Source of the DNA: Reclinomonas americana ATCC 50394 | Taxonomy: Eukaryota | Assembly (NCBI GenBank): GCA_048213135.1 | Contig: PS015109.1 | Location: 71,413 to 135,412, forward strand | Direction of reading: 5' to 3' | DNA: 64,000 bases | In this document: positions 1 through 64,000 of the stretch, piece after piece | Layout of the letters: the number at the start of each line of letters is the position of its first letter | How positions within the stretch are numbered: position 1 is the stretch's first letter | The notes under the pieces: generated by a model | The model's input: the letters and a program-made list of their open reading frames with translations, nothing else | Databases searched by the model: none | Told to the model about the DNA's origin: nothing | Translations under genes and position numbers: made by a program

Positions 1-3000
1 CAGTCGGCACACCCTCCACCGCCAAGAAGCCCGTGCTGAGCCACATGCCGTACTGGTTGGCCAGCATCCACTTCGGGTACTGGTAGACAGGAACCAGTGC
101 GCGCACCGGCACATACGGAGTCGCTGGCACCGGGGTGCTCAGCTTGGCCACCGCAGCAGCCAACTCGGCGAAACGCTTGGCCGACACCGCAAACGCGCCG
201 TCGCCGTCGGTGACGTACAGCCAGCCGAGCGAGTACTGCACGGCGAGAGAAGCCGCACGGTTCACGTCGGCAGCTGTTGCCGGGGCTGAGTTGACAAAGG
301 CCGCCAGGTGCTCGCGGTACTTGGAGGTGAACTGCGCCGGCTGCGTGCCAGTCACAAAGTTGGCGTACGAGTCGTCAAAGATGACGAAAATGTCGGCCGT
401 CAGCTGACTCAGGTGAGCCGGCAGCAAGCCGGCCGCCGCGTCGGCCACATTGGCAATCGACAGGTCGAGGTTCGTGGAGGTGCGCACCAGCGCAGAGAGC
501 GCCTGCAGGTACGAGACCGAGCCGGCCGCCGAGGCGTCGACGTTGTCATAGTAGACACCGAGTACGTTCCAGTTGGCATTCAGGCTGGTGATCAGCGCCT
601 GCACGTCCGACTGTGCCACCGTGTTGCCGTTCGTGTCAATGCGCACTACCAGCTTGATGCCGGCACGCACAGCCAGACGAATGGCGTGCTCCCACAGGGG
701 CGACGGCTTGGGCATGGCGGTAATGTCGGGGTTGATCACGGCAATGATCTCGGTCTCTGCGTTGCCGGCGCGGTCAATCAGCGACTGCCAGGAGGCTGAC
801 AGCGCGCCATTGGCCTGGAGAGTCGGAGCTGCGGGAGAGGGAGAAGGAGGAGTTAAGCGACGCGCTATGGAAAAGTAGAAGTACCTCTTCTCTGGTCTCA
901 CCTTCGAAGAGCGGCACGAGAATGCGGGTGACCGGAAGAATGCTGTTCACCGCCGGTGGTTGCACATTGGAGGCCGCCACATCGGCAACGAGTGCCGTCG
1001 CCAATGTGTTGTTGCCGTTGTGGGCGTCCGAGGTGACAAACACGTTGCCGATGCCAAGCTCGCGCGCCAGCGGCAGCGCATCCGACGTGGCAGTCGCAGA
1101 ACGCACCAAGGCAGCAAAGCGTGCCGGCGCGTAGTCGGCAAAGAAGCTCGGCGGCGTGTAGGACTTGAAGGTGTCGGCAGTGCCGTCAAACACGACAAAC
1201 TTGTCGGCGGTGGGATTGCGCAGGTGCGACTCGGCGAGACCCGAGGTGACTGCGTTGCCAATGACGGCGCAAGTGGCGCACGCCGTCTTGATATACGTGG
1301 TGAGCGCCAGCGCATCATCGTACGCCGCCGCAGAGGCGTCCAAGTTGTCCAAGTAGATGCCGTCCAGCGACGGAGACGCCAGCGACAGCCACGAGTCAAT
1401 GTCTTGCAGCACCAGGGTGTGGTTGCGAGCGCCGCCATTCGTGTCCACGTATCCGAGGATCGACACGCTGCCGTCGAGAGCCGCCAGCGCCGCGTTCCAG
1501 TCGGTGTTGTTGAAGAGTGCTGTCGGACCGTCGACCGGGTTCACAATGGCTGTCACAAGCGCGCCAGTCGCGGCATCAGCAGCCGCGGCCAGCGAGGTGA
1601 AGGCGTCGAGCGACACAGCCGGGTCGGCATCAATCGGCACCAACACGCTGGAGGTGAAGAACTTGCGGCTGCTGGCCAGCTTGTTGCCGTACGAGGCGTG
1701 CGCGACTTGAGCCGCCAGATGCGACGGCAGTTGCAAAAAGGCCGTACCCGAGGTCTCGCTGGTCACAAACACGTTGCCAATCTTGCGCGAGCGCGCCAGA
1801 TCGAGGGCGTGGCGCGCCTGACCAGCGTCGGCCGTCGAGTGCACAATGGCCGCGAAACGGTCCGACGCGAAGCCGTCCGCCAGACTCTGCTGCACCTGGA
1901 AGGTCTCCCAGGCGGCGGCAGTGCCCTGTTACAAAAAGAGACGGAATTTTCACCAGCAATGAGCAACAAGAAGGGAGAGAAGAGTGGACGGGGACGGTAG
2001 GGTGCGTACCGTAAACACGACGAAAATGTCGGCGGCCGGGGCGTTGAGGTGCGCCGCCGTCAGCTGCTGTCCCGACACGTCGATGGCGAGGCGCTTCAGG
2101 GTCTTGGAGTTGCGCACCGCCTCATAAATGTCGTGCAGAGCGGCGGCACTGGTAGCAGTCAGGTCGACACCGGCGAGGAAAATGCCATCAAAGTAGGCCG
2201 AGTTGTCGGCCGCCGTAATGTCGGCTGCAATGGCCGACGCCGTGCGGGTGGACGAACCGTCGACGGAGCGGAACAGCGCCACCTTGGCCGCACGCAGGTC
2301 GCGGATAGCGTCAACCTCTGCCACCGCCGGTGACATGGCCGCCGGAGTGAACGACAGCACGGCCGCGGTCGGCAGGTGAGCCGCCGCCTTGGCCACGCCC
2401 AGGAAGAAGCCGTAGGTGGCGACGGCAGACGGGGTCGGGGTGGCATTGATCGGAGCCAGCAGAGAGAGCTGGGTCGGCGGCGCAGGAGGAAGGACGGGAT
2501 TCGTGGCGGGCGGAGTGGCCAGGGCCGGTGGCACCTGGTCGTTGCACTCGGCCGGCACGGTCCACACCTTCAGGTCGGCGATTGCGGTCGAGGCCTCCTC
2601 CGCCGACGTTTGGCACACAAAGCTGTTGCCGGTGATGCTGTTGCTGACAATGGTGCAAGCGGAAGAGAGGCTCATCTTGTTCTTGACTGCCAGGTTGTTG
2701 GGGCGCGCCGAGTTGTCCTGCTTCTCAAAGAAGCCGCCCTTGATGGTCACCAACTGACCGCCATTGACGCTGCCTTGGCGCGGATAAATGTCGACCACAT
2801 CGAGCTTGGCAAAGTAGAGGATCGCCGGGTTCGGTGCAGCCGCGCCAGCAGAGCGCACGCTCAGGCCCACGTTGTAGAGGCCAGGGTTCTGCGCCGGCAG
2901 CGTGCACTTGACGACGGTTGCCGTTGCGCTCGTGACGGCACACGTGGAGGAACCAATGGTGATGACGTTATTCTCCGGGTGCACCGCATCAAAGCCGGTG

Positions 3001-6000
3001 CCGGTGAAGGTCAGCGCCGAGTCGTCGGCCGCCGAGCTCACCGCCGGCGAAATCGACGTCAGTGACGGTGTGGCGGCAGCGGTATACGAGAACGTGGAGC
3101 CCGTCGGCAGCGGCGTCGAGTTGCGGATTGTCACGTACACGGCCAGATCGGCCTGCGCGGCGCCGGTCGAGCTGGCCGGCGTCAGGCACACGAATTGCTG
3201 CAGCGACGGCGTGCCCGTCACGGTGCACTTGGGACCGGTGGTGGTGCCAATGGTGACGACAATGTCGGCCGGATTGGTGGAGAATGCCGAACCGGAAATG
3301 AGAAGCGGCGTGCCGCCGTAGATCGAGCCGGTGGACGGCGACATGGAGCCGATCGAGGCCTCATACGAGTGTGTAATGGTGCTGGTGGCAAAGCCGTAGG
3401 GAGACACCAGAACCTGCACGGTGTGCTGGCCGGCGGGCAGCGCGTTCGGGGTGACAAACGTGATGGTCACGTCGCCATTGGGGGCGACCGTGGTCGAGGT
3501 GATCTGGCACGGCACGCCACCCAACAGCACCGTATTCTCGGTGGGGTCCTCCGAGAAGGTGCCAGTGATGGTGCGCGTCTTGCCGGGGCCCGTGGTGGCC
3601 GCCGCACCCGACTCGCCAGTGCTCGTCGCCACCGGAGTGAGTGCCGGCAGGTAGCTGAACTGGCAGCTGGTGATGTCGGAGCAGGAGCCGAGCACGCCAT
3701 TGACCGTGGCGCGCACCTGCGGCACAGGCGACACCCACTCCAGCTGCTCGCTGTTGACCAGCATGAAATTGTCGAAACTGCCCTGGTATTCCTCCGTGGC
3801 CAGAGCCGAGGCCTGGAATCCTTGCTGTGCAGCGGGGAAGGAAGAAGTGGGGATGAGTGGGAGGTGAAGGTGGGAGGAGAGGAGAAGAAAAAGAAAGAGA
3901 TGCAGAAAAAGGAAGAAAACCAAGCTTCACTATCCCCTTTCACCCCTCCCGACAACTCACCAGTGTGGTACCGTCGACCGTCAGCAACTCCACGTCGCCG
4001 AGCAAGTCCTCGAAGATGATGCGATAGGTGAGGAGCTCGCGTGAGTTGCCCCACTTGCTGACGGACACGTTGCCGACGGTGCTGAGCTTGCTCTCCATGA
4101 GCACCTCCAACTGCTCCGGGCGCACGTCGTAGCTGATGCCGCTGAGCGTGTCGTCGCCAAAGGAGATGGACCAGGTGCCGGCCATGGGAGCCGACGGCGG
4201 AGATGGCTGCGAGCAGGTGCAAGTGACACCGGCAGAGAAGCTGAAGCCGCTGGCGGGACCGCACTGGAACACGGGGCGCGGGCTGTACTCGTTGACGAGG
4301 AAGGTGACCTCGATGGTGAGCAGGGCCTCGCCAGTGCTGGGATCCACAGAGGTGGCCTTGGAAACCGACACGTTGTTGACGGGCACGCCAACCACACCCG
4401 AGGGGAATTTGAGGGCCTCAATGGCCGCTTCAATGGCAGCAGTCGTCGAAGTCGGCAGAATAATCGCACTCTGCAGTCCGTCGTAGTAGAGGCGGATGCC
4501 GGTGGGATTGGTGCCGCGCACCACCACACGCTGCACCTCGCGGATGACAGTGACTTGCAGAGTGATGTCCTGCACCTCGCGGAAGTTGTCGCTGCGCGGC
4601 TGGTCCGAGGGCGAGCGGACCCACACCTTCAGGTACTCGTCGCCGTCGCCCTGCTGGTACGACACCTGTTCATAGGGAGGGGCGCAAGGGTGAGTGATGA
4701 GGGGAGGGGGAAAGGGGAAAGGGGAAAGGGGAGAAGAGAGAGGTAATGTCGAAAACGAAGTTGACAGAGATATACGGACACACACAAACACTCGTACAGA
4801 GAGCGAGAGAGAAGAGAATAAGTTCTTTTGCATCACCCTCTCTCTCTTTCTGCCCGCGCTACGCAACATCGATAAAGTAGGCTTTGGTGGCGTCCAGCGT
4901 CACCGTGGTGCGCTGACCCGTGCTGCTCAGAGGCCACGACTCGGCACCGTACGCGGTAAAGGTGGAGAGCACCGCCGACAACGGCGACTCATTCGAGTAA
5001 ATGGTCATGACGGCGTTGTCGTCGTGCTGCAGGTAGAACGTGTGCGGGCCGGATGCCAGCGGGCGGAAGATGCCGCGCACGCGAGAGGTGTAGCGCGTGG
5101 TACCGTACTGGAAGTCGAGGCTGCCGAGCCAAATGTCGTCAATGGTCGGCACGGCGTTGGCGGCCGGCAGGGTCGGTGCTGCAGCGTCGTTGGCGTACTG
5201 GTAGAACTGACGGCGCACACCGCGGCCACCCGAGTACTGCACGCCGGTCAACTGCTGCACGGACGAGAGAGGGCCGGTGCGACACACGATCTCATCATAG
5301 TCGACAGGGGTGGGGCGCGTCTGTCCGCGCGTCACCGACAGCACCGTGCACGGCGAGCCACTGACGTCGACCACCGCGTTCTCCGCGATCTTGGTGAAGC
5401 CGGATCCGTGGATGGTGAGCACGGTGCCGCCATTGGTGGAGCCAGCGGCCGGTTGCACGCTCGTAATGCGCGGCACAACGGCAAAGTCGTAGACCGTGCC
5501 CTTGCGGTTGTAGAGGACGTTGCGCGGGTTCTTGATGGCGTTGCCGTAGTTCTTGATGTTCATGTTGACGCGGTAGTAGCCGGCCTCGTTGTCTTGCACG
5601 CGGCAGCGCGGCTCGCCGTAGGTGTAGGAGCCGAGATTGTTGTTCATGTTGAGCGGCGAGTCGTGGAGACGATCCGCCGAGTTGAAAAAGTAGTTGAGAG
5701 ACCAGCCCTGCGAGACGCCGTTGGTGGTGTCGGCCAGCGGATTGTTCTGACCCATCGAGCACTGTCGGTCGCCGATGCTCATGTCGATAATGTTGTCAGG
5801 GGAGGAGGTGAAGACGCGGCCGCGGAATTTGACCAGGTCGCCAGCGGCGCCCGCCTGCGGGTGCGCGTTGTACAAAATGGGCGTGGCGCTGAAGGCGTAC
5901 TTGTATACACACATGCCGTTGGCGTCCTTGACGACGCAGTTGGCGTAGCGCTTGTGGTCGATTTGCACGAGGAGGTCCACCGGGGTCTAATAAAAGGGAA

Positions 6001-7451
6001 AGGGTGAGATGAAAGGCGGAGAAGGGGAGGGACGGAGGGAGGGAGGGAGGGGAGGAGGATGATTGAGCAGAGAGCAAAGAAGTGAAAGGAGTGACGTGCG
6101 TATTGGGAGAGTGAGTGAGTGTGTGTGTGTGTGAGAGAGAAAGAGAGAGAGAGAGTGATACTGAAACGCAACATTGGTGTCCTTGCCCGGCGGCGCCATG
6201 CAGACAATTTGGTAAAAGCTGCTGTAGTGATGCATGGCCATGCACGGCTTGCCATCGATCCACACCTCATTCTGCAGGAGACATGGGGAAAATTGAGTGC
6301 CACGAATGAGGAAGACATGACAGAGGGAGAAACACATTACGCAACTGCACCCTGGTAGGTGTCGTCGAGCGAAAAGTTGTCGCCGGCGATCGTCAGCCAC
6401 GTGCCGCCAGCAACGGAACCTATGAATTGGAAAGAGAAGGGTGAATGTCACGGAGGAAAAATGGGGGTCGAGGGGAGGCGAGAGAGACTCACCGACAGTG
6501 GGCGTAATGAGCGTAATGTGAGGGTTGATGTCCTGCAACGAGAGCACAAGGTGAGGAAAATGAAGGGGAAGAGAGCGAGAGAAAGAAGGGAGACAAGGAA
6601 GCAATCAAAGTGAATTCCACCGTGTACAATGAAATACAGCAAAGAGCGGAAACGAGTTGACGTGCGCGCAATGGAGTGCGGATCAATGAGTGCAAAGTCG
6701 ATAACAAGTGCACAAAAAGGCACAGAAAAGTAAAAGAGGATGGAGAAGAGCAAGGAAGAGAAGAGGAAGAGGAGAGAGCAACTCGGGCACGAAAGTTGCA
6801 AAATACACACATGCGCAGAAACGAGGTGTAAAGTAGAGAGAAAGACCAACAAAAAAAGTGGAGCACCACGAGAATAGCGAGAGGAGTTGAAGTCCCTCGC
6901 GTGGAGTGCGGATCCATGAATGAGTGGAATAAATCGACAACAAGAGCATCATGACCGCATGTGCGACAAAAAAAGACACAGAGACGCGCAGAGACGAATG
7001 AGTGAGAGAAGAAGAGGAAGAGGAGTGAACAACTCGCGCACAAAAAACACAAAAATGTGTGAAGCACAGAAAACAAACGCGCGCGCACACACACATAAAC
7101 AACAAAGAAAGAAAGAGAGTGAGAAGAGAGAAGAAGAGAGAAGAGCAATAAAAGGAGGGTGCACAAGTCGGAGTCGGGTGAAGGAAAATTCACCCGCGAC
7201 TCATCAATACACAATGTGCATGTCTTTTCTCTCTCTCCCTCACTCACCATTTGATCCAACTGGTCATCGCCCTTGCCGGAACCCGACACCGACAAGGCTA
7301 AAGACAAACAGAGAGAGAGAGAGAGAGTCAGTGACAAAAAAAAGTTGACTTTGTGTGTGTGTGTGTGAGTGTGTGTGTTTGTCTCACCGAGTGTGAGCAG
7401 CACCAGCAACGCTGCAACAAGCGCGACAACACGAGTTGTTGTCGTCATCAT
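1..7451 (-). CDS. Large secreted/surface protein, fibrocystin-L (PKHD1L1)-like N-terminus (TIG/IPT, PA14, further TIG domains) followed by tandem spherulin-4/GH135-like domains; multi-exon, 3' end beyond the left edge
   Basis: Signal peptide MMTTTTRVVALVAALLVLLTLG at 7451-7388. Spliced exons give TIG motifs (ITLITPTVGSVAGGTWLTIAGDNF; PRITSVQPAAGSTNGGTVLTIHGSGF; PSTGSIYGGTPLLISGSAF; PRQGSVNGGQLVTIKGGFF) and a PA14-like segment (YTSRVRGIFRPLASGPHTFYLQHDDNAV...YFIDVSYQQGDG). Spherulin-4-like motifs follow (AIVNPVDGP, ILGYVDT, LDGIYLDN, GIGNVFVT). GT-AG introns such as 829-901 and 1926-2009 keep the frame. Confidence 0.85.
6640..7080. repeat. Imperfect intronic tandem duplication (~230-250 bp unit, 2 copies)
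   Basis: GGAGTGCGGATC occurs at ~6673 and ~6903, and GAAGAGGAAGAGGAG...CAACTCG at ~6760 and ~7011. Confidence 0.7.
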
Positions 7452-8820
7452 TATGTGTCAAAGAAGAAAGAGGGGAAAAAAGTGTACAAAAAAGTGTCTT
7501 CTTTCGTGTCACACACTTTACACACACGCGCGCGCTCGCAAGTAGTACTGTCGCACTTACTACTTGTGCTCGCTTGTGAGAAGGTGGTTTGCGCTCACGG
7601 AGATGCACACAAAAGAATTTTGGATTGTCCGTGTGCGCGACCACCTGCTGCAACCGACTCCCAATAAACAATACGCGCTCTCACTGCAACTCACTCATTG
7701 TGTGGCCTTCCCTTGTGCGCGCGCTCTTCTCTCTCGTTGTGTGTTCTGCTCTCTCTCATGGCGTCTGTCTGCAGCTTCATGTTTGTGTGTGCGTCGTGCG
7801 CGTTTACGATGAGACATGTGCTTTTTCCTTTTGCAGTCGTCACTCGTGTCCGAATCGTTGCATTGGCGAACTTATACTCATCAAAGCTCGGAGCTCGCTC
7901 ACGTGCAGTTGAGTGCACACATAGACAACAACGGCAAGTCGGGCTGCGGTGCTTGCGTGGTGCTTTTTTATTGGTGTGTCGGAGCACGTATGACTCCGGA
8001 TCCGGATCCGAACAGATGCTGTTTTTGGCATTTCTCGCCGCTCTCTCTTTTCTCTGTTTTTTCTGTTTTGCGTGTCTTCTGCCCCGGGCTTCCAGCATAC
8101 GTTCCTCCTGCTTATTCTCACTCTCTGCAGCTCTGTGTGCTGCCCCAGCCTCGGCTTTTTCGCGATCGATTTTGGAGTGGTCCACTCTCTCACTCTCTCG
8201 CTTGCACGCGCCGCCTCCTCTCGCTCGCCCTCCGGAAGCATGCATGCGAGAGGTGTGCAATGTGGCCTTCATACAAGCACGAGTTCCCCGGCACCGCAGT
8301 GAGTTCCATTTTTAGGCATGGACTCGCGATCGTCCAGCCGCGCGCCTGTCTCGCCCCACTCCCTCCCTTTCCCTCTCACACACACGCGTGTACCTCCTTC
8401 AGCGGCTCCCCCGCATAGCACACGCGTGCGTTGTGTGCATGCAGGCGCAGCTGCGTTGTTCCGCACACCGGAAGACGACTTTTTCCATTGGTTTCTCCTG
8501 TTTTGGCACTCTCGCACAAATGCGTGTGTCTTTATTCACCCTCACTCACACGCACACACGCCCTCGTGACATGAGCATACGCACATCACGGATGCATGCA
8601 TATGTGCCCGCGCACGCCATCCCAAGTGCGTTCCTTCCTTTTTTGACCAACCATGCGTGCCTGTATTGCGTCTCTCCTCTCTTCTCGCTCGCGTGCACCT
8701 CCTGTTGTCATCCCGAGTCACGCACTCGCACTCTGCTCGTTGCGTTTGGGAGGCGAGTCGTTGCACAAGAGCCGTTTCCTATATCGACCGATATGCCAAC
8801 CACCTAATTTACGTATTTAT

Positions 8821-11372
8821 CTATTGTTGTTGTTGCTGCTGCTGTTGCTGCTGCTGCTGTTGTTGTTGTCGCCACAACGCCGCCACCTCCTTCACCGACT
8901 CTGAAAATTCGCGTCGCTCCTCCAGCACGCGATCGAGCACCAATCGCTTGAGGTTCTCCCGGCCGAGCCCATACTCAAAGCCGACATAATTCTGGTGCAC
9001 AAACACCGGTGTCTCGGCCACACTCCACGGCTCCCGACGCAAGTACACCTTGGAGTTGGCAAAGAGAATGCGGTCCATGACACGCACTGTCACGCGACGC
9101 GCATTGCTACTGTCCACGCGCAGTGCATGCTCGTTGAATGCCTGCTGATCCCACTTGCGCTCGACACGCAGCGTGTCGGCCACGGCCTCCAGCAACGTCA
9201 GCGTCTCTGGCGAGGCGCGTACGAGAAAGAAGCCGGCGTTCAGCAACACGTAGTGCAGCTGTCGCTCCAGGGGGTGGTACTTGAACGGCTGCGTGGTCGA
9301 GTCGATCATGGTCCACTCGTCGAGTCCATAGGCGGTCACGTCCGACCACCCGTCGGTGCTGCACTCGATCGAGCTGTCGCGATGCAGCAGTGGGAACGGG
9401 TCGCGCAGGAACACAATGTCGGTGTCGGAGAGGAGTGGGTTGAAGCCGAGGCGCACGATGCGGGCCAGCAGCGCCCACTTGAAGGAGGAGACCATTTGGC
9501 GGCGGTCGTGATAGCCGGCCACGGAGGGGGGTTGCTGGATGGAGGGGAAAGGGAGAGAGGAGAGGAGAGGCAAAGGTTGAGAGGCTTTGTGGCAACCCCA
9601 CAATCAAGCGAAGGAAGTGGAATGCAGAGGAGGAGCGCAGCGACACATCCACCGTCAACGGCCACAGGCGAGCCATCAAGTTACGGAGGTGAGGAAGAGA
9701 CAGAAAACGTGAATGCAGAGGAGTAGCAGCACAGCGACACATCCACCGTCACGTGAGGAAAGTGATCACGATAAGAGAGACATACAACGTGAACGAAGCG
9801 GAGGAGTTGCACAGCGACACACGCAATCAACCCCACCATTGATGGCCACAGGCGAGCCATCATCAAGCGACAGAAGTGATAAGAGAGGCAGACAATGTGC
9901 ATGCCGAGAAGGAGTCGCACTGATGGCATCGTTCCACAATCGACAAGTCGCACGTCGAAGAGCAAAGTCTCTTGAAATGCACCACACTCACACTGCCAGC
10001 AGCAAGAGGTCGAAAAGCGAGAGAACGGCGCACAGAGGAGTGGGATGATCCAGGAAACGCAGCTTGAGGACCAAGACACGGTCACACACATAAGCAACAC
10101 GAGAATGGTGAGAGTGTTTGCGACGGCCTATTGCCAAACGCGCCACCATCAGATATGACAACATGAACACCAAGGTCCTCTCCCGAGGGCGCCACCATAA
10201 GTAGAACACAGCCAGCACACAATAGGATTGCAGAGTGAAGGACAGGCAGCATCCATCTATCAAGCCGTGCCACCCTCCCACGCACCACTCTCACAAATCC
10301 CACAGACTGTCGACGGCAATAGTCGGCACACGCGTCGTCCAGCGCCAGCACCATCAGGTTCTGAATGCCGGCGGTGCGTGCCGATTCGATCCACATGGGC
10401 AGCATGGGTTCGCCGCCACCGCCCCCGTGCTCGGCGCCGATAAAGTTCTTATCGGACATGGTGATCAGCACCTCCTGGTGCTCGTTGGCCACCGACTGCA
10501 ACACCGTCAGCAGGTCGGCGTCCTGCGTGCGCGAAACACGCTGTGAGGCTCATGATGTGGCACATTCATCTCCCTATGAAGCAACGCAACACCGGTCGTG
10601 TCCTTCTCGTCGACCGCCACGCACCGCGAAACGGCGCGCCGCGCTTCACTCATCGACGGCAGAGTCACCGGCTTAGCGGCCGGCAACGCCGCCGGTGTGG
10701 ACGGCGACGCAGAGATGGTGGCGCCGTCGGTGAAGACAGCCTGCATGCATGCCGCACGCGACGCAATGTCCTTGCGACCGGGTCGCACCGCCTGACAGTG
10801 CACGGCTACGGGCACCGACGCACGCGAACCCACCAGTGACTTGTCAAAGAACGATGTCGCGGTGCGGTAGCGTGACCAGGCGAGCTGCGACACCGAGAGG
10901 CGCGGATACCGTGGAAACACGGGGGAAGCCGGGCGCAGAACGGCGGCCGTCAGCGCCTCGGTTTCCACCACTTGCTGGCGAGCGAGTCGATCGCGCACCA
11001 TGCGGAGGAACTGTGTGCAGGCGGCAAAGTGAGAGTCAGGAAGAGAAGCGCAGGGACGCGAAGAGAGCGATAATGCAAAGGGAATGAGAGTGCACGCTGC
11101 AAGAGAATTGCAGTGACATGAAGGGAGCGCAGCAGTAGAACAGAGAGAATGAGAGTGCACGGTTGAAGTGATATCGAACACACACAAAGGAAAAAGCAGA
11201 GCGATATGGCTTGCTGAGCGCAACTCGACACCAAAGACACAAGCAAGCAGAGCCATCGTCTACACGATGACTTGTGCAACAGCAAGGTGACACAGAGTGA
11301 CTACTTGCTGAACGATCCAGGTAAAGTATGCACAGTTATCGCCCACTCACTCTCTCTCAAAGAAAGAGAAAC

Positions 11373-11413
<41 letters not shown>

Positions 11414-11415
11414 CG

Positions 11416-11447
<32 letters not shown>

Positions 11448-11640
11448 ACTACTAACTACTAACTACGTACTACGTAACTACGTACTACTACGTACTACTA
11501 CGTACGTACGTACNNNNNNNNNNNNNNNNNNNNAGTACGACAGAGTAGACGTACTTAGTCTGAACGAAGTACCACGGTAAAGGTAAGTTAGTCACACGTT
11601 ATTACGTCCCACCTCACTCTCTCTCAAAAAGAAGAAACAA

Positions 11641-11678
<38 letters not shown>

Positions 11679-13234
11679 CAAGATAGAAAAGCAAATTTCT
11701 CCCTCTCAAAGAAAGAGAACTCTCTCTCTGTCAATTAATGAGAAGCGAGTCTCTCTGTCTCCAAAGAAAGAGAAGCGAGTATCTCTCTCTCATCAGGCAA
11801 GAGAAGCGACTATCTCTCTCTGTCTCTCAAAGAAAAGAGACTTCGCCTTCATGACCAGAGAGTGACGACATTCGGCGATACTATCCACTTCTCCATGTCC
11901 ACAACCAACTTCCCCCATCATCACCTTTGTCGCCCGCGGACTCGACCTCCACACCATCACTCCCGGATCGAGGTGCGTAAACCACACCTCCATGGGTGGC
12001 GTGAAGGCCGGATCCGACGTGAACTTGAACTCGGGTCGCGCCGCCTCCGCCGTGTGCGACGAGCTCACCACACGCAAGTCCACACTCATGTCGCCGTCGG
12101 CCGACGCCAGCGGATTCGACAGCCACGCACAATCCGTGTCACTGTAGAACACGTGATAGCCGTGCTCCAGCAGCGCGGCGAGCGACGCATACTTGGCCAG
12201 CAGCCGTCGCTGCGTCGGATTCGCCAGCGCGCGTCCCTCTGCGCGCGATGACACTCCCAGCTGCTCCGGTGTCACATACGGCACCTTCTTGCGCCGACAG
12301 TACTCCACCGCGCTCCCATCCACCGCCACCACCAGCTGATTGGTGATGCCCACACGCTGCGTGCCCAGCAGCCAGCCCAACAACAGCGGCTCATCGTCCA
12401 CCACCGAGCGATCGGCCACCGTCACAAACAAGCGATAGTCGTTGTCTGCCGCGGCACTCAACACGTTCACCGCCGCCGCAGCGCGACCCTGCCGACGCCA
12501 CGCCTCCTCCACACTGTCCATGTGCACAAACTCGCACACCGCCGACGCCAGTACCTCAGTCAGACGACTGCGTGAGAGTGTTTCCTCCGCATCCTCACGC
12601 GCGCGACTGCCGCAGGAGGACGAGTCCTCGAATGTCCACTGTGCGCTCTCTAAGCTGCGTCGCGCCTGTCGCAGTTCCTCCACCAGGGCGAGCTCCTATA
12701 CAGAAAATGGGTGAGGGAGAAGGGAAGGGTGAACGGGAGGTACAGGGAAGGGTGCAGGGATGGATCTAGTCGTGATCAGTGGAAGGATAAGGGTACGGGT
12801 GAACGGTAGCACCAAGGGAAGGGTGAAGGAAAGGATGAGTGGAAGGGTGAACGGAAGCGCCAAGGGAAGGGTGGGTGGGAGGGATGAGTAGAAGGGTGAC
12901 TTGAAAGAGTGGAAAGGTGACTGGAAGGATAAGCGGAAGGATGAGAGTGGGCAGGTGAAGGGCAGGGTGAGTGGAATGGATGAGGGTGGAAAGGTGAAGG
13001 GAAGGATCAATAAAAGAACACGTGATCAGTGGAAGGATAGGGGAAAGGGTGAAGGGAAGGGTGAAGGGAAGGGTGAAGGGAAGAGTGAGTGGAAGGATAG
13101 GGAAGGATGAGCTCTTGTGAGTGGAGGGATGAGTGAAGCTCATCTTCATCTCCTTCTTCTTGTGCTGCAGCAGCACCTGCTGCTGTTCTCACACTTCGCC
13201 TCCCAGCTGTTCTCTGTTTCTCTGTCTCTCTCTG

Positions 13235-13289
<55 letters not shown>

Positions 13290-13515
13290 GTACGTAACCG
13301 GTACGGTACCGGTAACGGTACGGTACGTACGGTACGGTACGGTACGGTACGNNNNNNNNNNNNNNNNNNNNNNNNNNNNNNNNNNNNNNNNNNNNNNNNN
13401 NNNNNNNNNNNNNNNNNNNNNNNNNNNNNNNNNNNNNNNNNNNNNNNNNNNNNNNNNNNNNNNNNNNNNNNNNNNNNNNNNNNNNNNNNNNNNNNNNNNN
13501 NCTCGTCTCTCTCTC

Positions 13516-13608
<93 letters not shown>

Positions 13609-13635
13609 CTCTCCGTCGTCTCGTCGTGTCGTCTC

Positions 13636-13700
<65 letters not shown>

Positions 13701-14001
13701 CCTCCCTCCGCTCAACTGCCTTACTCATATGCTGCTGACACTGCTGCGCCGAGCACAGTGGAGGCAACCCTCGCGACGGGCCTCCCTGCACTGCACTACC
13801 ACCACCACCACTCGTCACAACAGCAGTGAGTGACGAGGAGGAAGTCGGCGAGGCGGAGAGGAGCCACAAAAGTGCCGAGAAAAGCACCACACCAACACCT
13901 GCACAGGCGAGCCACATAGTGCAGGCATTCTGCGCAGTGAAGACTGAGGTGGAGGAGGCAGAGGAGGAGGAGGAGGAGGAGCAGGAGAGGAGGCCTCCCA
14001 T
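8821..14001 (-). CDS. Type II membrane glycosyltransferase with two tandem GT77 (nucleotide-diphospho-sugar transferase, RRA-like) domains and a poly-Q tail
   Basis: N-terminal TM anchor (WLACAGVGVVLFSALLWLL). Exons 12695-11925, 11010-10591, 10522-10286 and 9534-8821 join in frame through GT-AG introns. Domain 1 reads KY..LAALLEHGYHVFYSDTDCAWLSNP; domain 2 reads KWALLARIVRLGFNPLLSDTDIVFLRDPF...STDG...TAYG...NAGFF...WDQQAFN...FANSK...VHQNY. Exon 1 linkage crosses an N gap. Confidence 0.85.
9620..9880. repeat. Degenerate intronic tandem repeat (~90 bp unit, about 3 copies)
   Basis: CAGCGACACA occurs at ~9638, ~9732 and ~9812, and GGCCACAGGCGAGCCATCA at ~9660 and ~9844. Confidence 0.7.
12710..13130. 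repeat. Purine-rich intronic minisatellite (GGAAGGGTGA-type units)
   Basis: Many GAAGGGTGAAGG copies; CGTGATCAGTGGAAGGATA is duplicated at ~12771 and ~13021. Confidence 0.8.
13210..13700. repeat. (CT)n/(GA)n microsatellite spanning an assembly gap
   Basis: Long CT runs flank the N run at 13352-13501. Confidence 0.9.
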
Positions 14002-14110
14002 TGCTCCTCTTCTGTGTGCCAAATACAGTATCTCAAATAAAAACTTTCCAGTTTTACAAAGGGCATCGTGAACACCACATCGGGATTTGAAAACGTGTGA
14101 GAGAAGGCGA

Positions 14111-16711
14111 TCACTGGATGCTCATTGTTGTACGGATCAGTGAAGTTTCTGTTATTATTTGGGAAGAATGGAGAACGAGCATAGAAAGGATGCGTCTCGC
14201 TCGGCGTCTGGGTAGAGAAGAAAGTGCGAGAGACGTGGAAGTACTAGGACAGCCATGCATGTGTGCATTCGAATTCGTGCCGGCAGGTCGCACTCCGCCA
14301 TTTGCTTCACGAAGACACAACGACCAAAGGGACGCCTTGCAAACCATCGTCATCGCGCCACATAATCATTTCACCGTGACTCATCGCAGCGCGGGGAAAC
14401 GACGTTGAAAGTCAGTTGCGACAATGTCGAAGGCCTCGCTTCCGTGGCCTCCGGGTATCTGGATTCATGTTGCCCGAAAGGATGCCAGACAAAGCTGTCT
14501 CCGTAACTGCCACTGCACCTCGCATAAACACGCTCTCCTTGTCGGCAGTATTCTGGGGCTTGCCGCCGACACTGGTCTGCCGCGCAGTTAAGGTCTGGAT
14601 CCGCAAAGATAGCATTTAGGTTCATCGGTTGCCCGCCGGTCGTCATACATAGTCCGTCGTGTAGATTTACGGAAAAACATGAACCGTGTTCATCTGCCAA
14701 GGAACGCAATCAGTTGCGAAGCCATGTCAAATGTTTGGCAACAACAAGCTCACCACTGAAATAAGTGTCGTCTGTGTCAGCGCAGGATAATGCAAACAAG
14801 TACTCGAGGTCTAGCAACGTGGACTGGAGGAATTTTTTGACACAATACTGATCGATAGTCCTTGGAGACAATGGACGTTGCAGACTTGCCGTGCCAAGTC
14901 GGCTAAATAAGTCGACAACATTGAGTAAATCGCGATGGAAGGCCAATTCAACATATATCAAAACGCAACGTGCGACATGCATCCACCAGCACGATCACAG
15001 AATGTGGATGACAGTCACCGCCGGCCCCGGCCTCGCGCATCACCATATTCTGCGCGTACCCAAGGTGCAGCATGTCGAGGACGTCCCTCAAGGGAACTCC
15101 GTAAAGGTCACGACGAAACGGTACCGATTCTGGCCACTTCACGATGTTCAACTCGAGAGTATCCGCTCCTCGCGCATCCTGATTAGGCAGCAGACCCTTC
15201 GGAAACTGAAGAGCTGCAACTGAACGTAGAAACACGGCCGACTCCGACAATGACAGTCCGTGGCCAAAGAAGCCGAGACAACAAGTCACTGCAGTCGATG
15301 CGCTGAGCCATCGGCCAAGAATCCCCCCCAAAAGCAACAGCTGCCCGAGTGTCAAATCCACAGCCTTTTGACGGCTGACGGGAAATGGACCGTCTTCACC
15401 CATTTGAGCTTGCAGATTCAGGTCCGCAATAGAATCTGCGAACAATGTGAGACGAGCAAGAAGCACGCAGAATCGCAAGCAATTGCGTACAAACCCGCAG
15501 CGACCTCCGCGCCTGGTAGCCTGTCTCTCACAGGATTCCTCATTTCACCAATGAGGCCGCTGACGTTCGCAACGAGGACAAATCTGCAACTGCGAACAGG
15601 ATCCACTGAAATCTCTCGAAGTCAGACACTGGAAACACGCGCACATATACAACGATTGTTTCATACGCACCAGCGACCCTATCCGCGACGGGAAAATCAT
15701 CGCCGAGATGCGCTTCAAGAGCGTCATTCAGCTCCACATAGATGTCGTTTAACTTTTTGGCACTTCCGCCGACATCTCCAACGGCATAGTCCCGAAGCGC
15801 ACTTGATGTGCAACACAGTAAACGACTCATGTCGGAGAAGGTCTCGCCGTCAACAAGCTGACGAGCACCGAACTGTTTTGCAGCAACTGTTGCAAGAGCC
15901 AGGAGCAGCCTGCATCGCTGCGTTTCCACACCACAGTAACCAAGTAGTTTGTGTAGGCAATGGTCGCTGGCATCTCGGAAGTCAGCGAACTCCATTCGTC
16001 CAAGACAGTCGCTGAGCAGAGACACGGCCAGATCAACTTCAGCCTCACGCGTTGGCTGGTCGTACGGCAGAGTCACGGATCGCAGGAGTACCAATGCACC
16101 CAGGTGACACAAAGTTATAAGCTGGCGCGTGATCACACTTGGACGGGCCAGCCCGGGTACACGTGGCACATCACGCAGATAAAGGAAACAAGCACCACTT
16201 GCCCGTAGTGAAGCCGCAGAAAATATTTCAGGGTCTGTGTACTGCGCCGAAGCACAGACTGCAACAGCCCGTAGCTTGTCGCTGCTCAACAGTGAGCGGA
16301 AACGATTGATGGCGATGTTGTTGAACTCAAATGACAACTCACCGACAGTCCTTGTATATCGGCGTTTGATCGTGTAGAGTGAAAGGCAACGTGATCAACT
16401 GCGTGATGAAGCCACGATACCAGAGATCCAGTGGCTCAGCTGCGAGTGATCGCACAAATTGATGAGAACCAAATAAAGCCTCTGCATACGCGCGCACGCA
16501 GATTAAATCGAGAGACAGACAGAGAATGCAGGGGGATGCAACGAGACAGAGGAGAAAGGACAGCGCTCATGGAAGCGGCCATGTGAGACAACACCCGCCC
16601 AGAGTGAAGCAAACGCGACAAGGCGAGTGCGTGGTATTGCAGAGGAGCACACCAACCATCATCACGGCGACGAGAAGAAGACCCAGCGGCGGCGGAGTCG
16701 CTTCCGCTCAT
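14111..16711 (-). CDS. Hypothetical multi-exon protein of unknown function (3' end approximate)
   Basis: ATG at 16711 (MSGSDSAAAGSSSRRRDD). Successive ORF pieces (EALFGSHQFVRSLAAEPLDLWYRGF..., 15540-16337, 14948-15478, 14710-14982, 14371-14709) can be linked by short GT-AG introns, e.g. GTGAG...CAG at ~14753-14694. No family motif recognised. Confidence 0.55.
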
Positions 16712-16795
16712 CGTCGAACGAACTTGACAGGATTGACGACGAAATTTTAGATTTAGTATCCGACAGAAAAGACTATTGCGTGTTGCGTGCCAACC

Positions 16796-18441
16796 ATGGA
16801 CGAGTTCCCACACATCACAAGCAAGGATCTGTTCTCCTCATATGTTGCGTGCATGTCCACTGCGCTGTGTGCGTTGTTGCAGTCTCGAGTCCATGCACAC
16901 ACACACACACACTCTCTCTCTCTCTCACAGCGATCTCGCGCTGTTGTTGTCAGCCGCGTCACGCTGGTGGCCTGCAAGAGAATCATGCCTCCTTCTCATG
17001 AGAAGGAGGTGCTGGCCAGCAGACACGCTCTGCTCGAGTCACGCCACTTTTGCAAGTGTCTCTATATGGCCGCCAATCCCACCGCCACCCTCGAAACTGC
17101 AGCCGAGCAAGCAAAGCAGCTCCATCCCGACGGGTTGAGTTGGTGGTGCTTTCCAGCTGAGGCGGCGGCACGTGACGAAGAACTGCGGCCGCTGAAGAGG
17201 ATCATCGACATTGGACATGGCAATCCACCAGATCCTGTACGTGGCATGCACGAGTGTTGTTGTCAGTACGCGTGTTTCTCACACGCAGCGTGTGGTTGCA
17301 GGGCATCGAGGGTTGGGAGGTTGTTCACTTGCCTCCACCGCATCCGTGGTCGCCGAAGCTGCAACGAACGTGGCGACAGGCGGTGTGGACGGCGATTGAA
17401 GAAGCGTGTGTCGCCGAGGACAGCAATGTTGTTGTGGCGATTCAGAGTCCATCTGGACTCGACGATGTTGGTGCGCATGCGTCCAGTTGGCTTTCGCACA
17501 AGCGCACTGCTTACTGCTTCGTACAGGCGAGATGATTGTCACCTACTTGCACTGCAAGCTTGCCTGGCCACCTGCAGAGGCCTTGGCAGCGTACTGCAAC
17601 ATGGATGGCACCTCGCGGTTCGGCAGCGACGGTACCATGTTCCAGCAACTGTGCGATGAGTTTCGCATGCCGATGCCTGCGTCCATGCCAGCCGCTGACA
17701 TTGTTGGAGACGGCCTTATGGACGACGAAGCTCTCGCGGCCGCAGTGGACGAAGAAATCCGAGCGGCCGAGGTTTGCAGTGCATGATTGTGCTCCTCTCT
17801 TGCATCGTGCAGTGCACTGACCGGTGCGGGAACAGGTTGAAAAAGAAGCGACTGCTTTCTTTGCGGACGAGCTGCAGCCGTTTCATCTGCGTTGCAAAGC
17901 AGCAATTGCTACATTCGAAAGGCTGGCAGACGAAAATGCCTTGCCTCCGCTGCACCTGCATCATTTCCTGCGACGTGTCATCCGAGACTTGATCGGTTCA
18001 TTATCGAGCGAAGGCAATCGAAGTGACCTGCTGTTAGCTCGTGAGGTATGCACCAAGCTGCCGCGTGACGACCGAGAGCGTGCGCTGTTCAATTCGGCAA
18101 TTTCCGCCTTGCTGGCCAAGGGAGAGGATGCGGAGGAAAAAGAAGTCGCCGCTGAAGTAGACGACGAATTGCAGATGGCATATTCGACTTCTCCATTGCC
18201 AGACTGCGGTTTCAAGTCGGGCAATTCGTCAACCGCCTCGAGCGCTTCTGATGGATCGTCAAGCTCGAGTGCTCTGTCGGGGTCGTCCGTCACTTCGCTC
18301 GGTGCCCCCCGTCCGCGAGGCGCTTCTGCGACGTTGACGATGGCCGCCGGCAGCGTACCCGTATCACCGCCGAGGCCTTCGCAGTCTGCACCGCAAAGCC
18401 CGCTGCCTGCTGTTCCGAGTATGATGCATGATCATGAATAA
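16796..18441 (+). CDS. RNA 5'-triphosphatase/DUSP11-like (PTP-fold) protein, probable pseudophosphatase, with helical and Ser/Pro-rich C-terminus
   Basis: Exons 16796-16843, 16931-17236, 17302-17470, 17527-17771 and 17836-18441 splice in frame. The product has motifs in RNGTT triphosphatase order: TLVACKRIMPP, LKRIIDIGH, IEGWEVVHL, VAIQSPSGLDDVGEMIVTYL..KLAWPPAEALAAY, FQQLCDEF. Confidence 0.65.
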
Positions 18442-18940
18442 TTTGCAAGCGTTTAATACTCGCCGTACTAGTTCTTCCACATCCACGAATGTTCTTTGTC
18501 TTGGGCAGCACCTGTTCGCAACTTCACAGCTCTTGTGCTTCAGGTGAAAATCGCGCGCATGCGCATGCGCAGTTCTCGGCGAATGTATACGCTGCGCACA
18601 CACACACACATGTACACAAGGAACCTGCAGCTGCCTCAAGACTGGTGTTTGTGTTGATGATTTGGATACGGTTGGACTTGGCCATCAATGGTGAATGTTG
18701 TTGTTTGTTTTTTTTTTTGTTTTTTCATGCATGTCGACGTCGCGCATGCACGACTCTCGTCGTAAAAGCGCATGCCTACACTGCCTGTGCTATCCTCTCT
18801 GCCTGATACTTTGGATTAGTAAAGTTGTTGTTGTTGTTGTTGTTGTTGTTGTTGCAACGCACCTCTCTAGAGCTCTGCACTCAATGAACGTCACAATCAG
18901 CTGTCCTGTCTCACTCTTTCAAGAATAGAGTCAGAATAGA

Positions 18941-21900
18941 ATGTCTTGGCGCGACGTGGTTCTCTCCGACGAAGACGAAGACGAGGCACCGCCCTCTCGC
19001 TCACAACAACAACAACAGCAGCAAACATCACAACAGCAACAACAGGTGCACACGATGATGTCATGCATATTTTCGCGCGCACACTGCAGCAACTTGCATT
19101 CTGACTCGCTCTTGTCTCTCTCTCTCTCTCTCTCACACGCAAACTCGTGTGCATCTCTCCCTGCTCCTTGTGCATCACACTCTCATCTCACTCTCCCTTC
19201 TCTCTCATCTCTCATCTCTCTCTTGTCTCTCTCTTCCCTCCCTTCTCCTCTCTGTGTCTCTCTCTCTCTCTCACAGGGAGCCCTCACACCTCCCCCTGGC
19301 GAGCTGCGCCGACAAGGCCGCAGCATTCTCGATCTCGCCGAGGAAGACGAAGACGAAGACGATCAGCCCTCCTCCTCCCAGCCTCTCCTTCCTCCTCCTC
19401 CTCCTCCTCCAGCAGCAGCAGCTGCCCCTCTGCGCAAGAGCAGCACTGTGCAAGTAATGGAAAGCACCGAGGACGCAGGTGAAGACGAGGATGAAATCGA
19501 TGATCGTCGTCGATGGGAGCGACGAGTGAGCTCAGCTGGAGGAGACGATGAGTCGTCTGCTGTCATGCGTCGTCGTGTGTCGCGAGGGGATGCAGGGATG
19601 GAGGCTAGTGCAGGAGCAGGCGAGGAAGGGCAAGGGGGCGACGAGGGGGAAGAGGAGGACGAGTTGGCGGCGTTGGCGGCTGGGCCTCCAATGGCGGTTC
19701 CTGTGTACACGCCACTGCCGGGCCTCACGGGATGTCGCTCGGTGGATTGCTATGAGCGGCTGAATCGCATCTCGGAGGGCACGTTTGGTGTCGTATGTTG
19801 CGTGGCGTGTCACTGTTGGGCTCATGCGAGTCTTCTTCTTTTCTCTGTTGGCATTTCTTGTCTCACCTGCGTCCATCGCTCATCTTCTTCCGCGTTTCCT
19901 CTGCTCTTGTCGAGTCTACATCCTCCTCCTGCTCCGGCCTCTCTCTTCGCGCGCTCTCTCTCTCTCTCTCTCGCGATTATTTGTTTCTTTCTCTTTCTCA
20001 GTACCAGATCGTTTTCATTCTCCTTGTCGAACGCAGGTCTGCCACTCTTTTTCTCCCTGCTTCCCCCCTTTCCTTTGTCTTCCTCATTCTGTCCTCTGCG
20101 CTTCTCTCTCTCTCTCTCTCCCTCCTCTGCTTCTTTTTCTCTCTGTCCCAGATCGTTTTCATTCTCCTTGTCGAATTCTCTCCTTCCTTCATCTCATCCT
20201 CCGTCGCCTGCCACTCTCTCTCTCCCCAGTTTTCACCCTTTCTTTCTTTTTCCTCATTCTGTCGTGCGCTTCTCTCTCTCTCTCTCTCTTCTGCTTCTTT
20301 CTCTTTCTCAGTCCCAGATCGTTTTCATTCTCCTCGTCGAACGCAGGCCTGCCTGCCACTCTTTCTCTCCCTGTTTCCCCCCTTGCTTTCTCTTCCTCAT
20401 TTTGTGCTCTTCTCTCTCTTCTCTGCTTCTTTCTCTCTCTCAGTCCCAGATCTTTTTCATTCTCGTTGTCGAACTCTCTCCTTCCTTAATCTCATCCTCC
20501 GTCGCCCACGTCTCTTTCTCCCTCCCCAGTGTTCACCCTTTCTTTCTTTTTCCGCATTCTGTCCTTCCTCCGTTTCTCCCTCACTCTCTTCTCTCTCTCT
20601 CAGTCTCAGATTGTTTTCATTCTCCTTGTCGAACGCAGGCCTTCCTTCATCTCAGCCTCCATCGCCTACCTCTCTCTCTCCCTCTCCTGCTTTCTCTCTT
20701 TCTTTTTTCATACTTCAGTCCTTCCTTTGCCTCGTCCTCTTTTTTTCTATGCTCTCCCATGCTTCTCACCCGCTGTCAGAACTCCCTCCTCTCTCCGTCT
20801 CCCCTTCACCGCTCTCTGTCTTTCACTCGCTTTCTCGTCTCCTCATTCATCACGTCGTCTCCTTGTCACTCCTCTCTCCCCACTCCCTCTCCTTTTCACC
20901 TTTCAGTTTCTCACTTTGCGTGCTTCCAGATCGCGCACGCGACATTGCCACGGGTGAGATTATCGCTCTGAAGAAACTGAAACTGGAGGAGGAGAAGGAG
21001 GGTTTCCCGCTCACGGCCCTGCGAGAGATCACGCTCCTGTTGGAGATGAAGCACCCCAACATTATCGACGTGAAGGAGGTGGTGGTCGGCCGCAATCTCA
21101 ACTCCATTTTCATGGTGCGCACTTGTCTTCTCTCTCTTGCTCTCTCTCTCTCTCTGCTACCTCGTGCTCACGTAGAATGTGCTTGCGGCAGGCCATGGAA
21201 TACTGCGAACACGACATTCGCAACCTCATGGACAACATGCGTACTGGTTTCCGGCCGGCCGAAGTCAAGTGCTTGATGAAGCAGCTGTTGGAGTCCTTGG
21301 CTTTCTTGCATGAAAACTGGATATTGCATCGGTGCGTTCTCGTCTGTCTTGTGCTCGACCTCCCACACTCTCTTTCTCGCTTCTGTGCTCCCTCCTCGCC
21401 ATTTTCTCTACGCCCTGCAGGTGCATGCATAATCTCTCTCCATCTCTTTGCTGTCTGTCTTTTCTCCCTCTCTGGGTGTTTGCATCTCTCCCTCTACCTC
21501 TTCCTCTCCCTCTTCTTTTTCTTCTCTNNNNNNNNNNNNNNNNNNNNNNNNNNNNNNNNNNNNNNNNNNNNNNNNNNNNNNNNNNNNNNNNNNNNNNNNN
21601 NNNNNNNNNNNNNNNNNNNNNNNNNNNNNNNNNNNNNNNNNNNNNNNNNNNNNNNNNNNNNNNNNNNNNNNNNNNNNNNNNNNGAAGACGGAGAGGGCGA
21701 CAGAGAGAGAAGAAGAAGAAGAAGAAGAGGGAGAGGGAGAGGGAGAGGGAGAGGGAGAGGGAGAGGGAGAGGGAGAGGGCGAGGGAGACAAGGGAGAGGG
21801 TGACTGAGAGGGAGGGNNNNNNNNNNNNNNNNNNNNNNNNNNNNNNNNNNNNNNNNNNNNNNNNNNNNNNNNNNNNNNNNNNNNNNNNNNNNNNNNNNNN

Positions 21901-23715
21901 NNNNNNNNNNNNNNNNNNNNNNNNNNNNNNNNNNNNNNNNNNNNNNNNNNNNNNNNNNNNNNNNNNNNNNNNNNNNNNNNNNNNNNNNNNNNNNNNNNNN
22001 NNNNNNNNNNNNNNNNNNNNNNNNNNNNNNNNNNNNNNNNNNNNNNNNNNNNNNNNNNNNNNNNNNNNNNNNNNNNNNNNNNNNNNNNNNNNNNNNNNNN
22101 NNNNNNNNNNNNNNNNNNNNNNNNNNNNNNNNNNNNNNNNNNNNNNNNNNNNNNNNNNNNNNNNNNNNNNNNNNNNNNNNNNNNNNNNNNNNNNNNNNNN
22201 NNNNNNNNNNNNNNNNNNNNNNNNTCTCTCCGTCTTCTCTCTCTCCCTCTCCCTCTCCCTCTCCCTTTCCCTTTCCCCCTTTCTCCACCCTCCCTTCCAT
22301 CGAAACTTATCAACTTTCTTCTCACTCTCTTTTCCCTCCCTTTCTCACTCTATCCCGTTTGGTTTTTGACTTTAATGTTCTCCGGCAGATCTGCTCTGTC
22401 TTCTTGCGCCTTCCGTGTTCCCCTCTCCCTCTCAATCCGATTCCTCACCACACGTCGCTCAATCCCAGCACTGCCAGTTCATTTGTTTTTCACAGTCCTC
22501 CTCTTGCTCCTTCACACGCTCCAGTCTTCGTGTCCATTCTTGACAAGATTGATCTTCACGCATCCCTTCCTCTATTGTCTCTCACCATTCTCCCATGTTT
22601 CCCTTTCCCTATATCCCTTTCCCTGTTTTCCCGTTCTGCAGCGACCTGAAAACCTCCAACCTTCTATACTCGAACGACGGCACGCTGAAGCTGTGCGATT
22701 TCGGTCTCGCCCGGCATTACGGCGACCCCTACCGACCCTACACGGCGCTGGTCGTCACGCAGTGGTACCGCGCCCCNNNNNNNNNNNNNNNNNNNNNNNN
22801 NNNNNNNNNNNNNNNNNNNNNNNNNNNNNNNNNNNNNNNNNNNNNNNNNNNNNNNNNNNNNNNNNNNNNNNNNNNNNNNGGAGCTGCTTCTCGGCGCCGA
22901 CGACTACCGCATGGAGTACACCGAGGCCATTGACATGGTGCGTGTGCTTGCGTTTCTCTCTCTTCTCTTTTGTACCCCCTCTCTCTTCTCACATTCGAAC
23001 AGTGGTCGGTGGGTTGCATATTCGCCGAGTTCATCACACGCAAGCCGCTCTTTCCCGGTCGCGGCGAGATCGATCAGGTCGACAAGGTGTGTGTCTTGTA
23101 TCACACATGAGAGATATTGGTGGGATGAGCACGATCGTGACAAAAGCCGTGCGCAGATCTTCCGCGTGCTGGGCACTCCCGACGATGACATTTGGCCGGG
23201 GTTTTCTCGCTTGCCCAAGCTTCGCGATTTCAAATTCACCAGGAAAACCGCCGGCAGTCAACTGCGCAAGGTTTCTTTACCTACATTTTTTGGCCTGCGT
23301 GAGATATCTTGCTGACACGAACCACTCGCAACGCAGATGTTCCCCAAGCACGGCTTCACTGCCGACAAACCATCGCTCACCGACGCCGGCTTTGATTTGC
23401 TCTCGGGCTTGCTGACCTACAATCCGCACCGAGTTTCGTGCGGAGCTCTATCGTCGTTGTCGTTGTTGTTGCGTTCCCCTCAAATTCTTTGTGTTGCAAT
23501 TACTGTGCGCGCAGCGTCTCAGTGCTGCCGAGGCACTCGCACATCCCTACTTCTCGGAGAGCCCTCCGCCGCAACTCAAGAGCATGATGCCGACCTTCCC
23601 GTCGATGAATGAGTCGTCCAACCGCGTGCGGAAGCGGACGGCCAGTGAGGAGGCCATTCACGAAATCATGCTACACAATGAGAGCGAGATGCAAAAGCGC
23701 GCCCGGAGGCGATGA
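18941..23715 (+). CDS. CDK11: Cyclin-dependent kinase of the CDK11/CDK10 (PITSLRE) group with acidic N-terminal extension
   Basis: Exons 18941-19045, 19277-19796, 20930-21114, 21192-21331, 22642-22937, 23003-23086, 23157-23270, 23337-23432 and 23515-23715. Motifs: [82 protein letters not shown]. Confidence 0.93.
19995..20670. repeat. Intronic tandem repeat, 5 copies of ~130-165 bp, alternating subtypes
   Basis: Core CAGATCGTTTTCATTCTCCTTGTCGAA occurs near 20005, 20150, 20315, 20447 and 20607, within CDK intron 2. Confidence 0.85.
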
Positions 23716-23767
23716 CACGGCGGCGCACAACACGAATCCAATGAATGCAGAGAAAGGCGAGACTTTA

Positions 23768-26700
23768 TTATTTGTCTTCGCGGATTCGTATGACGGCGTC
23801 GGCCACTGTCGAGGCCACAATGACGGCTGAACCGGCACAACCTGTGTGGTCGCGCCAGAGGGGACTCGGAGGTGAGCCAACTCACCCCAAAACATTGACT
23901 CAAGTACACACACAGACACACACACTCACCAATGAGCGTCAGGAGCATCAGCTTGATTGGCTCGTTGACAAGCACATCTGAGAGGATTTGAGGGCGAGTG
24001 AGTGGAGGAGCACAAACGCGAAGAAAGCAGGCAGGGAGCGGGGGAAACCTTGCAGCTAACATGGCGTTCGGCGACACAATAAACAGGGGGACAACTGTAA
24101 GCACGAACACGTAGATTCACAACACCGACGACGATGCGTTTCCGTACCACTGCCGAGGGGAAGAATGTCAGTGAACCTCGTCACTGCGTGACATGCACGC
24201 AAGAATATACTCACCACTGATGAACGACGCATTGGCCACGCTGCTTCCCGTGTCGGATAGAGAGAGAATGCTGCGCAAGCAAGTCCCCAGAAATCATGAG
24301 ATCCATTTCTTCGGTGTGCACACATGAATCGACTCACCGAGCCGTCGTCAACAACGTAAGATACATGAGGAATACGCCGGCGGCCCACGCGGTGACAAAG
24401 GACACCGGTACCAGCCACAGCGGAAGAGAGCGCCGCTGCAACGTGCACAAAAATGAGCAAACACACAGACCGCAATGTCGAATCTGTCCGGGCGCGAGCG
24501 CACCTTGTAGTGCCACCAGAACCGACCCCACCAACCTGCGTGCACTAGTGAGAGCTCCACAAAAATGAAACCCACCATTTTCCTCTACACAAGACGCAAC
24601 GACGTGCTTGCGGCTGCGGCGGTTGCGCATTGGCCAAGAAAACGGCGGGAATGGGCACGTCGGCCAGCGCCGCAGACATCACCTCGCCACCGCTGCTCGA
24701 GCTCTCATTGCCGCTGCTACTGTTGCGTACCAACGGCGCAGGTGGTGGTGGTGGTGGCGGTGCTTGTACAAGCACACCGCGACTGTTCCGTCGACTGACG
24801 CTGCGCAGCCGCGACTGCGGCGGCCGTGGCAGCTGCCGATCGTCCTCATTGTTGTTGTCGTCGATGCTGTTGTTGCCGGTGCTGCTGCTGACACTCGACA
24901 CGGTTTCGCTGTGGTCCACCGACTCAATGTCGGCGAAATGCCCAACACCGCCGCCACGCGATACCAACGACGAGCGTCGAACAGCGGTGGGAACAATAAC
25001 AGCGTCCGCTGGCTTGTCATCATCGGCCACAGCGGCTCCAGGCAACATGAGGCTGGAGTTGTGCACACTGCGCGCGTGCACGAGTCGCGGGAGCAGCGAA
25101 CGGATGACCTGCGACGGAATTGTGAGCTGGCTGACAACCCTATGGGTGAGAAGTCTGACTCCGTCCGTGGTCACCTTGAAATCGTGGCCCGTGATTGGCT
25201 TGGCCGACTCCGGAGCAACGCTCACGAACGGCGTGCGAATACTACTTTCCGCATCACACGCACACTTGTCAGTTTATCGCTAGAGTAACGCAGAGAGATT
25301 TCGAGCACTTGCCTTGCTCGTTGCGCCCCAAGTGCAATGATACCGCCGAGAACCGGCACCGACGGAGGTGCATGCATGTCACCACTGATGTGATGGGTGG
25401 ACAAAAAGGTGGCCAGTGCGCGGCTCTGCACCACATCTGTGGTGATCTGCTGCAGCCACAGGCGCTGGAACCCGTGTGCCTCCAGCGGCACGGCCCCGGG
25501 TGGCCGACTGGCATTGACCCACGAATAGAACGCGCGCTGCAGCTCGGCCAGCGTGAATTTTACCGACATTAGTGACGGCGAAGAGGCTCGCACACGATCC
25601 AGCTGCAACAAAACACCATCGCTATGAGCACTCGTCTTCTACTTGCAACAACAAAACGCCACTGACAAACCTGCAGCCGCACAAAGTGCATGAAGGCTCC
25701 TATGACGTCACCGTTGTGCACCTTGAAGAGGCACAGCAGGTCGGGGAGCGCGGATGGCGCTGATCCACTGGCCGTCCCGGAAGTGCCAGCATGCTGCTGC
25801 TGCGGAGGCACTGCTCCTTGAAGAATCGCCATTAATCCGCTATGTCGTCGAGGGCGCACAGTCGTCGCAATCGGTGATGAGGTCGGCTTGCGCTCCTCCC
25901 ACGCAGGCAACGGCGACTGCAGCAACTGCAGTTGCTGGTGCTCGTCGTGTTGCACGGTCGTCGATTTCAACGGCACGTCCAGCGGCATGTCGATGGTGGT
26001 GCACGCCACTTGGCGCTGAGAGCCGCCAGCTGCACTCAGCGGACCGTGAGCAAGCACGTCAACCAGCTCGTCGTCTGCCTCCTCTTCCCCCCCCTCCGCT
26101 TGGTGTGCATCCTCGGCGAACCAGCGGCGCACAGATGAGACCGGTACCTCGATTCGAGGGGTGCGCTTAAATGGTTCGGCAATGATTGCAATTACCGGCA
26201 TCATCAGGAAACCTGCGTTTGTGCCCGTTGAGGAATCGCGCACACGCACACCAGCACAGAGACTACGAACCAGACACAACGCCCATCCACAGATCGCGCA
26301 ACCATCCAGTCAAGTCCGACGCGGAGCCCTGCTGTGCCAACACCGAATTGACGTAGACGGCCAGACACACTCCGAACCACAAGACCTGCCGCGCCACGAG
26401 TTGGAAAGTGAACAATGAAAAACACGCACTACAAAGCAGTACGCAACCGTCAGCTTTTGCGTGCGACGGAATGTGTCGGCTTGCGGTCCTGTTGCTGTCG
26501 ACACCCAGGAGTGCTCCTCTGTGTGGCAGCACAGAAGTGGGGGAGGAGGGGGGTGAGAGGAGTGCTGCGGATGCTACACGCAAGGCACAACAACATGCCT
26601 TTGATGGCCAAGGCGGCGCGTTGACAGAAGCGTTTAATGGCACCGGCTTCGCGACGCTGTTGCAGAACTTTGATCACCAGCCCTGCACCATCGCGATTTA

Positions 26701-29700
26701 GAGACTTGATGCGAGAATGAGTTAAGGAAAGAGGGTGTCGCAACGTCTAAAGTTGGCCACCGCAGCCAAGTGACGGACAGCGGCCGCACGCGTGCCACCA
26801 AACATCACTGTGCACGACAAAAGGGCAGGCGTCAGGAATGTGTGTAGGACAGTAACGAGTACCGAGAGACGCACCGCCCTCCACACGAGCAGCCTCGGCA
26901 AAACTGTGACCTTGCTGTCGTAACAACACGGTTACGACGTCCTCGAAGCGGAAAACACTGCAGAGAAGCATCCGCGTCAGATGCTATGCACACCCACGTA
27001 CACTCCTCCCTCTGCCACACTTTCCTCCACTCACCCACGGAAAATAGTGGCGGCGGCAAACTGGCCGTGCTTCTGCATCTGTTGCTGCTGTTGCTGTTGG
27101 TGCATGATTCCGGCCACAATCTTCTTGCGGTAGATGGCGACCAGCCGCGCATCCACTCGACGGTCGACTTGCAAGAGGAACACAAATGCCACCACATACA
27201 GCAAATTGAAAGCTGCACGACACACACACCGGCACATTCAGTGAGTCACCAAAGACGATTCCGGGAACGGCAAAACAACGCACCAAGCAGGAAATAGAAT
27301 GGCGGACTTTGCAACACGCCGGACGACAAGATAAGCGACACGTCGCTCGGACTGCGCGCACAACCAACCTCGGTCAGTGCTGACAGGTAACACAGACAGC
27401 AGCAAGCGCTTCAACGCAACGAGACAAACGTGAACGACACCTCGAACATGGCGTGCACTGGGCGGGCGTGCAAATCATGAGACTCACAAAGCAGAGACAA
27501 CACACAGCAGTATCCACCGACGCACAATCAATGCTAAAGTCGGTGAGATGGGTGCATTCGCAGGCGATCGACGACACGGTGGTGCTGTCGGCCGGAACGC
27601 GCAAAAGAGCTGTGCAGCCGTCGTTGCGCCACGTTTCTGTCGTCGTATTCCAGTACACACACAGACTGGCCAAGGCGTCCACCACAGCTGCCCAGACAGG
27701 CGCGCATCAAGTAAGGGCACAGAACAGAGTCGACATGGCTTTTTCTTGCGCGACTTGACGCAACGATTGGCAGCCAGCTCGGGGTACTTTTGCGCATAGC
27801 CTCGCAGATCGCACTCCGTGCTGTTCAGTCGCAGCAGTCGAGCATACGGCACTGCCGTAGGCCCCACAGTAGTTCTACTCTGGCGCACGCCGCAATTCTC
27901 CAAAAACTCCACGACTTGTTGCTGCACAAGAATGATATCCTCGAAAATGAGTTGCAAGTGTGCAAGCGCGCACTCAGTGCAATTCTTCTCACCAGCGGTC
28001 GCTCCAGCTGGCGCAACAAGGCCGAATCCTGCTGTGCAATCTCAAAGAGCACCTTCTCGTTCTGTCCGTCCAGTCGCAGCTCGTTGCCGTACTCACTCAG
28101 CAGTGTAAACTGCTGCACCGGCGCACCAAGCTGCAGCGTCGTGCCCGCGTAGAACACGTCGCCGTCATCATTTGTGACTGGCAAGGACGAGAGTGCTGCA
28201 CAATAACAATAACAAGAACGCCATGGGAGTGAGCACCATACAACTCTCTCTCCCGTCCCCCTCACTTTCTCATACACACCATTGGGGATGCGAGCCGACA
28301 CAAACATTGGCGACAGCGAGAGCAGACGAGTGGATGTGTCGCTGGAGAGGATGAACTGCGTGCGGTCCGAGATCGATCCGAGTGCATCCACCGTGGTGTT
28401 CGTGACGGCCACATTGTCCGCCAGCTGCGCGGTGACACGGACGTGAAAAATTCAGCCGCGTCGCTAGAGAGAGAGAGAGAGAGAGAGAGAGATATGCTGA
28501 ACGCAACGCTAACACCGGGCATGTTGGACGATGTCGACAAGTGCGACGCAATCAGATTCACACTGTTTCCGGTGATGACAGTGGCCGGCTCTCCGGGGAC
28601 CTGTCAACAATCGATGTGAGCGACAAAACATAGTTATTCTGCTGGTGAAACTCCAACCTTGGTGTTCGTCGCTCTGTATCCGAGAGATGTGATTGCAGCT
28701 CGGCAGCTCTCGGCGCCAATCGCAAACATATCGGGATACTGGTCCCGCACGGTGGTGAGCATGGTGAGGGCGTTGTCGACGGTCTCGCCAAAGCGCTGCC
28801 CATCATCGACACGCACATGAGAGAGCGGGACAAACGCGACATCTTGTCACACATCCACATTCCCGCGCTGCCGCGTCCTCTTTCAGTCTCTCCGTCACTC
28901 ACCTGACGATTCGCATCGGTTGTGAAGCTGGCAACACGCGACAGATTGTCGGCCGCAGTCGACAGGAAAATGACCGCAGCGGCAGACCACGTGTCGTTGG
29001 CGATTGTACTCGGCGAGAGTGCTCGAAGTGTCCTGCACAACGAACAAAGAGTGGTGGGGTGGGTGGGCGAGGCTGTCTGTGAACAACAATGCCTCCTGGA
29101 CGAAACTCGCTGGCGGAGTGCGCCGTTTTGAGCAACGCATCGGAACATTGCGGACTGACGGTGAGGTCGATCACATTGACCACACGATTGACAAGCTGCG
29201 CCGTCTGTGCCACAGCCTGACGATTCTCATCGACCGCCAGAAGCGACGATCGCGTGGTGCTGTTGGCACGCTCGAGTACCGACAGCCCAGAGAGCGCATT
29301 TCCCACGGATCTGGCCAGTTGCTGCTCAGTAAAGTAGTTCGTGGGCAGTGCAATCGCGGCCTGCACGTCGCCCTGAAGGAACGACGACTGATCGGCGAGA
29401 GACGTGCGTGTCGTGGGGACGACAATCACACTGGTAGTGACGCTGACGTCGCCAGCATAGATATCGCGAGCCAGTACGCCGACGGTGAGCGTGTAGTTGG
29501 TCGCCGCACTACCGTGCACCGGGAACACCAGCTCGTCGGCCACAAGGCGAGTGGTGGAGCTCAAGAATACCTTGCAGCACAAACGCACATGTCAACAAAA
29601 TAGAGTACATCAACGAGAGCCAAATGAGACATAGATGCACACACCTTGTCTCCCGAGAGCGGATCCACATAGAATGGCATGTACGTAACTGTGCGGACGC

Positions 29701-32700
29701 GCAAGCACTTAGTTTCGATTCTCTCTCCCTCCCTCTCCATTCCCCTCTCGACTGACGCACTTGGCTCATCCGGATCTCGGAAACCAGCCACGCGGAACGT
29801 AAACTTGGTCAGACGCTCCTCGCCGCTGCTGGGCGTCACTGTCAGATTGCCGGCGGTGGGCAGATCGTTGACATACAGAGTCACCGACGGCGTGCCTGCC
29901 CAGGGAGCGATATGTAAGACACCTTTAAAGTCAGGCTCGACGCTGTACGGGCCAAAACATGCATACCTCCCTCCACTGGAGGATCCAACGCCAGCTCAAC
30001 CACATACTGCAAGCCAGCTGTCAGTGTGCCGCCGCGAATCTGCATGGAGCCCGGTTGCCCGGCGGGACCCCGCAGGAACTGGAAGCGCGCATCGGACAAG
30101 TCGAGAAGGGACGTGGGATTGTCTGCGTCGTCAGCGTGTGCGCAATGAGCAACCACGACGACTTCTGTCGCTCTTTCCACCTTCTCTCAATGCACACACG
30201 CACCAATGGCATACATGCGCCAGTTGTAGGAGAATAGCAGCGGAATGTCGCCGTCGGTATCCACAGTGGCCTGCACGCCAATCGATCTGAGAGGATGCAA
30301 GCGAGCGACTGCAGAGCCCTCAGCCACCGCCGACTCCGACACCTAAATGAGCAGCGATGAATTGAGCAACTCAAAGAAGCAATGCCGTGCAAGGGAAACA
30401 AGTCACTCACCACACGGAAGAGCACGGTGACTGCTCCCCTCACTGTGATAAAGGCACTGGTCGTCTGCTTTCGATCGCCGCGTATTGCCGTCACGTTAAA
30501 CACATGTCTGTGGTGCGACATGACCGACGATCACTACCACGGGAGGAAGAAAGAAGAGTACACGCGGGAGGGCTTCACGCAACACGCCAATGTCGGCCAG
30601 GCCGTTCTCGAGCGCTAGTGTACTCGCCGTTGTCGCCTGCACCTCCGGCACATTACAGTCGACTCCATTGACGGAACACGTCCAGCGGAACACAACAGGC
30701 ACAGGCTGCACGAGAGAGAAAGCAGCAATGGATGAGCACGATTGTACGGGGATCACAGCGACTGCCAGAAGCAAACCTCCACCACAGGCTTCGTGCGATC
30801 GGGATCCACGAGCGTGGCGCGAATGCTCACTGGCGTACGTGGTGACACCACACCACCAGCTGTGGCACGCATGTGAAAAGTGAGTGACAAGCACTCGAAT
30901 GTGACAAGCAGTGAACAGTCGCACGCAACAGACAACAACGGTGAGATCGAGTCCGGGCGATGCTGCGCACGATTTCACAGACGGATCGTGAGTGCAAGAG
31001 AAAGGTGGAAGACAGAAGAAAGGAGCACGTTTTCATCTCTCCCTCCTGGAGTGCTTGCATGCAACACGCAATCACTCTCTCCTTCCAACCCTCCCTCCCT
31101 CCCTCCCTTCTCTCTTCCCTCTTCCTTATTCCCTCTCCACACACCAGTAATGATAGTATCGCGCGCCAGCGTCCATCGTCCATAGTTGATGTCGGTGCGA
31201 ACGCGCACCTGCAGAGAGTTGTAGATGGTCGACGATTCCAAATCGGCCAGAGAGCAGTACACCATGGATGCCGACGGCCACGAGCACAAGGGATCAAACA
31301 CCACCGGGAACCCGTTAAAGTACACCTCGAAACGCGGATTGCTGCCATACGTCGCTTGCGGGGCGCCCGAAGGCAGTAGTGAAACCACCGCCGTTGTGTA
31401 CGTCGGTCTAGCACCAGATAACATGATTACGGTCTCTGGCAGCAGCGTCAACGCTGTACGGGCGAGTTCCTGTGGTCAGTATCATACGCTCACCCACGAT
31501 CGCGCCGAAATGGAACATGTACAGTACCGACGGTGGACATCGACTGGTCGCCGAAATCGAGAGATGTGACGAGTTTGGCATCCAGCGTGTACATCGTGTT
31601 GAACGTGAGGCCAATCAGTCCGCACTGGACCACCTGCATCGCCGACGACGGCCACGGGCAGATCGCGGGCACTGTGTTCACCCACGCCACTCCATTGACA
31701 CGCACTTGCACGGCCGGGTTGCTGCCGGCATTCTGTCGCCAAGTGAGACCGCGATCGGTGGCGACGGATGAGCTCCGTGAGCGAGCAGCGAAGGGCGCGG
31801 AGGCACGAATGGAGACGGTGACATTGTGCACGTCGGAGCTAATGTCCTCGATGAGGACCGTCTGGGAGATGGTCGAATCTGCGTACCGCCGGTTATACAA
31901 CACAACACTGTCACAGTCTGTGAAAGCTGTACAACGTACCCACTGCAAGTCCCACAGTGCCGGCCTCCACGAACGCACCGGGTGGTCCCGACGCCGACAA
32001 ATCCACGCACACGCGATACGGTGCGCGATAGCGAGAAAGAAGGAACGAGGTGGCCGTCACATGTCGCGAGTCAACCGTCTGCAGATCGTCGGGCGCCACC
32101 GCCTCCAGAGAACCGACTGCGGCATCAGCCACATCGGCCACCGCAGAGCACGAAGGGCCGGGTTCAAGACGCACAGCTCGCACCGAGGTGCCCACTCGCA
32201 GACCTGGTAATGAGAGCTCATTTGAGCACGATGACTCTGTATGCCATCGCGCGCGCACACACACATAGGTATACACACCTCTTCCCACAACAGTCAGTAC
32301 CGCCGAGGGCGTGCCCGCCGGCAACGAAGCAGGCAGGAACGAATCGACACTCGCTGCAGGTGACAGTGAATTCAACGAGCAGGCGACCACAAATGCTACG
32401 ACAACGTACCCACAAACAGCTGTTCGCTTGGATCATCGGGAACCTTCCAGAAGGAGACCGGGGAGCCGCCAGCCACAGTATCCAAGCACACACTGTACTC
32501 GTCTGGCGCGAGGGCACTTGCCAGCGTCACCGACAGCCGGGTTTCGTCCGCCGTGTGCGACCACATGGTTGACTGCACATCGATGCTTCCCGCCGGTGTC
32601 GGAGACAGCTGGCGAGCCGAGCACGCCGTCACTCCCTGTTCCAGCCGAATCCGCCGCACAAGCAACGATGAATGCAAGCCCGTGCCGACAATGGTGAACG

Positions 32701-35700
32701 ACGGAGCGGAGGCACTGGCCGCCACCGCCAGCGGTTGCACGACATTGGCCGACGCTACGAACACGCAAAGCAGCTCAGCATGCGCAGGGGGGAATCAATC
32801 ACTGGGGGGAAACAAACAAGCACGCACCGGAAAGCACTCGCGTTGCACTGACAGCCACATAGCTCCCGGCGGCCACGTTGGCTGAATAGTCGACACAAAC
32901 CGAGTATGATGTCGTGGCAGTCGTCGGCGAGGTGACAGTGGCGAGTATCACCGTCGTGGCCACGTCCGTGGTGGAGTCGGTGAGCACTGCGTTGACCGTG
33001 CCGACGGCAAACGTCGCAATCGTCGGAGAGCACACGGCGCCGGGTTCGAGACGCACGGCACGCACACTGACGCCGACGAGAAGACCGTTTCCGGTAATTC
33101 GCAGCGTGGATGTAGTGTCGCGATCCAGTACGCGCGTGGGCGCAAACGAGCTCACCACTGGCACATACAGATCGCCAACCTTGCGATACGACGTCGTTGG
33201 CGACGCCACGAGGTCCACGCACACAGACCACTGACCACCCGACAGGCCGGCGCCGCCGACAGCGAAGAGTACCTGCGAGCGACTGGCGCTCCCGTCGTCG
33301 ACAAGATTCGGCGAGGCGGCGCATACGGTGCCGAGCGGCAGCGGTGCACTCGCATTGCATGCAGCTCCTGCCTGCAGGCAGACGGAGCGGACGCTCAGCA
33401 TAGCATCCAACGCCGCACCCCTCACGGTGACCGTGGCACTCGGCTGCAGCGCCAGCACCGACGCGGGCGCAGAGCCAGTGACACCGGCTGCGACAAGGCA
33501 CACACACACACAAGCAAACACAATGTTGTGTTAGCAAGCAGCAAGTCCGCGTGCCGCTGCACAGAGCCATCTCGACGAAACTGATGAGAAGCACAGACGA
33601 CGCAGCGCCGAGACGAACAAAGTTGGGTGATGGCGACCACGCCATGTCGCCGCACACGGTGTACTGGGCGGCGGCGAGAGCCACACCGACACGAACCGCT
33701 AGCAAGGGCAGCATGGCACCACCACTGGATACGGCCGCCGAAAGGTCGACCACGGGCACGGCGCCAACGGCAGAAGCGGAGCACACGGCAGCACTGCCAC
33801 CGGGCACCAGCAACAGCGAGCGCACGCTGGCGGTGGAGAGTCCTCCTCCTGCATTCGACGGGGAGAACAATGAGCACGTGTGCATCTCAACAAGACACAA
33901 ACAAGTGTCACACCAGTGAGAGTGAGCACTTCGGTGGCCGCGTTGGCGAGGAGGGTTGCAGAGAACTGTGTCACGAGTGGCACTTGCAAGAGACCAGCAG
34001 CGGCGGGGGCGCCATCCGGCTGCCGATTGAATACGCCAGGCAGCGCCCCGTACTCCACGCACACCATGTACGCACCGGCAGACAGGCCGCCGACAGGCAC
34101 AGTGGCGAGGAGTTGCGCGGAAGAGACCGTAGCCACAGAAGCAGCAAGCACTCCCCCGCCACCAGCTCCACACGACGACGAAGCGACTTGGAAGAGCACT
34201 GACGACACCGCGCCACTCAACAGCGTACCCTCCAGTGTTACCTGCACTCCACCGGTTTGCGGCACAATCACCAGCGGTCTCACCACCGAGATGCCAGCTG
34301 CGAGAGGGTGAGCATCTTCCGCCAAACGTCGCCGTTCACCAATCAGGGTAACGTACCAATGTCCAACGAAGCGGCCTTGAAGAAGGACCCGCTGGAGGGC
34401 GACAGCGCATAGTCAACGCACACACTCCATAGACCCGGCGTCGGCACGGACGGACTGAGGCTCGACAAACGAATGCCGACAGAGACACCGGGGGTGATCA
34501 CCAAGAGCGCCGCGTTCGGCACAATCAGCGTACCCGCGGCGGCAGTCGCGGTCGTCGGCGTGCACGAGCTGCCGGGCTCCAATCGAACTGTGCGTATCAG
34601 TGCAGGACTGAGGTTGACACCTGATAACACAAACTGTGCGGCGCTGTCGGCCAGCAACACCGAGGCGGGTGCGACGGAAGAAATGCCTGCAACCACCCCA
34701 GTGAGCATTCTTTTGTTTCTTCCTGCTTGACGCAGACAACAGCGACGCAGCGCACCTGCCGAGCAGTTGGCGGTGGCAGCAAAGGCGGCAGGACAGCTGC
34801 ACGAGCCATCGCCGCTCACTCCCTGCTGGCACACACCGCCATTCTGGCAGCCACACACGCCGGCGCACACAGGCCCGAATCGGCCCGCAAGACAGTTGGC
34901 GCAGCCAATGGCCGGATCAAAATTGTTCAAACAAGTGGAGCACCGGGTGGCCGGATCGTAGCGCGCCACGCAGAAGCATCCACCAGTGCCGGTGACTCCA
35001 TTGTCGCACGTTCCACCGTTGAAACATGCCATGCAAGTGAAGGCGCAACCGGCGCCATACGAGGTGGAGGCACACACACAGCCACGACCATTGCGGCCGC
35101 CGTCGCACCTGCACGACCAAAAAGAATAATACTATGTGAGAATGCGAATGACAGACACAACGACACAACAAATCAGCACGCACACTGAGCCAGCGGGACA
35201 CGCACACACGCCTGCAGACACGCGATTAGAATCAATAGCCACGAAGAGGGATGGTTTTAAAACGCATCACGCAACCGGCGCAGTCGATGTCATACTGGTT
35301 GGCGGGGCAGTCGAGAGTGGTGAAGGTGACGGCGGTGCTTCCACTGTCCACCGTCATGGTGTCGACTGTAAGCGCCACCGCTCGCACCGTGTACGCCGTC
35401 AGAGCGTTGAGGCTGTTCACGGTCAACGAGGCAACCGTGAGCGCAGCGCCAGTCACTGGCTGCGACATGCGCACGCGACGCATCGGGACCACGATTTTGC
35501 GCACGGTAAAGTTTTGCGCATCTGCCACGAACACCGTGTCGCCAGTGCGATTGACTGCGACTCGCGACGGTTGTCGGAACAGAGCCGATGTGATTCCTGG
35601 ACCGTTGGAGCTGCCGGCGACCCCGCTGCGACCGGCCACTGTCCACATGTACTGCGTGGTGACATCGAGGCAGCGAATCACCGAGTTTTGCGTGTCGGCA

Positions 35701-38700
35701 ACGAACAGCACAGCGCCGTCATTGCTGACGGAGACCGACTGCACTCCGTTGAGCGTCACCGCCAAACCGGCCCCGCCGTCGACCGCATCACCGGCAACGA
35801 GCAGGCGACCGGCGACAGTGTCGAGCTGACCGGTGGCCACCGTGTATCGTCGAATCAGCTGATTGCCCTGGTCTGCCACCCACACATACGTGCCTTGCGA
35901 GTCGGCTGCCACACCCGTTGGGTTGTTGAGACGCGCAGCGGCACCCAAACCATCTGCACCGCCAGCAACACCAGCAGAGCCCACCAGCGTTGTAACTGTC
36001 CAAGTGGCAATCGTGACACGACGCAGGGCGTGACTGCCCGAGTCGGCGACCCACAGCGAGCCGAGCGAGTCGCACGCCAGACCACGTGGACCGTTGAATC
36101 GCGCCAGCGCCCCGTTGCCATCCGCAACGCCGCTCGCGGTAATAATGCCCGCCACAGTGGACANNNNNNNNNNNNNNNNNNNNNNNNNNNNNNNNNNNNN
36201 NNNNNNNNNNNNNNNNNNNNNNNNNNNNNNNNNNNNNNNNNNNNNNNNNNNNNNNNNNNNNNNNNNNNNNNNNNNNNNNNNNNNNNNNNNNNNNNNNNNN
36301 NNNNNNNNNNNNNNNNNNNNNNNNNNNNNNNNNNNNNNNNNNNNNNNNNNNNNNNNNNNNNNNNNNNNNNNNNNNNNNNNNNNNNNNNNNNNNNNNNNNN
36401 NNNNNNNNNNNNNNNNNNNNNNNNNNNNNNNNNNNNNNNNNNNNNNNNNNNNNNNNNNNNNNNNNNNNNNNNNNNNNNNNNNNNNNNNNNNNNNNNNNNN
36501 NNNNNNNNNNNNNNNNNNNNNNNNNNNNNNNNNNNNNCACGAGCACTGGCCGAGCGAGAGTGGTAAACGAGGTCACGGCGCTGGCGACGCCGGAAGCGGT
36601 GTCGCGAACACGGAAGTAGTAGGTGGTGGAGGGCGACAGCGAGGCCACTGCGGCTGACACGGGGACGTCAGTGGAACCGGTGATGGCGGACCCCGAGGCC
36701 GAGACGGTGACGCCGTTGCCGGCCAGCACATCGGCCTCGCTGACGGACGAGTAGTCGAACACGGGTGTGGCGCTGCCGTTGTTCGCATTGACCGATCCAC
36801 GAAGCACAACAGAGCCGGCAAGCAGGTTCGTGACCATGCTAGTAGAGAGCACAGGAAGAGCCAACGTGGTGAACGACTGCACTGTCGACGCTTGCACCGG
36901 GTCGCTCGTCCCCACAATCGTCGCCACAATTCGGTAATAATACAGCGTCGCCGGCTGAAGACCACTAAACGCGCCGCCCACGGCCTGCGGTGATCCAGAG
37001 TTGGCGCTCACAGACGCCGGCGACGCAGTCACACTCGCAAATCCAGCTCCAACGCCCGACGTCAGCACCACCATGGTTGGCGCCACCGCGAACTGCACAC
37101 TCACCCCAAAGCCACCACTCGTGTCCACCGTGCCCGACACCGCACCAGTCGTTGCCGTCACTGTCACCGTCCCCACGGCGTCAAGCACCAGCGCCGGCAA
37201 CGCCACCGTGGTGAACGACTCCACAGATCCCGCATACACCGTCGACCCCACTGTCTCTTGCACCACCGCACGATAGTAGTACACGGTGCTCGGCAGCAGA
37301 TTGCTGGCCGTCACACTGAACGTCACATTGCTCNNNNNNNNNNNNNNNNNNNNNNNNNNNNNNNNNNNNNNNNNNNNNNNNNNNNNNNNNNNNNNNNNNN
37401 NNNNNNNNNNNNNNNNNNNNNNNNNNNNNNNNNNNNNNNNNNNNNNNNNNNNNNNNNNNNNNNNNNNNNNNNNNNNNNNNNNNNNGGCCGCTCACCGTCA
37501 CACTCTTCGTCACTGTCCCGCTCGCACTCGTCACCACCCCACCCGCCGCCACACTCGTTCCCATGCCACCAAGCAGCAGCACATCGGTTGCCGCATACTC
37601 AAAGCTGACCGACACATCGGGCCCACCCTGTGCATTCACCCCCGCCGACAGCACCACCAATGTCGCCAACTGCGACGACACCGCCATCATCGTCACCGTC
37701 GGCAGCGACGCCGTCACCTGCACAGCCGTCGCTGTGCTGGTCAACGAAATGTCGGCCACACTGACCACCAGTCGCACCGTGTACGATGTGCTTGCCGCGA
37801 GACCACTCACTGAGGTGCTGACATTGGTCGCCGGCGCCGACAACGTCACCGTCGCTGGCGTCGCAGCAATCGTCTGCGTAGACCCCGATCCACTGTTCGT
37901 CTCGTACACCTCGAACGACACACTGGCCACGTCCGCACCGTTGCTCGCCACCGTGCCGCGCAGTGTGAATGACGAGCTGGTGACCGTATCTGTGGCCAGC
38001 AGCACGAGCACTGGCCGTGCGAGAGTGGTAAACGAGGTCACGGTGCTGGCGACGCCGGAAGCGGTGTCGCGAACACGGAAGTAGTAGGTGGTGGAGGGCG
38101 ACAGCGAGGCCACTGCGGCAGACACGGGGATGTCAGTGGAACCGGTGATAACGGTCCCCGAGGCCGAGACGGTGACGCCGTTGCCGGCCAGCACATCGGC
38201 CTCGCTGACGGACGAGTAGTCGAACACGGGTGTGGCGCTGCCGTTGTTCGCATTGACCGATCCTCGAAGCACAACGGAGCCGGCAAGCAGGTTCGTCACA
38301 GTGCTGGTCGACAGGGAGGGCGGGGTGGCGGTACTCGCGCTGATCACACTGCCGTAGAGCTCGCGCAGTGTCGAGCACTGCACCACAGCACGGTACCAAA
38401 CAGTCGTGCTGGTGGGTAGACCGGAGAGTGCGGCCGAAAATGTGACCGACCCAGTCACCGTTGGCGACGCCGGCGACACTGTGGAGAATCCGCTGATGGG
38501 CGGTGTAAGAAGTCGAATGACAAAGGCTGTCGATTCTGCCACATACAACGACGGCTGCACCGAAGAACTCGGCACGAGAGCCAGGCCACGAATGCTGGTG
38601 AATCGCGCGACAGCTACCGAGGCCCCGTTGGTGACACCGGCACTTCCGTACACACCGGCCACAGTGGCCACTGATCCGTCGCGCGCAACCCGCCGCACCA

Positions 38701-41700
38701 CCGTACCGCAAGCCACATAGAGAAGCCCAGCAAAGCCATCAAAGACCATTTGCTGTGGGGTGTCGAACGTGGCGCTGGTGGAGCTACCATCTGCTCCTCC
38801 ACTGACACCGTGCTGGCCGGCAAGCACGTTGGAGAGGCCGGTGGCCGACGTCAGGTCGACCCACCGAATAACATGATTGTGTGTGTCGGAGACGTACAAC
38901 CGCTGCGACGCTGCATCCAGCGCAATACCAGACGGCGTGTCGAACTTGGGCGAGGCGCCAACGGTGAAATCGGGCGTATCGGCCACACCACTGATCGTGC
39001 GTACTGTCCCCAGTTTGTTGACGCTGCGCACCGTGTGTGCTGCGCTGTCGGTGAGGTACGCCACACCAAACTTGTCCGCGACAATTGACGACGGAGAGCG
39101 GAACGTGGCGTAATAGCCGGTGCCGTCAGCTGTGCCAGCGGCGCCGGGACGACCGGCCACAGTCGTCACCACGCCGTTTGATAAAGAAATGCGACAGATG
39201 CGTCGGTTGCCAGTGTCGGCCACCCACAATGAGTCGTCCGACGAGTCGTAGGCGACAGCCTGCGGGCCCGTAAACTGTGCGGCCGTTCCGATGCCATCGG
39301 CACGGCCTGCAGCTGTCGACGTGCCGGCCAGTACGGTCACACTGCTGGTGGCGATCTCAAATTTCCTGATGGTGTGCGCGCCCGCGTCAGCCACATAAAT
39401 GTCAGTGGACGATGCGGACATTCCCAGCGGCTGGCCAAATGTGGCGGCGACGCCGACACCACTGCCACTCCCACTGACAAGGGCCGTAAATTGTTGGCCA
39501 GCGGCGAGCGTCGTGGAGTACTCCAGCGCCGCTGCAGAGCCGGTGGTGTAGTGAAACGAGGCAGTCACCGTGCCAGCGCACGTGTTCTTCACAGCGGAGC
39601 CTTGCAACGTCAGGCCCGTCACAGTGGCGCCTGTAGCCGCCAGTGTGGAGGTCGACGGAAGCTGTGGCAGCGTCACGGTCTGCACGGCGCTGACGGTACG
39701 CGGCGCACCTGACCTGTCCGTGCGCCTGGCGGCGTACATGTACGAATAGGTGGCGCCGGGGTCGAGATCCGCCAAAGTGGACGATACAGCGGTGCTGGTG
39801 GCCGTCACACTCGCGGGACTGCTGCTCAACACACGCGCGCCACTGCCATGCATGCTCACTCGGCGCACAGCATCGACACACGACACGTAGAGAGCATTGT
39901 TTGTCGTGTCTACTGCCACACCCATCGCTGCCTGCCACGACTGCGCGGGAGCAGCAGACGGCAACGGGCCGTCGACAGCGACGCCGTACAGGGTGGTCGT
40001 CGCGCCCGTACCCATGGTAACCAGGCGAATAACGTCACCGTCGGCCACATACACAGTTCCGTACGAGTCGACAGCCACACCACGCGGCTGTACGAATTGA
40101 GCGGCGGCGCCGGTGGTAGCGTCGGTCAGTGTGCCCTTCATGGAGCTGGAACCGGCCAAGGTAGCGGCGACACCGTCAGGATAAGAGATGGCGCGCACCA
40201 CGGCACCAGCAGTCGCGGCTTCTTCGCTGACATAGAGGAGGCCAGAGAGCGCGTCGCGCACCACGCCGTAGAGCAAGTCGTAGTGTGCGACATTAGCTGG
40301 GCCGTCCGCATACTGTCCGTCAACACCACTAAACTGCACGTCCAGTCCCGTACTGACGGTGACCAGGCGCACGCCAGACGCACCGACCACCAGAACACCA
40401 TTGGAGCTGCTCGGCGACACACAGTCGGTGATGTCCAGTGACTGTGCGTCGGTCCACACGGTCGACACGGTGTACGGACTGCTTGTGACGAGGAGGCGCA
40501 GTTTGTAGCTGCCAGAGTCGACGATAAACACGTCGGTGCTGGAGAATCGCTGACACAACCCGAGTGGGTGGTCGAACTTGGCGAGAACGCCGTTGGCGTC
40601 CACCGTGCCCGCGGAAGACAGTGTGCCAGCCAGCACAGACAGAGTGCCGTCGGTGGCCAGTCGACGAATGACGTGATTGTTGGTCTCGGAAAACAACAGC
40701 GCGCCTGAGGCTTGAAGAAGTAGACCACGGACCTGCTGCAGCTGAGCCACATACGGTGCCGCATCGTCCACTGCGCCGGCCGTAGTCGAGCCGGCAATGG
40801 TCGCCACCTGCGGACCGAGCATGGCGCTATCAAACGCCGCGTACACGGACACCGCGGCGGTCGCACCGCTGGCACCCGCCGCAGACGGAACCGAGACCGT
40901 GAAGCTCGTGTGTGTCAAAGTCGGAGATGTGGGTGAGCCGAGCTCCGGCGCAGCCAGCGGTACGTAAAACATGCCGACCAGGCCGGATGGATGTGGGAAA
41001 GCCAGGCCGTCGGTCGCGTCCACCGTGTACAGCGTGTAAAACGACACACCGCCCGGCACAACCAACGAGTTCAACGCCTGAGAGCCGCTGCTTTGGGTGA
41101 CGGGAGTGGTGCTTGATACAGTGCCCAACACATAATACGACATCGCAGAAGCCGTGCTGGAAAAGTCGGCCCGTCGAATTCGTCGAATTGTGGTATCGTC
41201 GGCCACATAATTGTAGGCGGTGGTGACCGCCACACTGGTGGGCGACAACAGGTTAGCAGCGCCAATGCCACCGACTGTGCCATTGGAGCCGGCCGCCACA
41301 CGTGTGAGACCCTCCGGCTCCGTCACTCGCAACGATCGGCACGTCGAGTCGGCCGCCACCAGCCACGGAAGGCCAAATGAGGGCTCTCGAAAAAAGTCGA
41401 ATGCCAGGTCGAACACTCCGTCGGAGTAGGGCACAGCGGGGGCCAGGGACACGCCAGGCAAATTGCTGCACTGTGGCGCGCCGGCCATACCCAGCACAGT
41501 GTACACGAGTCCGTCTCGGTTGACGACACGAATCGCCGAGGTGCCAGAGGCCACGTACAGTCGGCCGGGAGCGCCAAAGAAATCAGTGAATGCCAGGCCC
41601 ATCGGCCATGTAAAGGTGGCATCTTGACGATGGCCGTCGTCGTTGCCGGGAACCATGTATTTGCCGGCCAGCAGGTCGACTAGCCCCCCAGTGACGTCGA

Positions 41701-44700
41701 TTTGTCGAATGGCATGATTGGCGGCGTCGGCCACATACAGCACGTTGGCGGTGCCATCGGTCGCCACGTCAGACGGTGAGTAGAACTTGGCCTGAGACGA
41801 GCAGCTCCCGTCGTCGTAGCCCGTAGCAGAACTCAGGTCGCCACAGAACGTGGTCACCGTGAACGGATTGGAGAGGGCGATGTGACGAATGACGTGGTTG
41901 CCAGAGTCGGCCACCCACAGCTCCGTTTCGCTGGGCGAGAGTGCCAGACCGCGTGGATTCTTGAACTGCGCTGCAAGTCCGTTTCCGTCTAGGAGATGTC
42001 CGTGACCAGTGTCACCGGCCACCGTTGTCACTGCACCCGACGACAGCATCCGTCGAATCGTATGATCCAACTCGTCGGCAATATACAGCACGCCAGTCGA
42101 TGTGGCCACCATGCCGCGTGGTCTCCGGAAGCGCGCAGTAGTGCCCACAGCGTTGTCGACGGCCACTCCCGTGTAGCCGGGCGCACCGGCCATCAACTCG
42201 ACCTTGTCGACAAACAGCTGTGGATCCGTGTATACTTGCATGGTGACGATAAATGGGGCAGCAGCGTCCGCCGCCAACGCCGTCACATCGACCTGGAACT
42301 CGGTCGACGACGGGAAGCTCACTTGCGCGGCGGTCACGGTGCCAGTCATGAGCGTGCTGAACTGCTCCACACTGGAGTAGCCGGCGGTGTTCGCGTTCGA
42401 CGCCACGATGCGATACGAGTACGTGACTCCAGCAGACAAGATGCCGGGGACAATCTGAAATGACAAAACGGTAGGCGACGACGACGTCAGCGTCAGTGGC
42501 GATGACGTTCCCTCCGGCCGCAGCGGCCGCAGCGTCAAAATCCTCCAATCGTTCGACACATAGGCCGTACCGTGAGCGTCAAAGACAAGCGACTGGGCCG
42601 CTATGTAGCCCGTGTACGTCTCCACCGTCGGTTCGACCGTGAGGTGCAGCACACGGAGACGCTGATTGTCAATCATGTACAGACTGTGGGGGTCGGTGGG
42701 GTCGACCGCCACCGCTTGTGGGTACGAGACATTGGCCACATTGAGTGGGCCATCGAGCGAGAAACCACCCGCCGCAACCACCGTCGTCACCGTTTGCGGT
42801 GCAGCGAGAGTCACTCGGCGAATGAGCGTATTGCCACTGTCGGCCACATACAGGTATGCACCTTTGACAACGATGGAGGAGGGCGAAGCGAAACGTGCGG
42901 TAGTGCCATCAGCGTCGATATAGCCCGGACTGACGTGGCCGGCAAACGACTCGACACCGCGGCCTTTCGACGGGTTCAGATCCACAGAACGGATGGCGTT
43001 ACCGTCAATAACATACAGCATTTGTGCGGCCTCGTTCACGGCCAAGTTGCCGAGGGCCGAAAACGACGCCATTGATCCGTCGGGATTGTCGAGAGAATTG
43101 GCCGTTCCGTCGCCCACAAAGATGCTAGCCGAGGCGGTGGCCACAATCACCTCATGGACGTAAATATTGACCAAGTCGCTGAGGAAGAGGCGACCGTCGG
43201 GATGCCAAACAATCCCCGTAATGGTGCTAAAGGCGGCGGCGCCACCGATTCCGGGCACCGGCGGCGACTGACAACCGCCACCAACAAAGGTCCGCGTGAA
43301 ACCGTTCGGCTGCACCTGCCTAACCCGGCATCGACCGCCATTTCCCGTGTCGACCGTGTACAGCATCTGCGTAGTGAGGTCCATTGCCATGTTGAACAAG
43401 CCATCGAACGCGGCATCCATGGCCGCCGGCGATGTGGAGTCCACGGTCCCAAACATACCCGCCCCAGCCAGAGTAGAATGCGGTCCCCTCAAGTGCTGCA
43501 CATTCGCCGCCGACTGCGCCCACAACAACTGTGCCTGCAACGAAGGCCATCCCTGCATGTCCACATTGGCGGTGACTTCGACATTCGTAGTGCCGACAAC
43601 AGTGGCCGTCGGGCTGCTGATGATGGGCGGATTGTCGAGCGTCATGACAGAACAGTCCGCTCGCGTCCAATCAAATGGAGCGTACACCATCGGCAGCGTG
43701 GACGGCGTCAATCGTGCGCGAAAGTACACGACGGTGAGCGGGACAAAGGAACTGACAGTGGCCGTAAATAGCTGAACAATATCAGGCGCGTCCTTGACGG
43801 CGGCCACCAAGGAAATGGCCGACACTGACTTTTTAGGCTTCCACACAGTGACCACATGAGTGCTCGTCGACGCAGCAACAACAGTCAGCGGAGAATAGGT
43901 CGACGATGAGAGAACCACGAAAGCGGCCGGCGGATGAGTCACAAATAGGCCGACTTGCTCGGACGTGACAGAACCAGACGGGAAAGATCCATCGGCAAAT
44001 CTGATGCGTCGAAGCGGTGCAGTCTCGTGATCCGTGTTCTGTGCGGTCAGCGGGGTTGAGGACGGTGTGTACACGAGACAAAGAGAAATCATGAGGGCCC
44101 TCTCACCGANNNNNNNNNNNNNNNNNNNNNNNNNNNNNNNNNNNNNNNNNNNNNNNNNNNNNNNNNNNNNNNNNNNNNNNNNNNNNNNNNNNNNNNNNNN
44201 NNNNNNNNNNNNNNNNNNNNNNNNNNNNNNNNNNNNNNNNNNNNNNNNNNNNNNNNNNNNNNNNNNNNNNNNNNNNNNNNNNNNNNNNNNNNNNNNNNNN
44301 NNNNNNNNNNNNNNNNNNNNNNNNNNNNNNNNNNNNNNNNNNNNNNNNNNNNNNNNNNNNNNNNNNNNNNNNNNNNNNNNNNNNNNNNNNNNNNNNNNNN
44401 NNNNNNNNNNNNNNNNNNNNNNNNNNNNNNNNNNNNNNNNNNNNNNNNNNNNNNNNNNNNNNNNNNNNNNNNNNNNNNNNNNNNNNNNNNNNNNNNNNNN
44501 NNNNNNNNNNNNNNNNNNNNNNNNNNNNNNNNNNNNNNNNNNNNNNNNNNNNNNNNNNNNNNNNNNNNNNNNNNNNNNNNNNNNNNNNNNNNNNNNNNNN
44601 NNNNNNNNNNNNNNNNNNNNNNNNNNNNNNNNNNNNNNNNNNNNNNNNNNNNNNNNNNNNNNNNNNNNNNNNNNNNNNNNNNNNNNNNNNNNNNNNNNNN

Positions 44701-47700
44701 NNNNNNNNNNNNNNNNNNNNNNNNNNNNNNNNNNNNNNNNNNNNNNNNNNNNNNNNNNNNNNNNNNNNNNNNNNNNNNNNNNNNNNNNNNNNNNNNNNNN
44801 NNNNNNNNNNNNNNNNNNNNNNNNNNNNNNNNNNNNNNNNNNNNNGACGAGCATGGTACCGTCGGCGAGGCACACGATTCCACCAATGGTGGAACGCCAA
44901 CCGGCGGTGTAGAGATCGCCATCCACGTTGCCTGCCGATGCATATGGATCGTTGACTACCGTGGTCACGGTGCCGTCCGGCGCAATCTGACGGATAATGG
45001 CCGCCGGAGCACCACCATCGTTGCTGCGATCGGCGGCGTAAATATTGCCGTCGGGGCAAACCGCCAGCGCGGTGATGACGTTGAATGTGGCGGCCACACC
45101 GATAGAGTTGTCGGAGGCGCCGGGGTTCTCCGAGCCTGCCAGGCGACTCCACGAAGGCACCAAACGCACCGAGTTGCCACCGTCGGGCACGTACTCCATA
45201 ACAATACGGTACAAAGCGTGGCCATCGAGGCCAACTCCGGCACTACTGTTGTAGTACACGGTGCAGTCGGCGGGATCCACGGCCACCACCGATGGCTCGT
45301 TCACGTTGAAGTCACTGGCCTTGCCACTTATTACGGGCGTGCCACTCACAGACGCCGACTTGACAACAAGCGTTTGCACTTCCATCGATACCAGATCGAT
45401 GAGGCGGAGTGCGTTGTTTCCGGTATCTTGTGAGTGCGTGATTGTTAGTGATNNNNNNNNNNNNNNNNNNNNNNNNNNNNNNNNNNNNNNNNNNNNNNNN
45501 NNNNNNNNNNNNNNNNNNNNNNNNNNNNNNNNNNNNNNNNNNNNNNNNNNNNNNNNNNNNNNNNNNNNNNNNNNNNNNNNNNNNNNNNNNNNNNNNNNNN
45601 NNNNNNNNNNNNNNNNNNNNNNNNNNNNNNNNNNNNNNNNNNNNNNNNNNNNNNNNNNNNNNNNNNNNNNNNNNNNNNNNNNNNNNNNNNNNNNNNNNNN
45701 NNNNNNNNNNNNNNNNNNNNNNNNNNNNNNNNNNNNNNNNNNNNNNNNNNNNNNNNNNNNNNNNNNNNNNNNNNNNNNNNNNNNNNNNNNNNNNNNNNNN
45801 NNNNNNNNNNNNNNNNNNNNNNNNNNNNNNNNNNNNNNNNNNNNNNNNNNNNNNNNNNNNNNNNNNNNNNNNNNNNNNNNNNNNNNNNNNNNNNNNNNNN
45901 NNNNNNNNNNNNNNNNNNNNNNNNNNNNNNNNNNNNNNNNNNNNNNNNNNNNNNNNNNNNNNNNNNNNNNNNNNNNNNNNNNNNNNNNNCCACCGTGGGC
46001 GACATTACCGGATACCCGTCGTTGCCATTGACCAGGCCATTGGAGCCTGCCGTGCCCGCCAGCGTGGACGCAGTGTACTGACCGGAGCCGGGCATAGTTT
46101 CGGTGAGACGACGCACAATGTGCGTGCCCGACTGCGTCGTCGTGCAGCAGGCAAATGAGGTCACACGAGCATGAGAATGAATAGAGGAGCCATATGCAAC
46201 AACACAACGCAACATCAGTCACGTAAAAGTCCAGAGGTCCGCTGTAGTTGGGCGTCAGAGCCGTGTACGGCGGTGGACCAGTCACGATACTGACTGGAGA
46301 TGAGTGCTTGCCTACGGAGGGACCACCAGCTGTCGAGCCCGCCATGTTGGCCGTGCCGGAGAGGATGGCGGTCATGTAGTCGAAATCGGTGTGGTCTGTT
46401 GTATACTGAAGATCCACCGTTGCCGCCTCGCCAAAATTGTTGTACGCCGCAGTAACGGTGACGGAGGTGTTGGTGGCGGTGCGCGCAGACACATACGTGT
46501 CTTCGAATGTGGGGCGTTGAGCGGTGCGGAACGCGGCAGAGAGAGTTGCGTGCCACATGACAGGCAGCGACTTGAGAGTCACCGACGACGGATCCACAGC
46601 GTACTCCGACGGCTGCGTGCGCACGGCTACCATGCGGTAGAGCACCAAGGTGTTCGGCGCCAGACCTGTCACCGAAGCACTCACAGAGTTGACGCTGGAG
46701 AGATCGGTCAGCGGCGTGGCCGCCGTCAGGTGGGTCACGGGCATCTGAATTCGCCGGATTGAATCGCTGGCAGCCTGATCACAAGCAAATTCGTGAGACT
46801 GCTGGCACAATGCGGAGAGCCATAGGGCATGAACCACGCAACATCCGCGACATAAATTGCTCGATTGTACTCGTCGAACACCAGTCCGGTGGGTAAATTG
46901 AAGGAAGCCAAGGGTCCATCTGTGTTGCCGAATTGGAAATAGCTGCCGGCTAGCGTAGTGACAGACACGTTGTTGTTGAGGAGGCGAATCTCGCGAATGG
47001 TACCAGCAGAATCCGACACGACGATGCGACCACTGCGTTGACCAATCGCGATACCCTCCAGCTGCTGGAACCGAGCCGAGTTCTTGTCGCCATCAGCACC
47101 ACCGTTGGTTGTCACACTACCGGCGATGGTCACCACAGAGCGCGCGTAGGGGCTAAACACTCGCACCGTGTATCGATCGCAAATGAACAGTTGCCCGCCG
47201 GAATTCACCGCCAGTCCACTAGGCCTGGTGAATAGCGCCCCTGTGCCAGTGCCGTCCACAGTGGAGGGTGACGCGAACATGGAGGGGTCACCGGCAACAG
47301 TATTGACATAGCCTGCGGGGCGACAGAATAGTCAAAATAGAGGGCAAGGCGACGACAAGAAGGAGGAATGGCGTGCGTACCAGTGGCAGGGTCGTAGCTG
47401 CGGATAACTTTGATGCCCGCGTCGGCAATGTACAGAACTCGGCGGTTCTGGTCGAACGCCAATTCCACCGGCGTACCAAATCGCGCATCCGTCCCAAAGC
47501 CATCAGTGTGCATGGTACCGACTGTGAAGGTACCAGCCACTGTCGACGTGACGCACGGTGTTGACGAGCAGTCGAGGCGGCGAATGGAACGATTTGTCAC
47601 GTCGGCCACATACAAGTGTGAACGATCGCGGTCCCACGCCAACCCTTGTGGATGACAGAAGCGCGGTGGCGAGTCGGACATGGGGTCGCAGGTACCATCA

Positions 47701-50597
47701 TGACACGAACCGTAATCATACAAAGAACCGGTGCCGAGCGTCCACGCCGTAATACAGTTCACGGATTGCTTGGTAATGTAAAACGTGGTGCTGCCTGAGC
47801 TGCTGTCCGTCTGCACAATTCCCCGGGGGTAAAAGGGCACGCCAAGGACCGTGTATGTGGTCGGCTTGAAGCTCCACTGATCGGTCGTATACTCGAATGC
47901 CGCGCTCATGAAAGACGACGCTCCGAGCGTGGTGGCCGTTCCCCGAAGCGTAGCGCTCGTGGCCGTCCCATCCGCCGCACCCACTATTGACAGGGAGGGC
48001 AAGAACCCGGTGGAACACACACCACCAGTGGTGGCGCGCGACAGCAACTGAGTGGAGGGATTGCGCAACATGAAATTGACCGTGTACGAACTCGCCGGCG
48101 CCAGATCCTCGATGCGCACCGAGAACGACGTGGTTGAAGTCGGAAAGGTGGTGACGTAGATGCGAGGGCGGCGTGGTAGCGACGCAGTGCGCAGCGTCTG
48201 CGACGAAAAGGGGGAGGAAAGGGGAAAGGGATTAGAAGGGAGGGAGGAGAGGGGAAAGGGGAGGAGAGGGAAAGGGTACACGAAGGAAGGGGAAAGGGGA
48301 TGAAGGGGATAAGGGGAAGTGAGCGAGGAAGGGAGAAACAGAGAGAGGGAGGTAAAATGAACTCGACGAAGTGGCAGGAGGAGAGCGAGTAATATGGGAC
48401 AGGAGGGATTGAGTGACATCGAGAAAGTGAGGGAAACACGCGACAAGAAGATGGAAGTGAAAAAGGGACAGCAAGAGAGTACCTACATGAGCTCGATGTG
48501 ACAGGAAGAGACTGAGTAATATTAGACAGGGGGAATGGAGTGACATCGAGATAGCTCTCTCTCTCTCTCCCTCTCTGAGAGGGTACGCAACGTGCGCAAC
48601 GCGGTCGACAATGATCACTCGATACGGTGTGTCACTGATGTAGACCAGATCGGTGGGCGCCAGAAACGCCGCATTGGCCGAGCGGCCGTCCATGTTGGCA
48701 TTCACACTCGGGTTGCCGCCCGCAGTGGTGACGGCTCCGAGAAGGGTCACTTCTCGAATGACTCGTGCGTCGCGGTCGGCCACCAGCAGATAGCGAGTTT
48801 GCTCCAGCTGGTTGTTGACATAAGTGATGCCAGTCGGCGCCGTGAATCGCGCCGCACTGCCGACGCCATTGGTCACACCAGCGGCGGCTGTCGGGTCGCC
48901 GGCAATCGTGTCCACAGCGCCCGACGACAAATCGATCTTGCGCACCACCCGCGCCGTCGTGTCAGTGAGGAACAGGGTGGGCGTGCCGGCGAGATCGGCC
49001 ATGACCATGCGGCCGGGTGATACGAAGCGCGCATTCGTGCCGACATCGTCGACATTGGCCGACATGCCCAGTGCGCCATACGGCGTCGTCACCACAAACG
49101 TGCTGCCGAGAACAACGCTGACCTTGCGAATGGCGTTGTTGCCGGAGTCGGCCACGTACAAGTCGTCGAAGGACGAATTGTTGGAGTTGCGCGCCAGACC
49201 GCTGACGGTGGATGAGAAGCGCGCCGCCGCGCCGGTGCCGTCACTGGAGCCGCAAGTGCCCGCCGTGCCCGCAAAGTGTGAAATGATGCCCGTGGCGCCG
49301 GTGATGTTGATGAGGGAGCAGGAGGACTGGAAATAGGGGAAGGGGGGAGGAGGGGGAAGGAGGGGGCAAGTAAGGGGGAGGGGAAGGAAAGGGGAGGAGG
49401 GGAAGGAGGGGGGAGGAGAAGGGGGAGGGAGAAGGAGTAGAGTAGAGAAGGGGGAAGGAGGGNNNNNNNNNNNNNNNNNNNNAAGAGAGGGAAGAGAGGG
49501 GAAGAGAGGGGAAGATGAGAGAAAGAGGAATGAGATGGAGAGAGAGCGCGCGAGAGAGAAAAGAGAGAACAAGAAAGAGACGTTCAGACGAAGAAAGAGC
49601 GAGAGGGAGAGAGAGAGAAAGGAATGCGAGCGAAACAGTGCGTGGAGAATGAGACTAGGAGAGCAAGTGATGACGATATGAATGTGTGTGCTAGACTCTC
49701 CGCGGACGCAACATCGCCGACAAAAAGCGCAGTGGAGGATGTGGCGTAATCGCGGCCGACAGCCACAACAACTGGCGACGACAGCTTGCCGACACCAACG
49801 GCGCCATTCGTCAACCCCGACGACATTAGGGTGCCGGCGTAGGTGGCCGTGTTGCCACTTACATCCAACGTGCGGATCACGTGATTGTTTCTGCACAGAG
49901 GGAAGACACAGAGAGAGTGTGAGCGACGAAGGAACGATCGACATTGGGAAGACAGCAAAATCAACAGGAAAGTGGCGTGGAGAGAGAGCGATGCAAACAG
50001 GAGTGAGAGTTAAGGGAGCGACGAAGGAGCGACTAACATGAAGAGAGAGGTAACGAGCAACAGAGTTGAGAGACAGTTACAACGGAGTGACAGAGATGCG
50101 ATGGCAGGAGCGCGATGCCAACGACAAGGAGGCAATCACAGGGAGAGGAACAGCGATAGAGATGTGGCACACACACACACGCAAGTGACTGCAACGCAAC
50201 GTATCCGCGACATACAACGTGCTCGTCACCGTGTCGTACGCCACACCCGATGGCGTATCAAACCGCGCACCTGTGCGCTGTCCATTCGTTGTGCCCGGCG
50301 TGGACACACCGCCAGCAAAGGTCACCACATTGAGCTGCATGTCATCGCCGATACCATACTCGGCGTAGAGATTCGTGCCAGCCGGTGGTGAGAACCCATT
50401 CAGATTGATCGTGCCCGACAGAGCGCAGCTGGTCGGATCAGAGTGCATGGTATCCGACGACGACATCGAGAAGGTCGGTGTGGCAATCAGCCCATTCACC
50501 ACATGCACCACCATCAGCAATGCCGCAATCAACCAAATGGATGCTGATGACGCGCGGAACGACGAAAAGGCGCGTTGTCGATGCGCGTGTGACGCAC
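23768..50597 (-). CDS. Giant polycystin-1-like receptor: signal peptide, FN3-like/NHL modules, EGF, Cys-containing Ig-like repeats, REJ, GPS, about 5 TM helices (5' end approximate, several gaps)
   Basis: Signal-like SIWLIAALLMVVHVVNG at ~50540. Many NHL repeats (GxxDGxGxxARFxxPxG). EGF (CFNGGTCDNGVTGTGGCFC). REJ (VNDLPTAGNLTVTPSSGEERLTKFTF...FRDPD). GPS CVYWNTTTETWRNDGC...CECTHLTDFS at ~27660-27535. TM1, then the PKD1 signature EEHSWVS...FRRTQKLT, then LPLWLVPVSF and SDVLVNEPIK. Stop at 23768-23770. Treating it as one gene is inferred from domain order and strand. Confidence 0.8.
36538..38310. repeat. Near-identical ~300 bp coding duplication (36538-36840 versus 38004-38306)
   Basis: Both copies encode NLLAGSVVLRGSVNANNGSATPVFDYSSVSEADVLAGNGVTVSASG...TTYYFRVRDTASGVAS with few substitutions. 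Confidence 0.9.
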
Positions 50598-51109
50598 CTG
50601 CGCAAGAAAGAGAGAGACAGAAAAGGAGACAAAAGAAGAAATGCGTCAATAAATCAATGTGTTTTCTCTCCTCTGTGTGTGCATCAGCGTGTGTGTGACA
50701 GAGAGCATGGCGCACACATACACACACACGAGAGAGAGAGAGAGAGAGCGCGCACGCAGGGGAAAAAAGACACACAATACTACTCATGTTCGCACTCACT
50801 GAATCCTGCGTTCGTAATGTGTGCATTGAATGTGTTGTCATGCTCACCATGACGCGGGCGGACAGCGTGCATGCAAGCCACACGCACGCACACACGCACA
50901 CACAATAAAAGGCGCGTCGATAAAGTGCGAAAAGAGTCGAGCAAAGTCCGGAGGAAATTTCATGTTCTTCTGGACACATTCTGTAAATCATCGGTTGATG
51001 GCTACAAGCACATAAGGAGGCGGCAAGGGCGCGCTCGCTTTGACAAGGGTCATCCGAGATGCAACAACAGAGGCCAGGACGTAAATAAATATATCCGAAC
51101 TGTACATGT

Positions 51110-51725
51110 CGAAGTATTAGTGTGCTTCATGGTGATCACTTGCAACTGCGACAAGCTTCCCCGCATGTAGATGAAGCATATGCCGAAACGAACAGCATGA
51201 CGTGCAGAAAACAGAAGCCAAAGTGTTCAAAGTCTGAAATTTCGAATTCGAATTTCGAACATGTGCAGCAGTGTGCTTCACAGCGACCTTCTGCTACGAT
51301 ATCAGTGCAAGGCGCATGTGCGCACAACAAAGGCGATAATTACTTTGGAAAAAAGAGCAGCACAAGCAACAGGAAACAAATGTCAAAATGAATTCCGAGC
51401 ATGCATGCATTTGCATTGCTGTGCTTCACGGCGAATTTCTGCAACTGTGCTGATGCGAGCCACGTGTGTACGCGACAACGGCGATGATTACTTTGGACAA
51501 AAGAGCAGCACAACGTGCAGGAGACGAAAGTCAAAGTGAAAAATACATGACATGGTAGCATTGTGCTTCACGGCGATTTTCTGCAACTTTACTAATGCGA
51601 GCCACGTGTGTACGCGACAACGGCGATGGTTACTTTGGAAAAAAGAGCAGCACAACATGCAGGAGACGAATTCGAAAGTCAAAGTGAATTTCGGAACAAG
51701 TGCATGCAGCTGCAGTGTGCTTTTT
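51110..51725. repeat. Intergenic tandem repeat, about 4 copies of ~148 bp
   Basis: GTGCTT occurs at 51122, 51273, 51421, 51563 and 51717; TTACTTTGGA.AAAAGAGCAGCACAA at ~51340, 51488 and 51630. Confidence 0.9.
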
Positions 51726-51865
51726 GAGCGATACCCGTCGTATACCGCATGCGTACGCGACGAAGACGACAAGCAGAAACAAGCAGCCTCGACAACTGTA
51801 AACGTGAGATTTCACAGGGTTACTGGAGGGTTACAAACACCCACATCACTTCACTCTGTTCCACA

Positions 51866-52309
51866 ATGGGCGTCGCGTCTTCCTCCGCAACAACCACATC
51901 CACCACCACAACGACGACCACGACGACTGCGGCAGCCTCTGCAGCGCCAGCGGGCGCACCGTCGTCGTCGTCGGTGATGGCCGATGAGGACTTTGCGCAG
52001 GCGTCGAGCGCCAGCTTGCCGGGCGAGAAGACCGTGGCGAAGAAGACGCTGCGACAGAAGGTGCTCGATGGGTTGCGCACGGGAGCGTATCACTGTTGCG
52101 TTGCACGAGGAGACAAGAGTGGTGAGCCATGTCGTCGCAACATGTGCACTGACTCTTTGTGTGTGTGTGTGTCAGTGGTGATTCCGGGTCTGTTGTTGTA
52201 TGGATACTTGTCGGAGCCGTCGTACTCTCTGTGGGAGTTGGTGAGCCCGTTGCCGCAGAACCCCGAGGCGTTGCAGGCGCAGTCACAGCAGGCAGCTGCT
52301 GCTGAGTAA
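51866..52309 (+). CDS. TOM7: Mitochondrial outer membrane translocase subunit Tom7 with Ser/Thr/Ala-rich N-extension
   Basis: Exons 51866-52094 and 52176-52309 give ...KVLDGLRTGAYHLVIPGLLLYGYLSEPSYSLWELVSPL, matching the Tom7 pattern H-x(2-3)-IP-hhhh-G...EP...L-x-x-L-h-SP. Confidence 0.75.
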   Translation: MGVASSSATTTSTTTTTTTTTAAASAAPAGAPSSSSVMADEDFAQASSASLPGEKTVAKKTLRQKVLDGLRTGAYHCCVARGDKSGEPCRRNMCTDSLCVCVSVVIPGLLLYGYLSEPSYSLWELVSPLPQNPEALQAQSQQAAAAE

Positions 52310-52639
52310 TCTCTCTCTTTGTGTGTGTGTCTTAGTGGAAGGCGTTGGCAGGGTGGTATACTCTCTGCGAGAATGTCGGCGGTGGGGCTTAGGTGTTAGA
52401 ATACATTTGTGTGTGTGTGTGTGTGTGCATTGGGAATCGATGTGATTGTGCTTGGGGGAGTGGGAAGTGAGAGAGAGAGAGAGAGAGAGAGGAGCAGACN
52501 NNNNNNNNNNNNNNNNNNNNNNNNNNNNNNNNNNNNNNNNNNNNNNNNNNNNNNNNNNNNNNNNNNNGAGCTTCTGTGCGCTTCTGTGCGAGAGTGCTTT
52601 GCCATTGAGGGATAGTTGGGCAGTAGTCTGCTTTGCATT

Positions 52640-53150
52640 CCGAGTGATGCGAGTGAGAAGGCGAGGATTCGCTTGCAGAGCAGACTGCGGCCTGCATGCA
52701 TTCCGCTTGTTGTCGAGTGAGAAGGCGTCGAGTCGTACATTGCTTGCGCTGTGCCGCATTCTGCATCTTGTACGAGTGAGAAGGCGAGAATTCACTGCTC
52801 GGCATACATGGTGCACCTTGTTAGTGGCGAGAATGCGAGTGAGAGGGTCGCGTGCGCTAACTCTGCTTTGCGTTCTTCATGTTTGCACCTTGTTCAGTGG
52901 CAATTGGAATGGCGAGAGTTCACTTGCAGAACATGCAGCCTCGTGTTGACAAGCTCGGTGCACCTTGTCATAGGCGAGAATGCGAGTGGGAAGGCGCTGT
53001 ACTCGCTACGCTTCGCATTGCACCTTGTTCAGTGGCAAGTGGAGAGGCGAGGATGGCCTATATACTTTCCGCTTGTTGGTATTCACATTGCACGTTGTCG
53101 GAGGCGAGTGAGCGGTCTTGTTTGATGTTCGCAGGCGAGAATTCGCTTGT
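52640..53150. repeat. Degenerate minisatellite (~60 bp spacing of CGAGTGAGAAGGCG; ~140 bp higher-order unit)
   Basis: CGAGTG(A/G)GA(A/G)GG occurs at ~52650, 52714, 52773, 52836 and 52983; TGCACCTTGT at ~52812, 52884, 52959 and 53019. Confidence 0.75.
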
Positions 53151-53831
53151 GCTGCATGCAGCAATCTGCTATTCGTTCTTCATGTCGAGTGTGTTGCATT
53201 AGGTGGCTTGCACTGAGAGGAGAAAGAATTCTATGCTGTATTTCGCGCGTGTGGTGCACCTGCAGTTGTGAGATCGACATTTAAGGGTGCTGCACTTCCC
53301 TTTGCGTGCCGAGAAGGGATACATCGGGAGATTTCTATTGTTTTATTCATGGTACATCGGCGGCATCTGGATTGGTGCTGACGAGGACGCCAGTTCCTTC
53401 CCACTGTGGCGGTCGCACGTGAGGGCTGGTTGTCTCTTTCACTCTGCTTCTTGTGCTCACGACAAGAAATATTGGTCTTCGACGGCTCCCTTCATGTCGC
53501 TGTCTCTCGCTCTGCATTCTGTGTTGTCGTTGTCGTTATTCTCCTTCTCCTCTCTCTCTCTCTCTTCGAAAGGAGAAGTGCAGAGAGAGACTGCAGTGCT
53601 GCTACCTCAATTCTCTCTCTCTCTCTCCGTCTCTCTCTCCCTCCGTCTCTCTCTCTCTCTTTCTCTCTGAGGTTGCCCTACAGAAGAGATTGCGTCTTAT
53701 CGTTGCTTTCAAGTGCATTGCGCGTCTTCAGTGCGCCTTCCATGATACTCTCTCTCTCTCTCTCTCAGTCGATGTCGTGCACCCTTGAGGTTGCGACATC
53801 TTATCCTTTCTCTCAACTGCATTACTTGTCG

Positions 53832-55068
53832 TCAGTGCGCCTTCCTCGACACACTCTCTCTCCCTCCCTCTCTCCCTCCCTCCCTCCTTCTCTCTCCCTC
53901 CCCTCCCCTTCCCCCCTCTCCCTCTTCCCACTCAACTGCCTGCTGGTCATCCGGCACGCCCGTTCGCATGCCGAGTCCAGTCCATTGCATGCGCACCTCC
54001 CCGGTGAGCACGTCAAGCTCGCACTCTGCGTACAGTGGAGTGAGAAAACGAAAGCACCTGCACTCCCCCGCTGTCTCCAACCCGCGCAACTGTACTCGAT
54101 CTTGCCGCTGGGGCCGAGAAAGATGAGCATGTTGCCGGCGGCTACGCGATCCCAGTTCTGCAGTTCTCTCTCAGTAAGAAAGAGAGGGAGGCTCACACGC
54201 GCAAACCGCCCGCTGCGCACCTGCTTGATGCGATACTCGTCGTAATGCACGCCGACACTCGTCGTGCCGTCGGTGTTTGGCCGCGTCACGCGACCGCGCA
54301 GCAAGACAACTGGCAACACGAGAGGGGTCAGCGTCCATACAACCAATCATTCGACAATCTCAAGTCGCCGCAACTGGCGCTCTGCGAGCCCTGGAGTGGA
54401 AAGATGGAGCGACCGGAGAACTCGCCGCCCTCGATGCGATCGATCGCCACCCGCACTGGAATCTGCTCGTCGATATCAAACTGGTACACGTGCCCATCAA
54501 ACACCAGCCGCGACTGCCCCGTGATGCCAATGGCGTCGCCGACGTGCGCCAACGCGCGCAGCTCTCGCGACACTCGCACGGTCGATTCGCGTTGCAGGAG
54601 GTGCCGCAGTACGGGACTCGCTCGGAGAAACTCCCACCACGACATGCTGCGAGGGCGGTGAGCAGCACAAAAGGATGCAGAGTGTACCAATGAAACAGGG
54701 CGCACCGTTGTCGTCCACCGTCCACAAAGGGCGGTTGCAGCGCGGGTTGTGGCTGGTCGACTGCTGTGATCGTGAGGATCCGAAGACAACTCGAGCGCAG
54801 GTGACAGGAGAGAGCACGCAGCCTTCATGTGCTTGGTAGGGCCACATGGCAGTGACAAGGCGACTCCACAGTGCGTCGCTCGTGCACACGCGGTTCCACA
54901 GGCGACACACCAGCGTCGTTTTCTGTGAATAAAAGGTTGTCAGTGAGTCACCCACTCTCCCGTGTGTGTTGCCTCGTTCCTCTCAACTCGCAGAATGTCG
55001 GCACGTGGTCTCAGGAACGAGAAGATGAGGGCGAACACGCCGAGGTCTTCGTACCCGAGGAGAAACAT
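53832..55068 (-). CDS. F-box protein with unrecognised C-terminal domain (3' end approximate)
   Basis: MFLLGYEDLGVFALIFSFLRPRADILR, intron 54987-54923, then KTTLVCRLWNRVCTSDALWSRL, matching the F-box pattern IFSFL...L.....VCR.W......D.LW. Confidence 0.75.
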
Positions 55069-55180
55069 GGGCGCGAAGTACAATGCATGACAGGATGCAA
55101 GACACGACAGGACGCGCTGTGTAGTTCCTCTTTGCAGAGCTCTAACGCAGCAGTGTCTTTGCAGTGCATCCACTGCTAGC

Positions 55181-58100
55181 ATGCTGAGTGGACGTCGCTG
55201 GTGGTCGTCCACATTCACCGATGCTCACCAGTTGCATCGGTTCATCTTGAAGGGTGGTGTGCCCCATGCTTCCATCCAACAGCAACAGCAGCGCAGTGGT
55301 GCGGATTGTGGACTGGGAGTGCGGGTTAATATCCATGTGCATGCGAGTGTGCGTGTGCATGCATGCTGAATGGCAGTGCATGCGTATAGATCGTACCGTT
55401 CCCTCGCGCAATGTTTGTCAACACTCCGCATGATGTGCGCGACGTGTTGTTGCCCGACAAGACGAACAGCTTCGTGCAGCTGCAGATTCCTGCGGTGCCA
55501 AAGAACGGGCCCGAGGAGTTTGCATGTCGAGTTGTCACTGAGAGGGTGCCGGCGTTCTTTGGCACTGCTGGCATCGGCAAGACATCGCAGATGACGAGGG
55601 CGGCTGGCAGGCTGGAAGCGCTGCTCGTGAACGGTGATTCGCTCGACTAGAGGGAGAGGCTGCGTCTTGCGTCTCACACTACTCTCCAGCGGGCTACCAC
55701 GTCCACCGACTGGATGTGGCATATGGCAACGCAAGCAGCCTCGGCGGGGTTGCGCAGTGCGAGAAGGCTTCGCCGTTGGCTGACGGCAGGCTGGTCGAGG
55801 CGCCTGCCGAGTTTGTGCAAGCGGCGACTGCGTGGCGGCTTCTGCTGGCCCACTTCTGTGTGCAGGGTACGGCGCGTTTCTCGCTGGTCGACGATGTACG
55901 CGCTGCCTATGGCGACACGTGGTCCATACTCTCCACTGCAGTCGCGATGCAATGCATTCGGCTGGATCTGATTGAGGCCGGTCGTCTCAAGAAAGACGGC
56001 AAGTGCGTGAGGTGTGAACATGCTGTCTGTGCTGCATACATCGCTCACTCTAACAGGTTGGCTGTGCTTTGCTTGATGGACGACGTTCAGAACATCCTGT
56101 ACACGGCAGTGGAGGCAGCGCAGTTGCTGAGGTCAGCCGATCCGACTGCACTGGCGGTCTGTGCACGCAGCAATGGTGCGCATTGCGTTGTTCTTACCAG
56201 CGGTGGTGCACCGCAGTCACTTTGCCGACGGCGTCTGACGCTCGCACTGCAAGCGATGCAAGAGTCTCTCCCACAATCGGGCACAAATGTGGTCTTTCCC
56301 ATGATCGCTGGCGTTGTCACTGTGGATCCGATCGCAGTGGAGTCGACGCTCGCTCTAGTCCCCGGGATTCCACTTGAATTATGGGAGACTGACGAACTGA
56401 TGCGGCGCATGTTTGAGCTCACGGACGCGAGTTGCGTGTGTTTGTGTGTGAAGGAGTTTTCCAAGGTCTCGCTTGGTCGTCGTTTCAAATTTTCGCCGCT
56501 CTCTGTGACTTACTCTAACCATCGATTCCGCAGCAACTGCGCTCACTGGTGTCGGTCTTCCGGCATCCGTCCGCGTGGCCTGGCGTACGAGCAAGGCGTT
56601 GCGATCGGCACTGGACAGTCGTGCTCAACTGGCGCGAGAGCAGATCAAAGTCGTGAAAGCCGCACTTGGTTGCGTGATGGAGCCCCTTGCGCGTGGGTCT
56701 CCGCTCACTCATCATCCTCTCTCCGAGCAGAATGTCTGCAAGTGACTGGCCAAGCTGAAGATGGTGACCGGTGACTTTGTATCCGCCTTGAGCACACTGT
56801 GGTCGCAGCGCTCACTGGTTTCCTTCGCAGGTCGCTCTGTGCTGTCGATTGACGACGGCAAGCTTGCGTGTAATCTGCCCGGCATGGATGCCTCAGTTCA
56901 CATTGAGGAAAAATCTTGCATGCCGCGATCGACGCTGGTAATGTCACAGCACCTGCGGTCGAGGAGGCGGTTGCTGCAGGGCATGTAGTTCTGCGTTTGG
57001 TGAGTTTTCTCCGCCTCATGTTGTGTGTTTGCTTCCTTCATGAGCCTGACTGTTGGGCGATAGACGCCAGACAGCAGGTTCAAGGTGTACGTGCCGCCAG
57101 TGCTCCTCTTGCAACTCTGGGGGACGACTGGCCGATATGCTGCTCTTGTTGCAAAGATGATGTCGTGCGGATTGGATGGCGAAAGGATGAGGCCCTCTCG
57201 CGCGTGGGAGGTGTGGCGGGTGGCGTACGTGTCGATGCAAGTGGAGCGACACATTCCCGTGGCGTCGATGTCGTTAAAGTCCATCTACAGACTGGACGCC
57301 TTGCAAGGTTTGTGCAAGCGCGGTTGATTCGCAGAACACAAGCTCCTCTCACGCTCCTCAGCACCCATCCATGATGTATGGAGAACTACGGTGCGCCTTG
57401 GACAACTGACGCCAGAAAGGACTGTGGACGCGGCAGACATTGTCAGCAGTCGCTGGTCACCACCATGGCTGTCGAAGAACGGACCTGTTGAGGTACCGTT
57501 GCTGTGTACGTTGCTTCCGCCGAGAGGTTGCTCACTCCACGTCGAGCAGGTCTCCAGAGGCCGGTTGTCCGCCGTCTACCTGACGGCCGACAGTGCATGT
57601 GGCTGTAGTTTTGTGACTGCGTTCGAGACTGAAGACAAGCGACGGATTGTGGTTCTTGAACAGTGCCAGCTGCTTTTCCGTGACGCAGAAGTTGTTGCAC
57701 GAGCGCTGCAAAAATTGTACTCGGTGTGTGGTTCGCGACGCTCTTCGGACTCTTCAGGTCGTTGAAATCATGGCGTGCGACACACAGATCGGTCAGTTTT
57801 TCGCGCGAGCCAACACCGTATCGTGGGTTGCCGTGCTGTCATCACCGCATGCGATCCCTGCCTTGCATGACCGCGACTGGGACCGCATCGGCATATCAGC
57901 AGACGATCGCTCTCGGTTCGCCGTGATAGACAAGGCTGTGGCGGCCGAGTACTACGGACCAACTTTCTGCGATATGCCTCTGCGTACGAGTTGCGTTGCG
58001 GAACTTCCATGCCGCATGCGGCAACCTCGTGCTGATCGTGTCGCAGCGCAACTTCGAATCAACTCATCCGACGGCACCGACTCTGCCATCGCGACAGCAC

Positions 58101-58366
58101 TATTCGATGTGCTGATGCTCCTTGTGGGCGACGCGGCAGCAGAAACCGTCAAAATGGAGGTGGCAGTGCTGGCCAAAACGATAGATTCTTCGAAGCCGCT
58201 CACTGGCTACAGATCGGCCGACCACCTGTGTCAAGTGATCGGCAATTGCAACGAACAATCCGCTCGAAGAGTTCTCGACGTTCTGCAACTTGCCGGGCAG
58301 CGGATCGGTGACGCCAATGCCATCAACGACTTGCATTCGTGGTTCACCTTTGTCTTTCGCTTCTGA
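55181..58366 (+). CDS. Crinkler (CR)-type P-loop NTPase plus restriction-endonuclease-fold effector-like protein, multi-exon
   Basis: Walker A GTAGIGKT (~55560), then after splicing VAYGN and AWRLLLAHF; Walker B-like LCLMDDVQ; FPMIAG; GIRPRGL; VPPVLL; WEVW...Y; terminal EYYGPTF. This is the motif order seen in CR-NTPase/CR-REase proteins. Not all introns were resolved. Confidence 0.65.
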
Positions 58367-58536
58367 TGGCCGTGAAGTCTCGACGCATTGAAATGCGCGC
58401 GGGACAAGTGAAGTGCGCTCTGCGTTTGCGTGAGAGTGAGAGAACGAGTCGTGGGGGCTTGCTAAGAGGAGACGGTGGTCAAGGGGAGAGTGTTGGCGAT
58501 TATCAGGACAGGTGAGAGGAGCAATGCAAGAATAAC

Positions 58537-61500
58537 ATGCAACACACAAATGCCACGTTGATTCGCTCACTTATTCACTCAGTCACTCACACACACACAC
58601 ACTCACACACACAAGCACTCAGTCACTCACTCACATGCACACACTTTCTCACTCTCGCATTTACATGTGCACAATCAATCACTGATTTCCTCCCCCTTGT
58701 CTCACTCCTTCTCTTCTTCTCCATCTCTCACTCACTCTCTGGCTCACTCTCCCTCCCCCTTGTCTCCTTTCCCTCTCTTCTTCTCCCTCTCTCACTCACT
58801 CACTCACCCTGCCCCCGCTCATTGCCTTTTCCTTTCTCTTTCCCTCCCTTCTCTCACTCACTCACTCCCACAGCACACCGCCGGCATCACCCTCAAGCGA
58901 CACCTCGTCCACCCCCGTCGCCACCCACTCCACGCCCTTCCTGCTCATTCACCAGTCGACCTCCTCTCCCACCACCGCCAGCGAAGAGCACGGACTTCTC
59001 CTCGGCCAACCCGTTCTCCGTCGTCGCAGTCGCAGTGCCAGTCGCCGGGGTGCACTTGAGGACCTCTCTCCAGCAGTCGCCGTCACTGTTGTAGCGCCCT
59101 TTGCACTTGTTATTGACAGTGCAAGAGAGGAAGGAGAAGAGGAGGAAGAGGCTGAAGAGGAGGAGGAGGAGAACAGCAGCGCCAACAGCGAGCTGGATCG
59201 ACGACAACTCATCGCCAGTGATCTCTACTCGTCGGTCGGAGCAGCAGAGTGGTTGCGTGATTCTCTCCTCCTTCTGCGTCTCCTCCTTCTCCTTGCTCTT
59301 GTGCTTCTTCTTCTTTTCGTTCTTGTTCTTCTCCTTCTTGTTGTTGTTCTTCTTCTTCTTTGTCTTCTTCTTCTTCTCCTCCTCCTTCTTCCTCTTCCTC
59401 TTCTTCTTCTTCTTCCTTCTCCTTTCTTCTCCTTCTTGCTGTCTTTTCATTTCCTTTTCCTCATCCTTCTTTCCTTCTCCTCTTCTCTTCTTTCTCCTCC
59501 TCCTCCTCTTTCTCCACCACCTCCTCCTCCTCCTCCTCCTCCTCCNNNNNNNNNNNNNNNNNNNNNNNNNNNNNNNNNNNNNNNNNNNNNNNNNNNNNNN
59601 NNNNNNNNNNNNNNNNNNNNNNNNNNNNNNNNNNNNNNNNNNNNNNNNNNNNNNNNNNNNNNNNNNNNNNNNNNNNNNNNNNNNNNNNNNNNNNNNNNNN
59701 NNNNNNNNNNNNNNNNNNNNNNNNNNNNNNNNNNNNNNNNNNNNNNNNNNNNNNNNNNNNNNNNNNNNNNNNNNNNNNNNNNNNNNNNNNNNNNNNNNNN
59801 NNNNNNNNNNNNNNNNNNNNNNNNNNNNNNNNNNNNNNNNNNNNNNNNNNNNNNNNNNNNNNNNNNNNNNNNNNNNNNNNNNNNNNNNNNNNNNNNNNNN
59901 NNNNNNNNNNNNNNNNNNNNNNNNNNNNNNNNNNNNNNNNNNNNNNNNNNNNNNNNNNNNNNNNNNNACCCTCGACGTACTTGTGCAGGTGATCCACCAC
60001 CGCGCTAAAGTCGGCAAATGAATCCGCGAACCGGCCATTCCGGTAGTCGAGCAGGCCTGTTGCACAGTGAGATATTACTCTCCTTACTCTCCGTTGCCTT
60101 TTCCCCAATGACGCACCCTTGACCGTCATCACCATGCAGTACTCGAGCAGGGTGCCGAACGGCTCGAGAATGAACTCATTGGCGTCGGTGATGTTGAGCG
60201 GAATCACCACCACGGTCTGTCCGCACTGCGCTGGGGGGTGGAAGGCACTGCTGTCGAGGATGGTGGCCGCCTCGGCGAGATCATTCAGCGCGAGGTGGCA
60301 CTCGGCGAGCAGGGCCACCGCACGCTGCGCGAGGCTCAGACCGGATGCATCGACAAACAACCAACCAAAACAGACAAACAAGAAATCACCTCCGAGTTCG
60401 CATGCTGCACCATGGTGGCCTCGAGCACATCCTTGGCCGCACGCACCGTCGACAGCGCTGCACGGCGGGCCTCCGANNNNNNNNNNNNNNNNNNNNNNNN
60501 NNNNNNNNNNNNNNNNNNNNNNNNNNNNNNNNNNNNNNNNNNNNNNNNNNNNNNNNNNNNNNNNNNNNNNNNNNNNNNNNNNNNNNNNNNNNNNNNNNNN
60601 NNNNNNNNNNNNNNNNNNNNNNNNNNNNNNNNNNNNNNNNNNNNNNNNNNNNNNNNNNNNNNNNNNNNNNNNNNNNNNNNNNNNNNNNNNNNNNNNNNNN
60701 NNNNNNNNNNNNNNNNNNNNNNNNNNNNNNNNNNNNNNNNNNNNNNNNNNNNNNNNNNNNNNNNNNNNNNNNNNNNNNNNNNNNNNNNNNNNNNNNNNNN
60801 NNNNNNNNNNNNNNNNNNNNNNNNNNNNNNNNNNNNNNNNNNNNNNNNNNNNNNNNNNNNNNNNNNNNNNNNNNNNNNNNNNNNNNNNNNNNNNNNNNNN
60901 NNNNNNNNNNNNNNNNNNNNNNNNNNNNNNNNNNNNNNNNNNNNNNNNNNNNNNNNNNNNNNNNNNNNNNNNNNNNNNNNNNNNNNNNNNNNNNNNNNNN
61001 NNNNNNNNNNNNNNNNNNNNNNNNNNNNNNNNNNNNNNNNNNNNNNNNNNNNNNNNNNNNNNNNNNNNNNNNNNNNNNNNNNNNNNNNNNNNNNNNNNNN
61101 NNNNNNNNNNNNNNNNNNNNNNNNNNNNNNNNNNNNNNNNNNNNNNNNNNNNNNNNNNNNNNNNNNNNNNNNNNNNNNNNGTCGCGGGGGGCTTGTCGTC
61201 GCGTGTCTTGCTCATCGTGCATGTGTGTCACACAGATTCATGGATCGGCTGACACCGCGTGTGTTGGAGCGTGTGCAACCATTTTTCGCCTGGCATCTCG
61301 AGCAGGCACTCCTATACACTCCCCTGGCTGCTCACCGCTCTGGGTACGCCCGGTACATTTTTGTGTGTTTTGCTGTCCACTTATTTTTCTTCTCAGCGAG
61401 TCCGCGATGACGGTCCTGCAATTGCATCGCGAGGGCCTCTCCTTCCCCTACAAGTTGCACAAACGTGCGCGGTGGCTGCAGCTCTTCAACTGCGCCGAGC

Positions 61501-63546
61501 ACTTGCTGTATCACATGACCGAGGAGATGTACACGGCCGAGGGCTTTGGGTCGCATGTCGGCAGCGTGGCGAACGCCATGTAAGTGACTCTCTGCGTCCT
61601 TGTGCGTCAAGTGCGAATTGCTCATCTGCCTCTGGCAGCACGATTGAGCGGCCTTCGAGCGCGCTCGAGGAGACCGTGGGTGTGTTGTTGCTTCTGGAAC
61701 GTGAACTCACCGGTTTTGAGGCGGAGATGGTGCATCACATTGTTGTTGAATTGCTTCATCTGCTTTCCCACTCTCACCTTGTGCGCTCCCGACGCAGGCC
61801 ATATCTCGTGAGTCTGTGTACTGCATGCTCACCGATGCACTGATTCGCACCGGTCAGCGAGTGCAGCTGCGACGAGTTGCGTGCACATTTCATAGACTTG
61901 CGCAGGCCATTGACATCTACTCACTGCAAAATCAGCTGCTGGAGGACTCGCTGAGTGTGTGCTTCTCCGAGTCTCGCCGCGTGCAATATCGCTACATCAT
62001 GTCACTGTTTGGCACGCACGAGTATCGGCACTGCCTGCGGGTACTCAAGGAGCATCGCAATCTCATCGATCGGTACGAGGCGCCAGGTGCCGCGCGCAAC
62101 AGCACCCTGTGCTCCCTCGACATGTTCAAGTGCAAGATCCTCGTCAACGTGTTCGGGCAGGTGAGCGGCCTCTATGCATGATTGCATGCAGCACTGCCTG
62201 TGCGTGTGTGCATCTCAACGTAGAGTGTGTCGCGCAGCATGCCACCGCGTGGGACGTTGTGAATCAAATGCAAACATTGCCGCCACCACCGCATCTGCAC
62301 GTGTTGTGCGCGTACGCCGAGGCGCTGTGCATGTGGCACTCGGCCAGTGCTCAAGGTTGGTGTATGCATGCTTGCAGGTTTTGTTTCTTTCCTTACTGTT
62401 CTGACGCGGCACTCCTGCGCCAGAGGGTTCGTTCCAGAAGCAAATCGCCTTCCGAGAGACTGCCGTGCGCGCGTTCCACAACATTTACGAATCGAGCCCG
62501 CTGTCGCACAACTATGGGCGTGCATTCGCGCTCACACTGGCCTCCTGCCGTCAAGTGCGCGAGGCCGCCGAGCAGTGCCAGCGGTGTCTGGAGATGGTCC
62601 CCGTGCCGGCGCAGACATGGATTTTGACGGGCATGGTGCTCACCGCAGCCAAGATGCCATCGGCAGCCCTCGAAGTGATCCACACCGCACTGGAGGATCA
62701 TCCGCTTGACTTGGGGTGCGTTTCAGTTTTATTAATGGATGTGCGCGCCAAGCTCACCATTGTGCAGACTTTACTTCCTGCGAGGATGCGTCGAATTCCA
62801 GCTCGAGCTTCATGAGCAGAGCTTGTCAACCTTTCGCGAGTTGCTGCAACTGGTCACCGATCGGTTCCAGCTCGCCGCCGTTGACTCTATTGACCGACAG
62901 TTGAGTGCTCGTTTGTGTGTGTGAGGGTGCATGCCCACTGCAATAATGTGACCTGATATGTTCGTGCGTTGCGTAGTCCGGTTCTCGAGCACTCCATGGA
63001 AGAGGAATGGGAGTGCCGTGATCGGACCACGGTGTGGACTTGCGGAAGTGGTGAGACTCGTTCCGCATGCGCGAGAGAATGTGGCAGAGCCATGCGCTCA
63101 TTCTTCCTTGTGTGCAGTTCTCGACACCTCGAGCCCGGCTGTGCGCGTCGGCATTGCAAAACTGCTGACGCAACTCAGCCAGTGGTTCCTGGCACTCGAT
63201 GAGCACGACGATGCGCGAGTGGCTGCCGCACGAGCCAACGCACTGAGTCCCAACTCGGCCGACTGTCGGTTCACTGTGCGTGTGTTCTTATTCTGAACTC
63301 TTGACTCCTCCTGACCCTGACCCGTGTTGTGCTGGCGAAAAATAGATCGGCCTTCTGCAACTGCATCAGGGATACCAAGAGGAGGCGCTGCAGGACTTTG
63401 AGCGTGCAACATCGCAGAGCGCGCCGCATTGCCAGGCTCACGTGGAGACCGGGCGCATCTTTGCACAATTCGGTCGCTTGCACTTGGCGCGACATCACCT
63501 CGTGCAAGCCATTCGCATCAACATGTTTTCCCACGAAGCATGGTGC
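58537..63546 (+). CDS. TTC7/Ypp1-like TPR protein (PI4-kinase complex scaffold); incomplete, internal segment 59968-60477 on the opposite strand
   Basis: Exon 58874-59251 ends LDRRQLIASDLYSSVGAAEW. Downstream exons give LEQALLY, PSSALEETVGVLLLLE, LLEDSLSVCFSE, TPR helices (TWILTGMVLTA, ARAAAARANALSPNS-like) and LARHHLVQAIRINMFSHEAW, resembling the TTC7 layout. Start codon tentative; last exon not seen. Confidence 0.65.
59270..59545. repeat. (TTC/TCC)n pyrimidine microsatellite, intronic
   Basis: TTC and CTC triplet runs follow the donor at 59252 and lead into an N gap. Confidence 0.9.
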
Positions 63547-63552
63547 GGTGCT

Positions 63553-63553
<1 letters not shown>

Positions 63554-63610
<57 letters not shown>

Positions 63611-63630
63611 ACCTCTCTCTCTCTCTCTCA
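63554..63630. repeat. (CA)n followed by (CT)n microsatellite
   Basis: Direct reading of the sequence. Confidence 0.95.
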
Positions 63631-64000
63631 CTCGTCCCCTCTCCACTCACGNNNNNNNNNNNNNNNNNNNNAGGGAAACAAGGAACGAGGAGGAGACAAA
63701 CCGGCCAGTCATGCGCCACGAGACACGCACAAGCAAGGACCCTCACGGGCAACACTCTCACCGCGTGCGTGCGCATCACCCCGCGACACGTAATGACTGG
63801 CAAACCCAACCCCGCCCTCCACATCCTCCCCCACCAAAACAACAACAACCGTCATCCCGTGACCTCGTGGCACCCACTTGATTGTCGTCCACCGTCACCG
63901 GCACACACCAACGGAGCAGGAAAAAAAACGAGAACAGAATCACCCCAAATCACACATTATGCCGAGTGGCCAATCTTGGAGGCATACTCCTCGTGACGTT

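Follow-up and report, generated by a model that had tools for sequence, protein, structure and literature searches.

Tandem, diverged spherulin-4/GH135 domains on a TIG-array protein of Reclinomonas americana

Introduction

Do the tandem spherulin-4 (GH135) domains encoded at one end of the window, the whole stretch of 64,000 nucleotides analysed here, still cut polysaccharides, or do they mainly hold on to them? To our knowledge the one GH135 enzyme to have been characterised is Sph3, from a fungus; the rest of the family is mostly bacterial and uncharted. Sph3 of Aspergillus (PDB 5C5G, 5D6T; CAZy GH135) is a membrane-anchored retaining endo-alpha-1,4-N-acetylgalactosaminidase. An initial annotation described the locus as a fibrocystin-L-like scaffold fused to tandem, apparently non-catalytic spherulin-4 units. 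We ask below how far gene structure, domain identity, predicted fold and catalytic residues bear this out, and what the protein may do.

Results

The units lie in a single intron-containing eukaryotic gene on the minus strand, whose 10 exons run from position 7451 to position 1 and which continues beyond the window (Table 1), so that the C-terminus, with any TM segment or GPI signal, falls outside it. Joined by canonical GT-AG splicing over 9 introns, as read from the sequence, the model comprises 1939 codons with zero stops; GTTGCG provides two of the donors of exons 3-5. The plus-strand frames over the gene region gave a Pfam match in 0 of 4 cases, and Rfam and tRNA scans of the 64-kb window returned no match. 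By our reading of its N-terminus, the product would be a glycoprotein that is secreted or displayed at the surface, and a very large one, exceeding 1939 residues.

Table 1. Positions of the domains, exons and introns of the gene in the window.
Feature	Positions	Strand	Description
Exon 1	7388..7451	-	Start codon 7451-7449, then hydrophobic N-terminus resembling a signal peptide (own sequence reading)
Exon 2	7248..7297	-	GT-AG borders; frame preserved in spliced model
Exons 3-5 (6532-6493, 6419-6346, 6271-6173)	6173..6532	-	Jointly the first TIG-like domain
Exon 6	4868..5986	-	TIG and N-terminal half of probable PA14
Exon 7	3961..4665	-	235 residues
Exon 8	2010..3824	-	Four TIG (about 3668-2556), Pro-rich linker (about 2537-2469), N-half of U1
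Intron 8, inside U1	1926..2009	-	84 nt, GT..AG
Exon 9	902..1925	-	End of U1, entire U2, first strand of U3
Intron 9, inside U3	829..901	-	73 nt, GT..AG
U1	1668..2480	-	Home-built HMM envelope; split by intron 2009-1926; D166/E167/E222 positions A/G/T
U2	975..1655	-	Home-built HMM envelope; triad D/N/D; predicted (beta/alpha)8 barrel
U3	140..944	-	Home-built HMM envelope; split by intron 901-829; triad D/N/D
U4 start (RALVPVYQYP)	1..103	-	Leaves window at position 1

The N-terminal part of the protein is a stalk of TIG domains. Pfam finds four TIG stretches in the frame at 1950-3926 (E 3.1e-34) and one in the frame at 4859-5986 (E 5.8e-14), and on the pieces of exons 3-5 the TIG match is weak (E 0.0079 and E 0.073). 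The probable PA14 (PF07691), interrupted by the intron at 4867-4666, scores 19.9 bits (E 6.7e-4), below the cut-off of 24, over profile positions 5-76 of 147; against the PDB this region gives a PA14 match at E 0.32 only. For IPT domains, the PDB search matched only those of plexin and MET. Exon 7 matches 0 Pfam families at E<=10, and an AlphaFold2 model of it, made without an alignment, was discarded at pLDDT 42.3.

How much of a fibrocystin is there in this stalk? PKHD1L1 (fibrocystin-L) has the order signal peptide, IPT/TIG, PA14 near the N-terminus, then further TIG. The present protein resembles fibrocystin-L and fibrocystin in its signal-peptide-like start and its N-terminal IPT/TIG array, and would also share a PA14 near the N-terminus, with more TIG after it, if the sub-threshold match is genuine. 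A passage of PMC11043200 gives PKHD1L1 14 IPT domains plus other domains. Here, by contrast, the place after the TIG array is occupied by GH135 barrels, Pfam matches neither G8 nor PbH1 in the exon frames that make up the 1939 residues, and no TMEM2-like region is seen in them. Similarity specific to fibrocystins was found neither with exon 6 among proteins of 654-2000 aa nor with exon 8 among proteins of 1060-3025 aa, ranges that both leave PKHD1L1-sized proteins outside. The relatives that the exon 8 search did find are 12 generic TIG-array proteins at 24-33% identity; PF12138 (Spherulin4) is absent from the precomputed Pfam annotation of all 12, 5 of which were rescanned. A search of the Atlas with exon 6 gave no usable match. 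When the N-terminal 1170 residues of the model were compared by BLASTP with 162 fetched proteins, only the TIG-array proteins P0151-P0162 were matched and no spherulin-4 relative. What survives of the fibrocystin-L-like scaffold is the TIG array and a sub-threshold PA14, and neither G8/PbH1 nor a fibrocystin-specific relative came with them; judged by its domains, the scaffold would be a TIG/PA14 stalk and nothing more.

The stalk is followed by spherulin-4 units, which we call U1 to U4. We delimited them with our own HMM of the family, trained on 79 unrelated members that have a single domain, converting its envelopes to window coordinates; the three domains called in the model have i-E values of 1.5e-32, 1.1e-48 and 6.7e-28, and their limits agree with those first proposed (about 2470-1690, 1660-980 and 930-140). 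Against PF12138, with its cut-off of 30.2 bits, U2 scores 91.5 bits (E 7.9e-26) and U3 56.8-57 bits (E 3.2e-15). On its exon pieces U1 escapes Pfam, the N-half giving nothing and the C-part 15.8 bits (E 0.011), and it is our own HMM that places it in the family, with 39.4 bits for the N-half, 55.6 for the C-part and 109.8 when spliced, compared with a maximum of 7.6 over 200 shuffles. By BLASTP the N-half of U1 matches U2 weakly (E 0.001 over 17 residues). The start of U4 scores 9.1 bits over HMM positions 27-42 (same shuffle maximum). All 30 of 30 Atlas feature matches are PF12138 clusters, and a six-frame HMM scan of the window found spherulin-4 similarity nowhere outside U1-U4.

The profile positions of U1 are consecutive over the intron at 2009-1926 (HMM 26-176, then 178-258). 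All six motif strings quoted in the initial annotation recur exactly in the translation, and one of them, VVFTG, crosses this intron, so its splicing was correct there. The Pro-rich linker and the beginning of the fourth unit are likewise present where it had placed them. Its proposal that tandem units are fused to a TIG array is borne out by exon 8: since the TIG array, the linker and the N-half of U1 all lie on this one exon, the fusion is present in the DNA itself.

We next consider the fold. The model of U2 is an eight-stranded (beta/alpha)8 barrel with a pLDDT of 90.1. In a Foldseek search its best PDB match is Sph3 5d6t (E 6.6e-11, TM 0.82/0.74); the two Sph3 entries have TM 0.82 and 0.79, and the next PDB entry 0.55. 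Thus the superposition on Sph3 that the initial annotation had proposed as a check succeeds, at TM 0.82, for U2, the one unit so modelled. At the sequence level a profile is needed to get this far: phmmer with exon 9 directly against PDB sequences gave only a chance antibody match (E 1.2), whereas a family profile including U2 reaches Sph3 5d6t and 5c5g at E 1e-41. The identity of U2 to Sph3 is just 22-24%.

Which of the catalytic residues are left? An excerpt of PMC12054363 names an Asp of Sph3 as the nucleophile and Glu222 as the acid/base. By our own count, 56 residues separate the FFDE Asp from the VFE Glu in the Sph3 chain, matching the D166-E222 spacing. We compared these positions with 161 domains of relatives; the conserved columns are defined on the best 150 of 1002 matches (E<=1e-3) to the exon holding U2, and describe these matches, not the whole family. 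The D166 column is D in 159 domains and a gap in 2. The E167 column is naturally variable (E in 125, Q in 20, N in 3, and others), and the E222 column is E in 147 and D in 5, with others in the rest. A full D/E/E triad is found in 117 of the 161 domains, and 44 depart from it, 4 of these by having gaps there. The positions of the DE and FE motifs of Sph3 are indeed replaced in the units, to different degrees. U1 has A, G and T and has lost all three acidic residues, and because neither Asp nor Glu is present it cannot work as a retaining glycosidase in the way Sph3 does. U2 and U3 have D, N and D: the Asp equivalent to D166 is kept, and Asp stands in for Glu222, a rare natural variant (5 of 161) that in four cases occurs in otherwise well-conserved domains (35-40 of 41 columns). 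The description of the units as non-catalytic therefore fits U1 and fits U2 and U3 less well; since the invariant Asp is kept and Asp for Glu222 is natural, inactivity of U2 and U3 is plausible only.

Other family-conserved positions are strongly eroded in all three units. Among the 41 other columns conserved at >=75%, U1 keeps 15, U2 25 and U3 17, and the 137 Glu-bearing domains of relatives keep 36.1 on average and 26 at the minimum. In the units other residues stand in place of the NPG motif and at several aromatic positions that the family conserves, and U2 and U3 still have the Asp, GxF and a number of further family positions. U4, of which the window holds 39 residues, opens with a first strand that matches the consensus motif of the family; the Tyr of this motif, present in 146 of 161 domains, is lost in U1-U3. 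As the first strand of U4 is nearer the family consensus, the protein may still hold an active domain, in U4 or further along.

Where did the array come from? In a tree of 161 tips U1-U3 form an exclusive clade (support 0.945); their pairwise identity is 27-35%, and DNA repeat traces recur at a spacing of 811-825 nt. To judge from these sequences, the barrel array evidently arose through duplication inside this lineage. The closest sequence relatives of U2 are bacterial spherulin-4 proteins at 31-40% identity, the best single-domain match being P0003, with relatives in Planctomycetota, Verrucomicrobiota and Betaproteobacteria. Among 65 relatives of >=340 aa, 10 have two spherulin-4 stretches, and in at least 5 of these 10 (P0001, P0002, P0009, P0027, P0099) the triad of one copy is non-canonical; none of the 65 has three or more copies, and none has TIG or PA14. 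Neither a close ortholog or identical protein nor a relative with the TIG plus spherulin-4 array was found among the proteins searched. Word-indexed searches with exon 9 and exon 6 against longer proteins also gave no relative, which, given their limited length ranges, is weak evidence of absence. In the literature, no paper among the matches listed joins spherulin terms with fibrocystin or PKHD1L1, and none of the matches listed for GH135 or spherulin-4, many of which concern GH13_5, has a TIG fusion or a protist array in its title or abstract.

Discussion

What might such a protein do? We picture a chain with a signal-peptide-like N-terminus, a TIG stalk with a probable PA14 and a 235-residue segment, a Pro-rich linker, and at least four GH135 barrels arranged as beads on a string. 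U1-U3 have drifted from the catalytic consensus, with the Asp kept, the acid/base shortened from Glu to Asp and many groove residues lost in U2 and U3, and real cleavage, if it occurs anywhere, would fall to U4 or to later units past the window edge. Since U1-U3 have drifted from the consensus and lost residues, they could act mainly as binding modules that together fasten the protein, at several points, to a polysaccharide of the GalNAc type or a related one. We consider it about an even call that U1-U3 are mainly non-hydrolytic carbohydrate-binding barrels on a TIG/PA14-stalk protein. A parallel exists in the GH18 chitinase-like lectins, pseudo-glycosidase barrels that have lost the acid/base residue and bind instead of cleaving. 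The mechanism proposed for U1-U3 would be the same; the lectins belong to another GH family and are single domains. Moreover, text excerpted from bioRxiv 10.1101/113696 reports that Sph3 D166A is inactive and retains binding to its polymer, GAG; loss of catalysis therefore need not mean loss of binding.

A more specific version, close to the surface receptor for GalNAc-rich exopolysaccharide suggested in the initial annotation, is that a protist has recruited the GH135 barrel as a lectin-like pseudoenzyme, a silent duplicated array on a TIG/PA14 stalk serving as a multivalent receptor or adhesin for microbial exopolysaccharides of the alpha-1,4-GalNAc type (GAG/Pel-like), for example in the capture of prey or biofilm. 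We put this forward tentatively and think it rather unlikely as a whole. If true, it would mark the first time that GH135 serves a non-catalytic role, and the first such case in a eukaryote outside the fungi.

Alternatively, the array could be a working, multi-catalytic enzyme. Here U2 and U3 would carry out hydrolysis or transglycosylation of a polysaccharide with the retained Asp and an Asp acid/base, or U4 and the units after it would be of the canonical GH135 kind, or both. The whole would be an enzyme on a tether that degrades exopolysaccharide or remodels walls, and U1 would assist as a helper module. This is doubtful, but deserves to be taken seriously. The invariant Asp of U2 and U3 speaks for it, as does the natural variability of the middle triad position (E167), and the D-x-D pattern occurs in the well-conserved relatives P0077, P0029, P0002 and P0042 (35-40 of 41 columns) and P0045 (37). 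Sph3 itself is perhaps a transglycosylase, a hypothesis raised in a section of PMC9860509, and U4 begins with the consensus motif. Against this, U2 with 25 and U3 with 17 of 41 columns fall under the minimum of the Glu-bearing domains, the NPG motif and aromatic positions are replaced, and U4 is seen over only 39 residues.

One could also imagine that the barrels do not recognise glycans at all. Spherulin is an encystment protein of Physarum, and the name might suggest a role in the cyst wall. The protein would then be a purely structural component of a matrix or cyst wall, its barrels being stable spacers without specific glycan recognition. The heavy erosion of active-site and groove positions in U1-U3, the Ala-rich (19.5% Ala) and Cys-poor composition of the units and a repetitive, bead-like layout as in matrix proteins would suit such a role. 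However, the prediction of a barrel for U2 is a highly confident one, the Asp, GxF and other positions kept in U2 and U3 imply some constraint on the pocket, and Sph3 D166A, in the excerpt cited above, still binds; we regard the structural reading as distinctly improbable. It is very improbable indeed that the gene is artefactual, be it as a pseudogene, through mis-assembly or because two adjacent genes were read as one: the draft window has 14 N runs, the model was read from the genomic sequence, and no close ortholog or identical protein was found in the libraries searched, but none of the N runs lies within 1-7451, 1939 codons are stop-free over nine canonical introns, domains run on over introns at consecutive profile positions, and the TIG array shares an exon with U1.

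The units and Sph3 both belong to PF12138, U2 shares the (beta/alpha)8 fold as predicted, and in Sph3 and U2 alike the motifs lie where strands 4 and 6 end. On the other hand, Sph3 as portrayed in passages of PMC9860509 and PMC11356417 has one domain, held by a TM anchor, compared with at least four tandem copies on a TIG/PA14 stalk here, and where Sph3 has E167 and E222, U2 and U3 have N and D, with all three residues gone in U1. These D-N-D and A-G-T combinations are natural variants for testing which residues GH135 needs for catalysis and for binding, and, should binding to GalNAc-rich biofilm polymers be a property of the units, they are possible probes for exopolysaccharides of the GAG/Pel type.

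On present evidence the protein is a domain-architecture curiosity whose function we infer. A eukaryotic protein with several diverged GH135 copies on an adhesion-type stalk would point to reuse of the fold, probably for binding rather than cutting. The domain combination is unusual, and the kind of system is not new. In the bacterial spherulin-4 proteins most domains keep the D/E/E triad and the partners are RTX, LRR, fn3, dockerin, kinase, GH114 and other domains, with no TIG/PA14; some of them carry two copies, one of which is non-canonical.

Architecture of the encoded protein

Our analysis indicates that a single minus-strand gene joins a stalk of TIG and probable PA14 domains to consecutive spherulin-4/GH135 units (U1 to U4, the last cut by the window edge), an architecture that we regard as secure. 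The DNA is a eukaryotic draft with GC-rich exons and pyrimidine-rich introns, and consecutive minus-strand open frames in differing phases are united in one frame by canonical GT-AG introns, read from the DNA. The spliced frame, 1939 codons without a stop, continues past the window edge, and positions 1-7451 are free of N runs. The protein opens with a short polar stretch and then a long hydrophobic run, which we read as a putative signal peptide. Three of the nine introns have the unusual donor GTTGCG and join frames in phase 0; the remaining six begin with GTGAG(T/A) or GTACGC.

Features of the gene and of the rest of the window
Feature	Position	Strand	Basis
Exons 1-5	7451-7388, 7297-7248, 6532-6493, 6419-6346, 6271-6173	minus	read from sequence
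Exons 6-10	5986-4868, 4665-3961, 3824-2010, 1925-902, 828-1	minus	read from sequence
GTTGCG donors	4862-4867, 6167-6172, 6340-6345	minus	
TIG	exon 6	minus	Pfam on raw frame, E 5.8e-14
PA14, sub-threshold	end of exon 6	minus	Pfam, 19.9 bits (cut-off 24)
TIG, four stretches	exon 8	minus	Pfam, E 3.1e-34
Pro-rich linker	about 2537-2469, exon 8	minus	translation
U1	2480-1668	minus	family HMM
U2	1655-975	minus	family HMM
U3	944-140	minus	family HMM
Nucleotid_trans frame	8824-9603	minus	Pfam PF03407, E 3.6e-27
Nucleotid_trans frame	11796-12695	minus	Pfam PF03407, E 2.8e-11
Protein-kinase fragment, weak	19756-21273	plus	PF00069, E 1.6e-6, under cut-off
3303-codon frame without stop	37181-47331	minus	
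NHL repeats, adjacent frame	46738-47331	minus	E 1.1e-12

The initial annotation had described spherulin-4-like units and proposed a search with Pfam Spherulin4 (PF12138), which indeed matches twice above its cut-off of 30.2, at U2 (91.5 bits, E 7.9e-26) and U3 (56.8 bits, E 3.2e-15). A family HMM, built from 79 single-domain relatives with the window sequence excluded, recognises U1, U2 and U3 as separate domains once the exons are joined (i-E 1.5e-32, 1.1e-48 and 6.7e-28, respectively), and the annotated units correspond to them within about 20 bases; the original observation was real and accurately placed. In U1 the exon-8 half has no Pfam match, the exon-9 part reaches only 15.8 bits, and BLASTP of the N-terminal half against U2 is poor (E 0.001 across 17 residues). 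Since the family HMM maps the halves to consecutive model positions (26-176, 39.4 bits; 178-258, 55.6 bits) and spliced U1 scores 109.8 bits against a maximum of 7.6 for 200 shuffles of U1, both U1 and the intron at 2009-1926 are confirmed. U4 begins in the window's last 39 residues (9.1 bits at HMM positions 27-42). No further spherulin-4 similarity occurs elsewhere within the 64-kb window, and none of four plus-strand frames across the gene region has a Pfam match.

Because exon 8 by itself holds four TIG domains, the linker and the first 157 residues of U1, the fusion of stalk and barrels is independent of splice prediction. The PA14 match covers profile positions 5-76 of 147 and is interrupted by the following intron. 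Exon 7 (235 aa), which separates the PA14-like region from the TIG array, matches no Pfam family, and its structure model, made without an alignment, is poor (pLDDT 42.3); by eye, and in the secondary structure of this low-confidence model, it appears to consist of two alike strand-strand-helix-strand-strand halves. With exon 6 as query no relatives were found in the protein library (proteins of 654-2000 aa) or the Atlas. The likeness to fibrocystin-L proposed initially extends to the TIG array and perhaps to the sub-threshold PA14; however, none of the 1939 residues encoded here falls in a Pfam match to G8 or PbH1, the stalk matches generic TIG-array proteins only (library proteins of 1060-3025 aa for exon 8), and the description should better be reduced to a TIG/PA14 stalk.

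Fold and catalytic positions

Structural comparison with the Aspergillus GH135 enzyme Sph3, also proposed at the outset, places U2 beside that enzyme. The U2 model (alignment of 78 relatives as input; pLDDT 90.1, pTM 0.89) has eight strands alternating with helices, and its closest PDB entries are both A. clavatus Sph3, with 5d6t at the top (E 6.6e-11, TM 0.82/0.74) and 5c5g at TM 0.79/0.72; the entry after these reaches TM 0.55. The profile from the modelling alignment matches Sph3 sequences at E 1e-41; raw exon 9 as query matches no PDB sequence. In an Atlas feature search all 30 matches were PF12138 clusters (top score 0.93).

Sph3 has been described as a retaining endo-alpha-1,4-N-acetylgalactosaminidase anchored in the membrane (PMC9860509). 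Its nucleophile and acid/base are given as "Asp196/Glu222" (PMC12054363), in which we read "196" as misprinted for 166, and its D166A variant does not hydrolyse GAG yet retains binding (bioRxiv 10.1101/113696). The Sph3 chain in our profile alignment carries GIFFDE and VVFE, and by our own count the motif Asp is chain residue 116 and the Glu 172, 56 apart as are D166 and E222. Among 161 relatives' domains, from the best 150 of 1002 library matches, the D166 column holds D in 159 (gap in 2), the E167 column E in 125, Q in 20, R, N and G in 3 each, S in 2 and others, and the E222 column E in 147, D in 5, N in 2 and others. U1 reads A, G and T, with all three residues replaced; U2 and U3 each read D, N and D, retaining the invariant Asp, with a change of the common kind at the variable middle position and a rare Asp at the acid/base position.

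We also compared 41 further columns, at least 75% conserved among relatives and defined on the matches most similar to the U2 exon rather than on the whole family: U1 keeps 15, U2 25 and U3 17, against a mean of 36.1 (minimum 26) for relatives' domains with the Glu (n=137) and 33.2 (minimum 21) for those without (n=12). Among the losses are the first-strand-motif Tyr and the NPG motif, along with a number of aromatic residues and portions of NP.GP and GYV.T.Y..R. Since U4 opens with a consensus-like first-strand motif, Tyr included, it may, on the 39 residues visible, be less degenerate than U1-U3.

Relatives and origin of the array

The closest relatives among the matches listed (library of 1.84 billion representatives) are 32-40% identical, the best being P0001 (1363 aa, E 3.1e-35). 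We scanned every protein of at least 340 aa (65 in number) among the best 150 of 1002 matches: PF12138 is present in all 65, TIG or PA14 in none, and two spherulin-4 stretches occur in 10, three in none. At least five of these 10 have a non-canonical triad in one copy (P0001 DQV+DSE, P0002 DED+DQE, P0009 DET, P0027 DRN+DNE, P0099 DES+DEE), and such pairing of a degenerate with a canonical copy may recur across the family. Among the partner domains in the scanned proteins are RTX repeats, LRR, fn3, dockerin, protein kinase and GH114. A limited search of titles and abstracts found no description of the present domain combination; the novelty lies in this combination and in the degenerate form that a known family takes here.

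The closest single-domain match has bacterial relatives (Planctomycetota, Verrucomicrobiota, Betaproteobacteria). In the alignment, several of the nearest bacterial single-domain relatives (P0003, P0004, P0008, P0020 and P0025) have at the C-terminus a short motif with Pro, followed by a hydrophobic stretch and a tail rich in Arg, which we read as a putative PEP-CTERM-type sorting signal.

A FastTree computed on 161 domain sequences, each with at least 150 aligned residues, places U1-U3 on long branches in an exclusive clade (support 0.945), and pairwise identities are 34.8% (U1/U2), 27.1% (U1/U3) and 29.3% (U2/U3); the array is therefore the product of old duplications within this lineage. 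Repeat traces in the DNA have spacings of 811 and 825 nt.

Possible function

What we infer about function is that the gene encodes a protein, secreted or held at the surface, in which U1-U3 would bind glycan without hydrolysing it, a reading from sequence that we hold with about even confidence. It is favoured because the Sph3 mechanism cannot operate in U1, because U2 and U3 keep fewer conserved columns than any Glu-bearing relative, because the inactive Sph3 variant keeps polymer binding, and because tandem relatives often combine one canonical copy with one that is not. The main rival, that U2, U3 or units beyond the window are active, draws on the Asp kept in U2 and U3 but must accommodate their erosion, and we think it rather unlikely. 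A purely structural role ranks lower still, and an artefact, with stalk and U1 start in one exon, is very improbable. The initial picture of apparently non-catalytic barrels on a fibrocystin-L-like scaffold is supported in part: the fusion to a stalk stands and U1 lacks the whole triad, the fibrocystin-L likeness narrows to the stalk, and a loss of catalysis in U2 and U3 is plausible.

Rest of the window

The window contains 14 N runs (3870 bases in total); scans found no tRNA and no Rfam family in it, and beyond the gene Pfam matches at E<=1e-5 are few, in 5 of 92 long frames. Just upstream of the gene, on the same strand, the two frames matching nucleotide-diphospho-sugar transferases represent one or two glycosyltransferase genes beside a glycan-related protein. 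The 3303-codon frame is due in part to N runs at 37334-37485, 44110-44845 and 45453-45989, and the region, with NHL repeats in the adjacent frame, may encode another large repeat protein.

Follow-up and report, generated by a model that had tools for sequence, protein, structure and literature searches.

Between about a quarter and a third of the introns predicted in the window, the 64-kb stretch of DNA analysed here, appear to start with the same seven letters, GTTGCGT, in place of the usual GTRAGT-like start. The gene models and protein comparisons support GTTGCG(T) as a real and frequent donor class. Our confidence is evenly balanced on a further point, namely that GTTGCGT forms a genuine second class of 5' splice site in ordinary GT-AG introns and would be paired by a U1-type snRNA with a non-universal 5' end. 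All donor statistics come from this one 64 kb window and may not represent the genome.

The sequence-only reading of this DNA had proposed GTTGCG donors at 14 coordinates. The hexamer lies on the strand given at all 14 of them, and the next letter is T every time, hence the donor motif is the heptamer GTTGCGT. The hexamer itself is barely above chance and not clearly enriched in the window (72 observed and 59.3 +/- 7.5 in shuffles, with 72 or more in 4 of 100 shuffles). The heptamer is enriched, with 33 copies for 13.9 expected under a first-order model of the 64-kb window, and has a sense-to-antisense bias of 15:2 where the genes lie on the minus strand. In all, about 21 of these 33 copies are probably donors, 7 of the 21 resting on manual parses or on a weak model. 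All junctions except that of CDK11 are based on ab initio models or repeat spacing. The models come from a home-made Viterbi gene finder that has GT and AG as its only splice-site requirements and scores all GTs equally as donors (flat scores). The introns and candidate sites are the following.

4666..4867, minus strand: 202 nt, phase 0, PA14 region of the TIG/PA14/Spherulin4 gene; flat donor scores
5987..6172, minus strand: 186 nt, phase 0, within the first TIG domain; flat donor scores
6272..6345, minus strand: 74 nt, phase 0, within the first TIG domain; flat donor scores after retraining
10523..10590, minus strand: 68 nt, phase 0, gene with two Nucleotid_trans domains; flat donor scores
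16844..16850, plus strand: heptamer only, candidate donor of the sequence-only reading; frame and acceptor ambiguous, in no gene model
19797..20929, plus strand: 1133 nt, phase 1, CDK11; homology
24095..24600, minus strand: candidate of low confidence, 506 nt; trained two-class donor model only
26386..26447, minus strand: probable, 62 nt; manual parse, chosen by none of the models
27352..27420, minus strand: probable, 69 nt, preceded by a 37-nt exon, shortly downstream of a GPS-like motif; manual parse
27688..27764, minus strand: 77 nt, phase 1; flat donor scores
28425..28507, minus strand: 83 nt, phase 0; two-class donor model
30287..30583, minus strand: 297 nt, phase 2; flat donor scores
30860..30929, minus strand: probable, 70 nt, preceded by an in-frame exon of 33 nt; manual parse
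35212..35275, minus strand: 64 nt, phase 1; two-class donor model
46132..46213, minus strand: 82 nt, phase 0, immediately after an NHL-repeat Asp; flat donor scores
46775..46842, minus strand: 68 nt, phase 0, after an NHL-repeat Asp; flat donor scores
48198..48591, minus strand: 394 nt, phase 0; two-class donor model and NHL-repeat spacing
49327..49712, minus strand: 386 nt, phase 0, containing a 20-N gap; flat donor scores
49891..50200, minus strand: 310 nt, phase 2; flat donor scores
52095..52175, plus strand: 81 nt, phase 1, small gene; flat donor scores
56431..56533, plus strand: 103 nt, phase 1, unnamed gene; stop-free frame and flat-donor run
56669..56830, plus strand: 162 nt, phase 1, same unnamed gene; stop-free parse
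59252..59258, plus strand: heptamer only, candidate donor of the sequence-only reading, after an acidic open frame

With flat scores, GTTGCGT was picked for 8 of the 54 introns predicted in round 0, and for 11 of 64-67 when the finder was retrained without any donor model. As the heptamer makes up 33 of the 8065 GT sites of the window, the flat-donor choice has a binomial P of 6e-15. It starts 8 of the 29 flat-donor introns that also have a YAG end and a CTNAY branch-like motif, against 0.60 predicted from independent position frequencies (P = 1e-7), which answers one of the tests that the sequence-only reading had set for its claim. Flat scores also select the sites that it listed at 4867, 6172, 6345, 10590, 46213, 46842, 49712, 50200 and 52095. 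Modelled genes contain 17 sense-strand copies, which serve as donors in 10 cases under flat scores and in 14 under trained scores; the remaining 3 sit in predicted introns and none falls in a predicted sense exon.

The models are trained on this window only and fail in low-GC3 genes. That they are home-made and window-trained, that the hexamer is not enriched, and that 35% of all GT sites pass an unspecific ORF-bridging test would fit a gene-modelling artefact or chance, with models snapping to the heptamer and no true donor class. We consider this very improbable. Donor scores were flat in the runs that made the choices above, and GTTGCG followed by A, C or G, which has the same first six letters, was taken as donor in 2 of 16 sense-strand cases, against 10 of 17 for GTTGCGT (flat scores). 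The strand bias, the junction fixed in CDK11 by independent homologues and the spacing kept in NHL repeats also argue against an artefact.

The CDK11 junction at 19797 (+) had been said to be set by protein conservation, and human CDK11B (PDB 7ukz_A) and 27 uninterrupted homologue loci indeed fix it to the base. The last residue of 7ukz_A reached by exon 1 is 29 (GVV), and exon 2 takes up at residue 31 (RAKD); the splice joins T to AT and yields Tyr. The frame is uninterrupted at this junction in 27 of the 33 metagenomic homologue loci that we fetched, with a single Y, F or H there. The intron includes a 166-nt tandem repeat.

NHL-repeat spacing is kept across five GTTGCGT junctions (written below with a slash). 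The product at 46213 (-), FYVTD/SGTHIVRRL, has the D-x3-H-x-[IVL]-R spacing of the uninterrupted repeats. The spacing is also kept in IYVAD/AASDSIRRI at 46842 (-) and LFVGD/SSCSLINI at 49712 (-), and LYVADT/NNHVIRTLD at 50200 (-) matches the NHL consensus exactly. In the fifth case, the flat-donor run took a GTTGCGC at 48600 (-), 9 nt upstream of 48591; only the donor at 48591 (-) yields VDRVAH/TLRT, with His and Arg at their NHL-repeat positions. One ancestral intron may have given rise to three to five of these by copying, and they would then not be independent evidence.

Three of the NHL-repeat introns lie at the same repeat position, and identical 7-letter starts occur in many genes, as would be seen in a mobile intron family (introner) whose common start is the conserved end of an intron-creating transposable element. 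We find this explanation barely credible. An all-against-all blastn of 21 GTTGCGT introns gave only low-complexity matches: none exceeded 28 nt with the dust filter off, and two matches of 14 nt were left with it on. The common 5' ends reach only 9-11 nt, the lengths vary from 62 to 1133 nt, and there is no conserved 3' module distinct from that of other introns.

GTTGCGT donors were found in at least five unrelated genes: the TIG/PA14/Spherulin4 gene, the Nucleotid_trans gene, a giant NHL/fn3 gene with a GPS-like tail, CDK11, and at least one unnamed plus-strand gene. In the first of these, reading through 4666..4867 (-) gives GTT GCG TAG, and the upstream exon matches positions 5-76 of 147 of the PA14 profile. 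The exons flanking 6272..6345 (-) match TIG profile positions 13-29 and 34-61, in order and below the curated threshold; the weak match to 34-61 is the short exon flanking 5987..6172 (-). The intron at 10523..10590 (-) has the branch-like motif CCTCAC and ends in CAG.

Between 24095 and 35275 (-), several introns come from manual parses or differ between models. The candidate at 24095..24600 lies in a weak, 495-nt gene model. The probable intron at 26386..26447 has a branch-like GTTCAC and a GCAG end, and is preceded by a candidate 71-nt exon with its own CT-rich acceptor. No model picked 27420, where the Viterbi runs favoured a single 122-nt intron; the manual parse is frame-consistent and free of stops, with the product ...HLTDFSIDCASVDTAVLHAMFEVSFTFVSPSDV...FYFLLAFNLLYVVAFVFLL, and its intron has a CACTGAC branch motif about 24 nt before CAG. 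For 28425..28507, the donor lay 6 nt further upstream in the flat-donor run, at GTTAGCGTT. Around the 33-nt exon that precedes 30860..30929, the models fused two introns into one of 285 nt; each of the two has its own CTCAC motif and CAG end, and the manual parse has no stops (product ...DTIITASPGLDLTVVVSGGVVSPR...).

On the plus strand, the intron at 52095..52175 has a CACTGAC motif and ends in CAG, and the sole other nearby GT (GTATCA) breaks the frame. The gene had been called Tom7, a label that we could not reproduce; neither exon by itself has a Pfam or PDB match. In the unnamed gene, 56431..56533 has a CTCTAAC motif 14 nt before CAG and splices into a frame without stops, the flat-donor run that chose it using a codon model trained on low-GC3 exons. 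From 56669, acceptor 56830 gives no stops and the nearer acceptor 56730 gives four. Downstream of 59252 the sequence is CT-rich, and the intron would run into an N gap (59546-59967).

The GTTGCGT introns share with the other introns of the window a branch-like motif CTSAY and a YAG end, the motifs CTCAC, CTGAC and CTCAT lying 14-30 nt before YAG in both. U12-type introns have a rigid 5' splice-site word, RTATCCTT, and a dedicated branch site. A rigid word beside a degenerate major class is also what we see here, and recalls a separate system, akin to the minor spliceosome and with snRNAs of its own, that would remove the GTTGCGT introns. We judge such a system highly unlikely, as the word is not RTATCCTT and the branch-like motifs are those of the major class in this window.

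The sequence-only reading described the donor as GTGCG with one extra T, bulged on an ordinary U1. The class in unrelated genes stands, but the bulge is not supported as worded. Ordinary donors include GTGAGT (6), GTGCGT (4 of the 26 canonical-looking donors) and GTACGT (3). If the T were simply bulged out, GTTGAGT and GTTACGT donors would be expected in the proportions of these three. None of the 6 GTTGAGT and none of the 3 GTTACGT copies in the window is a donor, against 13-14 GTTGCGT donors. Of the other donors that had been reported, GTTTCG was seen twice, and GTTGAG and GTTGAT were absent from the models. In the window's models, the donor is read as a whole heptamer and its one-letter neighbours are almost never used: the 15 neighbours have 61 sense-strand copies and gave 3 flat-donor calls.

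The exon side differs as well. Position -1 is G in 1 of 15 GTTGCGT donors against 23 of 39 other donors (Fisher P = 5.5e-4); within the flat-donor set the counts are 0 of 8 and 11 of 21 (P = 0.012). The last exon base before GTTGCGT is usually a pyrimidine, whereas G precedes the ordinary donors; the pyrimidine is only mildly enriched relative to coding background, the strong contrast being with the ordinary donors. G at -1 would remain favoured under a bulged register, and its scarcity therefore counts against such a register. Together with the missing GTTGAGT and GTTACGT donors and a predicted U1 pairing near zero, this leaves the extra-T bulge unsupported.

Pairing energies were computed with RNAduplex against assumed U1 5' ends, the universal one being ACUUACCUG. 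With that end, GTTGCGT donors reach +0.5 to -3.7 kcal/mol and the window's ordinary donors -4.8 to -9.2 kcal/mol. Recognition by the standard U1 in a non-standard register, with the U at +2 or +3 bulged or the helix shifted by one base and helped by U1C or other proteins, is thus unlikely in our view. GCGT after the extra T is an ordinary donor ending here, and such bulges (+3 or +2) and shifted registers are experimentally established at human 5' splice sites (Roca and Krainer 2009, Roca et al. 2012, cited in Tan et al. 2016, PMC4856993). However, no stable duplex forms with the universal end, GTTGAGT pairs better than GTTGCGT in the same GAU exon context (-2.7 against +0.5) and is never used, and C9 of U1, left free for a G at -1 under a bulge, would meet one in a single donor of 15. 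In the available sections of Tan et al. (PMC4856993, Table 3), the predictions for the +2/+3 and +3 bulge registers come to 68 and 51 of 201,541 human sites, against about a quarter of introns here; such human sites are rare exceptions, and all validated non-canonical registers together cover 1.5%. The window heptamer resembles the human bulged or shifted sites described there in having U at +3, the G-U moved from +5/+6 to +6/+7 and cleavage at GU. It differs from them in its abundance, in lacking GAGT or ACGT endings and G at -1, and in its predicted failure to pair with standard U1.

A splicing protein might instead bind the pyrimidine and the heptamer, and recruit standard U1 or the tri-snRNP despite almost no snRNA pairing. 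The strict invariance of the heptamer, the near-zero pairing with standard U1 and a -1 pyrimidine preference that fits no U1 register all suit this explanation. We still hold it to be improbable: our search turned up no candidate protein and no precedent, and seven contiguous invariant letters from the exact cleavage site would more typically reflect RNA-RNA pairing.

A U1 with an altered 5' end, or a second U1 variant, is a candidate that fits better than a bulged T on standard U1; the other option of the sequence-only reading, a variant U1 or U6, may likewise be the better fit. With G at U1 position 5, positions +3 to +7 of the GTTGCGT donors are predicted to form a helix of 5-6 bp (-4.2 to -7.6 kcal/mol), and an end ACGCAAC would give -9.9 to -11.6. 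No snRNA gene was found in the 64-kb window. Changed U1 ends are documented in other protists, as far as the available parts of one preprint report (bioRxiv 10.1101/2022.06.08.495308): Entamoeba has GUUUGUU donors and a co-evolved U1 AACAAAC, Mastigamoeba balamuthi has GUGCGC donors and U1 ACGUAC, and in both the changed end explains the atypical donor. The window heptamer shares with the former U at +3 and constraint out to +7, and with the latter a C needing G in U1. In these two lineages, however, one atypical consensus replaces the standard one, whereas here the heptamer occurs beside GTGAGT, GTACGT and GTGCGT in the same genes. Physarum polycephalum, with standard and modified U1 candidates in the same preprint, offers a precedent for a genome with two U1 5' ends, as a dual donor code would need; its modified U1 matches GUAUGU and, in the parts available, has no reported link to a GUUGCGU-type donor. 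The Mamiellales (Ostreococcus, Micromonas) have strict GYGCGY donors that are GC-rich, near-invariant and end in GCGT, like the heptamer, but lack the extra U at +3. The only U1 of theirs obtained in that preprint, from Micromonas pusilla CCMP1545, has no compensatory change. Proteins of the window are at best 34-43% identical to known ones, so that its source is not a Mamiellales alga.

We propose that a U1-type snRNA with a 5' end other than the universal ACUUAC would pair with the invariant UGCGU at +3 to +7, a G in the snRNA facing the invariant C. The snRNA end might be ACGYAC, as reported for Mastigamoeba, or, on a second U1 variant, ACGCAAC, which is fully complementary. Such pairing would be shifted one base downstream of the cleavage site, with GU at +1/+2 kept for catalysis. 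In the ordinary donors of the window, A at +4 is about as frequent as C, which is not what one U1 alone, with G at position 5, would predict. That about a quarter of the window's introns start with GTTGCGT points to an unusual recognition of intron starts.

The sequence-only observation is confirmed, and the heptamer GTTGCGT is supported as a class of predicted 5' splice sites (donors) in the window, which is eukaryotic, with a G+C content of 40-64% per 4-kb block and 14 runs of N. The sequence-only reading had named 14 sites carrying the hexamer GTTGCG. All 14 have it on the strand assigned to them, and the next base is T in 14 of 14. The hexamer is unremarkable as a word (72 copies vs 59.3 +/- 7.5 in dinucleotide shuffles, with 72 reached in 4 of 100 shuffles) and the heptamer is enriched, with 33 copies where 13.9 are expected. 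Donor usage was studied with a home-made Viterbi gene finder, whose codon log-odds came from the long high-GC3 frames of the window and in which any GT and AG were permitted with a uniform donor score (the flat-donor model). GTTGCGT starts 8 of 54 predicted introns in the first round. After four retraining rounds, which updated codons, intron composition and acceptor and left the donor untouched, it starts 11 of 64-67, and every other heptamer at most 3. As the word makes up 33 of the 8065 GT sites in the window, this flat-donor usage has P = 6e-15. Among the 29 flat-donor introns that lack N, end in YAG and have a CTNAY motif, GTTGCGT occurs 8 times vs 0.60 predicted by independent position frequencies (P = 1e-7). 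Hence, the objection that the word might be no commoner than its position frequencies predict does not refute the donor class.

When the same finder was given a trained two-class donor model, GTTGCGT started 14 of 57 introns, and around 21 of the 33 copies are probable donors. The non-donor copies comprise two that are antisense in exons, none in predicted sense exons, and the rest in unmodelled sequence. Two of the sites named by the sequence-only reading are candidate donors outside the probable ones:

16844, plus strand: GTTGCGT motif
59252, plus strand: GTTGCGT motif

Near the second of these, plant miRNA precursor models match weakly on both strands at 59130-59322 (31 bits vs a gathering score of 100); these are probably chance matches, the likely cause being a GA-rich stretch opposite a CT-rich stretch. 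An ORF-bridging test of donor use proved too unspecific, as it was passed by 2832 of the 8065 GT sites and by 22 of the 33 GTTGCGT copies.

The heptamer as a whole forms the donor signal. In the modelled genes, 17 sense-strand copies of GTTGCGT gave 10 flat-donor calls and 61 copies of its 15 one-letter neighbours gave 3, and GTTGCG with A, C or G as the next base was called in 2 of 16 cases. Positions +5, +6 and +7 are C, G and T in all 21 donors. The other donors of the window (GTGAGT, GTGAGA, GTACGT, GTACGC and GTGCGT, with a few carrying T at +3, namely GTTTCGT and GTTTGC/T) have G at +5 in 31 of 39 cases. The classes also differ on the exon side. G at -1 is found in 1 of 15 GTTGCGT donors vs 23 of 39 others (P = 5.5e-4), or 0 of 8 vs 11 of 21 in the flat-donor set (P = 0.012), and a pyrimidine in 13 of 15 vs 8 of 39 (P = 1.3e-5); over all 21 donors the base is T in 10, C in 6, G in 3 and A in 2. 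Another donor type that carries T at +3, reading G|GTTTGC or G|GTTTGT, occurs at 17772, 25670 (minus strand) and 30776 (minus strand); it keeps G at -1 and resembles the Entamoeba GUUUGU type.

The 21 probable introns all start with GT and end with AG (CAG or TAG), and range in length from 62 to 1133 nt. Of 13 GTTGCGT introns without N in the trained model, 10 passed the YAG and CTNAY filter, and a branch-like motif (CTCAC, CTGAC or CTCAT) 14-30 nt before the CAG or TAG is common to these and the other introns. Sequence common to the GTTGCGT introns is limited to at most 9-11 nt at the 5' end. A blastn comparison among the 21 gave low-complexity matches only, and with the dust filter two matches of 14 nt. 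The common branch-like motif and the lack of further common sequence therefore argue that they are neither copies of a mobile intron nor U12-like. An introner or mobile-element family was rejected since the blastn comparison of the 21 introns revealed no internal or terminal sequence in common beyond the splice signals. In U12-type introns the branch site resembles TCCTTAAC and the 5' splice site is RTATCCTT. This type was rejected too, as the donor is GTTGCGT and the 3' motifs are those of the other introns. Pairing of the intron start with an ACGCAG 3' end was dropped, being present in just 2-3 introns.

Removal of the GTTGCGT intron gives an open frame that matches homologues at CDK11, and it keeps the repeat spacing at five NHL junctions and, weakly, the order of the TIG profile. 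In CDK11 (plus strand, donor at 19797), exon 1 aligns with human CDK11B (7ukz_A) to residue 29, ending in GVV, and exon 2 from residue 31, starting with RAKD. A single residue is thus missing between the exons, and T|...|AT at the junction codes for Tyr. Of 33 metagenomic CDK11 loci retrieved with exon 2, 27 have the glycine-loop motif, each in an uninterrupted frame with one Tyr, Phe or His codon followed by a basic residue, and 25 of these read GVV-[Y/F]-R-A at the junction position. Protein conservation thus fixes this junction, as the sequence-only reading had claimed. The best match of the CDK11 exon has 74% identity, and the named relatives are Mesostigma and Zostera. The 1133-nt CDK11 intron contains a 166-nt tandem repeat (1.8 copies, 83% matches) at 20039-20341 on the plus strand, and the long introns of the window are rich in CT and CA microsatellites.

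The minus strand carries, at 26263-52143, one or more very large predicted genes with over 17 kb of coding sequence, one exon of 6.4 kb, and dozens of NHL/teneurin-type repeats and fn3-like units; the gene boundaries are uncertain across four N gaps. In the C-terminal part, a hydrophobic helix comes after a GPS-like C-x-C-x-HLT-x-F motif. In this giant gene 27 repeats fit [LIVMF][YFWL][VILF][ASTGVC]D, and the uninterrupted NHL repeats read D-x-x-N/x-H-x-[IVL]-R. The repeat spacing is preserved at five GTTGCGT junctions (50200, 49712, 46842, 46213 and 48591). Two in-frame candidate donors lie in tandem at 48586-48600 (minus strand), GTTGCGC at 48600 and GTTGCGT at 48591, 9 nt apart. The spacing favours the second, as the His and Arg positions are kept only with GTTGCGT, which suggests that T at +7 matters.

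The first TIG domain of the minus-strand gene at 1-7698 is split by two introns, and the short flanking exons match positions 13-29 and 34-61 of the TIG profile, in order, with weak E-values (0.04 and 0.07) below the curated threshold. This gene has an unusual architecture of several IPT/TIG domains, one PA14 domain and repeated Spherulin4 domains (Pfam). Relatives of it were absent among proteins of 654-2000 residues, two lineage-specific exons had no match among longer proteins in large protein collections, and a search of the ESM Atlas returned Spherulin4 clusters only. In an exhaustive HMMER search of 1.84 billion representative proteins, the best matches of the Nucleotid_trans exon (8824-9534, minus strand) reach 34-43% identity across most of its length, and the named matches are Prasinoderma coloniale and the diplonemid Namystynia karyoxenos; therefore, the organism seems to have no close relative that is both sequenced and annotated. 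The label Tom7, given by the sequence-only reading to the plus-strand gene with a donor at 52095, was not reproduced from single exons: neither exon matches Pfam, and exon 2 has no match in the PDB. The junction at 52095 is predicted from the flat-donor model and the reading frame.

Two codon-usage regimes adjoin in the window, 1-12500 and 27000-52000 on one side and 12500-27000 and 52000-64000 on the other, with GC3 of about 0.8 in the large surface-protein genes and about 0.5-0.6 in CDK11 and its neighbours. The latter were missed entirely by the codon model trained on the high-GC3 surface-protein genes. Three codon-model attempts at the low-GC3 genes (12.5-27 kb and 52-64 kb) missed even CDK11, and these genes were parsed by hand where they were parsed. 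Five probable GTTGCGT introns come from hand parsing, each stop-free, with its own branch-like motif and a CAG end:

27420: hand-parsed GTTGCGT intron
30929: hand-parsed GTTGCGT intron
26447: hand-parsed GTTGCGT intron
56431: hand-parsed GTTGCGT intron
56669: hand-parsed GTTGCGT intron

Candidate micro-exons of 37 nt (27421-27457, minus strand) and 33 nt (30930-30962, minus strand), each followed by a GTTGCGT donor, were absorbed into the flanking introns by the gene finder, and both parses are without stops. Within this window, the earlier description of a major class used across unrelated genes is supported.

How such donors are recognised is a separate question. The sequence-only reading saw them as GTGCG with one extra T, read in a bulged or shifted register, or else recognised by a variant U1 or U6 snRNA. 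The description stands in that T at +3 displaces the downstream consensus by one base (GTTGCGT vs GTGCGT), with the G at +6 in 21 of 21. A simple bulge on a standard U1 is not supported, because the displaced part does not mirror the spectrum of the ordinary donors. These continue after GT with GAGT (6), GCGT (4) or ACGT (3), yet GTTGAGT is used as a donor in 0 of 6 cases and GTTACGT in 0 of 3. Moreover, with the bulged register U1 C9 would still be available to a G at -1, where G is depleted. Predicted pairing to a standard U1 is also weak: with the universal U1 5' end, which is not taken from this organism, RNAduplex gives +0.5 to -3.7 kcal/mol for GTTGCGT donors vs -4.8 to -9.2 for ordinary ones, and a stable duplex with GTTGCGT in no register.

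We favour instead a changed or second U1 5' end, which would pair with GUUGCGU. Because C is invariant at +5, the partner RNA may carry a G there, and with an assumed U1 carrying G at position 5 a shifted helix forms. The Mastigamoeba-like end ACGUAC, if assumed here, pairs with +3 to +7 in a helix of 5-6 bp (-4.2 to -5.6 kcal/mol), one base downstream of the normal register. The helix reaches -6.2 to -7.6 kcal/mol with an assumed ACGCAC and -9.9 to -11.6 with an assumed, fully complementary ACGCAAC. In the shifted register the base at -1 would no longer face U1 C9, which would account for the loss of G at this position. Ordinary donors have A at +4 as often as C, a balance that one U1 carrying G at position 5 does not explain, and this leaves room for two U1 variants or a protein factor. 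A more specific scheme, to which we give a rather low probability, is a dual code in the major spliceosome, where the standard U1 would read G|GTRMGT and a second or remodelled U1, ACGCAAC(G/R), would read Y|GUUGCGU through seven to eight contiguous base pairs, with both classes mixed within genes. The search for snRNA genes in the 64-kb window gave none at gathering or E-value threshold, just weak miRNA- or scaRNA-like chance matches.

Known systems offer partial parallels. Human 5' splice sites with a bulge (+3 or +2) or a shifted register are established but rare (PMC4856993): +2/+3 and +3 bulges are predicted at 68 and 51 of 201,541 sites, and validated non-canonical registers of every kind amount to 1.5%. 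A preprint (bioRxiv 10.1101/2022.06.08.495308) reports GUUUGUU donors with a co-evolved U1 AACAAAC in Entamoeba, GUGCGC donors with U1 ACGUAC in Mastigamoeba, candidates for both standard and modified U1 in Physarum, and atypical donors without a U1 change in Thecamonas and Micromonas. The introns of diplonemids, as given in PMC12621601, are (G)/GTATG or non-GT-AG, and this type was set aside since it differs from the pattern of the window. Among the titles listed by full-text searches we found none that names GUUGCG(U) as a splice consensus, just primers, aptamers and unrelated uses. The class is best regarded as a variant of the non-canonical recognition of 5' splice sites that is already known.

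The choice of 5' splice sites is usually explained by pairing with a U1 5' end that hardly varies between organisms. The co-evolution of snRNAs and splice signals has few natural experiments, namely lineages that lack this end, such as Entamoeba and Mastigamoeba. Here a rigid atypical heptamer stands alongside ordinary donors within the same genes. If the class is genome-wide, the sequences of the U1 genes would distinguish between two U1 variants, a remodelled U1 that works in two registers, and protein-assisted recognition; U1 copies that all read ACUUACCUG would favour a protein factor or a standard U1 that pairs in an unusual register. In practice, around one in four introns of this organism would be mis-annotated by gene finders whose training relied on GTRAGT-like donors.
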